A stretch of DNA of 64,000 nucleotides, from NCBI GenBank assembly GCA_964106645.2, contig OZ067038.1. One strand, 5' to 3'. Under the pieces are notes generated by a model. It was not told where the DNA came from and did not search any database. It worked only from the letters and a program-made list of their open reading frames with translations. Both the position numbers and the translations under genes were made by a program. Source of the DNA: Podarcis pityusensis (taxonomy: Eukaryota). Shown here one piece after another: positions 1 through 64,000 of the stretch (position 1 is the first letter of the stretch; each line of letters begins with the position of its first letter).

Positions 1-1763
1 CTTTTTGGAGGTCAAGCCGTTCACTTTCTTGCCCCTTGGTTTTCCTCCAGGAGCAAGGGGCAGCTATGCACAGTGTACATTATTAAGATAGTTCTGGGGT
101 AGCAATGCATATGGTAGAAGTGTACATGTGCCTTATTCCCGGTGTTGCTGCGTTCTGCTGCTGCCTTCTTCCCTCAGCTCTAACAAGCACAGTTTCACTT
201 TTCCGGTTGCTAGGCAGAAAGTTGAAAACCAGAACCTCCAAGGTAGTGTACTAAAGGAGGAGAAGGAGATCGCATAGAAGCTGAATGAATTTATTTGCCT
301 CTGACTTCACTGTGGAAGATAAGGGCGGATGAACTGTGTGTGAACTCATTTTTTCAGGGAGTCCATAGCCCTTCAAAAGTTGTCATCACAGAAGTACCTG
401 GCAAATTACTATATCCCATTTAGAAGTCTTTCTCAGAACAGCTAATGCCACAAATGAGTTGGGATTGTTAAAACTGTTGGGGATTTTAGGGACAGTTCTC
501 TCAGAATTTGAGAGAAAATGGGTTCTTGGCCTTTGGGAATGGAAGGAAGCCTTTCCAGTCAGTGTATTTTATAGCCATGCAGAATGGAATACTAGAATAG
601 ACCTATTGGGTGTTCTCATAGGTGTGACTTAGTCATGATGTGCTGTATTGTGGATATAGGCACACAGAAAATGCTTATGCTGCACATGAACTCCATTCAG
701 TGCTTGCCCACGGTATATTTACTCACTGGCCTGTATGTGGTGTGACCACAGGAGATGATTGTGACTCTCCCTTGAGCAAAGCTGCTTTTAGAAGGATTAG
801 TATACACTAAATACAGCTAAGAAAATAGGTGTGTTAAGGCTGGGCAGCTCTGGTGTCAAAGGCATACCTTGTCTGTCCTGAGGCAGCCCTGTCAGTTCCA
901 AGAACAGGGCCTTGGCTGTATTAGTTGCTACTCTGGCACCAGAGGTGTCACCTCTTCAAATGTTCCTCTTTCCATTTTAAGAGACTGGCTTTAACCAGCA
1001 GGGTAATTGAATCGAAATCCACTCAGACTGAGACGGCTTCCTGACCTGTTAACACCCTCCTGCTCCTTAAATTAAGGTGTAAGAATTGCTTTCTGCCAGA
1101 TAAAAAGTCCATACCCCTCCCTTCTGCCACCAGGAAGTTTAAAGCCAGGCCCACCAACAACCTTAGACCTGTGAGATGGTTCCTTTGGAGGAAAAGAACA
1201 TAATGGCTATAGTATTATGTTCAATAAAGTCCTCCCTTTCTGCCAATTTCCCCTTTCTTACCGTGTGATTCTCTTTATTATTGAAGGAACTGATGCTGGC
1301 AGGCTAACAGAATATGTCTTGCATTCCCTGGGACATTTGAGCATCCTCTTCCACAGCAATTCATGAATTGAATTTTAAGTGGAAACAGAGCTCCTGCCCC
1401 AAAACAGGATGGCCAGTGCTGCACAGAAGTGTCCATATGCAGAAGGGCTTAACGTGGTCATTAGGCAGACTCAGCATGGACTTAACAATGGATAGATTTG
1501 ATGGTGCAAGAGTGAGCATCACATTCAAGAAGGGAGAGACTTTGATAAGAAATGAGTCTTGTGTAGGAACCTGGAGGAGGAGGTGGCAGTGGCAAGATAA
1601 AGAGAGAGCTAAACTGTCCTAAATTCACCCCTCTTTAAAATTCCTACTCACTAGATTTGGGTGAGTACAGCAGTTGAGCAACATTTCAGTTGTGTTTTTC
1701 AGATGAGTGCCTTCTAATCTAATTGACTGCATCAGTAGCTAGGGAAAGTAAGCTAGGACTATA

Positions 1764-2122
1764 CAGTGGTGCCTCGCAAGACGAAATTAATCCGTTCCAC
1801 GAGAGTCTTCGTCTAGCGGTTTTTTCGTCTTGCGAAGCAACCCTATTAGCGGCTTAACGGATTAGCGCTATTAGCGGTTTAGCGGCTATTAAAGGCTTAT
1901 CGGCTTATCGGATTAGCTGCTAAAAGGCTATTAAAGGCTTAGCGGCTTAGATAAAGGGGGGAAAAGCGGGGGGGGGGGGAATCTCAAGACTCGCAAGACA
2001 TTTTCGTCTTGCGAAGCAAGCCCATAGGGAAATTCGTCCTGCGAAGCAACTCAAAAACGGAAAACCCTTTCGTCTAGCGGGTTTTCCGTCTTGCGAGGCA
2101 TTCGTCTTGCGGGGCACCACTG
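1764..2122 (+). mobile_element. Tc1/mariner (Tigger/pogo-like) MITE, family A, copy 1
   Basis: TIRs CAGTGGTGCCTCGCAAGACGAA ... TTCGTCTTGCGGGGCACCACTG. TA target duplication at 1762-1763 and 2123-2124. Repeated subterminal CGCAAGACGA motifs, no coding capacity. Confidence 0.9.
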
Positions 2123-2350
2123 TACATCCACGAGCAAGGGAGGACCCCAGCTGAGATGATGTCTCAGCCCAGTGATGAAAACATCAAGTCAAGGTAACAA
2201 GCAAGTTAAGCAGCTGGGGGGGGGGGGGTTGAGCAAGGAGACCAGGGCATGCTACTCTTCCATTGGTTCCGTCACTAAGGAGAGGAGCAGAAAGAAAACA
2301 AAAGGTAGGATTCAGGATTGCCATAGGCGAAGTAAATGAAACACAGATAG

Positions 2351-2614
<264 letters not shown>

Positions 2615-2958
2615 TGAGCAGCAGAGGGCATTGTATCACCTTCCTTTTGAAAAGGAAGACCTGGAGGGGAGGGACCATGCTGACTCCACTTTCAGATTAT
2701 GCTGTGCTACAATTCCACCACCCGAAAAACTGAGCTTTTACCCGATGATCAAGTTCAGCAGCTGGCTAATAGCAGTTGTTATTATCCCAAGGAGACTGCT
2801 GATGGGCCAGGGTGAGAGCTCAGTAATGTAGCATTTTAATGTTTCTGGGGGGTTAAAAGGAGAAGCAGCTTCTCTGCTAATTAGTGGAGCAGTATTTTTC
2901 GTGAAAGGGATGTTGTGGTGTCTTTCCTTGAGATCCATGTTTTTTCTTTCCGGCCTGC

Positions 2959-2960
<2 letters not shown>

Positions 2961-3007
<47 letters not shown>
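2961..3007. repeat. (TA)n microsatellite
   Basis: Uninterrupted TA dinucleotide run. Confidence 0.97.
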
Positions 3008-3009
<2 letters not shown>

Positions 3010-4558
3010 CTCAGACAATGCAGATTTTGCACTAGAAAACCTGGTTCCCACATGAACTGTGCAAATTAAGCACATTAGTTTGCACAATTTATTCTGCTTC
3101 CCCCTTTCTTACTAGACTTGGGGTAGGACAAGTAATTCCTGAGCAATGAAGTTCTGTTCCCAGCTTCTGTTAAAAAGGTAACCTGCTCTTTCTCTAGGTT
3201 TCAAGATTTCAGATGGCATTGCCTATATATATTTAAGCATATTTATGCAACTGTAAGGGCTTCTCTTCTGCCTTGTATTTGAAACGGCTCAGAGGATCTC
3301 TTTTTCTTGATCTGGAAAGACTCTGCTATGGCAATGTTTGAGAGCTGTGACTGTAGAGTGGCAAACAGGGTCCCACTGTGCTGAGCAGGAAGAACATCGC
3401 TCAGGGTGTGAGCACAGACCCTTTGTCAACAACAGGCTACACCCAGGCTCAGGGCCATACATCTCCCCAAGCCACCGGGCTGCTGTCCAGGTGCAGGATG
3501 TTTCCATGTGTCCCTAGGGAAAGAGCCAGGCCTCTGTTACTCAAACAGATGACTGCTCAACTCCCTACTTCAAAAGATGTAAACACGGAGGGACATTGAC
3601 TCAAGAGATGCAGGACGGCTTTTCCAAATCAATCTATCCTCAGATTCCTGATGTGTTTGCTACAAAGCTTTCCTTCAAGAAATGCAACATGCACACGCAC
3701 ATACGCACTAACTTCTTGCTCAATTCTCAGTGCTGAACATCAGAAAAACAGGGATACCTTGAGTCATTTTTGATCATAAGAAAAATACAGTGAAATATTC
3801 ACTTCTGTTTGGACAGATATTTTATACACATCATCCTGCATATTCCTCGCTCCCCCAGTAGGTTAACAAAGCTATGCTTCTCTTTGTAAATTATTATTAT
3901 CATTATTGTTATTGGCTGTTTGTGTCTGCTGAAAGCTCAGAACCCCAAGCATCAGGATGTTGGGCAGTGGTTCTGCACTTGGGTTGATACCAGGAGACCT
4001 CTAGTATAGCTCCCTTGCTGTTGTGTCCTGGCCCCTGTTTCATTTGCCTCCTCTCCCTCCATTTTGTTCCGAAGCCCCACATCCTCCTGTGATAGGCCTA
4101 TTGGGTTTTTTGCATCAAGACCATGGGTTTTAATTTGTTGGCAGATGTGTGTGGATTGGTAATGTTCCTGGCATTCTTTGAGGGGTGGGGAGGGATTAGA
4201 CTTGAGCTGCCTTCTGGTGTTTTTCAAATCTGCGGTTCTGCGAGTTCTCACCTTCTACCACTTCAGTGTTTGCTCAAACGCCACCAAGTTCTGCATAAAC
4301 AAATATTGTGCTAAATTAAATTATGCAAGACATATTTCCCTTGGGACACGAGGCTCTTCCAGTAGTAGCAAGATGCCTTAATGCTGAACAAACACTGCTG
4401 AAGTGTCATCGCTACTGTGGAAGAGATGTTGTAGTAAATGGCCAGTGTGAACCTTGGCCTTGATAAACTTCCTTCTGCGTAGAGAATTTGAGTTTATTCA
4501 GCCTATAACTTTTCAAAAGGGGCAGGACACAGATTGCAACCTATATATCTTCCCTGTA

Positions 4559-4913
4559 CAGTGGTACCTCGCAAGACGAATGCCTCGCAAGACGGAAAAC
4601 TCGCAAAACGAAAGGGTTTTTGGTTTTTTGAGTTGCTTCGCAAGACGATTTTCCCTATGGGCTTGCTTCGCAAGACGGAAACGTCTTGCAAGTTTGTTTC
4701 CTTTTTCTTAAAACCGTTAATACAGTTGCGACTTGACTTCGAGGAGCAACTCATAGCACGCGGTGTGGTAGCCTTTTTTGAGGTTTTTGAAGACTTTGGT
4801 GATTTTTGAAGCTTTTCCAAAACTTTTCCGACACCGTGCTTCGCAAGACGAAAAAAACCGCAAGACGAAAAAACTCGCGGAACAAATTAATTTCGTCTTG
4901 CGAGGCACCACTG
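4559..4913 (-). mobile_element. Tc1/mariner (Tigger/pogo-like) MITE, family A, copy 2, inverted relative to copy 1
   Basis: Same TIRs, TA at 4557-4558 and 4914-4915. Both arms are the reverse complement of the arms of 1764-2122, but the core differs. Confidence 0.9.
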
Positions 4914-4960
4914 TACTGTTTTTGGTGCTTGCTAAAAACTGGTTTATTTAGGCAAGGCTA

Positions 4961-5029
4961 GAGCACGCAACCCCAGAGTCTTCCGCGACTGGACCTAACG
5001 GTCAGGGGTACCTTTACCTTTACCTTTTT
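4961..5029 (+). mobile_element. Sauria SINE 3' fragment
   Basis: GCAACCCCAGAGTC...CGGTCAGGGGTACCTTTACCTTTACC with an (ACCTTT)n tail, resembling the tail of the full copy at 61225-61593. Confidence 0.75.
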
Positions 5030-5327
5030 TACCCAGAAATATAAAGTTGAGGTGTGTTTTAAGAGGCTTTTTAAAGTATACTTTAAATTCCTGGTTTTAT
5101 TTACATTTTGAAATGTTTTGATCCATTTCTTTTTAACTTTTGGCTTTTATCAACAATTTTCAGGCATATTTTATTTAAACTGCTTAGATATTTTTTATGA
5201 TAAAGTGGTATACAAATTCTGTCAAATAAAATAAACACAATATATAACCCTACTTGCGAAATCGGGAGGCAGAGAATGTCTACAGCACCATTCTGCTTTG
5301 CTTCATCTTCTCTGATCAGGATCTTAA

Positions 5328-5588
<261 letters not shown>

Positions 5589-6922
5589 TGAAGAGAAGAA
5601 TCCAGCCTGTACTCCCAAGAAATCATCTTTTAGTGTGTTCTTCAAGCTCTCTCCTGTGAAAACCGAGCTATAACTTCAGTAGAGGATTTCTAAAGCTTTG
5701 GGTGTGTGAACCAGATGGGGATTCTGCTATCCCCATATCACATCTCAGCAAGTTGCAGATTTGGTGTGTCCAATTATTGAGACTGAATGAGCGTTTGGCC
5801 CCAGTTTTCAGGAAGAGCACAACTTTCATAGTGTAGCCTTCCAAGTTTAGAAGCCTGCTTTGAATGTTTTTCTGCCCTTTCTCTGGCTGGGAGAAACTGT
5901 CCAGCTGTTCTAGTAATGGCAGAAAGCCCTGTCTCCCCACCCTTCTCTGCCACTCCCTTCCTTGTAGCCTGCTTACCTTCATGTGTTGTACAGAAGGATG
6001 GATGTTGGGCTTTCCTTTTCCTTTGTATAAGACTGCTGCATGATTGACAGCAGTGAGGCTGGCACGTAGCCCCACTGAGCAAACGCCACACATGTGCCGT
6101 CGGTCTCCCAGTGCTCCAGCTGCTAATTACGCAGCAGGTTGTGTGGCCTCTGCTGATGGCCCTTGAGCACTGGGGAACATAAGTGTGAATTACAGAGGCT
6201 GGGATTGAGAATGATTTTTCCATTAAGGCGATGCTCGGATAAAGCTGGCAAGTAGCCTGGCTCAGCTACTGGCTGCAGTCTTCTAAGTGACGGCGAAGAC
6301 AAGGATTCAGCCGGAGGCAGTGGTTCTCTAGGGACTCTCACTGTGCTGTTCTCTACAAGCCATTTCCTGTGCCCAAGTTTAGGCTCCTATGCTCAGTTAA
6401 TGGTCTCGCCATGGAGGCATGAGGTCAGATAAAGAATACACAGAAAGTGCTGCTGTGCTCATGGGAATAACCAGTGCTATTTTTCCAGAAAAAGAGGTGA
6501 CAGAACTCACCTCTTGTTCTCTTACAATGGCAATGGCACCCACCTGAGAGGTGCGTTCTGGCTGGGGGCAAAAAGCACAGGGAAATAGCAGTTTGCCATA
6601 TCCTTGTATGGCCTGTAGTTTATACCTGGCTCTCTCCATGTGATTCCAGACCCACAGGCAGTACAGATGTTTGTGTGAAGACATAGGTCAGTCTGTGAAC
6701 CAGTCGCTGGTTGAACTGGTGTGTTACTAGTTCACAACAACAGGGTATTGTGTGTGTTCTCAATTTCTGGAATCAAACATCCATATTTCCAAGTACTCAT
6801 CTATACTGTAAAGAAGCAGTGTTTGTTTTCTTCACTAGTGTCCATGCATTCAGAACCAACCCCATTGACAGCAGAAAATGGATTCTCAGCGACTCTTTTG
6901 AATGGACCCTTGGTGTTGGTGA

Positions 6923-7102
<180 letters not shown>

Positions 7103-7314
7103 CTAAGGTAAGATGGTGGGGAAATGAACAAAGCATATAGGGAAAATGCCCACTTCCCCAAATCATCGGCTGCAACTTAAGTGCTTGAAGAGTTCCTTTC
7201 ACCTCCTGAATGGGGCAAAACCAGAAGCAATGAGCATTAAAGGCACTGTGCTGAGTTCCTCAGTCTTGTTCGCAGGGGGTGATTCCCTTAGTTGTTCATA
7301 TTTATGAACTAGAT

Positions 7315-7450
7315 CAGGCATCCCCAAACTCGGCCCTCCAGATGTTTTGGGACTACAGTTCCCATCATCCCTGACCATTGGTTCTATTAGCTAGGGATGG
7401 TGGGAGTTGTAGTCCCAAAACATCTGGAGGGCCGAGTTTGGGGGTGCCTG
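7315..7450. mobile_element. hAT-type palindromic MITE (136 bp)
   Basis: Near-perfect hairpin CAGGCATCCCCAAACTCGGCCCTCCAGATGTTTTGGGACTAC...GTAGTCCCAAAACATCTGGAGGGCCGAGTTTGGGGGTGCCTG. Perfect 8-bp TSD AACTAGAT at 7307-7314 and 7451-7458. Confidence 0.92.
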
Positions 7451-8820
7451 AACTAGATGGTGTCCCGCAAGCATTTTGGAAGGTGTAGGGTGTGGCTGGT
7501 GCAGTTTGCAGCCTGTGTTTTACAGTTCTAAAGCAATTAAAAGTGTGTTTTGATCACAATTACTGGGGGAGATGCTTCAGACTAGACTGGCTTACTGTCA
7601 AAGATGAGTATGAATATCTACATTCACTGTATGGAACTTAATGTATAATCTACCCTTCCTGTGTAGCTGAGCAGTAAGCAGAGCTCTTCCCTTCTCTATG
7701 GAAGCAGCAGCTTGTGTGTTGCTTTATATTAAAAAACGACACTTAATTCTACTCTGCCTGAAAAAAATTATGACAGAAGAGTGAATGGATGTCAAGTCAG
7801 TTGGGATCTCCCAGCAGACCCCATTCTTGAGCTGTACCTAGGGCAGCTATTGTTGTTTTAAAGGGGGGTTTCCAGATGTGCAAATAATCCAGATGTCTGA
7901 GAGCATTTCCTCTGGCCGGGGTTGTGAGTTTGGTTGGGTGGGGGGCCATTTCCTGTTCTTTTGCTGCTGAAAGTGCACAGATGAATCCCAAACGCTCCTT
8001 AAACTGCCTGCCCTGAGAGAGATGCTACTGCCAACAGCTTGTGGGGAGGAGAAAGCCCTGTTCTTGCCAAATGTGTGTTCATTTCAACACCCCCATTCAC
8101 TACCCTCGTTGTTTGTGGAATGTCAAGGTCTGGCCTTCCTGAACTCCTCTCTTTCTCTCTCTTACTAGAAAGCTGCGCCAGTGAGGAGTGCATAACTTGG
8201 CAATATGCTGATAGGTGTGGTCCCGGCTCTTTTGTGGAGGAAATGGGAGCTGGTTTTCCCGTAATTATCTGCAGTGCAAATGGGATCCAGCTTTATGTTG
8301 GACAGCATCTTTCTGAAAAAGCAAGCTGTCCCCATAAGACTTTGGAGAATTGCATAAGCAGGGGTAAAGCTACAGGAAGTGTGATGTCTAGGATTCATAA
8401 AAGGGGAGCAGTGGTGTGACAGGGTCATGCAAAAGAATAGCTTTCCAGCTATAGAAAGCTTCTTGCAAGTTTTTATCCCACCACCACAGGTCCTATCTTT
8501 ACAGAAGGTGAATTCCCTTTTTTTGGTTGCCATGCTGTCTGTTCATGTAGCATTTGTAATCCCCTATCTTCCAGCGTTTCATATTAGAATTGCATATTAT
8601 GTTTAATGCTGGGAGTAGTGTTTGGGCACTGTGGCTATATTTCCTTCCTCTTTGTCCTAATGATGGCCCAAAAAAATTATTGAGTTTGAGCCATTTCTGT
8701 CCACCTGACCTGTGTCCAGCCTCATCTTATATCTGCTTTGAGAAAAGCAGCTTAACACTGAATGCTAGACCCAGAAGGATGACTATATATTATGATAGCC
8801 AGGCCTTAGCCTTCTTCATA

Positions 8821-8952
8821 GATAGCTTAGTTGGTAGAGCATGAGACTCTTAATCTCAGGGTCATGGGTTCAAGCCAAAAGGATTTCCTTCATTGCAGGG
8901 GTTGGACTAGATGATCGTAATTTTCCCTTCCAACTCTGCAGTTCTATGATTC
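8821..8952 (+). mobile_element. tRNA(Lys)-derived SINE with CR1-type tail (Squam2-like)
   Basis: Head GATAGCTTAGTTGGTAGAGCATGAGACTCTTAATCTCAGGGTCATGGGTTCAAG, followed by the CR1-like 3' end GGGGTTGGACTAGATGA...CCTTCCAACTC...TTCTATGATTC. Confidence 0.8.
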
Positions 8953-10918
8953 CAAGCTGCCCCATGTGTATGCAGAGTTCAAGTCCACCCTCTGAGTTTC
9001 CAGAAGGGTGGTACTTCAAGGAAACGAGAGGGCAGCCACACATGCATTCATCTCTTCATTGCCCAACACAAAGCAGAGCTGAGATCATAGTGGACTTAAA
9101 GCCTTCTTCTGTCTTCTAGTATTAAAGTAGTTGTAGCTGTGAGACAGCAGAGCCATTCCCAGTGCCATAACTGTGAAGGGAGCAGCAGACAGTAGATGTC
9201 CATCCTTTCGATAGTTATTTACAAGGCTGGTGTTATGCATTAAAAAAAGGTGATGGTACTGTTACTGCTAAAGCACGTGATGGAAGGCATCACAGATTGG
9301 GCCATGCATTCTCTCCAGATTTGCCTATATTGGAATCTCATGGCTAGGCCAATATCCACATGCAGCAAACACTGTATGCTCAGTGGATGGGTAAATCAAA
9401 GAACTTGGGTAATGGACTTTAAGAGTCACAGCATCATCCTGAGGATACTAAAGAGTACTGCACCCATTTTTCCTGCAAGAAATGGAACCTCAATGAGAAG
9501 TTCAGCATTACCAAATATTCTACAATTACTGACCCAAACTTTCTTCCTTCATATTCCTAGTTAAATGTTGATACTATTTTTATACTGTTTTTTTAAATTT
9601 GCTATGCTGCTTAAAACAGCACAGCTCAATGGTAATGAAAGATGAGATAGGCATGGCCAAGTGACTGGAAATTAAAGCAGTCTTGATGCTTTATGTGGCC
9701 AGCTGGTGTTGTAAGTTGACTGACAAAGAGTCTCCACTGTGACATCATATTTAAGCCAACCTGTCACCACCACCAGCAGGTATTGAATGTCACACATGGG
9801 AAGCTTTTAAGCCACTGCAGCCAATGCTATTCTTTTTCAAGGGAGACCATTCACACAGTCGCCTGTAAATCATTGAGGGGCAAGACACCACGTGTTATAT
9901 ACATGAACATGGGAATCTGGACTTAAATCTGGTATAGGAAGAAACTGACTAATTCAGACCTCTTCCCAGAAGAGAGCCATTGCTATTAAAATGCTGGCAA
10001 AATTTAGTGAACTTCAGGTTGTGTTCATATGATTCCCTGCTGCTCTCCCATCCCACTGACCCAACCCTTCTTAGCTTCTTCATGGTTGCTGTGTCATGTG
10101 CTTTCAAACCATGCCATGAAAAGTTGGAAGGAACTAGTCAGTAAACGTGGGGGGGGGGGGGGAGAGGAGAGAATTCTCAGTAGCTATTAAGTTCAACACC
10201 CCAAAATGCACTTGGCACTAAGCAATTTGCCCTGTTGTATAATAGGTAGCTTTTTAACAGCTGCATGAACTTACTGCTCTGCTTGTCAAGAGTCAGCTGT
10301 AACAGAGCACCACCTTCTTATTCTAAGCATTAGCTGTTTGCTGCAGAAAGGCCACTCCATGAGTGGTAACATGCCTCAGAGTTGCTGCAGCCACAGAGTC
10401 CACACCATCAAACCTTGAGAAAAGAGCACACTGGAGAAAACCGTGTCATAGAGCTGCTTTCTCCAAAGCAAACTGTCCCCCCTCTGGATTTCTCTTATTC
10501 TGCAAAGTTATTTTCTGTGTCTTTTGGCATTGTTTAAAACAGTGTGGTAGGAAGAATGCAAAGTGTTCGTTTAAAGGTTTCTGAAGTGTGTTATATATTG
10601 GGAAACCATGTGTGCTTAAGGAAATGGTGAGCTGTTCTAATATCTGTCTTCTCTGTTCACCAGCTGACCAGACTGTGACTTGGAGGGATTTCTACTGTGT
10701 GTAGTGCAGAGACAGAGGCGACATGAAAGAAGAATCAAGTGGATTCAAGGGAAGGGGACAGACGAGATGGTGTCTGCAGGCCCCAAGAGCTCTGCACAGA
10801 CTCTCTCAAAACTTCACCAAGGCCTGCAATGAACTATTTTTTATTTTTATTTTTGAAATGCTCCTCTCCTCCTTGCCTCCCTCCCCCTCCTGGCAACTTG
10901 TACAAAGCCACAGATGGA

Positions 10919-10924
10919 AGTAAA
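10919..10924 (+). terminator. HRAS: HRAS proximal non-canonical poly(A) signal AGTAAA
   Basis: AGTAAA sits in the block that resembles the mammalian HRAS 3' end, with an upstream TGTA (CFIm-type) element. Confidence 0.7.
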
Positions 10925-12412
10925 TTATTGTATGATGGTCTTGACACTGGTTTCTGCATCTCTGTCCCTGTTCCTGAGGATTGACTGGCATTGCCTGTTC
11001 TTCTGGAGCAGGCACTGGCAGAGGGGAGGGGGGGGCCCATGCAGAGCAGCCAGGCAGGTCGCTGCTTCAGCCTCTTTGAGCTTGCCTCCTTGGCAGGGGC
11101 CAAAGCCTAGTTGGATCTGCGGCTGTGCCCTGGCCTGCTGCTTTTCTTTCAAGAAGCCTTTTATAGATAGGGCGCAAATGTGGGTTGAGTGGCTCCACCA
11201 CTGTATCTCAGAAGGAGAGTTAGCTGTGGCCTGCAGAAGATCATACCTCTTCAGAAAGCATTGCCAAGAAATTCCACCCACTGACACTCTGCCATTCTAT
11301 AGTGGTAGGGAAACTCTTTACTGGTCTCAGCCATTTCTGGGGGTGAGGTGGGGGAAGACATATAAACATACCTCCTTTATATTCATAATGGATTCTAAGC
11401 CAATTCTCAAACTGCTGTTCCCAGAGTTGGGTTTCATTTACCTTTGCCCCTGTTGGTTTACATTGGCATAAACATGGAAGACTATTCCTTCTCGTTGTTC
11501 TTGGCAATTGTTAATTCTCCCCTGCGCTAGAACAACCCAGTGAGTTTTCTCTGCGGAGAGTAGTTCTGCCTGGTGAAAGTTCCCTGCAGGCCTGGGGGGG
11601 GGGTGAAGAAGGGGAGAGAAGGGGGGTGTTCCTTTGCAGCATGTCACTCCCCCCCCCCTTTTGTGGTGTTGGGAGGACTTGTGTGTGTGTGTGTAAATAT
11701 ATAAATGACTATACAGCAGCTTGTTGATTGCAACTGAAGGATGTTTGATTCTCCGTTTTAGTCTCTGTGTTTCACTGAGCCCAACTTCTGTTTCATCCAT
11801 TAATTACCTGATGGAGTTTGAAGGAGAACAGCTCTTTCTTGTCCCTTTTGTGGGGGGGGGGCATTGGGAGCTGTGTTGTCTTTCTTCCCCCGGAACCATT
11901 GTGTCTTATGAAGGGGTGGGGAGGGGTGCCTAATGGACAAGAAATGGTCACTTGTTGGCTTTCTTCTTTGTTGTAAGTTTGGCCATTTCCTGAGCAGTTT
12001 TTTATGTTTGTTGCCTGTGCTGGGGCTGACTGCATTGATGTGCTTGTTGCAAATCTTGTGAACTTCCTGGAGGGGCAGCTGGTCTCTGGAGGCACAGGAG
12101 TGTGTTTCCTTGTTCCTGCTCTGACCTCTTCTTTCCTTTGCAGCCGCTGTGCCTATGCTGCTGCATGCACAGCTCAAATTCCTGCTCTTCAGGTAGCAGC
12201 TCCTCTGTATTAATGTGACTGTACCAATTATACTTGCTGTTTTGTTAAAGGTTTTGCCAGTAAGATAGTCAAGCCAGGTGCTCGGCCCTAGCTGAGCTAA
12301 GGGAAACAAGTTCCTTCCAATAATTAGGTGACTGGTGTGGATTTTTAAGGGGGGGGGGGGTCGATCCAATGTTGGAGGTGTAAAAGAGAACCCAAATCTA
12401 GCCTTAAATGTC

Positions 12413-12418
12413 ATTAAA
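12413..12418 (+). terminator. HRAS: Candidate distal HRAS poly(A) signal ATTAAA
   Basis: ATTAAA followed by GU/U-rich sequence (GTGTTGTT...GGTGTGTTTATTTTTG). Confidence 0.5.
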
Positions 12419-12513
12419 AAGTGTTGTTCTCAAAGGTGTGTTTATTTTTGAAGTTGACTATTTGCATGTTGCATCTCACTGGTTTGATGCCTTTTTTCCA
12501 AAGTTTGCCGAGT

Positions 12514-12557
12514 CAAAATCAAATCAAATATCTTTAATACGGTCAATGACCAGGAAG
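12514..12557 (-). mobile_element. 44-bp extreme 5'-truncated LINE tail (possibly RTE/RTE-X type)
   Basis: Perfect 13-bp TSD AAGTTTGCCGAGT at 12501-12513 and 12558-12570. The insert reads ...CTGGTCATTGACCGTATTAAAGATATTTGATTTGATTTTG on -, i.e. small hairpin, poly(A)-like signal and (ATTTG)n tail. Family assignment is from memory. Confidence 0.65.
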
Positions 12558-12811
12558 AAGTTTGCCGAGTATTAAGTCACCTTTTTGTGCTGCATCTGAA
12601 GATAGGACCACACGCTCTCACTCTTGAAAACAAATGCGCAGAAATCTGTGCTATCTTAGTCCCACCTCCATGGTTGATCTTCTTGAACCTAGGCTGTTTT
12701 TGGGAGAGGGATAGCTGTTGCTTGGTAACAAAGATGACTCAATACAGTTGCACACTCTCTTGACAAATTATTATTATTCCTACCTTAGTGGATAACTTCT
12801 ATTCTCTACAG

Positions 12812-12906
12812 CAGGGGTAGAGAACTTGTGGCCATTTACAGTTCCCATCAGCATGGCCAATAGCAAGTAGTTCAGCAACATGGAGAAAGCTAGTTTCCTC
12901 ACCCCG
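12812..12906. mobile_element. Degenerate hAT-type MITE
   Basis: CAGGGGT...ACCCCG termini, TTCCCATCA core as in 7315-7450, imperfect TSD CTCTACAG/TGCTACAG. Confidence 0.5.
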
Positions 12907-14495
12907 TGCTACAGGTTTGTTGGATCATGCAACCTTAACAAGGCTACAAATGAACACTTGCTTGAGGCTACAAAAGCAGAAATGGTGAGCAGGATCTCCT
13001 ATGGGGCTCTTTGCAATTACTTCTCATTATCTCAGTTTGGCATGGCATTTGGTGGGGAAAGCATCTTTGTACATAGGTCTGCTGTTATAGACTGAGATAC
13101 ATGGGCACATAGGTGTGTACACATACCTGGATAGCAGATAGTGGCTAGATATCCAACTATTGATTCAGAGCTGAGGACAGAGGCAGCCTCTATAGTTTTG
13201 CCATTTGTTAAACAAGCACCTGTAGCAGGGGTATGATCATGGGAGAAATAAATATGGCACATGCAGCACAGCAGAGACAAAGCTGCTATTGTTCCTTGAA
13301 TACTTTTTTTGGTTCCTTGAATACCTTTTTTACAATCAGATAAACATGATGTGAAAACTGCTATATCACCACAACAGATGTGCAGAAGGCGGCATGAATA
13401 ATGTGACAAGGCGAACGTTAGTTTTGCCCTGACAGTGGTCTTCATGCAGGCAGCTGGCACCTGGATTCTGAAGACAACAAATGGGACAGGGCCCTTATGC
13501 CTTCCTGTTTTCTAAACGTCTGCTAGTACTGTATTCCAACCCAAAATTGAAGTTTGAGAGTGAAAGATTTACTTATAATTCTTAAAGAGTCCCCAGCACT
13601 TAGGGAAGAAGGGTTACTTCATGTGAATCCAAGTGAGTGACTTTTTTCTTTATGGAACTGATGGTGGGATAGCCTGCCTTGCTCCTGAATTCAACCAAGC
13701 TGGAGAAATCCACCTAAGAGCTGGCATAGGGAACTGGCTCATTTGTTACTGCCAAGCTTTAAAAAAAATCCTAAAAGATGAGTGAGAAAACCCGCATTTA
13801 AATCTAAATCACAGGCTTGAACAGCCGCAACCTTAATCTGTGAATTTTTCCTCCTTGCTATATGCAGTGCTAGCCTGTTATGATAGAAATGTATCTAACA
13901 GAACAGACTAATGATAGGTTGAAATTGTCCAAGCTAAAGGAAAAACATAGGTTCTACAGCTGGGCTGATGAACAGGCTTCACTATTTTTCTGTTTTCCCT
14001 GCTGTTGCGTTTAAGTTAAAAATAGAACAAAGAGCCATGCTTGGGCCTAAGTCCACTCCAGGCCCTACTTAGCAGCCATTATTCAGGACTGACTCATTGA
14101 CTGATTAGCAACACAGGCAGGAACTCTTCACAAAGGGCGGGGGGAAACATTGGCTACCACTAAAAAAAATAATTGGAGCACCAGGTTGCAAAACTCGTGT
14201 GAACGATGGATGCACAAGTCTTAAGGGCCTCCAGTGCAGTTAGCACTTTGCCTCTGAACCAGTTCAGAATGTTGCTGCTGTTGTCCAAAGTCTCTTGTTC
14301 AAACTCAGTAGTGCTTAGTCTAGAAGAGAGGACTTCTCTGCCCCACCTTCCCCCCCCCCAAAAAAAAGAGGTGTGTGTACTCATGCTTATTCCAGATGTT
14401 CTGGTTTGCTTGAAAACAATATATTGTGAACTTGAAGACAAGTCATAACATGGAAAAACTATTTTAAAAATCCAAAATGTCTAAGCAGGGTTGGG

Positions 14496-14514
14496 TAGTG
14501 CCCTCTTGTGGCTG
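14496..14514 (-). promoter_or_regulatory. CTCF-like motif (reverse orientation)
   Basis: Reads GCCACAAGAGGGCACTA on -, one mismatch to CCASYAGRKGGCRS. Confidence 0.45.
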
Positions 14515-15867
14515 CAGCAGTCTCTGCCTTCATCTTCCTTTGGTAAGGGAAGTCTCTCTGCAAGTTGTCTCCTGTTCCACTTTCTATGTAAACATTTGTG
14601 AGGAGGACTGACAGGGCACGGAGAAGTTAAATTTGCACTTTGGTCCTAGCCCTGTGAGAGCATTTCTTGCTCAAAGCTTAAAGGAACGAATTGTAAGGAG
14701 CACCTCTTGCTTTCAAGGGAGCTGATATGTAGGAGAACGTCATGGCACGCAGTGTGCTTATTAAGAGAAGGCAAATGTAACGACACTTCCAGCTGGTTCT
14801 GCAAAAGTAGAAGCTAGCTTACTAAGCAAGCAATGCTAATTAAATACTAGCTAAAACACTCCTGTGATACATAAAATCCTTCAGTGAGCACAGCAAGAAT
14901 TCTAAAGTTATATCTTTTCATTTAAACTACCAGGATATTTCTGTTAACCTAAACACATTCTCTGGACGTTTAGTGGCAAAGTCCCCCCCCCCTTTTTTTA
15001 GCTAACTAAGACAGTAAACCTGCACCTGGAATATCCCACGTCAGCCACAAAGACAGACTTACATGCTGGAACTCCTCCATAGGAAAAAGTTGCACAGATG
15101 GAGGGAAAGATTGTAACCTAGCCTTCTTCCCAACTTCCTGGTTTCTGTGCAGTGAATTAAACCACCCGCTATGTCTGAACTGCAGGCACAGCAGTGGTTG
15201 GTTGTGGCAAATAGGCCTACATTAAACTCAAGGATTTATTTTTTTGAAGTACCCTATCCTTAGAACCAAATATTCCATTCAACACAAGTATCTGATGATT
15301 GCTGTTTTGAGAATCTCTCAAAAAAGATTTCAGTCTCCCCAAGCAGCTTAGTGTGTTTCAAACACCTGTGTCCTTCCTCTCAGATTGCTTCCACGTGGTT
15401 ACTCTCTCACATAGCAAGCCATTCAGAGGCAAATACCTGCTTGCGGAGCCTCCTCTGTGGTTCACACCCACACTTTAAAAAGCTGTCAGCACAAATGGCG
15501 ACAGTGTGAAGACACCCACACTGTGAGCACAGAAATGTCTCAAAGCATTTCAAAAGCAGCCTTCATCGATGGCACTTGAAATATGCAAACTTCCAAGGTT
15601 CACAAGGCGCTGCATCAAGCTGCAGAAAAAGAGCAGCAATGGCAGTGATTTTCACAGCCCATTCAGTAATATAAACATTGCAGTTGCTGTTTCCCCACTG
15701 CACTTGCATACAGTTCCAGTAACTTAAAACTGAGGGAAAAAGAGATGCATTATTTAACTGATTTTGATTTTCGTCGTTTGAGACCAGCATAGCAACCAAT
15801 AACACAATATGCATCTTCAGGGACCTGGCATGTTATGCACATCTTTTGCATTGGCTACTATTGCCTA

Positions 15868-16557
15868 AGAACATGAGACCAGACCTGCTGTATCAGACAT
15901 GAGGACTATCAAGTCCAGCACCCTCCTCTCGCAATGGTCAACCAGATGAAGAAGAGGAGTTTGGATTTGATATCCCGCTTTATCACTACCCGAAGGAGTC
16001 TCAAAGCGGCTAACAATCTCCTTTCCCTTCCTCCCCCACAACAAACACTCTGTGAGGTGAGTGGGGCTGAGAGACTTCAGAGAAGTGTGACTGGCCCAAG
16101 GTCACCCAGCAGCTGCATGTGGAAGAGCAGAGAAGTGAACCTGGTTCACCAGATTACGAGATTACCACTCTTAACCACCACACCACACTGGCTCTCTTGT
16201 AGATGCCTACAAGAAACCTAGAAGCAGCACAGGAACCCAGTAGCACTCTCCGCACTGCTGCTCCCCATTAAGTAGTATTCAGAGGCATAACGTCACCAAT
16301 ATTGGTAATAGTACACAGCTATCATGGCATTAATAGCTTTATCCTCGATGAAATTGCCCAGCTCCCTTTTAAAGCCATCAGTCTTGCTGACCATTGCTAA
16401 CAATACCTTGGGGTAGTGGATTCCGTTTATGTCCTTTTGTCTTGAATCTTCCCATATTCCGTTTCATTGGATGATCTCATGTTCTAGTATTAACAAGGGA
16501 GAAAAAACTTACTCACTTTCTCCCTGCCATGCATAATTTTATAGACCTCTACATATC
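15868..16557 (-). mobile_element. Old CR1 LINE 3' fragment interrupted by a SINE
   Basis: Reverse complement of a CR1 ORF2 end and 3'UTR (ATCCAATGAAA, TCTAGTATT, CATGCATAATTTTATAGACCTCT motifs), similar to the + copy at 25045-25330. Confidence 0.65.
15949..16200 (-). mobile_element. tRNA/CORE SINE (Squam3-like), full length
   Basis: tRNA-like head (TGGTGTGGTGG box A, GGTTCAC box B), CORE-like GGGTGACCTTGGGC, (CTT)n tail, flanked by AGATG on both sides. Nearly identical to 59975-60263. Confidence 0.88.
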
Positions 16558-19500
16558 AGCAACAAAGAGCAAAGCTGGAATTAGCTGCTTATGGAAGAAA
16601 ACACAAAATCCATCTGAGATGCATGTGATTGACATCTGATCTGCACAGTAGAGGGGAATAATCTGTAAAACTGAAGAATTTGCAAATTATTGCCATCCTT
16701 GTAAATTATTGCCGTACTTTAAGTAGCGTTCTACCTTTTCAGAACCAAAAGCTCAATTGTGCATTTAGGGGCCCATTCCTTTGTCTTTTTAAAGCTTATA
16801 TATATGTGGTTCTGTTGTGACCCAACTTCAGTCAGGCTGTTATGCGGGAGCGAGTCATGACCCATGATTTGCAGACAATTGTTTTAGTTTATCGGGTCAC
16901 AGGCCACAGCCTACAACTATTGCATATTCTTAGCGTGAAGTACTATAGAAGCAGAAAACTAGAATTTGCCTGCCATTAGCCCAGAAAGGATACTAACCAT
17001 CCAGGAGGACACACACACAAAAAAAACTTATAGTACTGTCCACATGAAGGCAACTCCAAAGTTCTGGCACCATCCCAGCAAAAGATTACCTGAAATCATT
17101 GCTCCCCAGCTACTACAGAGTGTCTCCAAGCAAAATACATCCTTAGCCAAGGGAATAGTGCTGACAAGCCGTGATCTAGCAGTGTTCCATGTTGGATACA
17201 AATATTACCTTTCAGGCTTGGCATACCTGGTGCTGTAATAGTTAGGCCAAATTTCTTCTGAGTAAGATTCATAGGATGAACAATGGTGAATAACTTCTAG
17301 TTCCCCTCCTCTCCACATCTAACGTCTTCCAGGAGCCATAGGAAGAGGCTCAGTGTCCATGGGAATTCTTGGTGCTCTCTAGCTGAGTGGCTTAGCCCAG
17401 CCCAGCCCAAGAGCTCAGCACAAGAAGGGATGTGAGAAATAAATCCACACATGTCGAATTACAGAATCAATTTGCAGCCGTTTGTGCTAAAATTTAACTG
17501 TTGTTACAACCATGTAAAACACAGCATTTGAACACTGTACAGTCCTTCTGGATCAGAATAAAAAAAGTGAATGGTTTTTGTTTTGCCCTCCCACCTGCCC
17601 ACCCCAAGCATATACATAAAAAGGCATGAAAGCAATAATACAATACACGGAGTTACAGAGGAAGCTCTCAAGAAGTGTAAACAAGAATAGCAATTAAAAT
17701 GTAATAATAAAAAAAGACAATGGCAGCAGAGCGATCAAAGTGCACAAAAGGACCAATCTACTGAACTGCAGAGGTTACAAGTTTCAACAATGGAAGAGTT
17801 TCCAGAACCTCCATGCTGAATTTCTGCCACATGGCTGTACTGTTTCTGCTCAAAAGTGTTGGATCTGATCCAACCCCTAGCTGAACATTAAAACTAAATA
17901 CATCTCGGCTACATGCACACCATTTGGGGATTGGGGTGGGGGGAGGGAGTATTTTCCTGAGTTCCTAAAGAAATACCGGCTCCATTCCCCTTTACTTAGG
18001 AGCCATTCATTGTTTGCTATATAGCAGGTGAAGTTGCTGTTTGCCTACTTGCACAAGTAAGCGTCTTTACACTGAATATTCCACAGCCCCCACCAAGCAC
18101 ACACATTATTTTCAAGGGAGATATTGTACTTGTCCTGTCTTGACTTACAGTGGGCACGCTCCTATAGCAAAAGGTGGCAAACCTGAATAGTAAATAATGG
18201 CATCAAAAGAAAAATACCACTAGCAAATCTCTCTAGAGCTCACTTTGCAACTAGAGGTGGTAAATGCATTGTTGTCCCAAAGTAGGAAGCATTAAGCTTA
18301 AAAAACATCATGTAAAATAGTGCCTAAACTAGATACCATTGAAATCCAAGTAGCTTTCTGCATATGGCAGTCTAGTTTGTACAAGGGCATCCCTAATGTT
18401 GCTAGAATACTGGACAAAAGTTGCTCCTTTTCTAACTCCTCACTAGTCCTCTCCAGCTGAGAGAACCTAAAAAACAGATGGTGTGATGAAAAACTACTAT
18501 CTCGGTTAAATACCCTCTCTTACCTTTCCACGTACTAGTCCCTCTTGCATCCTGTTTGGAGTCTGTTTTACACTCTTGCATTATCTAATCCTCTTTTTTT
18601 GCTGCAGGCATCCAGATGAATTCTTTAGCATTCTGGTCCACTTCCATAATGTCTCAAAGGTCTTTCATCAGGAAATTTAATTGTGCTGTTAGAGCAGAAT
18701 CAAATTGGTTTCCTATCTGCACATGACACTGAACTAAAATTTAGGGTGGAGAATTTCAGGCATACGCACCAAGGTAATCTCTCTTATGCCCCTTGTCACT
18801 CTCACATTTGCTTTGGTCCCAGTGCCATTTCCAAGAGTGAGGTTGCTCGGATTTGAGGGAATTTCAGGGGGTGGGGGAGTAAATCAGCAAGGGAAACCAA
18901 GTACCGTGCCCTCCTTTCTACTGTTCCAGTTTGAAACAGCAGCTTCCAAACTAGAATTGGAACAGGCCACTGGCAGAGAAGAATGTTTGCATGAGCTTGA
19001 CAACAAAGTCCCTCAACAAAGAGATTTAGACAATAACTGCAGATAAAGAATGCTTCCACCTGGGTTTTAACATGAGAATGCTGCACACAGGGAATGTTGC
19101 ACATACGAACATCAGAGATCCTACTGGGTAGGCATTGTTTATCAGTTTTTACCTGGGTGGCTGTACTGCCTAGGGAAATCGTATATTTTAAATACATCTA
19201 ACATTAATTACTATTTCATCCAGGTTTTACTAATACCTGCACAACTGTTATTATCTGAATGCCTTTTCAAAGTACAATATGCACTGTGACCAACTCCTAT
19301 ATGTAAAGTTACATTTTACATTTCTAATGTAAATAAGACAGTTACACCTCTAACGCATAAACAAGATGGGTGGATCGCCTGCCTTATCCTCTAGGTATCT
19401 ACCTAACTTTGGGTAGAACCAGAGAGTTGATTTATACATTTTTCTAGTAACCTTACACATGGTTAATGTCTGCTGCAACTCCTCACAGAGGTTCCCCCCC

Positions 19501-20571
19501 TTGCAGTGATCTGTGGGTTGCTCAAGTTATTGGCTTGAGAAGTGTCATGCCTTAAGAAGGTAATACAAAGTCTGCTCCTCTTTGGGGATTTGCCCCTTTT
19601 AAGAAGCACGCTGATTAAATAAAACTCTAGACATTTCTCAGATTTTGCTGTGTTTCAAGGAGAGTAGCCCAGCAAAGAATCCTGCATCTTTTGATCAATT
19701 GCATGGAGAAAAATGACTTGTCCTCCTTGGTTCACAGCAAATCAGGCCATGATACTGTCATTTTTGGAACTCCTTTACCCTTAACTCACATTTGTACTCC
19801 CTCCCATTGTACGGAAAAATTGAAAGTGTTAGAGCTTTCCTGCAAGGTCAGTTTAGTGAGTCGTACATGCATTGCAATTCTTTTTTTCTTCTGAAGATGC
19901 AAACAATCTGATCAGCATATGCAATTAATATAAAGGCAAAAAGTAACCCAATATTCTTAAGGAAGCCCTTAAGAGAAGCAGCTCATTGCCACGGGCTTAT
20001 GACCAGAGGGGGCCGGGGGGGGGGGCAGAGGGACCATGAATGCCCCAGTATGAGAAAAGGAAAGGCTCCAAAAGAAACAGCTGGAAAGCCAATGGGCTGG
20101 AGGAAAGTGACTAGTTCGTAGAGTATATTTGGTCCAGAGCCTGCTCTGCTACAGTTCATTTTGTTTCAAAGTGTCCCTTGGTTCCTGTGCAGTTCTTTGG
20201 GAGTCTGCAGTAGACAGGGGCACAAAAAAGCTAGGACAACGAAACAACAACAGCCAGCTTGGTTCTGCTGTTTGAAAAAGGACATGCACACAGATAGGCA
20301 CCGAGGCTCATCATCGTACCAGTCTATTACTGAACCATATAGTGCTCCAGAAATTAAACAGCTGATTTTGAGACCACATGTTATAGCACTGCTCAGACAC
20401 CTGCGGCCCAGGAAACAGATGAACATTTTGAAGCCAGGAGTTGTACAAGGAAGAGTGTGGCATGCATTAATAATATTTTTTGAAAAATAATCTTAAACTT
20501 TAATTGGGCCACAGTCCTGCTCTCTGGCTGTCTGGTAGCCAAAGATCTAATTGAGGCAACACCTGCTGTTT

Positions 20572-20587
20572 CCACTAGGGCGCAGTG
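20572..20587 (+). promoter_or_regulatory. CTCF-like motif (forward orientation)
   Basis: CCACTAGGGCGCAGTG, one mismatch to CCACTAGGGGGCAGTG, preceded by CTGCTGTTT resembling the upstream CTCF module. Confidence 0.5.
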
Positions 20588-21862
20588 CTCTAAAGCTCAG
20601 CAGGGGCCCGGAATGCCGCCTTTCCTTAAGGTAACTATTGGCTGTCCTACTGCAATTAGCTAGAGCATATATTGTCCATTAGCAATTCTTTTTGTGGAAA
20701 ATGTGCGTCACAAGTTCAAGGCATGTAGGTGCTAACTGGGATGTGCATTTGACAGCTGTGAAATATTTCTGGATAAGCACCTTTAAAACGAATGTATTGC
20801 ATGATGACCTTAATTCTGATCGTACCTTATTAGACTGAAAATGGAGGTACAAATAAAAAAATATACAGAAATTGGAAGATCAGACTGGTAGAATGAACAC
20901 ATATTTGACTAAACAGGATCCCATCTTTTTCCTATTAACCTTTGCTCCAACTACAGCAAACAGGAGTCTTGTGCGCATTGAGGGAAATCTAACCTAGATC
21001 AATAGTTTTTCAACACTTTTCTTTCTGTTCTAGAAGCCAATGAGCAAAATGAAGACTTATCAGTCATTACCCTTGAAATACTATCCTGGAATGACTGATA
21101 TACACAAACATTTTTCAACAATTGTGCAGCAGTTAGGGAAGTAAAATGTAAAATTCCACACAAGCACAATCTTTGTCTTCCCCCATCGCCATTCTTCTTT
21201 TCCTTCAAGAACACTGCAAGAACTAACTAATCATTAGGCCTCACACCACCCCATGAGGTAAGAATTAAGGATTATTATTCCCTCTTCCCCATCTCACCAA
21301 AGGAAGAGGCAGACAAGAAGTTATACAAGCCCCTAAAATCATAAACAAAGCTACTGTAACATTAGAAGAATTCCTGGCTCCCAGGGCTAAACAAGTAACC
21401 TCTCCTTGTGGTTAGCAAAGGGAAGTTAGGATTGCCAGCTGCAGACTGCTTGCTTGGCTCCCTCACTTCTAGATAAAAATATTAAAAAGCAATAGACCAT
21501 TCAAACAAGCAACTGTGCACTATCCAGTCCTTCACTTCAAACCAGACATCTGTTTAAGGAGGCATTTCTTGGCCCCAGGAGTGAAAACTAGATAACCCAT
21601 TGAAAAGGCTGGGGGCAAATACTGATGGACAACAGCTCTGGAAAGAAGGTCAGGCATGAAGTATAAGCTTGTATTTGAAGAACCAGGCCTTAGGAAAGCT
21701 CCCTTCTAAAGCTATAGTTTTTAGGACTATACGCGTTCTTAAAGCACACCTTACGTTCCTAGAAAAGGCTATCTTCTAAAGCTATGTTTTTTGCCTTGGC
21801 CACTTTGCATTTTGTTGACAGACAAATGGGCAAAGAATGGCATCAAGGATCTAGGAAAGTAA

Positions 21863-21950
21863 AGGCTGCAATCCTATGCACACTTACTTAGCAGTAAGCT
21901 CCAATGAACTCAGTGGGCTTATGTCTGTGTAAACATTCACAAGAATTGTG
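21863..21950. mobile_element. Short palindromic DNA-transposon-derived repeat
   Basis: GGCTGCAATCCTATGCACACTTAC...GTAAGCTCCAATGAACTCAGTGGGCTTA...GTAAACATTCACAAGAATTGTG imperfect palindrome. A related remnant lies near 41860-41940. Confidence 0.55.
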
Positions 21951-23029
21951 ATGACTTCTCCTATCGTCTCCAACATGCTTTCCACAAGGCTAGGCTGGAA
22001 ATGGTATCCTTAGTGTCAATTCCACGGGACTCTTCTTAGGACAGCCTAAGAATAACAGAGCAGTTCTAGTTTTTGCACAAGTGCACAGCTCCTCTTTACA
22101 GAAGCTTTTTTGAGTCACTTGCATGGTTGTGAGCCAGCTCACTTCCAGAATCTGCACAGGAAAAATACAGAGGGAGAGCTGGGTAGACAGACCCTCCTAC
22201 AGTTCTACTGTCTGCCACAGTCACGCCTCCTGGTGATGCGAGTGGTCCAAGGACATGAACCCATCCCTGGTGAGCTGCATGAAATCCAGCCCACCACCTT
22301 GGCTTCTTTCAGAAACTACTCTTGCAGCACATTACACAGTCCAACTGAACAGAAAAGCATTCCTCTGCATGAAATATTTTTACTAATCTTTGAGAATCCT
22401 CATCAGTGCAAACAAGTGAGGGAACTAAAGAACAGGCATGCTGAGTCGCCTGGTTTCACTGTAAGAGAACACACACATGAACAATGTGTGCTGGATATTG
22501 CATAGATGCTGTAAAAGCTAACTTTCCTGACATGAATCATCCACTGCTTAATTTACAGGACTACACTGGCTGCTAGACTGAAACAGAAGAGCCGCACCAC
22601 TATTGCTACTGAAAAGATGTGCTACTGGCCCAAACCTACAGCTGAGTGGTCCGTCTGCTTCCTTAAATGACTCCTTCCACCTCCCTGGTGTTCTAATGCT
22701 CACCTTAAATTTTCAGTTGTAAGGGTTTGGAAAGAAATAGTTCAAATGGTTTTGTCAGGTTAAATCTGTTAGACATCTACTCGGGTGTGAAAGAGGAGAT
22801 GAAAAGCCGGATTCAAAAGCACTTTGGGAGCTGTCTTAAGAGGAGAACCCAAATTTGTAAAGAATCCATCTACAGGCATTGTCTACTAGCCTGTATTCTA
22901 AGCTCCATCCTGAATTATTGGCATACAGTATGACTGGCAATGCAGTTGCCTCCTTAGGCTGTGATTTCTCATTCCAAACCTCTCATGAATAAGCGCTGTG
23001 AAACCTTAATCTCCTCATTCTCAGCTCTA

Positions 23030-24708
23030 CTAGAATGTGACTGACTTAGACATTTGCACCATGGGAGGGCAGCCGGGGTAGAAATTGTTATCAGAATGAG
23101 TTTTGAAAACCTTGGGTGGGATTTTTGGCTTTGGCCTTTGAAGGGCAGGTGAACCACTCAAAGTGTTCCGTGACTTCTGCTCACAGTCCCTGGCATCCCC
23201 ACCCAGAGTTTCCATAGCTACAGGAGGATGTGTGTCAGCATCACCTGCATCATGGCAGCTGGCTTCTGGCAAGGGCAGAGCCACTTGCTTTTTGCTTGAG
23301 AAGTCTTGCTCAGTAGCATGAGCCAAGTGAAGCGGGGTGGTAGTCTTTACTATTCTGAAGGGGCTGTGCTGCTCCTGCAGCACCGGGGATGAAGTGGGCC
23401 GGGCTTCTGACAGCAACGGCATCTCGGAGTCCAGCTCAGATAAGATTGGCACACTGCCCCCACCAGGGTGGTTCTTGTGAGGATACAGCACCGCAAATGA
23501 AATGGGCTGGCCGTATTCGTTGGGCTGTTGCATCAAATCTACTGTTTCCCAATTTTGCCTCTGCAGATTTTCTAGCTCCCCAACTGATGCAGACTTGGGC
23601 ACTGTACACTTTAACACAGGAGCACAGAGCTCAGTCTGTGGTATTAAAACTGCCAGTTTCTTAGAACCAGGCACCTGTACAGGAGATTTCTCTTCTCCAT
23701 TGTCACCTTCAGACAGGTTATCATACTGAGATGCATTAGAAGGTCGCCGTTGTCCATCCTGAAATGGGAGAAGAAGAGCAGCAAGTGCTTTGGTCGGACA
23801 TGGAGCAGCTGTGCTTTCTGACAAGTCACATGTTGTGGACTGGCTATGTTCTGCCATAGAAGACAAGTCTGGACTTGGAGGCTGGTACAGGTGATCTGGA
23901 AGCAGCACAACATCTTCAGATAATAAATCCTCAGAGGAGCAGGTGATGCTCCCATCTTGAAGAGCTGAATCATTGCACACAGATGATGCCAACTCTGAGG
24001 TTCTTTTCTCTTCAAGAGATGGAAGCAATGGCACTTGGCAGAATATCTCTGACTCCGATACTGTCTCTGTACTATTGGGGGTGATAGACAGGTCTGCTTC
24101 TAAGGTCTGGCTCTGCAAGTGAGACTCCTCCCAGAGAGAGTTGTCCATTGGCAATCCATCTGTCTCACCTTGAAGCCGCTGGGGAGCAGCATGGTCTATA
24201 TCATCTATAAAAAGACAGGGGTTATTTTCCTGTAAACTATACCTCTCTACGCCACTGCTCTCCAATGATTCAGCCACCTTACAGACCATCACCACATCCT
24301 GACTTTCTCCAATGACCTCAATATCATCCAGCATTATAGGACCATCCTCCAATGGGATTTCATTGGCATTTTCTTCTACTTGTTTCTCTTCCATTTCAAA
24401 CTTTTGGCTTGGCTGATGATGATTCTGGAATGGATTTTGGTGCACATCAGCTGGTTCAGCTTGGATGGGTGGTCCATTGGGTGGTGGAACAGAGACTATC
24501 TCATGCATTGCCTTATTTGAATTAACTCTTGTTTCGTTCAAGTAAGTAGGACTTTTATCTGGAGAAGGTTGCATTACAACATCTCTGTCATGGTTGAGAT
24601 CCCCGGCCGCCTTTTTCTGGCCGTTAGCTGCAACATTAGGCTTCACTGACACCGGATTGAGAGAGAGCTCCAGCCCCAGAGGTTTCTTGGGGAATTCTTC
24701 AGATTTTG
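23030..24708 (-). CDS. TBC Rab-GAP coding exon 13 (long disordered C-terminus, stop TAG)
   Basis: ttttcattacag|CA AAA TCT GAA: (A)KSEEFPKKPLGLE... as in USP6NL KEDEYPKKPLG. Contains RRPSNASQYDNL and ends MSKSVTF*. This is the 565-aa ORF in the track. Confidence 0.93.
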
Positions 24709-25044
24709 CTGTAATGAAAAGCCACACATTAGTTTCTTATTTTGAATCCAAGTGCAACAATGAAGGGCAGCTGAAAGGAACCCATACTTTCTGTAGCCCA
24801 ATTTAATAAGTGGTCAGGAAAGGAACAACAGCCTGTCAGTCTAGTGCATCTAATTCATATATATTCTCCCCCCCCCCCAAAAAAAAATATTCATGGTGAT
24901 ATTTGCAGCTCTCACCTCATCTGATTTAAATGGGGTTCTTTTTTTAATCCTGCATTAACATTCACGCACATATGCAAACAGCTCAAGTAGGGCTCAGAAG
25001 GTATTTTGAGTGACATACGTGAGAATGCCTTATAGACACACAAT

Positions 25045-25330
25045 GCCATGAGGAACAACTCAAGAGATCTGGAGATATTTAGTTTAGGGGGGGAAATATG
25101 ACTAAAGGGAGGGACATGATTGAGGTTTATAAAATGATGCATGAGGTGGAGGAAATGGAGAGATAAAATTCTCTCCCTCTCATAATACTAGAGCTAAGGG
25201 TCATCCAATCAGTAGACTCAGTTGCAGGTGAGAGCCATTGCCTCCATACTCTGCTTCAGAGCTTCCTAGTGGCAGCTAGTTGGCTGCTGGATACTGGGCT
25301 ATTAGATGGACCTTAGGAAGAGCCCTGCTG
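25045..25330 (+). mobile_element. CR1 LINE 3' fragment
   Basis: GGGACATGATTGAGGTTTATAAAATGATGCATG...TCATAATACTAGAGCTAAGGGTCATCCAAT is a typical CR1 ORF2 C-terminus, followed by GGGCTATTAGATGGACC. Confidence 0.7.
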
Positions 25331-25595
25331 GATCATGCTCATGTTCATACTGTACATATAACCTGACAGAGCTTCCCCCCAAAGGCTAGGAATTGCTGAC
25401 ACCAAGCACTCTATTTAGAACTCCTGGGCTTCTTCTAGAACCACAGTTCCTAGTGTGTTTCATGAAAACTCATACATACTCCCCTAATTGCATGCCACCA
25501 CAGCACCACACCATTCTGATGTAGTGCATGGTTTGTAGTGTCCCACTATCAACAGATAAGGTCAAATACCACCCCTTCCCCGCATGGAGCAAATA

Positions 25596-25945
25596 CTAAA
25601 TCATGGGTGTGTTGGACCAATGACCATTACCATTTGAGACAGGCCCATGAAGGCCCATGAACTCCTGAGCCAGACCTGAGGCAACATCATCTTGGATGTT
25701 GAAGTCACACAAAACCACAGTTCTGGGTTCCTCCAACATCACACCCAAGACAAACTCGGCTGGCTTGGTCAGGGTGGGCAGCACACCAACAGAATCCCTA
25801 GTTGTGTCTCTTTGCCCCAACATCAGATGCAGGCCCCCCAGTCCCACTTCGAGAGGAGAGGGGCTTCCCAATGGTGGCAAGTGAACTCTAATGGAGTAGA
25901 GCAACACTTCCCCAGACCCTGCCTCTCCAGTCTTGGCCTTTGAAA
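25596..25945 (-). mobile_element. L2-type LINE endonuclease (APE) fragment
   Basis: Degenerate translation ...EEPRTVVLCDFNIQDDVASGLAQEFM..., matching the VLGDFNIH motif. Confidence 0.65.
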
Positions 25946-26108
25946 GGGCTTTGTGTTTGTGCTAATCGTTCCTCATCTAGCTTCTAACTGGAATTGGAGG
26001 CTAGTCCAATTGAATTCTGCTCAGACAGAGAGATGGGGAGGTGAAGGGAGTGTGCTTGGGTTCACAGCAGATGATAAAAATATTAACACATATTCTACTT
26101 CTGCTTAC

Positions 26109-26261
26109 CCGGGGGTGGCAGGTCAAATTTCATTTTGCGCAGTTCAGCCATGGATGCTTGCAATTGCTCAATTACAATATCATCTTCAAAATGCAAGGAG
26201 CCAGCAATTTTTTCTTGCAGGAATTCCCTTAGATCCTCTAGGGTCATTTTCAACAAGCGCT
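26109..26261 (-). CDS. TBC Rab-GAP coding exon 12
   Basis: 153 nt, tgccag|...CCG G|gtaagc. Encodes (K)RLLKMTLEDLREFLQEKIAGSLHFEDDIVIEQLQASMAELRKMKFDLPPP. Confidence 0.95.
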
Positions 26262-27104
26262 CTGGCAGGCAGCAGAAAATGCAGCACAATAAAGATACCA
26301 TGAGAGTTCAGACATATAGTTTCCACTGAATAGTGCTGATCTCAACAAAATAATAACTATCAATGCAGACAATAAAAAGGTAAAATTTGCAGTAAGTGTG
26401 AGTCATTGATACGTTCCGCTTTGTATGCCTTTACATGCCTTCTATACTTACAGTTTTCTCTGTCTCTAATTAATGCCCTTAGATCTAGCCTGGCGGAAAT
26501 TTATAGTGTTGCATAACTTCATCATTGTGGTATTTAGATTAATCAGAACCTCTTGCCTGAATAAAGCAATGTCTGGCACACTGCTATCTGCAGCCATATG
26601 CAGAACGGTTCAGACTCAGATTCAGAATAACACCTCTAGGGGGAGTAAAGCTGCACTCTATTACCTGGTACTGTTTGCATCAGATCAGCTTCTGACAATG
26701 TTGTTTGGTCATGAAAATGCACAATCTTCAGGAATTAAATTCTACGCGTTCAGAATAACTTCACAGAAAAGCATCTGTATTTACATATCTAATTTCAGTC
26801 ATAATTTGCGTGCAGAAATCTGTTCCTTTTCATTCCGCCTTTGGGGCCAATGTAAATGAATTTTTTGGCATATACATTGCTATAATACGTACACAGAAAT
26901 ACTACATATAAACACTGACTACATTATAACAGTGCAATGCATTTATTCTGTCCATCTTGCTCACAGTGCCCACATATTCTTGTCCTGGGGATTTCACTTC
27001 TGAACAAATAGCTTTCTTTGCATGACCAACAGGCTGGGTTGTGTCCTACCAAGTGAATGCCACTTACAAAAACTAACAATGCATTACAGTTAGTGCAATG
27101 GTCT

Positions 27105-27123
27105 TTAGAGCGCCATCAGACTC

Positions 27124-27160
<37 letters not shown>

Positions 27161-27195
27161 ATAACAGACTAAAACGACTACCTCCTCTGGAATTT
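27105..27195 (+). mobile_element. Penelope-like element end remnant containing a (TG)n microsatellite at 27127-27157
   Basis: GCGCCATCAGACTCTT...AACAGACTAAAACGACTACCTCCTCTGGAA resembles recalled reptile PLE termini. Confidence 0.45.
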
Positions 27196-28637
27196 GTCAG
27201 AAAAGCATTTCAATATTGCCCTTCCCCTTTTTTCTTCCACATGCACATGCTCTAACAAAGAAAAGAAAAATATGTCCTAGAAGAAAAGAAACCACGTAAA
27301 ACCAAATTGCATTGTGTCTCCTTTAAAATTCAGGACATTTAGTTTTCTGCGCACAATTTACTTTTAACCCTTGAACATGTTCAAGATGCTAGACTTAAGG
27401 CAGTTTTTTCCCCTTGCACAAAGTAGCAGCTAGCTAAAGCCATCTGGTAACCTTTATTGACTGTCTAGACACAAGTGAGCTCCACCCAAACTGTGGTTCA
27501 CTCAGACAGTTTTCACACAGATATATGGGTATTCCAGCTTATTCCTTAGTGCAGCAGACACAGAATGCATTTGCAAGGCAATCTATGAGGACTCCTCATA
27601 GGGTTGGCAGTGCTCATCTGTTATATACAAGACAACCTACATGCAAAAGCAAAGTTTTGTTGAACAAATCAGATAGATAAGTTTAAAATAAAATAAAATG
27701 ATTAAGTAATCTGAAACCTCTGTTCACAGCAGTGCAATGGTGGGGCTCAGCAGGCTGTGGGTCCACATATGTAAATGCCTCTGTTATCAGCCACTTGTTT
27801 TCAATGGCTCACTGCATCAATCAGATGAGTTCCTCCCCAAAACAACAAATGATTAAATATCCGCAGTGGCATAGGAATGGATGGAAGAAGAGAACACTAA
27901 GACTGCACATTGGACTGCTGCACATCTAGCTAGCTGTATTGTTTATATATCTCCATTTGGTGGCTTACAGAGAACGTCACTACATGGGAGTAATATAAGT
28001 GACTTCCAGGTACACTTGGCACTCGGTCAATGCCCTAATAGTTGGGTTAATATGCAGCAGAGCAGCCAAACAAGCCAGTACTACCCCTTATAAAGTAAGT
28101 TCTGTAACAGTAAGATTTTCTGGAACATATGTAGGAAAAGAATTGTGGTTTCGGCTTGTTTTGAGTTCATCTGACCCACAATGCATTCAGCTCCGTGTTG
28201 GTAAATATTTGGTTAACAGATCCAGCTTGAGTCACTGGATGGTGAAATGAAGAGCTTTCCTGCAGGCTCAGAAAGAGTTGAATTAGGTCATTAGTTTTCC
28301 TACTTGCTTTCACTGTGGCTTCAAGGAAGGCCTAGAAGATGCATCACGAAATGGCACTTCAAGAGTTGGTGTGGAAGTGCACGCTAACAGAGCCTGTGAT
28401 GCAGATGAGCAACTTATCACGACACCCATTTACTAAAGAGGCTAACCATTTAAACACGAACAAATGCAATATGAAGTCCAAGAATTGCCATTTTTATATT
28501 TGAGCCAATGAAAGGAACACAAAATATTTTGGGAAACTGCAGGATTCTTGTCCATAAAAATTGGCTCTCTTTTTATAATGTTACATTCCCAGGTTCTTAG
28601 CATCATTCAGACTGAACAGTCGAGAGAAACAACTTAC

Positions 28638-28737
28638 TTTTATGCAACTTGAGGATAGTGTAGGCCATGGCTGTCAGAACCCTCTCTCCTTCCAGAATGT
28701 AGATATCCCATAGCCGCAGAGTTAAAGTAAATGGGGT
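28638..28737 (-). CDS. TBC Rab-GAP coding exon 11
   Basis: 100 nt, aaacag|...A|gtaagt. Encodes [33 protein letters not shown]. Confidence 0.96.
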
Positions 28738-29142
28738 CTGTTTATAATATTAGAAAATTTAGATGTTATACATTTGCACATAAACCACAATACACAGCCA
28801 CAGTAGCAAAATGTCCTTTATCAAATCAATACATATCTTCAAGCCAGAGTCAAGTCTATTTGTACTTTGGTATTAATTATCTTTCCAGCAAGTAAATTCA
28901 GACAGATGTGATTCCCATTTGGGCACTTTAACGCTAAAGAGCAAATTAGTCCAACTGACAATCCTATGCATAACAGGACTTTTCACTTATCAGTCCCATC
29001 TTAATTTAGATCACTATCCTAATTAATGAAAATACAAGCAGAATACAATATTAATTTTGATCAGGCACAAATTATATGGTGCAAGGAAAAAGGACACTGA
29101 AGTCATAAGCACGTTGAACACCTCATTCCTCAAGACCCATAC

Positions 29143-29208
29143 CCGGTCAATGAAGCACTGAAGGAACCATTTTGTTGTATAAATCCCTGTAGACATCTGC
29201 TCCTTGTC
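29143..29208 (-). CDS. TBC Rab-GAP coding exon 10
   Basis: 66 nt, cccttag|...CGG|gtatgg. Encodes DKEQMSTGIYTTKWFLQCFIDR. Confidence 0.95.
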
Positions 29209-29688
29209 CTAAGGGAGAGTACAAATGAGGAAAATGTTCACTGAGCAGACAAGTTAAAGGGTTGCAAACAATATTTCTTTTAACTCTGAAAACTGGCATG
29301 CTTGAAATATCCTTGTATTTCCCCTCAAATGTTAAATGGCACAATAACCATGTACTGTAGTTATGTTTGAATTTGATAGCCATGTCCTGTCAGTGGCTGA
29401 ATTACTCTCTCATTTTACCTTGAAAGTGCTGCCTGCTTCTAGCTTTCCTGTAAATTATCCAGATTTTTTAAAGTTCCTCATTCTGTTCAGCCATAATTGC
29501 AGAATAAATTTTTGAGATAAATAACACATTCTCCATTAACAGGAGCAATAAAGGTTTAAAAAGGAAGTGGTGCATGATGAAAAATGTGCTTGTGAATATG
29601 TGAACAAAAGATGATACTTCGATAACTCTATATTTAGATGGTTGTTAACCTGGGCTCCATTAGGAGAAAGAGTAGGGTATACAAATAA

Positions 29689-29689
<1 letters not shown>

Positions 29690-29723
<34 letters not shown>
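29690..29723. repeat. (CA)n microsatellite
   Basis: CA run about 30 nt from the exon 9 donor. Confidence 0.95.
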
Positions 29724-29724
<1 letters not shown>

Positions 29725-29755
29725 CAAATTTTCACTTAACCACAGAAATTTTTAC

Positions 29756-29850
29756 CATGTGCTTCTTCAGCTTTGGAAAGAGTTTGCTTAAGATTGCCTC
29801 ATGATGGGCTTGGAATCTCTGTAGCTTTGGGAATCCAGGAATGAAAAATC
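29756..29850 (-). CDS. TBC Rab-GAP coding exon 9
   Basis: 95 nt, ttccaag|...ATG|gtaaaa. Encodes (G)[31 protein letters not shown]. Confidence 0.95.
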
Positions 29851-30848
29851 CTTGGAAGGAAAAAGGGAGGAAAAGCACAGAGTCAGAAGGAATTAGAAAG
29901 AAAAAGAGCAGCACAACATCTGATCTGGGTGCAATAATGGGGACCTTTCCTAAAATGCCCAAATACCAGCAGTTCCAAGCAAGGTGAATGTCAAGTGTGC
30001 ATATAAAACTCTAGTGTGTTGTCCATAAAACAGAGTTTTACAGTTTCATATTTGGACAAGATCTGGAAGGAACTCTGCCCATGGATGCTGTGGCAGACCA
30101 GAACATCCAAAAGGTTGAGTAATTTTTATTTTCCAAAAATACCTTGTTCTTAGCCAAGACTGCTCATAAGACTGTGATTTGAGTTTCTTTGGGCCAGGCC
30201 TTGTTCATCCCTGATAGGGTTACTGCTAGTTACAACAGTAGAATGCAACATGGCATCACAAACTTCTAATATCACTAAAATTCAGCTGATTCCTTTAAAC
30301 CCAAGTTGTTGTTTTTTAAGGAGAGCCGGAGGACTCTTTTGGTCCTCTTTACAAGCCAAGACATACGCAGAGGGATCAAGGCGCTGGTCAAAGCGACCTC
30401 TCAAACTTTAATCTCCTGTTACTTACAGGATTATACAAACTACCCTCCCTTTTTCAATAAAATACAGTCTGCACAGAGATTATTCTTCTCTGCTCCTTCC
30501 CAAAGCTTCAGCATGACAAAGGAGCTTAAATGTGGCCAAGTTTCAAACAGACCAACATTTTCTGGATGTGTTTGAACAGTTGCAATTAAGTATTGTATTT
30601 TGCTACATATTTAAAGCAAAGTCCTGTAGGTACCTAGGTATCACAATATTTCAAAGTTACAAAATATTAATCAAAGTACAAGGGCCTACCCTCGTTCCAT
30701 TAAGAGACTTCTCTGTACACCAGTAGTAAATGCATATATTGGTAATGAGAGAGGTGTGAGGAAAAAAGAAAGTGATGACAGCCTAATTCCCAAGTCCAGC
30801 AAATCAGAACCTATTGTAAAGTGCCCTGGGAATATGATTGAAGAATGG

Positions 30849-30953
30849 TACAAACGTTGGCTTCCTTGGCCAGTAAAGCGAGATGAGTGCTGCAACCCCA
30901 GAGTCTTTCGCGACTAGTCTTAACTGTCAGGGTTCCTTTATCTTTACCTTTTT
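30849..30953 (+). mobile_element. Sauria SINE 3' fragment
   Basis: GCGAGATGAGTGCTGCAACCCCAGAGTC...TCAGGGTTCCTTTATCTTTACCTTT. Confidence 0.75.
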
Positions 30954-31038
30954 ACAATATTTATGATAAAGGAAATAAACAAACAAAATATTGCAAAGGT
31001 GGCAGGGAAGAGTAAGAGTGTTTTCAGCTGAACCTTAC

Positions 31039-31159
31039 CATGCATTGCGTGCCTCTGATTGGTAAGTAGCTGTGCCAGTGCCCAAAAGGCATCCTCTTCA
31101 TTTAAGTACATCAGCAGGATAGCTGCAATCTGACTCATTCCTTGGCAGTAGCTCACTTC
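31039..31159 (-). CDS. TBC Rab-GAP coding exon 8 (glutamine finger YCQG)
   Basis: 121 nt, ctttcag|...G|gtaagg. Encodes [40 protein letters not shown]. Confidence 0.97.
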
Positions 31160-32794
31160 CTGAAAGATCCAAAGATGCAGAGACACATTACACAAGATCG
31201 GCTTTACAGGAGAGTAGACATTACACACAAAAATGAAAGGCAACTTTCCCATAAGTACATTGAATGGGACACAAGTTTTATCCAAACTATTCAGGCAAAG
31301 GGGTGACTAGTGATCCTTGGACATGGGAGTCTGCAGGAATTTTTCTGGGGCAGCAGGCCCTTCTGGGCAGATCTGGTGACTGGGCAGCAGAGGACTGAGT
31401 AGACCTGGTCTCTGAGAAGCTTGCATGTTAGATCTACCCCTCTCATTGTTTCTCAGTGGGTAGACCTGTCATCTGCCTATGTGTAGACCAGGCATCCAAA
31501 AACATCCCCATTTACCACTGAAATTCTCCATTCTTTCCTTGGCTCACTTCACTCACTCCAGCCCTTAATCAATTGCACTGGTGTTCAAGTCAGCTTCACA
31601 GCACTCCTCTGCCCCCTCCAATAAAACCCCCAATATGCCACAATGAACTAAGCTTCAAGGCTGCCATACACTATACCTCTACCCAGCAAAATGCATGTAA
31701 CACTTGGCTGGTGTAATTCACTCTTTCCCTATTACAGTCCTGCTCCCTGCATTATAGGCATAATAATGATGGACTTTTATCTGCCTTGGCATTTGCAGAG
31801 TAATAAAAGTAATTCCTTACTTTTGTTATAAGTGAATTCAGATAATATCACAACCGTTATAGGCAGCACTGCATGAAACAGAAGCACTGCAACACATGCC
31901 ACTTTAAATTCTTGCTGGATAGCCAATTCAAAGAATAGGATAAGCATCTTCTGTTAAAGGGGGTGGGGATGAGTCTCCCCATGTTCATGGAAACAGTAAA
32001 TTCTGTAGCTAATTTAAGCATATTCTCTCTTCTCTGCCCTGTGGCTGGAAGTGACTTAACTGACTGTAACAAATTGGAGTCTTCAGCTGTGAAGCTGCCA
32101 CTGAATGCAGCAAAAGAAGTCACAAAGAGAATTGACCAATATCTTCCATTCAAATAGTAGGTCAGAGTCACAGAAAAGCTACTCAGAAAATATGATGATA
32201 GCAAGGCCCAAATATGCGGCTGTGTCTTTCTTTGTATAAAAACAGAGCTATCACAGCATGGTTGAAATCTGCAGAATTTCCAGTTTCATGAACAACCCCC
32301 ACCCCACCCCACACCCATTAATTGTTTTGGTTTTTGCTTCCAGCATCATGAATGTTTCTAGCAGCACCTGGAGCTAAAGATATTAATGCAATTCTATAAA
32401 CATACCACCCAAGAAAACGATATACATTGAATCAAGTACTTTTTCTGTATTTAATGACCCTGGGCTCTTCAAGATAACCTCATTTTGCATTCCTCCCCAT
32501 TTGCTTCTGCCAAATTTGTGTGGAGGTTATACATTGTCACTGTTTATTGAGCATTCACCCTGATCTGTTTGTGTGGAGGTTATGTGACATCATCTGACCC
32601 TGCTGTTATCCCACAATTTTCAGCGCACTTTCCCATCGTTTTTCTATGCCACTCAATGCTTTCTGTACATTCATTTCTTGTACAAGAGCAGTATGTTTTG
32701 CCAGCACAGAAACTAAATACTTATTCTAAGCTAAACAAAACATTATTGCCATATAACACTTTTCAGTTTCCTGCTGAATCTGTTAACAGCTTAC

Positions 32795-32843
32795 CGTGTT
32801 GTAAACTGAGTAGGCTGACAGGACATGAAACAAGGCTTGTTGC
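32795..32843 (-). CDS. TBC Rab-GAP coding exon 7
   Basis: 49 nt, ttaatag|...ACG|gtaagc. Encodes (K)QQALFHVLSAYSVYNT. Confidence 0.95.
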
Positions 32844-33039
32844 CTATTAAAGAAAAAAAGAAAAAAAGGATGAGTAAAAACAACAAAGAGTGGGATCTGC
32901 CCTTTTTTTGGTATTTTATTTTTATTTTTTTTACTAGTTAAGGTGCGCATTATTTGTAGTGCTTCAGAAGAAGGATATTGTAACCGTATGAGAAACTAAG
33001 CAGTAGAACTGGCACACTGCACAATGGTAACATGTGCAG

Positions 33040-33278
33040 TGTATCTCCCCATATGGAGGATGCTCTCCCAAAGGAAGCTCACCTGGCAACTTCACCAGGC
33101 AAAAACATTCCTCTTCTCCCAGGACTTTGGCTAATTAAACAATATATGGCCCTTTAAACTGGGTGGGGGGTATTGTTTTTGTTTGTTACTATGGTGTGTA
33201 TTCTTGTGCTTTTATACTGCGAAGTGCCCTGTGATCTTCGGATGAAGGGCAGTAGAGAAATTTAATTAATAAATAAAT
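33040..33278 (+). mobile_element. L2 LINE 3' end
   Basis: CCAGGCAAAAACATTCCTCTTCTCCCAGG ORF end, then TGCCCTGTGATCTTCGGATGAAGGGCAGTA stem-loop and (TAAA)n tail. Confidence 0.65.
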
Positions 33279-33822
33279 GGGTTGTGGAATCCAATGAGCA
33301 CACAAATAGGTTGCAATATTCTCAAGGGTGCGCTAGCAAGAGGGAGACTCTGTTCTCCTGTCAAACATTATCTCTAAACAACATCAAGATGATTCTGTAG
33401 TCTGCCAGTTCTTGCCTTCCACCTTATCCACTGAAGGCTGGAACTTAACATCCTAAGCATGTTTAGGAAGAGGGAGGAATGGAGAATAGATTTGGAATGA
33501 GAAAAGGTGTGCCCCCCTCCCTCTGAAAGCAATGGGGTGATGTCTGGTTCTTCAGTAGTCTTTCAAGGGGCAATATTTATTTGCTACCATTTCTTTCCTT
33601 TGCTTAAATTTTCTTAGAATCAAAATGTACTCTATTTTTTCTTAATTACTCTTACATAATCATCTCCCTGGAGACTTACTTGATCTCTGTTCATTATGTT
33701 TTACACTCTTCCTTGACATTTTCCAGGAACTAGAAGCTTTCATTAAGCACATGAAGCAGCTGGACAAAGGATCACAGATAATATATATTTAAAATAGGAG
33801 GGAAGATCCATGAGAAACTCAC

Positions 33823-33932
33823 TTTACTCCATAGCGATCCCGGAACATGATGTGGTTTCGAAAGGTGCGATTGACATCAAGGTCTATCTGCTTGATTTCT
33901 GATGAGAAGCTCTTGGCTTGTTCTTTCATTTT
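33823..33932 (-). CDS. TBC Rab-GAP coding exon 6 (arginine finger IDLDVNR, R149)
   Basis: 110 nt, catgcag|...AA|gtgagt. Encodes [36 protein letters not shown]. Confidence 0.97.
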
Positions 33933-34499
33933 CTGCATGAAGGAAGATGGGTCAAAGCATTAAGAAAATATTTTGAAGTATCTGGAGGTACCTGAACCTC
34001 TGCTTTTGGGTGGCTTAACAACAGAAACAACAGAAAACACTAACTGAAGTTGATGCACATAATTTGGAATAATATAGCAGTCAGATTAGAGGTGTTACTG
34101 GTAAGGAAAATCTACTTATGTATGCGGTTTAACTAACTGTTGAGCAGGTATGGCTAACTTTTTTGGCCAGAGGACCATATTCACCCTTGGGTAACCCTCT
34201 GGGGGCTCCATACCAGTTGTAGCGGTAGCCAGCCCACACTCTCACATACATGAGAGTGAACCCATAAATAGCACACTGCCAATCTGTGCAGATCAGTTGA
34301 AGGGGGGCGTTAATCATCCCCTTGGCTCTCTGTAAATGTTTGGCCAGGGAGGAAGCAATTTGCATCCTTACTAGGGTGCTGGGGCTCTAGTGTGTCCACT
34401 TTATTTCCCCGCTTTTTCCCCTAATGCCACCAATAATATCTTGTGGGGTCTTGGGAGAGTTAGAAAAAAATGCTCCGAGAGCCGGATCAGAACTCTGAA

Positions 34500-34705
34500 T
34501 GCCAGATTAGAGAGTTTGACTAGGACCAGGGTTAAAATCTCCACTCAACTATTAAGTTAAACTGGGTGATTTTGGGCCCATCACTCTCTCTCAACCAAAC
34601 CAACCTCATAAGGTGTTTTTGAGGATAAAATGGGAAAGGGGAGAACTTTGACCTCTTTGGAGGAAATGTGGGATATAAGTGTAATAACAACTAACTAACC
34701 AAATA
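34500..34705 (+). mobile_element. Old tRNA/CORE SINE (Squam3/MIR-like)
   Basis: ACTGGGTGATTTTGGGCC CORE-like segment, ACCTCATAAGG...GAGGATAAAATGG, A-rich tail. Confidence 0.6.
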
Positions 34706-37636
34706 ACTTAAAAGAGTCTTTTCTATTGTTCAGTTATCTGGGGCTATCAAGCTATGGCAATATTCAAACACAGACAAACATTCTGAAATACTTTACAGTT
34801 ATCTCTTAGGCTAACTGTCTTGATGTAACTTTTTGCCATATCCCACAAAAGTCCCACCCCATAAATCTTCCCAATCTTCCCAGAGTCTTTTTCAAACTGC
34901 AGGTCACTTATGTTATTATTTTTACTCAAGGGAACATGCTGGGAAGTTCATCATATTCTATATAAGCCAGTCTGCTTGCATGCCAGACACTCCTGCTTTT
35001 CAACATAACCTTCTGTGTCTGCCCTCAAAGAAGCACATGGATAATGCATTACACTTTCATTGATGGAAGTAACACACAGATGCCCTTTGTGAAAAATCAA
35101 ACTGAAGGAAATAGTCCTGAGTTGGCAAAATGGATTGCTGACAGAGAAGGAAGAGTGTGTGTGCACACACTTTGGTCAGACACATAAACTCCAATCTAAA
35201 GGGGCATATAGAATGTATTTTGCATAGATGAAGGCGTGCTGGATTTGGATATGAAGCTGTAGCCAAAGCAAGCATGAATCTTTGTTTCTAGTAGCAAGAT
35301 GCTTAAAATAGTTTGGACGACAAAGGCCCATAGATTTTATGGGAAATCAATCCTTTCACATTCCCTTATGAAAATCTGGCTCCGACTTTCTTTGAGATCA
35401 CGAAGAGCTAATTTCTGGCCTCAGGTGGCACGAAGGATGAGGAGGATTATGAAGAGCCGATTTCCTGGATTTATGTTCATGAAAAGCCTATTATACAGTG
35501 AGTCTCTTGTTTATTGCAGACCCCTCAGGAGCTTAGTTAAACTGCTTGTGACTTTTGTTTATTCTAATCACTTGCTGTGTGACATGGCTAGGTGGGAACA
35601 TCCCCTGAACAGGATGCAAAGGCAATAGTTGAGATAATTCTCTTGATAACCATGCCTCAGAAGTACAGCTGTTTTAGTTAGTGGAAGTAGTTACTGGGAA
35701 ATGTTGGGATCGGTGACACGCCAATCATGTGTTCATAGGCAGCATGTAATTACTTTATACTCTGCAACTATCTGGATGTTTTGAAAGAACTGATTTTGTC
35801 ACGCTCTTTTGTAACCAACTGGAGTCATATGTCCATACTTCCAAGTTCCATGGATAGGCTGACAAAACATTGTTTATGGAACTCAATGGCTCAACAAAAT
35901 AAGAAACCGACAGATTCCCACAGACAAAGTGTCCTTCTCCTTCTTATGTTCTGAGGAAAGAAACTGTCTGAATTATTAAACATTGTACATCAAACATTTC
36001 TGATGACTCCAGGAAAAGAGGATGAGGGTTCTACAGGGAATTATTTGTGGACCCTGTTGTTAACTCCACTCTGGCTTCAGAAAGCATGTGGCAATCACAT
36101 GTTCTCTCTGAAGTTTTGGCCCATACTAACTGTGGCATATGCATATAATTAGGGAAATGACAGGGCCGTTTGAATCCCCCCCTTCAAAATGCTTTTGCTT
36201 TTCTTAATAAACACCACTCTCATTTACAGTACAGAACTGACTGTATAAATGGTGCCTCTGCTTTCAAAAGAAGCACCTTTGTGGCTTTTATATTATGAGA
36301 CACAAGACTGGCTGTGGAAAGAACCTTGGAGAAAAGAGGACAGCTCAAAAATTTTCAGAAGACAGGAAATCTCTTGCATCTGTGACAAGCCTGCTTTTAG
36401 AAATGGGATTCTTCCAGGGGTGTCAATGACAAATTGTTGTTGATCAGGTGCTTGCTACCAAGGAAAAAATCCCTAAAATCGGGATTAAACTGAGGTAGGG
36501 AGATATTGCTAAAGCAAATACTGTTATATACACTTTTGTTTAAATGATACTTACGGTACTTAATTTATTTTTTGTATATAAAAAAGGCTAAAAATCATAA
36601 ATAACATATGGGAGAAATCTCCAGAAAAAAACATGATAGATAAGTAAAAGTAACATATAAAATGAAGGTTGGTGTTTAGTCTGATTATTCTGTCTCTCTT
36701 CACAAGTTCCATATTATGCAGCACACAGTTCCCAATATATTGGTCATTGATGCAGATGATGCTGTTTTTATTAAAAGGAAGAGCAGCCTAGAAATCAATG
36801 GATAGAATCCTTAGATAAACAAAACTCTGCTCGTGCAATAGAGCTTTCCTGGTTCCCCTCCTACTACCCTTGCCTGCCCTCAAGCTGTTCCAGAGAGTCA
36901 ATGAGCCCCTGGAATGGCACATAATGCGATTCAAGGGGCTACAAGAAGATAGAGGAAAACTAAGATAATTTGGTGGGGCTGCCTTGCACAAGGAAATTTC
37001 TGTTCCTGCAAGATATCTCTGGTCCCAAGAATATGACTTGAATAGCGTTTTAGCAGTCAAATATACTTTGTTTCACAGAAGTACAGATATCTTTTACAAT
37101 CTTAGGTTTTCACACCCATATTTTTCATTTCTCGCATACAGTCTGCGTGTTCCTCAAGACTGTGCTTTTGTATTGGGGATATGACAGGTTTTCAGCATTA
37201 GGTTTCGCAGAGTCTTGTGTTTGGGAAAATGATACTCTTCTTCCTGGGAGTGATTCACTGCTGTGTAGAATATGATTGCAGAAGTATCATAGTCATCAAC
37301 TGGATAACTTTGGTCACATAACTAATTAGGACAATTTAGCATTTGATAAGCATTTTTTAAAAACATTTTTTCTCTCATTCATGCATTCATTTATTGGAGG
37401 GTATACATTCTCCTATTGTACAATTATGCATGGGAGAGCTCACTTACTCTCTATGTTTTTTTTAAACAGAGAAGGGAAGCATTGAACATTGTGCACATCA
37501 TATTTATGACAGTCAAATGCCTTCCTTCACTTTTGAATTAAAGTAAGTTAAAGTGCTAAAATATGAGGGGAAAAAAAGTGAGCTGAAAAACTTACTGAAC
37601 TGAAAGGGGGGGGGGGAGCAGTTGAGCGGTTGGCTA

Positions 37637-37801
<165 letters not shown>

Positions 37802-37848
37802 CTACACAGTTTTAAAAGACAAGTAAAGTAAATTAGCACAAACTGCTG

Positions 37849-37850
<2 letters not shown>

Positions 37851-37887
<37 letters not shown>

Positions 37888-37907
37888 TGTCTGTCTGTCT
37901 GTCTGTC
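37851..37907. repeat. (GT)n(CTGT)n compound microsatellite
   Basis: Seen directly. Further (GT)n at ~38090-38119 and (CA)n/(CG) at ~38480-38537. Confidence 0.95.
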
Positions 37908-38087
37908 TCTCAAATGCAACAAAACTTGTAACAGGTTGGCAGTGCTTATACAGATTATCTAGTCATTCTGAAATGAAATGTCCCAGTCAGATATCCCTTG
38001 GGGGAAGCAGAGGGGAGGAAGTCCCACTGCACTAGCGGGACTCATCGTGCTGACTTCAACTAGTGCAACAAATTAGTTGAATCTGGC

Positions 38088-38121
<34 letters not shown>

Positions 38122-38497
38122 ATATATATAAGGGCACTGATCTATTTAATTTTTGCTCAAGAAGCTCCAAGAATCTTGAAACAAGTGACTGTCAATTCAG
38201 CAAAACATTTTTTTACTTATTCCTCTCCATTTCACTCCCCTCAAGTTCTCTAGGGAATAATAAGACGAATAAGGCATTCTAGAGAAGGCCAGACCTTTAA
38301 ACAAAAAACAAAAAACCCCAGCATTGGCTCTTTCATTATAGACCAGCAGTGGGAAAGACTCTGCAATGCAGTCATAGAAATAAATGGGTGCTGTTATGAC
38401 TAGCACCAGTGCATTAAGTTTCACTTATATTCTTTGTTGAATCATGATTGTTTTAATAAGGCACCTGAATACACAAATGTGTGCGCACGCACACGCA

Positions 38498-38539
<42 letters not shown>

Positions 38540-40648
38540 GTAGCAGCAACGTAACACAAATTCTGCATCAGGAACAGAAGCACTTTGAGACATGTATACA
38601 ATTACCTCTTTTTACAAAATTATTTTTACTTCTGAACAGGAAAAAGAGGAACTACGCAAGGCACTGAAGCCTTTACCAACTGCTCAGTGAAATCCTATTC
38701 TCCCCATTCCACATCACCCAGCTTCTATGATTTCACCAGAACTTGTTCAGATATTAACATGCCTATTTGTGTATCCATAAAAGCTATACATTTTTCAAAC
38801 AGAGAGATTTTTAGGGTACCATATTCCATGCTCACTACAAAATTCCATGTTTATATAGTGTGATGTCTGAATACTACAGTATTCCTAACTGGACTGGAAT
38901 GTACTGATTCAATGAGAAAAAGAAAATGAAAGGTATTCGGGGGGGGGGAGGAATATTCCATGAGCAGAGGAAAGATTAAGCCACAATAAATACCAGTAGA
39001 TCATTAAATCAGGGTACAATGGCAGTACAAAAAATTATATGATACCCAGGATTCCAGGCCATCCCAGGCTAGTTAAATTCCTTTCCACATTGCTTCAGAG
39101 ATCAGTGGTAACTGCATTTTCTTGTACAATTAAGGAATCTACAGAGAAAGGAGCATATTTTTGCTATGGTTCTAAAAGTTAGATTTTTAATTAGTGCAAA
39201 CCCAACAGCATGTAGAGTAAATAGCTTCAAGCACTACTTCTCTGCCAATATTTCATTTCAGAGCATTGCAGGGAGCAAGTGCCCAACAAGATAAAATTAT
39301 AATGAACAAACTGCCTCTAGTTTATCTATCTGAAGTTCTCATCCACTTAAAATCAAAGTTGTAAAATGCCTCAGTGCCCTGAGAATCACTAATCACAGAA
39401 GGGCAGCCATTTCACTTTGAAACAAACTGTTTTAGGAAACAATAATCCACCCTGAGAAAGCAATTCCCTCTTTCCCTTAGTGTTTTTCTCTTAACTCTTA
39501 ACGTTTTGAAATAAGGAAGGATTTCCAAAGGCAACTGAAAGGATTTGCTCTGGATATTTTATTATGTTTTTATATGTTTTTTTATTCCGTATTTTTATTG
39601 CTATCTTATTGTTGATAAATGCTTTGAGATCATTTGGTGAAAATGTAGAAAACAAATTGAAACAAACCAACCTCTGGGAGCTAAATAATTTTACATGGTA
39701 TTCCAGAGCTGCTCACCTACTTCTTAGAAGGTGCTTACAAGAAGGAAGCATTTTAACTTTCCTTCATTTGGATTAGGGGCCATACACTCTTCAAATTACA
39801 GTACAACCAACTCTGCAAATAACTGCTTGCCAAATGCCACTGATCATAATCCAGGCCTCTCTCCCCCATCCTTTTCTCTGAAACCTGCAATTCAAGCAAA
39901 ACTAGTGCAATGTACACATTGTTGAACAACTCTGACTAGGAGCACTGATATTTGGGCTCCTTTTCCAGCATGATAAGATGCTTTAAGGCTGGTGGACTTT
40001 TTTAAGCCTTAGGCACAGTTGACTAAATGATCCATTTTTACAATTATTATTATATTTATATCCTGCTTTTTCCCTAGTCAAGGAGACTTACACAGATAAA
40101 ATAGAACAAGCTAAAAACACAGAAAAGACCATTGTTAAAATGCAACCGAACACTAATTACAATGGGACGGTTGTAGCACTAAGCATTTGAGATTTCATAT
40201 GTAGGGTGAATGACACAAAATGAACACTCCACCATTCTGTAATTGCTCTGTTGGGTCTAGTATGCTTCTTTCTGTAGTGAGCTAGCCATTCCCAGAATGT
40301 GCAGAGTCCTAATTCCACAATGCCAAATTTGCTAATAAATTCCAATTCAATTGGGGAGTCTCCTTTTGCTTATTCTTATGCCTTAGTCTGAGTATGACAG
40401 AGCATTATTCACCACAGAATGTTACTGAACAGTCAGACTCAGCAACTGGGATAAAGTACTGCTGTAATCAGAGGCCCAAACAATCTTCTTGAAAAATTTA
40501 CACACATTTCTCATTCACATAGCTGAAAGTGGCCAGAGGACAGAAACAAAGCCTTCAATGGCCTACTTAGTTTTCGGCACCACAATTGTGAAAAGAAAGG
40601 ACACAATACACTCTTCAGTCTTCCATTTTCTTAAAATAAAGGCTGGTA

Positions 40649-40874
40649 CAGTGGTACCTCAGGTTAAGTACTTAATTTGTTCTGGAGGTCTGTTCTTATC
40701 CTGAAACTGTTCTTAACCTGAAGCATCACTTTAGCTAATGGGGCCTCCTGCTGCCGCTGCGCTGCCACTGCACAATTTCTGTTCTCATCCTGAAGCAAAG
40801 TTCTTAACCCGAGGTACTATTTCTGGGTTAGCAGAGTCTGTAACCTGAAGTGTATGTAACCCGAGGTACCACTG
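40649..40874 (+). mobile_element. Tigger/pogo-like MITE, family B, copy 1
   Basis: TIRs CAGTGGTACCTCAGGTTA...TAACCCGAGGTACCACTG, TA TSD, internal TAACCTGAAG repeats. Homologous to 55710-55930. Confidence 0.9.
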
Positions 40875-40906
40875 TAATGCTACTAAAATGTGTTACAATT
40901 CCGCAC

Positions 40907-40987
40907 CTTTTCACTGTTTCTGTATTTTCCCCATTTTCTTAACATCTTCAGCCATTTGTCCACTCGTTCAATTTCCTGAAGTTTTTG
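40907..40987 (-). CDS. TBC Rab-GAP coding exon 4
   Basis: 81 nt, gttccag|...AAG|gtgcgg. Encodes QKLQEIERVDKWLKMLRKWGKYRNSEK. Confidence 0.95.
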
Positions 40988-41223
40988 CTGGAACAGAATT
41001 TTGAAAGTGTAGTTTAGAGGGTTTATTTCCAATTTGTGTGAGCAAGAAAGGAGGGAGAGCTAGATATCCAAGCCATCAGAATATAGAGTCATATGGTGCA
41101 TGTAAGACATTAGCTTTAAATATTTTAGCTTTAAACAGACAAGAAGGAATTTCCCCAACTGCATTCATTCCTTATGCTAGAAAGTAGAAGGTTCCAAATA
41201 AAATTTTAGCTCATATGCTACTT

Positions 41224-41361
41224 TAGGGGTAGAAAACCATTAGTTCTCCAGATATTACTGGACTACAACTTCCATCATCCTTGACTATTGGCCATGTTGG
41301 CTGAAAAGGATGGGAGCTGGAGTCCAACAGGATCTAGAGAGTTTGAGGTTAGGCACTCCTG
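41224..41361. mobile_element. Degenerate hAT-type MITE (7315-7450 family)
   Basis: CTCCAGAT...GGACTACAACTTCCATCATCC...GATGGGAGCTGGAGTCC palindrome, imperfect TSD TGCTACTT/TGCTATTC. Confidence 0.6.
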
Positions 41362-42091
41362 TGCTATTCCTTCAGTATTATTATCTTGAATCTCATCCAA
41401 ACTGTACAATGTATGATATGGCTTAACACAATGCTGTACAGCTAGGTTTGCATAAACCTACTCTGAGCATGGCAAATGCTCTTTCATTCAACTGCAACAG
41501 CACTTATGACCCACAAGCAAGATACTGAATGATTTGATGGATGATGGACTTGACCCTAAAAAAAGACAGGAATATCACAGAGGTGCTTAGACTCCCTCAA
41601 CTAGGTTTGCAGATCTAATGACTACAGTGCCACACTTTCTCATCTCTAATTTATCCATAATGCTCAACCATCCTTCTAATTATTGCCAGCAAAATTTACA
41701 AGAATTCAGCAGCTGACCATTCTTCCTCAGGTCAAGTTAAGCTGCTAAGCAGCCTCCCAGTTTTGCATGTGAAGCTTTGGTGCTGCATTTTAGAATCTAC
41801 AGAGGAAATATAATCAAACCTTCCTTGTGATGAAGTTCCATTATCTTCATAGCTGACTAAGGCCTAAACACAGTCATCTGGAAGTCTAATTGAAATCAGC
41901 AGGACTTGCTTCCAAGCAAGCGTGTTTATGTTGGGATGAAGAGCTATTATTATTTATCCAGAGAGCTAAGATTCTTATGTTAATAATTGCAGTGTCTTTC
42001 ATCACTTGCTATTGAAAAACAAACACAGCAGCAGCAGCAGCTGCCATCTCCCCCCAATTACTCTAGAGAAAGAAAAGCTCCCAGTTCCTAC

Positions 42092-42131
42092 CTTCTCCTC
42101 CAGAGCACTGCGGGTTGGTAGCTCATGCTCA
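42092..42131 (-). CDS. TBC Rab-GAP coding exon 3
   Basis: 40 nt, ctttcag|...AAG|gtagga. Encodes (H)EHELPTRSALEEK. Confidence 0.92.
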
Positions 42132-43102
42132 CTGAAAGATGAAAAATTCTAAATGAACCAATGCATAATGCAAGAAGTGTACAAGCAAAGTGATCCTGTA
42201 CAGAAAGGAGGTCTGACGGTATGCTTCAAATGATGGGGGGGGGGGGGACATAGGATTGTATATAAAGTAGCACTAAGTGACTCATTCCACCAGTGCAAGG
42301 ATTTCTGCTTTTGCAATGGAACATTTCACCGCTCTTCTCTCCCTTTACTGCCCAAAAATCTGTAATAGGGGCTCCTCCAACCCTCCATAGCAGATTTGGA
42401 GAGGCTACAGGGTGTGTATGAGTGAAGAAGGGAGGAAGTTCCACTGTGTAGGTGAAAATTCTTGCACTGATGGGATGCATTAGGTGGAGACTACCCATAG
42501 CAGCTTACTGGTCTACTACTTGGCTAAGGAGGTTCTTATTAACTTGACCATTTCTTTATTTCACATTTGATCAATGATGCCTGCCCCCAGAAAATGTGGA
42601 AACAGTGTCAGAAGGGAGATCTCCCTTGGGCTCTTGTTCACAGATGGATACAATACATAAAACAAAAAGCTATAAATTTGCATAAACCACCATAATAGAG
42701 GTGGCAAAAAAGAGGGGTTAAAATGCTACCCACTCTGAACACCCGAATCCCTCTAAAGGGCAGCTGTAGAAAGCTGAAACACTGCTGCATTTCCACGCTT
42801 TTCAGAAACTGTTTACATCCTAAGTACATAATCTGCCTGTATAAAGGAAACACAAATATTGATTTCCAAGGACCAAGCCCTCTCATAGTTTAGCTGTACC
42901 TTATCATGGCAGGAATTTTCATAAGCAACAGAAAGTGATTTCCTCTCTGCTTCTGACTTGCACAAGTGGACAAAAGTACTAGTAAAGGCACTTGGCTGAG
43001 GTACAGTGGTGGAGGACCCAACCATGACAGTGAAAGGGACGCAACTGCGGCCTTCAGCACTAGTTTCAGCAAAATGAAGAGGACAAGAAAAGGGTAACTT
43101 AC

Positions 43103-43188
43103 TGCAAAAACCCAAATCTGTCAGTGACTTTGTAGAGAGTGAAGTCAGCATCTTCCCATGGATCAATCTGAGCTCCTTCCTGCCTTCC
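43103..43188 (-). CDS. TBC Rab-GAP coding exon 2
   Basis: 86 nt, tttacag|...CA|gtaagt. Encodes [28 protein letters not shown]. Confidence 0.96.
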
Positions 43189-43988
43189 CTGTAAAGAAGG
43201 TTGCACAATAGTTTACACTATGGTGACTAACAGATGATATCATTTTGAGAAGAAATGGAGAAAATTTATGATGCCATGTGTTCTTACGTCATTTTTACTC
43301 ATCCAAGACTAGCCATGGGTTGATTTTGTGTCTTTTATAAGTTGTAAGCGTAAAGCGGGTCAGCAAAGTGAAGGGTGGGTATGAACTAATATTTGTACAA
43401 TGGCAGCTGTCTTGCCTATGATATGCACTGGGCACAAATACGTTGTTTTTGGTTGCAAGTACCTCACTTCTACAATGACTGCAGTATTACTGTTCTTCTT
43501 TGCCTGTGGCCCAGCATGAAATGGAGGGGACCATTTAAAAGATTATACCTCATGGACAAGAAGGATCAAGGATGGGAAATGAAAATGTAGCACTTATAGC
43601 TTTCCTTATCATTGTGTTTTGAGACCCTGAACCCTTTACTGAAGTTTCTGCTTTCTGCAGAATGTTGGGGAAATACATGTCTGGCTGCAGAACCAGAGGG
43701 CACACAGCGAAAACAAGCTGCGTAGTATATAGTCAATATACTGGGGCCAATTAATCCCTCACTTGCTAGGACTCCATGGTCCCTTCATCCCTCCAAAATG
43801 TATGAAAAACCAAATAATAAGGATGATTTGAAGATGGATGGCATTGATCAAGGGAAAATTGAATATCCCATATTGCTATTTTCTGAATCTGGTTGACTTA
43901 CTACAAGTTCCTGTGTTCTGTAGACAGTTAAGCCAAAAGAAATCTTTGGTTGGTAGCATATTAAGTGGGAGGAAAGCAAGGTTCTTAC

Positions 43989-44054
43989 CTTCTCATACTT
44001 AGCAATGATTTCTGCCCTTTCCTCTGCTATTAAGGCATCTATATCTTTCTTCAT
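43989..44054 (-). CDS. TBC Rab-GAP coding exon 1 (ATG at 44054; exon begins at 44062)
   Basis: cttacag|CCTTTGAC ATG, donor AAG|gtaaga. Encodes MKKDIDALIAEERAEIIAKYEK, similar to USP6NL LAQERAEIVAKYDR. Confidence 0.9.
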
Positions 44055-45790
44055 GTCAAAGGCTGTAAGAAAAGGAAAAGGCAAACAATGACATTATAAG
44101 CAGCAGTCATAGCAGGGGTGGGGGGCAAATGTGCTAATAGAAAAAGGCTTCACTTACAACTAAAAGTCATAAACCCTATCATAAAGCTAAATAACAGGCT
44201 TAAGCTGCAAAATCCCAATAAAATATATACTTAGTTCATATTGCACAACTCAAGCTTTTTGGAGGGGGGAATCACCACCAGCAAGAAAAAGACAGGCAAC
44301 TAAAGGTAATTATTGCAAGAAGCAGCACCTTCAAAATCTTTCCCGGTTTTCAATCACATTTATCAAATTTTCTACAGATAGGAATATACATGTAGTATTA
44401 TTGATTTACAATGAAAATTATATTCCATTATATATAATAATATGCCAAGTCAAGTCCACTTACAACAGTATAAAATAAACATAGCAAAAATAAGATACAC
44501 AAAGCAACTACAAAAGCAATAAAACAACAGGAAAGGGTTGACTTGAAACTGTGACTGACTCATACTTGTGATGACAAGGGGAATGCAACTGCAATCCTAG
44601 ACACTCTCCTAATCAAACATGTTGATAATGCTTTTTAAATAGAGACAGAAAGCTACCAGTCCAGAATTGTTCAAGATAAAAACCAGAGTTAATTTATCCT
44701 GGCGTTCACTTATACCAGTCTAACTGCATGAGATGACAGCACAACCACTGTGTTAGAAAACAGGCCACACCAAATTCCCATAAAGCAGAGGTCGGGCTTG
44801 AAGGGCAATTAAAAATAAAGAAAAACGGAGAGTGCTCAACACCCCTCTCAACTAAAATTTAGACCTAAGCCATTTCTTTTGGCTATTTTTCATTTTGCAT
44901 GGGTTACTATTAGTCTTGGGATACCTAGGGCAAGAAAAATGTCCCTGAAGGGGTGGGTGGTACTGAAGATATATTTTAGCACCTATTCTGCATTTATGAA
45001 ATCCCCTGTGCACCTTACAGGAATTTAATGGCAACCAGATACTAAAATACAAGACTGCCATCGGTTCATGAAGGAGGGTAGTGGATGCACCTCCATCTTC
45101 TGTTGGAATGTCTGGCACCACTGAGGTGGGGGTGTCTTCTGATAAGACTACTCGGGCCTCTCCCAAACAACAAGCTTGCCCCTCTTATCCTATTTCTCCT
45201 CTCTTTCTGATTAGTCATGCCAAGAGGTCTCCATAGGGCTCATGACAGGTACACTCCCGTAAACACAATATATTTGGTTATGTGGTTGGAAAGAACAGAT
45301 AGTTAACATCAGGAGTAAGTTCTTCCACCTAACCTCATCCATGGAATAAGTTAAGCAGAACATTATGAAATGGTGGCCAACTCTGTGTGGTACAAATGCT
45401 GCCAGGATTGTGAAGGATGACAGCTGATCACAGAACATGGAGGTGTTTCAGAACTGGTTTCAAGCCTCCTGGGGTAGACCTCCCCAGCAAAAAAGGCATG
45501 CAAATTGGGTGAAAAACTGTAGAGCAACAAAAACTTGGGTCTCTTTCATCATGAGATTCTACCTGCACTGAAAAAGTCCAGGAATAGCAGAAGTCTCAGC
45601 CTTTTGAGTCTCCCTTTCTTTCTTTAGAGTATACTAAGTAGGTCAGTACACAAGCTGGAAGCCCTAAATAATGGTAACCCTTTATTTAGCCTCAGTATTT
45701 ATTCTGCTCTGTCAAAAGCACTAAATCCACATAAGCATTCACAGGAAATGAAACAAGTGAACGCTGCAGATGAAACACGGAAGACCTTAC

Positions 45791-46092
45791 CTGAGATGGT
45801 CCTTACGTCTCACGCTGCACGTCTTGAGGCTGGGGTGGCCTCTCCCTCCTTGATGCTACCTGACAGAAAACATTCCAAGTGCTCAATGTGCCTCTTTGCA
45901 TCCACCTCTTCCGTCCGCAGCTGGCACTTTCAGGCAGTCCTTAGTATGGCCCCTCTCAGCCTTGCCCACCAAACTCCATAGTCAGTGAAAACTTTTCTGC
46001 TTTTTTCTACACAACTGATGATCATTGGTCAGATTGAAAGAAATACCGCTTTTCCTTTTTATGCAGATGATCTCCTTCTTCCACTGGATTGA
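45791..46092 (-). other. Probable 5'UTR exon (302 nt) of the TBC gene
   Basis: Acceptor ttttttaattttccctcag| and strong donor CAG|gtaagg. An in-frame TGA upstream of the main ATG is consistent with a non-coding leader. Confidence 0.55.
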
Positions 46093-47732
46093 CTGAGGGA
46101 AAATTAAAAAACAAATATAACTTTTTAAGCCTCAAAAGCTATGACCCCCCCCCCCCCAAGAATTGAAATGCATTCATCACAAACTATGTTCTCATATTAC
46201 TTAGAGTAAGGGAGCAGATATGTAAAATCCCAGAGCAAAAATCATGGCCACTGTGCTAGCTAAAACCAATGTCTAGTTTAGCATTATGTGTGAACCTGCA
46301 CTCATGGCTTATCTCACTCTAGAATAACCATGAGCTTTCTCCTTCATTTATTCCTAATGACTTGTTTGGGGTAGACAAATCTCAAGCCTGGGTCTGCCAG
46401 TGGGAAGCCACCAATTAAGGGATTTCAGGAAGGGGCTGAATTTGTATAAGATAGTATGTGCAGAATTTGTATAAGATAATATGCACAGAGACCAACTATT
46501 TCTTATGCAAAACACACTGTATGCTTTAGATAGTACATAACTTTGGGTACCTTTGATTTAGCCCAATCTAACAACATTGTGTATTTTGTGATACCAGTTA
46601 TACTTTTTGCTGAGCTAGCAAAAAAAATTATTCTGAACAGTAAATAGTTGTTCATGCTGTACTGCATTTTTTTTTTTAGGGGTGGAATTTTGCTGTCACT
46701 TTACAAGGCACTCATGATTAAGTTTTTAAAATGAATGAAAGAGAGAGGGTGAGAGAGGGTGAAGCACAGGAGTTAGTATTTCTATAGTAGCATGATGTCA
46801 TTTGTCAACAATTTGCTTATGTAAGGGAGCTCAGTTTAAAGGCAACATCTGATTTTAATCAGCCTTTCATTTTCTGACATAGCCAAATGTCTCTCAAAAT
46901 CAGTTGTGTTCAGCACCAGTATCTTCAGGTCATTGAGGCTTCAAAGAAATGCTATGCATCAGATACTCATAAAACTCATCAGAAAACCCTGCCCGCCTCC
47001 CAGCAAGGCTTTGCTCATGTCAGCAGAAACGAGATGTTAGTATTCTTTAATGGGCAGATTAGTTGGATTTCTAGATTTCTGGAAAAAACTAAGAAAGAAC
47101 GTAAAGAAGTAGCACACAGCACAGCACCCTAGCATAGAATGGTAATCACAACACCAGTTGTTAAACTGATTCTTTTTAACCAGTTTGATTAGAGAAGAGG
47201 GAGCAGTGAGATAGAGCTATATGACAACTATCAAAACGACATGCAATGGCCATACATCAGTGTCTCTAAAAGCAGATCTGCTGCAAGCTGGGATAGAGAG
47301 GGAAATTCAGTTCTGTTCACATTTCATGAGGACTTTTTGAAAGAAAAGAAAATTACAAACGAATGCAGAAATTTGGAGATCTGAAGATCGGAAAAATGTG
47401 AAACTGAGAGATTCCTCCATCCTTAGCACCAAGGAAGTGCAAAGCAAGGGATGGAGGTACAATTTGGAATACAAAAAGTGGGAGACCAGGCAAGATGTGC
47501 TAAACTCACCCACGCTCCTCTCAAGATTGGGCTCCAGTACTGAAAGCAAGTCCAACTGGAGAAAAGCAGTTGCAAGGGGATTATTCAGCATTCAGCCGCC
47601 CATCCCCGCACACCACTAGCATTTTAAATTGTATCACCACACCACAGGATGGAGCTACGTTAGGCCCTCATACTATTTTGCTGTAATTTACATGATCATT
47701 CTATTTTCACAGCAGTTGGGAATCACTCAGAG

Positions 47733-48024
47733 CAGTGGCATAGCTAGCCGCCCAGGTGCCCAGGGCAGTGCACACACGCCCTGTGCCCAGGTGAGCTGCC
47801 CGTGGGGGCGGGGCAAGCCTCCCATTGGGTGGGGCAAGCCGGGGCAGGGTGCGCTGTGCAGAGCCTTGCCGCTGCCTCCCCCTCAGCTGTAGGCAACTGA
47901 GGGAGAGACGGCAGGCAGACACAAGCCCCTCACTGGGAGCCTGCAGGTGCCCGAGCCACCGTGTCACTCCCACACGCCACATGCCACAGTGTGGCAGCCA
48001 CTGCTCCCCCTAGCTACGCCTCTG
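47733..48024. mobile_element. GC-rich hAT MITE (292 bp)
   Basis: TIRs CAGTGGCATAGCTAG / CTAGCTACGCCTCTG, perfect 8-bp TSD ACTCAGAG at 47725-47732 and 48025-48032. Confidence 0.88.
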
Positions 48025-50316
48025 ACTCAGAGCACACTCCTATATGTTTTTTCTCCATGAGACTGGTGCCATTTTGTCACAGTGACATTTCAGCTTGAAA
48101 TTGACAATTTTTTCAACTTTTAGAATGAAGAGCACATATGAAATAACTCTGTTCCACCCATGACCCCATCCACTCAAAGCATGCTCTTAGAAGGATGATT
48201 CACTACCTGTACACTAATCCAGGCATTCACTCGGTCTTAGCAACCTGACCCAGCATCCCTGACTCATCACTTGTAAAACAGCACAATGCAATGGTCAAAC
48301 CTATTTGTGTTGTCAAGCAATGAAGTAGTTATAATGCTTACTGTGGAAATGATGATATTTCCTGTGATCTCTATGCTAACTAAGAGTGGTGCTCAAGCTA
48401 TGTCTTCAGGGTTAACCTGGCACCTTCCTAGCCTGATAGAAAATGTAACAGAATGATGGCAGCTACTTTGATTTCACATTGGCATGAAACCTCTTCTGCT
48501 TAGTGTTATATAGGTATACCCTATGGCTTGGCATAAGGCCAGTTCAACTAAATTACCGGTAACCTCTGAGTCTGTGACCTCCCATTCCCACCATCCCAGA
48601 TAAAAGTTTAAAATATACTTTTCGATGAGCCGTATCAGCAAAAGGAATTGACAGAAAATAAGTGGGAGGATATTTTTATAATGAGCAGTAAAGACTTGAT
48701 AGGACAGGTTGTACTCCCAACTCCTACTTTCTATAGACTTGATGGACAGCTTAGTGTTGCTTCTGCATGTTTGAAGTATACTTTGCTTTAGTTTAAAATG
48801 AAGAAACAAGATGCTAATAAGTAGGTGTGATACTAGCGGAGACAAACTACTTTAAATAGAAACTAAACTATTCAGTGTCAACATTTTCTTCCAAGACTTC
48901 TACAGCAATTCTTCATCTGCTATTTTTAGATCTTGCAGAGGATAATTAAGACAAACATTTGTTTTGCTTCAGCCTAGAACTCATCTGCCAGATGATGGAA
49001 GCTAAAGAAGCAAGAGTTTCTTTTTTGGTCTTGGTTTAAAACAAAAAAACAAAACAAAATCCCTTTTACTTGACACATACATTATTAAATTGTACAGACC
49101 ACACCAGAAAAAGTAGACAAACTGAAGAAAAATCTTTGACGCATGCAAATATTTCTTAAGCCCCTCTCTCACAGATTTTACGAACAAATTAATCATTCTT
49201 ATGTTCCATATAGGATCAAATACGTGCAGCTGTGCCTTTGGAAGTGTTTTGTACAAACACAAATATGTCCTGTTCCAAAACTGCCAACCACTTTCTCCTG
49301 CATTTTATTTTCATGTGTGCCATTAAACGTTATTAAAATAGTTCCTTTAAACACCACTGAAATCAAGAAGAAAAGCATCTGTGGCCAATTCAGTCTTGAT
49401 TTGTGGTTTGTTAAACTGTGGCTTGGTGTCATGTGCAAGCCAGGCCAGTGCTGTAATATCTTGTTGTCCCTTAATCTCTCATAGAACTTGGTTAAATATG
49501 GTTGCCAACTATCTCTGCACTCTGTTTTAAACATTAAGCAGTCACAGCACGTAACCTAGTATTTTATGGCCAGAAGGGGGAAATCTTATTGGTTCTGACT
49601 GATAATTTCTTAGCCCAAACCAAACAATAACCCTCTTCTTAAAAGTCCCATAACCTGTGTGTTGCATTTAAGCTGGAAATGACTTCTAATTCTGGAAAAA
49701 TTCATCAGGCATACTTTAATATTACAAACACTGTATCTTAAATCCCTGCAATGACTTTTGTATAAGGCTGCAGATCTCTGCAATCCACTGTGTCCATGGG
49801 ATTTTATGCCTTAAATTCACTTTACATAATGTCCCAGAGGTGTGTCAATTAACATTAACAGTTGGATTTTTTTCTGATGTTTATAAGTAACAACTTACAT
49901 TCTGGAAATATGTTCTAAGATGTTTTTGTTTTGTTTTCTAAATGAAAGGAAGGGATGCTTCCCCCCCCCCCTTTTCTGTGGGACACTGAACACTGGAAGA
50001 GATGCTTTCTACACTTACTGGATATTAATTATTCAATAATGGTATTTAAATAAAACTGAGGGATAATGAGGTTCTGAGACTGTCTGAAGCCAAACCCTTG
50101 AGAATAGAAGCTCAAGAGAGTCCTTGAGCTGTTCTTCACAGCAGGAAGCACTGAGAAAATTAGCTGTCACCGTGTCCTGACTGAACACACATACTGCATG
50201 AGGTTTGCTGGCCTGCTAACTTCCATTGATGCTCTTTCTGCTTGGCCTATATTTGTGCATGATGAGGCACATGGTTTTTCTTTTTCATCTAACCTAAAGG
50301 CTGAGGACCAGTTATA

Positions 50317-50430
50317 ATAGGAATTGGGAACCTGTGGTCCTCCAGATGATGTTGGATGAAAACTCCCATCAGCTTGAACCATTGGCAATACAGGCTGGGG
50401 CTTACTGTGATGTGGTTCAACAATGTCGTC
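50317..50430. mobile_element. Degenerate hAT-type MITE fragment
   Basis: GGGAACCTGTGGTCCTCCAGATGATGTTGGA...AACTCCCATCAGC, similar to the 7315 family. Confidence 0.5.
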
Positions 50431-50667
50431 TAATAACCACCTTTTATTCTTCCCACTATTCTGTGAAGTTGGTTAAAAATATATATGTCTTTTTCAAAGT
50501 AACTACAGTGAGCTACACAGCCAAACAGGACTTTGTCCCTTTCCTTACTGAAACCCACCTCTATCAACTTGATTATACATAAATAAAATTGGCCAGAATA
50601 TAATCTGGTTGCAGCTTTGAACTGAGTCTTGCGGACAAACATCCTTTAGCATCTCTGCTGTTAGAGG

Positions 50668-50669
<2 letters not shown>

Positions 50670-50730
<61 letters not shown>
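50670..50730. repeat. (GT)n(GA)n compound microsatellite
   Basis: Seen directly. Confidence 0.95.
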
Positions 50731-50736
<6 letters not shown>

Positions 50737-51725
50737 ATTTCATCCATCTCTGCAAAGACAAATACCACATTTTCAACTTGCTAAAATGCAATATTGCCTC
50801 TCATTAGCATATTTTGCTTGACAAAACATGGCTTAGTAGTCCTGGATATTGTCTGCAACATCAGTGATGCATAGCATGATTTTCCCTCTGCCCTAACCCA
50901 TGTCAACTCATCAGGTTTTTTTATTATTATAATAATAAATTTATTTGGTAGCTGTGCTTTCCCTGCTATGCACACCCAGTCTAGACTGATCGTCGAGACA
51001 CAATTCACCACCCCCTAAAAATCTGGATAAACAGCCGTTAAAACCCCTCCTTCCATTAGCTGTCTAGGGTCTGTGTTTCCTGCTACTGGTTCACAGACAT
51101 ACCACATTATGGATAAAAGGTGGCTGGGACTCAATTGATTTGTTAGAAAGAACCACACAATTGACACACGGCATAGGTATAATATGCATGATAGCCCTAA
51201 ATATGTAACACAACCGTAAAAAATAGAGTGATTTTTATTTGATTATTTCTTACCCTGAGATTTTTGTAACTCATATTCATAAGAACTGGATAAAAATGAG
51301 AGTTCTGGTATCAGAAAGAAATTCAGCCACACAAAGCAAGGCACACTTATTCATACAAACAGCACCAGTCATAGAATGCCATGAAAAGTTCTTTGGTAAA
51401 GGTGGAAGAAGACAAGAAATATTTTACAGATCACAAACACATTCTCTCATAGCTTTTGCATCAGATGAATCACTGTATATTACATATATAATGAATAAAA
51501 AGAGAGTTAGATTAGAACAAATGTGTGAGAAAGAAGACCAAACTTATAAAACATATTAGTGATGAGTATGAAAAAAGTAACAGCTACTGTATACTAATTA
51601 ATTTGGAATGAAAATATTTAACCTTTTATATATTCACAATCTAACACATTCCAAATAATTCACATATAATAAGAAGTATTCCATGTTTATAAAATTGCAG
51701 GATATTCAGATATTGCTATCTAAAC

Positions 51726-51861
51726 CACGCTTCCTCAACCTTGGCCCTCCTGATGCTTTGAGACTACAATTCCCATCACCCCTGACCACTGGTCCTGCTA
51801 GCTAGGGATCATGGGAGTTGTAGGCCAAAAACATCTGGAGGGCTGAGGTTGAGGAAACTTG
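51726..51861. mobile_element. hAT-type palindromic MITE (136 bp, 7315-7450 family)
   Basis: Same length and palindromic core, TSD ATCTAAAC/ATTTAAAC. Confidence 0.85.
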
Positions 51862-52085
51862 ATTTAAACGATAAATGGTAGGGCCATCTTTTATTTACAA
51901 TAAATGTCTATGCTTTATTAATAAATTATATATCGTATATAATTTAATAACCACACCTACATGTACTCAGCAGATGAATCTCTTATGCCTTTACACATTT
52001 TGAAGAGCAGAACGTAAGGGGAACTTTTCTTTAACTAGCAGGACAGCACCATTAAACCCTGATCACTCCAAGGGGGAGGGGAAAG

Positions 52086-52326
52086 AAGTCATGGATCTGA
52101 GAGGGGATTCCCCCCCCCCCCGCCACTTTCCCTAGAAAAACCTGCCGTTTACTGCTGAATTGGAACAAACATCAATCAGGTTTTCTGTGGATTGACGTTT
52201 GCTCTGATTCAGCAGTAAACAGCGGGTTTTCTCAGGGAAAGAGGAGGGACACACACAAAAATCCTCTCCAACCTGTGACTTGAAATCATGGGATTTCAAA
52301 TCCAACTGAAGTATGGATGGGGCCCT
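52086..52326. mobile_element. Palindromic MITE (possibly PIF/Harbinger)
   Basis: Core hairpin at 52126-52241, outer arms AAGTCATGGATCTGAGAGGGGATT / AATCCTCTCCAACCTGTGACTT. The right end ...GGATGGGGCCC is followed by TAA. Confidence 0.6.
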
Positions 52327-54616
52327 AAATTGAAGCATTAAGCTGTGGAAAATTAACAGCAGGAGGAAATGAAGGGAGGCAGGGAAAGAACTGAGGGTTT
52401 CTGTTGCAGTAGAAAGTCTGTCATCTGGATGCCAGTTCTCCTAATATATGAACAGCAGTTTCACCCAGTGAGAAACTATGGAGACAACAGGCCTGGAAAC
52501 AAGTTACTCAGAGACCATGTTTACCCACATAGATCTGGTGCCCAAACTTGGTAATCACACAGTGGCCAGAACTTGTAGAGCTTTTCTCTGTTGTTTGATG
52601 TGGGTGAGTGGGTGGGTGATCATCCCATCCACGCCTCCTTAGGAAACTCCTGCAAACACCCATAACAATAGTACTTGCCTTTTAAACAAACTTAATTTAT
52701 AAAGGTGCTCTCAGAAATAGCATGGAAAAAACCCATATCTGTGTACTGTAGAACCTGGTAAAAATGAGGCTGTTAGAAAATATAGGGGGGTTGTTGTTCA
52801 AAGAACATGATCACTTTGTGCTTACCACCACTCAACTGCATTTATGGTTTAATATGGCAAATACTTAAAACATTTGGATAAATCAGAGGGGGCCAGAAGA
52901 GGCTGCCCCTAACCACCCACACTGCTCTATTTACAAAGTTACGGGGAACACAAATTATCCAACACAGTGGGAGTTGCTGAGGGATTATGAGGCTTGTGGA
53001 TTTACTTAACATCTTCTACCCTTTGCCCCATAATGCAAGCATTGAGACCAATCTAAATATATCATAAAAGGAAAACGCCAACTATGAAATGCAGGGACAT
53101 CATGCATCTTTTGCCACGGTGAAGATGATGCCTTTCAGCAAGCAGTATTCTACTTGGTCACACACATAGAGTTTTAGGCAGATACCTCCCCTTCTCCAAA
53201 CGTACTGCTCAAATAAAATTAGCTTGTCTCAAATTGGGAACAATTGTTTGCTTTGTAGAATATCTGTATGGACTCCCTGTTCCAACTGCACACAGTATGT
53301 TATTCAACAATTAATCATCAAGGTGCTTTTTCTAGCTGAAGACGGATGTCTGAAGTTAGCTGTCTGTTGGGGGCTGGGGAAAACCAGGGAAGGGAAGAGT
53401 GCTCTTCTCCTTGCCTTACTCTTTAAGCATTTTGGAACAGATTGGCCAGAGAGGCATTTCCAAGGGCAGAGTCAATCACCTGGGCTACATTTGTAGCTCT
53501 CTGACATGAAATAAGATTTCCTATTTGGTTTATTCACATTGTTGCCAGCTTCCAGGAACTAAAGGTGTCAAAATAGCATGCTGCCTGTCACCTAAAAAGC
53601 TCCTTCAATTGCCATGGACTGGAGACAGATGCAGGGGAATTCTGCTATTTTCAGGAGGCTTTATATTATCAACAACTACCTAACAAGTAAAGTTACTGAT
53701 GATAATAGGTGAGGTTTTGCTTGGCAGCCTAAAAGGAAGCACTGGATTAAAAAAAAAATGAGGCCCAAGAGCTGGGGACAAACTCTGTCCTTTGTGTTAG
53801 AACAAAGAGTCTAAGCTTTGAATTAGGACTGGACAGGTTTTTCTTTTAAGTTCTCCAGGCACATTAGAAAGCATCAAGGCAGGAAAACACCCATGGAGAA
53901 TGAAAAAGAAAACCTCTTTTGTTCTTTTAGTACTAATAAGAATCAGCTTGGAGGAGACTTCTAAACAGAGCTACAGCTCTCAAATCTCATAGTACTTTAA
54001 AAATAAGAAAAGGTGATGTCAAAGGCAAAGCAATTCCAAAGTTTTTCTGGTACAGACAAGGCTTTTAGCCTAGTTGTGTACAGTGGTGCTGAGTGACCAA
54101 AATGCAAACATAAAATGTGCCACAAATGACATTCTCAAATGTTTTTAAACCCAAGACAGACTTATATTCAAGAGAAGTTTAAATGTGTTGTGAACACATT
54201 TAGCTCTTTAAAAGAAAAAAGGAAAAAGTATGTGCATCTGCAGGATACCAGTGAATACAATGTTGTGAAATGCTGCAGGCACTCTCTGGCTGCTCCTTTC
54301 CTTTCCTCTGCTCCTCCCACGCCTCCTGTTGGGAGAACTAGGGAAGAAGTTGCAACTGCAGGGTGCTTTCTCTCCCAGGAGGTACTTTAGTGGTGGTGGC
54401 ACAGCAGTAGTGGGCAGTCTAGGGAGCTGCTTCCTCCCATTCTACCTCTTCTTCCCCCTCCTGTTGCACCTGCAAAAGGAAGTGCCCTGAAGTTACAACC
54501 TCCTCCCATCCTAGGGAAACAACTGCAGGCTGCTTTGCTCCCCAACGTGGGGAATGGTGAGCAATGAGTCAACATTTGTAGCAGCAGATCAGTGATGATG
54601 TGATACAGACTCATAT

Positions 54617-54840
54617 ACTTGTTTGTTTCACTTTAAGTTATATATCCTGCCTTTCCTCCAAGGAGCTCAAGCAGCACACATGGTTCGCCATCTTTGCCTC
54701 ACAAAAAACCTGTGAGGTGAGGTGTGAGGTGTGCCTGTCCCCAAGGTCACCCAGTGAGCTTCATGGCTGAGTCGGGATTTGAACTCTGGACAACCAGTTC
54801 TAGTGTGACATTGTAACCTCAACACTATACCACATGGCTT
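54617..54840 (-). mobile_element. Old tRNA/CORE SINE (Squam3/MIR-like)
   Basis: CCCAAGGTCACCCAG CORE segment, GGATTTGAAC box B and CACTATACCA box A, all in reverse complement. Confidence 0.7.
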
Positions 54841-55709
54841 CTCACACATTCATGGCAATCTGAGCCTCTTTTAAATAAGTGCCGGTCTTGGCCTCTCAGT
54901 CTTGCAAAAAGTGCAGGACTTGTGTTATTACATCCAGAATCAAAAGCAGCTTTTTAAAAAAGCAACTGTACATATAAGCTGCTGAGGGGGGGTGGGGGCA
55001 GGGTACATTCAAACTGGTTATTATGTGTTCTGCAATGACAGAGTGTGATTGGTGAAATTTCTTCATTATATAGCTCTCGACTCAAAACCAAAATTAGAAT
55101 TTTGAGTCAGGAACCTGCTGCTTAATAGGACAGAACATACTGTCCTATTTCCCCCTAACTCTGCCAATGCAGTGAGGAGAGAGGAGAACCAAGGGTCTCA
55201 TTCCTTATTAGGCTTACTAAGTCACAATCCAGAGATCAGTGGACAACCTTTAAATTCCCTACTTCAGTCAGCAATGAGGCAGCTGTAGTTTCTATCACCT
55301 GTTCGTCCCCAAACCCAAGCAGCCATGTGGGGGCGCAGCCTGTTCTACAGCACACTTGTAGTCAGGCACTTAAAAGCAAAAGGAACTTTATATCCAGGTT
55401 ACTAAGTTTAAATTTCTGGTTTGAAACACTATTTATTTCCTTTTAAGAAACCACAAACAGAAGGTCAGGAGGACTTGCATACAAAATAAACAAATGCAAC
55501 ATTTAGAGTTAGTATACACACCACAAAGTTTGCAAAACTGCTTGGGCTCCTGCAAGGGACTTGGCTATGCCAGTAGAATTTCTGATTCTTCCCACATTGC
55601 TAACCTGATCTCCATGCCACACTGCAAACTTTTTTCAAGTCCCTTCAGTTGGGCCTTGCAAGTGGTCCCCGTAGGGCTTCCAGGAAGACTGTAAGCAGCT
55701 TTACCTATA

Positions 55710-55930
55710 CAGTGGTACCTCAGGTTAAGTACTTAATTCGTTCCGGAGGTCCGTTCTCAACCTGAAACTGTTCTTAACCTGAAGCACCATTTTAGCTAAT
55801 GGGGCCTCCTGCTGCCGCCGCGCCGCCGGAGCCCAATCTGTTCTTATCCTGAAGCACTATTTCTGGGTTAGCGGAGTCTGTAACCTGAAGCGTATGTAAC
55901 CTGAAGCGTATGTAACCCGAGGTACCACTG
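55710..55930 (+). mobile_element. Tigger/pogo-like MITE, family B, copy 2
   Basis: TIRs CAGTGGTACCTC...GAGGTACCACTG, TA at 55708-55709 and 55931-55932. CpGs are retained. Confidence 0.9.
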
Positions 55931-57210
55931 TACTCAACAGCAGGTTGGTCAAACTAAGGAGCAAGACCATTCTATAAAACCAGGTGGGATGTTATTTGTG
56001 TCTCAGACCACCTGATCTTGTTGGGCAGTATATCTTTGAGCCAGCTACAACCATGCTGCAGAGCAGCAGGATCTATGCCTGCAAGTTCCTCTGCTACAAA
56101 AGGCAACCCATTATTAGAAAAAACAAGAACCATAGTCAATAACCATTCAATAACAAATATGCATCAAGTCAGCTTTCTTAGGAAAGTGGATCCACTGTTC
56201 AAGAGTGAGCTTTAATGGAAACTTAACAGTACATAATATTAAGCACACAAGCAGTTAATATGGAGGCAGAGTAGCTGAATTATTAAGCATGGTTTTCTTT
56301 TCTGTTTGATGTACGACTATTTCCTGTAAAATAACCACAGACTGATAAGAACAGGGCTCATAGTTTGACAGCAAATAACATAAGAATAAAAACCAGAAGG
56401 TAATAGGAAAGGGTGGAGAGCAAGTCTACATCAAATGAATGGAGTCTGAAATCATTTTTTTTTGTTCAGTTACTATATCCACTTTAAGAGCTATTTAATT
56501 TTTTATAAGATGTTAGCACCCACATTCGCTACCCACATTCTGTTACTAGTACAACTACTACTATTTTTAATATATTTATTACATGTATATCTTGCCCTTC
56601 CTCACAAAGGAGCTCAGGGCAGCAAACAAGCAATAAAACAATAAAACATTGTTAGAACACTTTCAGTGCAGATGCAGACAGGGAAATATATCAACTTAAA
56701 AGGCTTGTTGATAAGCCTATTTATATTCATAAAATTAAACAGGAAGAATGAGAGTGCCCCAGTACACAAAAGTGTACTGAACAGAATGCCCAACATATTT
56801 ATCTCAAAAGCAACCAGCGGGATTTTGATTGGGGTTGCAGGGCAAGGAGCAGAAATCAACTCTGACCACCCCCTCAACTGACCTGATACAAACTACCCTC
56901 CAACACAGATATTATAGCTGCAAAGGGGGGGGGGCATATAGGTACCTGAATCAGATGTTGTATGAAGGGCATATCCATCTCCTTTCATCCACACCTGTCC
57001 ACCTACAGCAACTTGCAAACTTATGCCACTTGCAGACTGCTGCCATGTCACAGGTGAGATTCAATCTCATACAAGCAAATTCAGATTGAGCTACTGAAGT
57101 GGATTTGGCACTCTTGCACAACCACCTGCTATTTTTAAAAACTGGACTTTTTGCGGTAAGAAAAGCAATAGGAAAATGCACTCGGAAGTGTTACATAACA
57201 ATTGCTTGAT

Positions 57211-57904
57211 GTGGTGTTGTACAAATCCGCTCCGCTTCCAAGCAGGGCGGGGTTGGAGTCTGACCACATGGCTGCCTGCTGGTGTCAGGACATGAAGAAC
57301 ATCCCACGTCATCAGGGGGACCCGGCCACATCATTGCCTGGCCTCCAGTCCAGCTGGCCGGGTTGTGTGGCCGGCTGCATTTAATCACCGGCGCGAGCCA
57401 GGGAGCTTCCTCTGGCTCACATCCTTTCCATCTGGCAAATTGGCACTGGCCATTTGGTTTTCACCTACCACATAGCAATCATCACAACTTTGTAAGGTTT
57501 GGCGGTTAGGAATTGGTATGACTCTGTTGGGGGAGGGGAAGTGTGGCCATCACCTGCCCTTCCATGTTGAAGGGTATTCTGATAAAGGAGTCTGGGGGTG
57601 TGGATCTTGTCCGAAGTCCACGGAGGGGCTAGGGCCATGCCACGACCCCACTGAGAACCATGGGGGAGCTCGAGTCGATGCGCATCGGGGGTGCTCCCCC
57701 TATTGGTGGTTTACCCTTACAGGACTCCCTGCACGGCGGGCAGGAGTCAGATATAGTCTGTTCATTTGCCAGTGCCTAAGCCAATACCGTTCACATTCTG
57801 TAACCAATAAAGTTGTGGCCTAAATTTTGCCCAATAACCATCAACCTAATATACTGTGTACGTGTGTCATTATTCTTCAAGGGGAAGGCCTTGGGGTCTT
57901 GACA
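57211..57904 (+). mobile_element. Probable solo LTR (Gypsy/ERV type); left boundary uncertain
   Basis: GC/CpG-rich island with TATA-like CATTTAA (~57378), AATAAA at 57806-57811, and 3' end ...GTCTTGACA nearly complementary to TGTCAGGAC at 57283. No clean TSD. Confidence 0.55.
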
Positions 57905-58017
57905 CATAACTTCCTCACATACAAATCAGAACAAATGCTCAAACTGTGGTCATTGTATGACACACACATACACACATCAGAATAAATGCTCAGCAGATCA
58001 TATGGAAGTGACTCAGC

Positions 58018-58134
58018 TGGGATAGCTCAGTTGTAATCTCAGGGTCATGGGTTCGATTCCCGCGTTGGGCATAAGATTCCTGCAAGGGGTTGTACTACAT
58101 GACCCTCATGGCTCCTTCCAACTTAACTCTATGA
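58018..58134 (+). mobile_element. tRNA(Lys)-derived SINE with CR1 tail (Squam2-like), internally deleted
   Basis: GGATAGCTCAGTTG..TAATCTCAGGGTCATGGGTTCGATTCCC head plus CCTTCCAAC...CTATGA tail. Related to 8821-8952. Confidence 0.75.
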
Positions 58135-59974
58135 GGGCTAACTAGAGCACTCTGAGGCACAGCCCTCCTTTGCATCCAACACAAGGTAAAAGCAGAAGCA
58201 TATTTTATGTTCACCATTTGAAGAGGGAGACACAAGAAAGCAGACAACGTGTTATATAGGAAAGTCAAGGGGACAAGCTTACATGTTTCTATATGGATTT
58301 CAACTAATATAACAAAAAGATTCATGCGCCTTAAAGAATATCAAATTTATCACAGCATGAGTTTTTGTGGAATACGGTTCATTTCATCAGATACATGAAG
58401 TGATACATTTGGAACAGTAAACCCCCAAGAGGACCAATTTCTACTAGTTAACATGTAAAGGTCTTTGGTCCTTAATTGCGTTCTTCTCCCTCTTCCAAAA
58501 TATAAAGTTTTGCACACTTTTATCAACAGAAGTTGATTACATCACCTACATTGCTACTGCTACTGCTACGTCTGTCTCATTCAGTCAAACCAATGACTGA
58601 ATGCTTAATTATACAGTGTAGATCTGCAACTTTCAATGCACAATGAAGCAATACAGCCCAAGAGGAGGCTGTAGTAACCTGTGGCATACATGATCTTGTC
58701 TAGCTGCTTTCTCAATTTTAATTAAGATGATTTTAACTGTATTCTATTTTTGCAGTGACTGCTGCGTAGTTTTCATTATTGTTGTAAACTGCTTCAAGTG
58801 CCAAAAGCTCATAATTTTAAATAAACAAAAAATTTAATACAATTATCCACTGAAGAACATGGTAAGATTTCCCACCAGATAAGAAACTGTGAGGCTTTCC
58901 TCTTTCCATTTGAAACGTGCACAGCAGTTTTGCTATAAGTCATAAGCCCTAGTTTGCCCTTTCCCTTCCCTGTTCCCTTTTTTATGCTTATCCCACATCC
59001 GGTGACAGTATCAAATTACACACATTGATTCATGTGAATGCTAAGGAAAATAAGGAAAATAAAATGATCATTAGACCAACATGTTCTGTATCATAAGCCA
59101 AGCTATCCTGGGCTGCTCCCAGATGGGTGGCTCCTAGCGTGATTAAATCACAGTTCTTCCACTGAACTATCAGCAGATTTGCAGTGGATTTTCCACACTA
59201 ATAGACATATTGCACTTTTCATTTATGTTCATCCCACTATGATCAGTGGGCATGAAATAGCTACTGGGGATCAGAAAGGCCTCTAAGCAGTCATTGGGGG
59301 GGGGGCGGAATACAAATGATCCCTAAAAAAATAAATTATTGTCCTCATTTAAGCATGATTGCCCATTACTACCCAGGAAATGTCAAGAAACATGTTTAAA
59401 GTTTGTTTTGGACTGAAAGGGTAGATTTTATAGGTGAAAGAGCATATTTTTAAAATAGTGGCAAACCAGAAAGATTGTTTTCTCTCTATTTTTTAAATTG
59501 GCATTATATTATAACATTATATAACTACTGTAGAGCACTCTTATTTAAGAAGTATTTTACTAACAATTTAATACGTGAAAAAGAGATTTATCCAGGTAAG
59601 TGCTTGGGGTGTTATTTGAGAGAAAGATTAAACAATGTTATAAAATGATGCCTACCACTAAGGTTATAGTGTATGCATGCCAAGTTGTGGTATCTCAAAA
59701 CGCCCCCTCTTAAAGATGGAAGAGTAGCACTAAGGACATGTGTGGTGATTGAGAAGACTGGAAGAGCAGTCCATAGATGTCAGACTTTCTGTGATAATAA
59801 AAAAGATAGAAGCACTGGGAAAACATGGGGTGATTAGAAGTGGATGATGACACCATGTGGAGTCTCTGCAAACTGTGAGTGATAAAAGCAAGGCAATTCC
59901 ATACCGGATGAAATAATGTTTTCTATATTCCAATTACAAATTACTTATTAGAGGAATTTGAGACAGTGGTAGAC

Positions 59975-60263
59975 AGAAGAAGAAGAGGAGGAGGAGGAGG
60001 AGGAGGAGGAGGAGGAGGAGGAAGAGTTTGGATTTGATATCCCGCCTTTCACTCCCCTTCAGGAGTCTCAAAGCGGCTAACATTCTCCTTTCCCTTCCTC
60101 CCCCACAACAAACACTCTGTGAGGTGAAGGGGGCTGAGAGACTTCAGAGAAGTGTGACTAGCCCAAGGTCACCCAGCAGTTGCATGTGGAGGAGCAGAGA
60201 CGCGAACCCAGTTCACCAGATTACGAGTCTACCGCTCTTAACCACTACACCACACTGGCTCTC
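59975..60263 (-). mobile_element. tRNA/CORE SINE (Squam3-like) with expanded (CCT)n/(CTT)n tail
   Basis: Near-identical to 15949-16200. The tail appears as (GGA)n at ~59986-60021. Confidence 0.88.
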
Positions 60264-61224
60264 AACCAAAAACCAAATTTCATTGTGAAATATTCATTTT
60301 TTAAAAAAAGATTGTATTATCATCCGTTTTCTCCTGCTCCAGAATTCTGTGGTTAAACTTCACTTGCAGCAAAATCTTCATGCCTAAGCACTACCTCCAA
60401 AACTAAACCTAATTGAGACATACAAATAGAAACAGAATGCATGTGTATGTGACAAGTTTCAGATTCTTACAGCATATCATAAACATTTGATCCGAGTCCA
60501 AAGACAAAGGGGCATTCTTAAAAGACAAGAGGTGTCTATTTTAAGTGTGTTGATTAACACTAACTGTTGTAATATTGCGAGCTGTGAAAGAAAGGATGAA
60601 AAAAGCCAGACAAGGATTCAGATTCATGTTAACTACTATTCAAAGACAGTTAAAGGGGATAGTGTTCTTTGAGCATCATATTCAAATGGAAATGGTTACA
60701 TTTTCCAAGAAGGAAGGTATTTTTAGTATTTCACACAGTAGAGATTAAATTCATCTATTGTCTTGTGTTGTGAACTGTTGCCAAGAGGTGCGGTTTTTCA
60801 TTCCAAGGTGGGGTTAGATGGAGAAAAACAGTCATTTTAAAGCTGGATTTTATAAAAGTCATTTCACTACCCTATGACCACTTCTTCCTATTTTCCCCTC
60901 TTTCTCCCTTTCCACCCACATTAACCAGCATAGATTCTTATAGTAATGTTAATGGGACAACCACCAGAGCTCAGAAACTGTTTCAGCAGCCAAGTGAATC
61001 ATGCTGAAGTAATGTGGGTGGGAAAAATCCCATGCCCAATTTCTAAGGACACAGCCTTTTATGGTATTTTTAGAGGAGAAGCTGTTCAAGTATCTTGCAG
61101 CACTTTGCGGTTCAGTGTACCAGTGAAAGCAGAACAGACTTTTCAGGATGCACAGTGTTACTAAACAGCTTGTATGAGCCACAAGAACACAACACATTTC
61201 AATTACTTCTGTAAAGAAGCATAA

Positions 61225-61593
61225 AAGGTAAAGGTAAAGGTACCCCTGCCCGTACGGGCCAGTCTTGCCAGACTCTAGGGTTGTGCGCTCATCTCACTTA
61301 AGAGGCCGGGGGCCAGCGCTGTCCAGAGACACTTCTGGGTCACGTGGCCAGCGTGACGAAGCTGCTCTGGCGAGCCAGCACCAGCGCAGCACACGGAAAC
61401 ACCATTTACCTTCCCGCTATAAAGCGGTACCTATTTATCAACTTGCACTTAAGTGTGCTTTCGAACTGCTAGGTGGGCAGGAGCTGGGACCGAAAGACGG
61501 GAGCTCACCCCGCCGCGGGGATTCGAACCGCCGACCATGCGATCGGCAAGTCCTAGGCACTGAGGTTTTACCCACAGCGCCACCCGCGTCCCT
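61225..61593 (-). mobile_element. Full-length Sauria SINE (Squam1)
   Basis: Head GGGACGCGGGTGGCGCTGTGG, box B GGTTCGAATCC, (ACCTTT)n tail, perfect 15-bp TSD TGTAAAGAAGCATAA at 61210-61224 and 61594-61608. Confidence 0.93.
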
Positions 61594-62161
61594 TGTAAAG
61601 AAGCATAATGAACTGTAAATACTACAATATGTTTAATATAAAGAAAATTGCTCTAATGTTACTGTAAAATTAGCCCTGGCATCCCTGTGCTCAACACAGT
61701 GCACTAGAGTAAATGCCATGGAAATCAATGGGACATACACACTAATTCAAAACACATTTGAAAGCAAGTACAAGCTGAGTGCATTTTGAAATCTAATGAA
61801 AAAAGACAGTGGGATCACATACAAGCTCTAATAGAGCAAACACCAATGAAATTTAGACTTCAAACAAATCATTTCATTACACCCTTTCAAGTAACTATTT
61901 AGAGTGTAATACCCCATCTCCCACTGCTTTTCTTCCATGCTACTACTGACTGCATCTGGATTTTCCCTCCATCTCCTAGGAAGCAACCTTCTGTTAGAAA
62001 CAGCTTGGATTCTCCCTTGAAACATGCATTTGAAAAACAGACTAAAGGCAACACAGTGATAGTGGGCAGGAAGAGCACAAGGCATTCACGTATACACACT
62101 CAGATGCTTTTCTGTTTCTTATTTGCTCCTCCCAAAGTTGCTTTATAAGATGAAAAAGGTC

Positions 62162-62186
62162 TGTGTGTGTGTGTGTGTGTGTGTGT
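62162..62186. repeat. (TG)n microsatellite
   Basis: Seen directly. Confidence 0.95.
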
Positions 62187-62261
62187 CTTGAGAAACAATC
62201 AAACTTTAAATCTGCTTTCTCACGGATTTAAAGTGAACAAAAACAAAACGAAATTATTAGT

Positions 62262-63425
62262 GAAAAATATGGAACAGCGGGGAAAACAGGAGTTACAAGA
62301 TAAGACGGGTTTATCAATAGTAAAAAAAAAATCAAATATCTAGGAATTTGGGTCACTACAAAAAATATAAATTTGTTTAATGATGATTATGTGAAAGTAT
62401 GGAGGGAGATAAAAAACGTTTTAGAAATTTGGGGTAGATTAAATTTATCATTATGAGGAAGAATCTCGACCATTAAGACATGCGTGCTACCCAAAATGCT
62501 ATTTTTATTTCAGATGATTCCAACAATAGGTGGAACAAGTTGATTCAAGGAGTGGCAAAAAGAATTGGCAAAGTTTATATGGCAAGGCAATAAACCGAGA
62601 ATAAAGTATAAATTATTAACAGAGGTAAAGGATAGAGGAGGTTTCACATTACCAGATCTTAAATTATATTATAAGTCTGTATGCATTTGTTGGATGAAAG
62701 ATTGGATGATTTTGAAAAATACTAATATATTGGAGATGGAGGGCTGGGATAATAGATTCAGCTGGCACGAATATCTGGGGTATAATAAAGTAAAGGTACA
62801 CAGAGGCTTCCTCAATCATATAATGAGAAAGTTTGGAAAAGATATAAAAAATTACTAGAGCCAAAGACACCTTGGTGGCTATCACCCTTGGAGGTTATTG
62901 TGGTTAAAAAGAAAAACATGGACAGCAACTGGGCAACATAGAAAGACATATTAGAAGAGGAAAGTAATCAATTAAAAATTCTGAAGAACTCAAACAATTA
63001 GATTTGGATTGGCTACAATATTACCAATTAAAGGAAATATTCAAATTAGACAAAAAAATGTATTTGAGACACAGATATCAAAATTAGAAAAAAATAATAT
63101 TATTAATAAATAATAAGAAAATATTATCAAAAACATATAGATTATTATTATATTGGGAACTCAAAGATTAAGAAGTGAAGGAGGTAATGGTTAAATGGGC
63201 ACAAGATTTTGGATACCCAATCCTAATGGAAGATTTGGAGAGATTGTGGAAAATAGTTTTAAAATTTACAGCCTGTTATTTAATAAAAGAAAACTTCATG
63301 AAGATGATTAACCGGTGGTATATAACGCATGTAAATTGGCTAAAATATATAAAAACAACACGAACATATGTTGGAAATGCAAACAAAAAGAAGGAACCTT
63401 ATTCCATATGTGTTGGACCTGTCCC
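62262..63425 (+). mobile_element. 5'-truncated, decayed L1 ORF2 (RT C-terminus to CCHC zinc knuckle)
   Basis: IKYLGIW...GRISTIKTCVLPKMLFLFQ...KFIWQGNKPRIK...RGGFTLPDLKLYY and CWKCKQKEGTLFHMCWTC, with stops and frameshifts. A-rich sense strand. Confidence 0.88.
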
Positions 63426-64000
63426 CACCTCTTCATATAGTAATTTGGATTACTGTAATTCAAATAAGAACTTTAGTTGTAAACACATCAGAAGAACAAA
63501 CAACAGAATGCATGTACTTAATGCCAGATTATAGTATGTTGTATGATGTTTTATAGGGAATCAGAAAGAGAGCATAGGAATAGAAACATAAAGGAAAAAC
63601 ATATTTATCATTTGCATTCCTTTGATTTTGGATTAGAATAGATCCACATTATTTTAGAACAGAAAGCGAACTTGGCAGGAAGCTTTAAGCATTTCTCACT
63701 CAATCCAACACTAAAACATTAGCAGAAGTACCCAAGACATGTGTTCTAGACAGATCATAAAAATACAGCAAGCAGCTATCAGCAGTTCCCAATGGCTTTA
63801 TGAAAAAGCAATGTTTTTACCAACCTCCAGAGGTAGAGGAGGGAGGAAGCTAAATAATTTTTGCTACAAACATAGCTCCAGATGACCCTGGTGCTCAGAT
63901 ACAGAAAAAGGCATTCTCCAAGGTAAGGGTCTGAGTGATCAAGTACCAGCACTCTGAACTGGGTCCAGAAATGAATTGGCAGCCAATGACACTCACCTCA

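Follow-up and report, generated by a model that had tools for sequence, protein, structure and literature searches.

The window analyzed here, a 64,000-nucleotide stretch of Podarcis pityusensis DNA, contains a gene for a TBC-domain protein on the minus strand (44054-23030) and an HRAS gene on the plus strand, arranged tail-to-tail with it. A splice-aware alignment with P0001, the ortholog in Podarcis raffonei, gave 13 coding exons, GT..AG ends in 12 out of 12 introns, no internal stops and a product of 917 aa. This bears out the complete gene, with an arginine finger (R149) and a glutamine finger (Q186), that a sequence-only reading of this DNA had described. Over aa 1-360, the model is 100% identical to P0001. 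The features are as follows.

HRAS, 2372..7103, plus strand: tail-to-tail with the TBC gene; anchor of the microsynteny
HRAS parts, plus strand: exon 2-like, 2372-2617; exon 3-like, 5358-5591; last coding exon, ~6980-7103, ending in ...CKCVIS and a stop
Coding exon 1, 43989..44054, minus strand: aa 1-22; ATG at 44054
Coding exon 2, 43103..43188, minus strand: aa 23-50/51; one residue longer than in USP6NL (GRQEG vs GR-EG)
Coding exon 3, 42092..42131, minus strand: placed by spliced alignment
Coding exon 4, 40907..40987, minus strand: placed by spliced alignment
Coding exon 5, 37694..37801, minus strand: TBC domain begins
Coding exon 6, 33823..33932, minus strand: arginine finger R149 (IDLDVNR)
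Coding exon 7, 32795..32843, minus strand: placed by spliced alignment
Coding exon 8, 31039..31159, minus strand: glutamine finger Q186 (YCQ); border matched by contigs presumed to be RNA
Coding exon 9, 29756..29850, minus strand: two borders matched by such contigs
Coding exon 10, 29143..29208, minus strand: two borders matched by such contigs
Coding exon 11, 28638..28737, minus strand: two borders matched by such contigs
Coding exon 12, 26109..26261, minus strand: TBC region ends; 5' border matched by such contigs
Coding exon 13, 23030..24708, minus strand: aa 359-917 and stop; tail with EEFPKKPLG and SQYDN

The contigs in question derive from four runs in three studies of a close relative, and their RNA nature is presumed, being unrecorded. 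Their splice joins (26261|28638, 28737|29143, 29207|29755 and 29849|31038, with CT..AC ends) coincide with the predicted borders of exons 8 to 12. The gene is intact and, by these presumed RNA contigs, expressed. An acceptor-like CAG 8 nt 5' of the ATG in exon 1 suggests an additional, non-coding exon upstream. Only one copy of the gene occurs within the window, and nine long open reading frames of the flanks gave no Pfam matches. The HRAS gene has a hypervariable tail of the HRAS type. Homology searches were made with single exons or P0001 as queries, while the joined 917-aa model was used for alignments and trees.

The TBC domain is N-terminal (aa ~100-330). Pfam domain PF00566 was identified in P0001 at residues 103-311 (E = 2.4e-59), and single lizard exons match it too. 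Both catalytic fingers are intact, R149 lying within an IxxDxxR motif (IDLDVNR) and Q186 within a YxQ motif (YCQ). The product is predicted to be a TBC-type GTPase-activating protein for Rabs, competent for dual-finger catalysis. Its nearest solved chain is 9ltp, i.e. USP6NL (E = 2.8e-161), with which it shares the dual-finger Rab-GAP architecture, a TBC region 67% identical, a long disordered tail, and the SQYDN and PKKPLG motifs. By analogy with USP6NL, the protein would switch off endocytic or Golgi Rabs of the Rab5/Rab43 class, R149 and Q186 acting in trans. The tail, about 560 aa long, is mostly unconserved outside EEFPKKPLG and SQYDN, and would work through short linear motifs, sharing SQYDN with USP6NL while lacking the PxxDY site. 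In the tail of mammalian RN-tre, PxxDY is the binding motif for the Eps8 SH3 domain. We found P..DY in none of 12 proteins from the lizard protein's clade; it occurs at position 744 in pika USP6NL. Since two fish USP6NL proteins lack it as well, PxxDY is a weak criterion for USP6NL.

A maximum likelihood tree (IQ-TREE, LG+C20+F+G4 mixture model, 48 sequences by 350 columns) recovered USP6NL as one clade, A (support 100/97), and the lizard gene within another, B (100/100). Clade B includes genes from a ray, ray-finned fishes, coelacanth, lungfish, frog, sauropsids, marsupials and many placentals. The branching order within it mostly follows the species tree, with mammals (95/96) and placentals (100/99) recovered as groups. 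The lizard gene is the squamate ortholog in clade B, an old jawed-vertebrate sister paralog of USP6NL/RN-tre. Genes of both clades are found side by side in Varanus (A, P0168; B, P0007), Naja (A, P0414; B, P0026), coelacanth and pika, and Sphaerodactylus has a distinct USP6NL (P0214). A 400-aa Varanus USP6NL query, with proteins of 220-700 aa covered, matched USP6NL of snake, gecko, coelacanth, frog and crane; none of its matches was a Podarcis USP6NL.

Many relatives of the lizard gene are automatically annotated as 'USP6 N-terminal-like protein', and these database names, together with the 67% TBC identity to pika USP6NL and the USP6NL structure as nearest solved chain, would make it a plain USP6NL (RN-tre) ortholog. 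We regard this as extremely improbable. The two clades separate with about 100% support each, and the Varanus clade A protein shares 85% identity with pika USP6NL, against 68% with the lizard gene. In addition, exon 2 of the lizard gene is one residue longer, and its neighbor is HRAS instead of the genes flanking human USP6NL, which lies in the CELF2-ECHDC3 interval. The clade split and the coexistence of both genes in squamates refute USP6NL orthology. The sequence-only reading had set the gene apart from USP6NL and seen it as a reptilian survivor. The former claim holds, given the full support for clade B and the true USP6NL genes of Varanus and Naja. The latter does not, as clade B genes are present in every jawed-vertebrate class sampled, and in marsupials the TBC region matches the lizard one at 84-87% identity.

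In mammals, clade B comprises a number of LOC genes named 'USP6 N-terminal-like', e.g. in koala (P0385), opossum (P0387), horse (P0371), fox (P0159), rabbit (P0166/P0169), colugo (P0206) and mole (P0343). All of these belong to the same lineage as the lizard gene, and the marsupial genes keep a Ras neighbor. The placental genes are accelerated, with TBC regions 48-69% identical to the lizard one, often shorter, and multi-copy in canids and rabbit; in several of them a decayed HRAS relic takes the place of a functional HRAS. A search with the fox protein returned carnivores, horse, hippo and marsupials, followed by sauropsid and fish clade B genes, with no true USP6NL among the best 120 matches. 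Both fingers are kept in horse, hippo, otter and fox, whereas the arginine and/or the glutamine is lost in several placental lineages, all sampled primates among them. The catalytic degeneracy attributed to the primate proteins is real in those sampled, which lack both R149 and Q186; among placentals, the loss of the fingers was piecemeal. Mammalian clade B genes exist in three states: slow and Ras-adjacent in marsupials, and fast in placentals, where several lie next to an HRAS relic; the third state, on the evidence of protein phylogeny, is the TBC1D3/TBC1D26/USP6-TBC family of primates.

The genomic neighborhood agrees with the trees, HRAS microsynteny tying the lizard, marsupial and placental loci together. 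In opossum and wombat, a Ras gene of 189 aa, recognized by length and Pfam family alone, lies 0.5-1.4 kb downstream of the clade B gene on the opposite strand, i.e. tail-to-tail. Just downstream of the fox gene, and likewise on the opposite strand, is an exon-4-like HRAS relic (E ~ 2e-6; 2e-7 when exons are joined), and in the corresponding place the mole locus has a relic that resembles exon 2 and contains a stop (E ~ 1e-7). Weak relics (E 0.06-0.09) occur in the same position and orientation in horse and colugo, while none was seen at the rabbit or pika loci. At these four placental loci, from four orders, the best HRAS match lies 0.5-5 kb past the stop codon on the opposite strand. The HRAS exon order is kept as in the lizard, exon 4 being nearest to the TBC gene and exon 2 farther away. 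In placentals, a segment with the clade B gene and HRAS may have been duplicated away from the locus of the functional HRAS, after which the duplicated HRAS would have decayed and the original clade B copy would have been lost.

The fox alignment runs five residues over the exon 3/4 junction, so that a processed HRAS pseudogene is possible at this locus. Taken together with the weak matches in horse and colugo and their lack in rabbit and pika, this could mean that the placental and primate genes do stem from clade B but that the relics are chance processed RAS pseudogenes, uninformative on origin. Such a coincidence appears quite improbable, considering the shared position, orientation and lizard-like exon order at four loci in four orders, the intact marsupial Ras gene at that very place, and the match of the fox relic to the hypervariable tail specific to HRAS. 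As for other neighbors, the clade B gene of gar lies next to UEVLD, and no informative called neighbors were present within 10 kb in rabbit, colugo, pika, mole or horse. The rabbit locus has a homeodomain gene and a UQ_con gene within that distance.

TBC1D3 is commonly presented as driving cortical expansion specifically in primates or hominoids. It has been described as exclusive to simians (PMC11610581) and as having originated through recent copying of USP6NL followed by extreme divergence (PMC6920530, citing Frittoli 2008; PMC12871316, which gives an identity of only 34%). Our literature search found no paper tying it to an ancient HRAS-linked paralog. In our tree, the primate sequences (human TBC1D3H, P0252; macaque TBC1D26; Chlorocebus TBC1D3G; and a marmoset USP6-like protein) fall within the placental part of clade B, together with the lizard gene and apart from USP6NL. 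They form a group (100/99) joined with colugo and lagomorphs (99/98), and the nearest relatives of TBC1D3 are the fast-evolving placental genes of colugo, rabbit, pika, horse, hippo, carnivores and mole. AU tests rejected primates with USP6NL (p = 2.2e-6, log-likelihood difference 56.5), all placentals with USP6NL (p = 6.6e-6) and primates outside clade B (p = 5.3e-5). Neither of the outcomes that the sequence-only reading had named as refuting it was obtained: the protein groups apart from the USP6NL orthologs, and a nesting of TBC1D3 within mammalian USP6NL is rejected by the first of these tests.

If the published origin is nevertheless correct, the lizard gene would be an old USP6NL paralog, and the place of the primate proteins in clade B a long-branch or compositional artefact. 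The primate branches are indeed very long, the end branch of human TBC1D3H measuring 1.26, and the AU tests share the long-branch behavior of the model. Moreover, all placental clade B genes have D at position 139 and G at position 183 (lizard numbering), as in clade A or the outgroup, which requires either reversals in the stem of the placentals or a degree of exchange with USP6NL. At 14 columns diagnostic for A versus B, primates have 5-7 B and 1-3 A states, compared with 12-13 B and no A states in marsupials. We nonetheless find this explanation unlikely. When the long non-primate placental rows were dropped, primates stayed in clade B (100/100), as sister to marsupials (92/95). They lack the A-derived states 64R, 124D, 129L, 210K and 250Q, and the NPGKY..MKE signature is common to marsupials, colugo, rabbit and primates. 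Sliding windows of 50 aa gave primates a higher similarity to B than to A nearly throughout; a chimera of A and B parts was rejected on the same basis, no window being consistently in favor of A. Identities point the same way, being 40% to the lizard protein versus 35% to pika USP6NL for human TBC1D3H, and 50% versus 42% for the monkey TBC1D3-family proteins. The exon-structure argument for a USP6NL origin fits a source in either clade equally well, as the lizard clade B gene has 13 coding exons and aligns with USP6NL across the TBC domain.

On protein phylogeny and motifs, the membership of the primate family in clade B thus appears largely supported. The TBC1D3, TBC1D26 and TBC1D28-29 proteins and the TBC part of USP6 resemble the lizard protein in their clade and in the motifs IIxKYEK, GKY..MKE, QLL...RH and TLRLWD. 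They differ in being ~490-560 aa long or fused to a USP domain, multi-copy, devoid of R149 and Q186, and 40-50% identical to the lizard TBC region, whereas the lizard gene is slow-evolving, single-copy in the window, 917 aa in length and equipped with both fingers. We accordingly rejected the lizard gene as a TBC1D3 in the narrow sense (core-duplicon, multi-copy, ~550 aa, degenerate fingers). The proposal that TBC1D3 descends from an old sister of USP6NL is supported by trees and AU tests, with the lizard gene being orthologous to the ancestor of TBC1D3 rather than literally its progenitor.

It is highly probable that the locus represents an intact clade B Rab-GAP lineage linked to HRAS, of which the TBC1D3/USP6 family is the fast mammalian branch. 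We further consider it probable that this jawed-vertebrate Rab-GAP, ancestrally linked to HRAS, gave rise in placentals to TBC1D3, TBC1D26/28/29 and the TBC half of USP6, which would have evolved at extreme speed and lost catalysis, and would be no simian copies of USP6NL. The ancestral gene would then be near-unchanged and active in lizards, birds, fishes and marsupials, and its lineage would have been amplified and dispersed independently in primates, canids and rabbits. If this is true, the puzzling divergence of TBC1D3 would reflect a far longer history plus placental acceleration, and lizard, chicken, frog, zebrafish and opossum would offer an ancestral, catalytically intact ortholog for comparison. 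Losses of GAP residues, like the recurrent rises in copy number in primates, canids and rabbit, could then be compared as parallel events.

The affinity to TBC1D3 was first suggested by six short strings, all of which are present in the lizard protein, at 16-22, 124-131, 207-217, 280-285, 308-312 and 354-360. The last, DLPPPAK, is created by the splice between exons 12 and 13 only, the unspliced reading frame giving DLPPPGK. The six USP6NL counterparts had been given correctly, as seen in pika USP6NL (P0132: IVAKYDR, DLYSKLKH, ALVKLFSGPKH, NLRIWD, KHLMK and DLPEPGK). Four of the six TBC1D3 counterparts were likewise accurate (IIMKYEK, GRYQIMKE, ALVQLLASERH and TLRLWD in P0252), but the alignment of this human isoform gave no reading for KRLTK and DLPPPAK, and the monkey TBC1D3-family proteins have KRLMK and DLPPPGS at these sites. 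The one-residue difference in exon 2 proved real, clade B and the monkey TBC1D26 and TBC1D3G having GRQEG/GHRAG where USP6NL has GR-EG.

The gene under study is a Rab-GAP gene with the following position:

Window 44054-23030, minus strand: TBC gene

In the ORF listing, TBC-like exon pieces and a 565-aa terminal ORF were seen on the minus strand at 23-44 kb of the window, and by using the last exon as query we found full-length orthologs in squamates, turtles, crocodilians and birds. P0001 (Podarcis raffonei LOC128417083, 920 aa) was the best of them (98% identical), and its residues 1-360 are the same as those of the lizard product. Spliced onto the window, P0001 defined a 917-aa reading frame, free of internal stops, in 13 coding exons separated by 12 GT..AG introns. 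PF00566 was matched by single lizard exons as well as by P0001 (E = 2.4e-59); homology searches were run with single exons or P0001, while the joined 917-aa model was used only in scripts. Contigs from four runs in three studies, belonging to a close relative (95-99% identity; their RNA origin is guessed, not recorded), show junctions that coincide exactly with the modelled borders of exons 8-12 and have CT..AC ends as read on the plus strand, and thus the gene appears to be transcribed and spliced as modelled. The complete 13-exon gene with both catalytic fingers, Arg (R149, in IDLDVNR) and Gln (Q186, in YCQ), described in the sequence-only reading is thereby borne out by spliced alignment and contig joins.

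An exhaustive representative search with P0001:1-350, followed by a first tree and cluster names, split the relatives into two vertebrate clades. Clade A consists of recognised USP6NL, e.g. from pika (P0132), the teleosts Scleropages and Oryzias, Varanus (P0168) and the gecko Sphaerodactylus (P0214). Its sister, clade B, holds the lizard gene together with homologs from ray, paddlefish, gar, bichir, teleosts, coelacanth, lungfish, frogs and sauropsids. Several genomes were found to combine one gene from each clade:

Proteins of both clades in single genomes
Varanus: clade A P0168; clade B P0007
Naja: clade A P0414; clade B P0026
Coelacanth: clade A P0415-18; clade B P0128
Pika: clade A P0132; clade B P0188

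The separate clades and this coexistence rule out that the lizard gene is USP6NL itself. The Varanus clade A protein shows 85% identity with pika USP6NL, as compared to 68% with the lizard gene.

Nested inside clade B is a mammalian group with long branches. Its primate members are a marmoset USP6-like protein (1374 aa), macaque TBC1D26, Chlorocebus TBC1D3G and human TBC1D3H (P0252), and it also includes colugo, two rabbit lineages (one of them a 47-member cluster named TBC1D3D-like, on one chromosome), a second pika gene, Arctic fox, warthog and mole. Searching with a fox query brought in mustelids, horse, hippo and six marsupials and then led directly to sauropsid and fish members of clade B; its best 120 matches included no true USP6NL. 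A more careful tree (IQ-TREE, LG+C20+F+G4 PMSF, 48 rows by 350 columns) gave a branching inside clade B that mostly follows the species tree:

Support in the careful tree (UFBoot / SH-aLRT)
Clade A: 100/97
Clade B: 100/100
Mammals within B: 95/96
Marsupials: 100/96
Placentals: 100/99
Colugo + lagomorphs + primates: 99/98
Primates: 100/99

In AU tests, topologies uniting USP6NL with the primates (p = 2.2e-6) or with all placentals (p = 6.6e-6) were rejected, as was one placing the primates outside clade B (p = 5.3e-5). Long-branch effects are a main residual risk to the primate placement; with all non-primate placentals removed, the primates still fell in clade B (100/100), where marsupials became their sister group (92/95). 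The proposed link of TBC1D3 to the lizard gene rather than to USP6NL is hence supported by both tree and AU tests, and at the level of sequence the lizard gene is supported as a clade B relative of the TBC1D3 family.

Residue-level comparisons were also made. Human TBC1D3H shows 40% identity with the TBC region of the lizard protein versus 35% with pika USP6NL, the latter agreeing with the 34% quoted for TBC1D3 and USP6NL (PMC12871316), and for the monkey proteins the figures are 50% versus 42%. At 14 columns separating the clades, marsupials have 12-13 B states and no A states, and primates 5-7 and 1-3, respectively. The A-derived states 64R, 124D, 129L, 210K and 250Q are absent from primates, and an NPGKY..MKE signature is common to marsupials, colugo, rabbit and primates. 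No A/B chimerism was seen in sliding windows. As a caveat to the clade B placement, lizard positions 139 and 183 have the A/outgroup state in all placental B genes. The TBC1D3 and USP6NL strings given in the sequence-only reading proved largely right in real sequences, except that human KRLTK and DLPPPAK were unreadable in the isoform examined.

Genomic neighbors added another line of evidence. The upstream flank of the window contains the exons of a bona fide HRAS, located tail-to-tail with the TBC gene at a distance of about 16 kb. Its first coding exon was not found within the window and probably lies beyond the window start. HRAS and related features are as follows (L-numbers denote locus DNA of other species):

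Window 2372-7103, plus strand: HRAS coding exons 2-4, the last closing with an HRAS-type hypervariable tail, [24 protein letters not shown]
Arctic fox L001 11176-11280, minus strand: HRAS exon-4-like relic, opposite strand to the TBC1D3-like gene
Mole L005 20028-20180, minus strand: HRAS exon-2-like relic with a stop codon (E ~ 1e-7)
Horse L006 22930-22980, minus strand: weak, decayed HRAS relic just downstream of the TBC1D3-like gene
Colugo L003 27987-28115, minus strand: weak, decayed HRAS relic just downstream of the TBC1D3-like gene
Spotted gar L007 33030-38197, minus strand: UEVLD (UEV and LDH domains), downstream neighbor of the clade B gene

The B gene of opossum and wombat is followed, 0.5 and 1.4 kb downstream, respectively, by an opposite-strand gene that codes for a Ras-family protein of 189 aa and that we infer to be HRAS. 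The fox relic (E ~ 2e-6, or 2e-7 when exons are joined) lies about 0.9 kb past the stop and in part resembles the HRAS-specific tail, and the mole relic is found about 2.4 kb beyond the gene end. The horse and colugo matches are weaker (E 0.06-0.09) and share place and orientation with those of fox and mole; taken together, the four relics retain the HRAS exon order. No HRAS relic was found at the rabbit or pika loci. Human UEVLD is located on 11p15, like HRAS. Since human HRAS is not known to have a TBC neighbor, the simplest history would be that a segment with the B gene and HRAS was copied in early placentals, after which the HRAS copy decayed and the original B gene was lost. Membership of the primates in clade B is supported at the protein level.

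The lineage has expanded also outside primates. Arctic fox copies are distributed over at least eight chromosome-scale contigs, with one copy lying right at the beginning of a 132-Mb scaffold, and raccoon dog has several more. Around rabbit P0169 (L002 1970-10430, minus strand), two genes are called, a homeodomain gene (227 aa) beside it and a UQ_con gene (231 aa) whose span encloses it.

Both catalytic fingers are kept in all non-mammalian B proteins and in marsupials, horse, hippo, otter and fox. The Arg finger is lost in mole, one rabbit lineage and the second pika gene, the Gln finger in warthog, and both in colugo and all primates sampled. The idea of an old USP6NL sister gene behind TBC1D3 is supported overall, with corrections to its taxonomic breadth and the timing of the loss of catalysis. 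Identity between the lizard TBC region and its gecko and Varanus counterparts is 96%, which points to strong constraint, and the closest solved structure is the TBC domain of USP6NL (9ltp). Given these features and the kept fingers, the lizard protein is expected to function as a dual-finger Rab-GAP on substrates like those of USP6NL. Conservation of the clade B tail is limited to EEFPKKPLG and SQYDN, both also carried by USP6NL, whereas the PxxDY motif of pika USP6NL is absent.

In reviews and recent primary papers, TBC1D3 is said to derive from USP6NL by segmental duplication (PMC6920530; PMC12871316) and has been described as primate-specific, exclusive to simians (PMC11610581). A literature search for TBC1D3 tied to HRAS synteny, a second USP6NL-type gene or vertebrate paralogs found nothing. 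Hints of such a link are already present in automatic annotation, where some bird proteins are named 'TBC1D3K-like' and a Sparus aurata homolog has the clone-style name si:dkeyp-19e1.3. The new and testable part is the evolutionary reading, the gene itself being of an already known kind.

Elsewhere in the window, plus-strand ORFs at 62565-63534 look by eye like LINE reverse-transcriptase fragments, with no Pfam match at E <= 0.01. The introns of the TBC gene contain several (CA)n/(TG)n microsatellites (approximately 27090-27160, 29640-29730, 37850-37900, 38080-38130 and 38470-38560). Lastly, an intron stretch adjoining exon 8 (30841-31009) reaches a word depth of about 1,500-4,400x in transcript contigs, with many loose ends, and probably represents an interspersed repeat with high expression.
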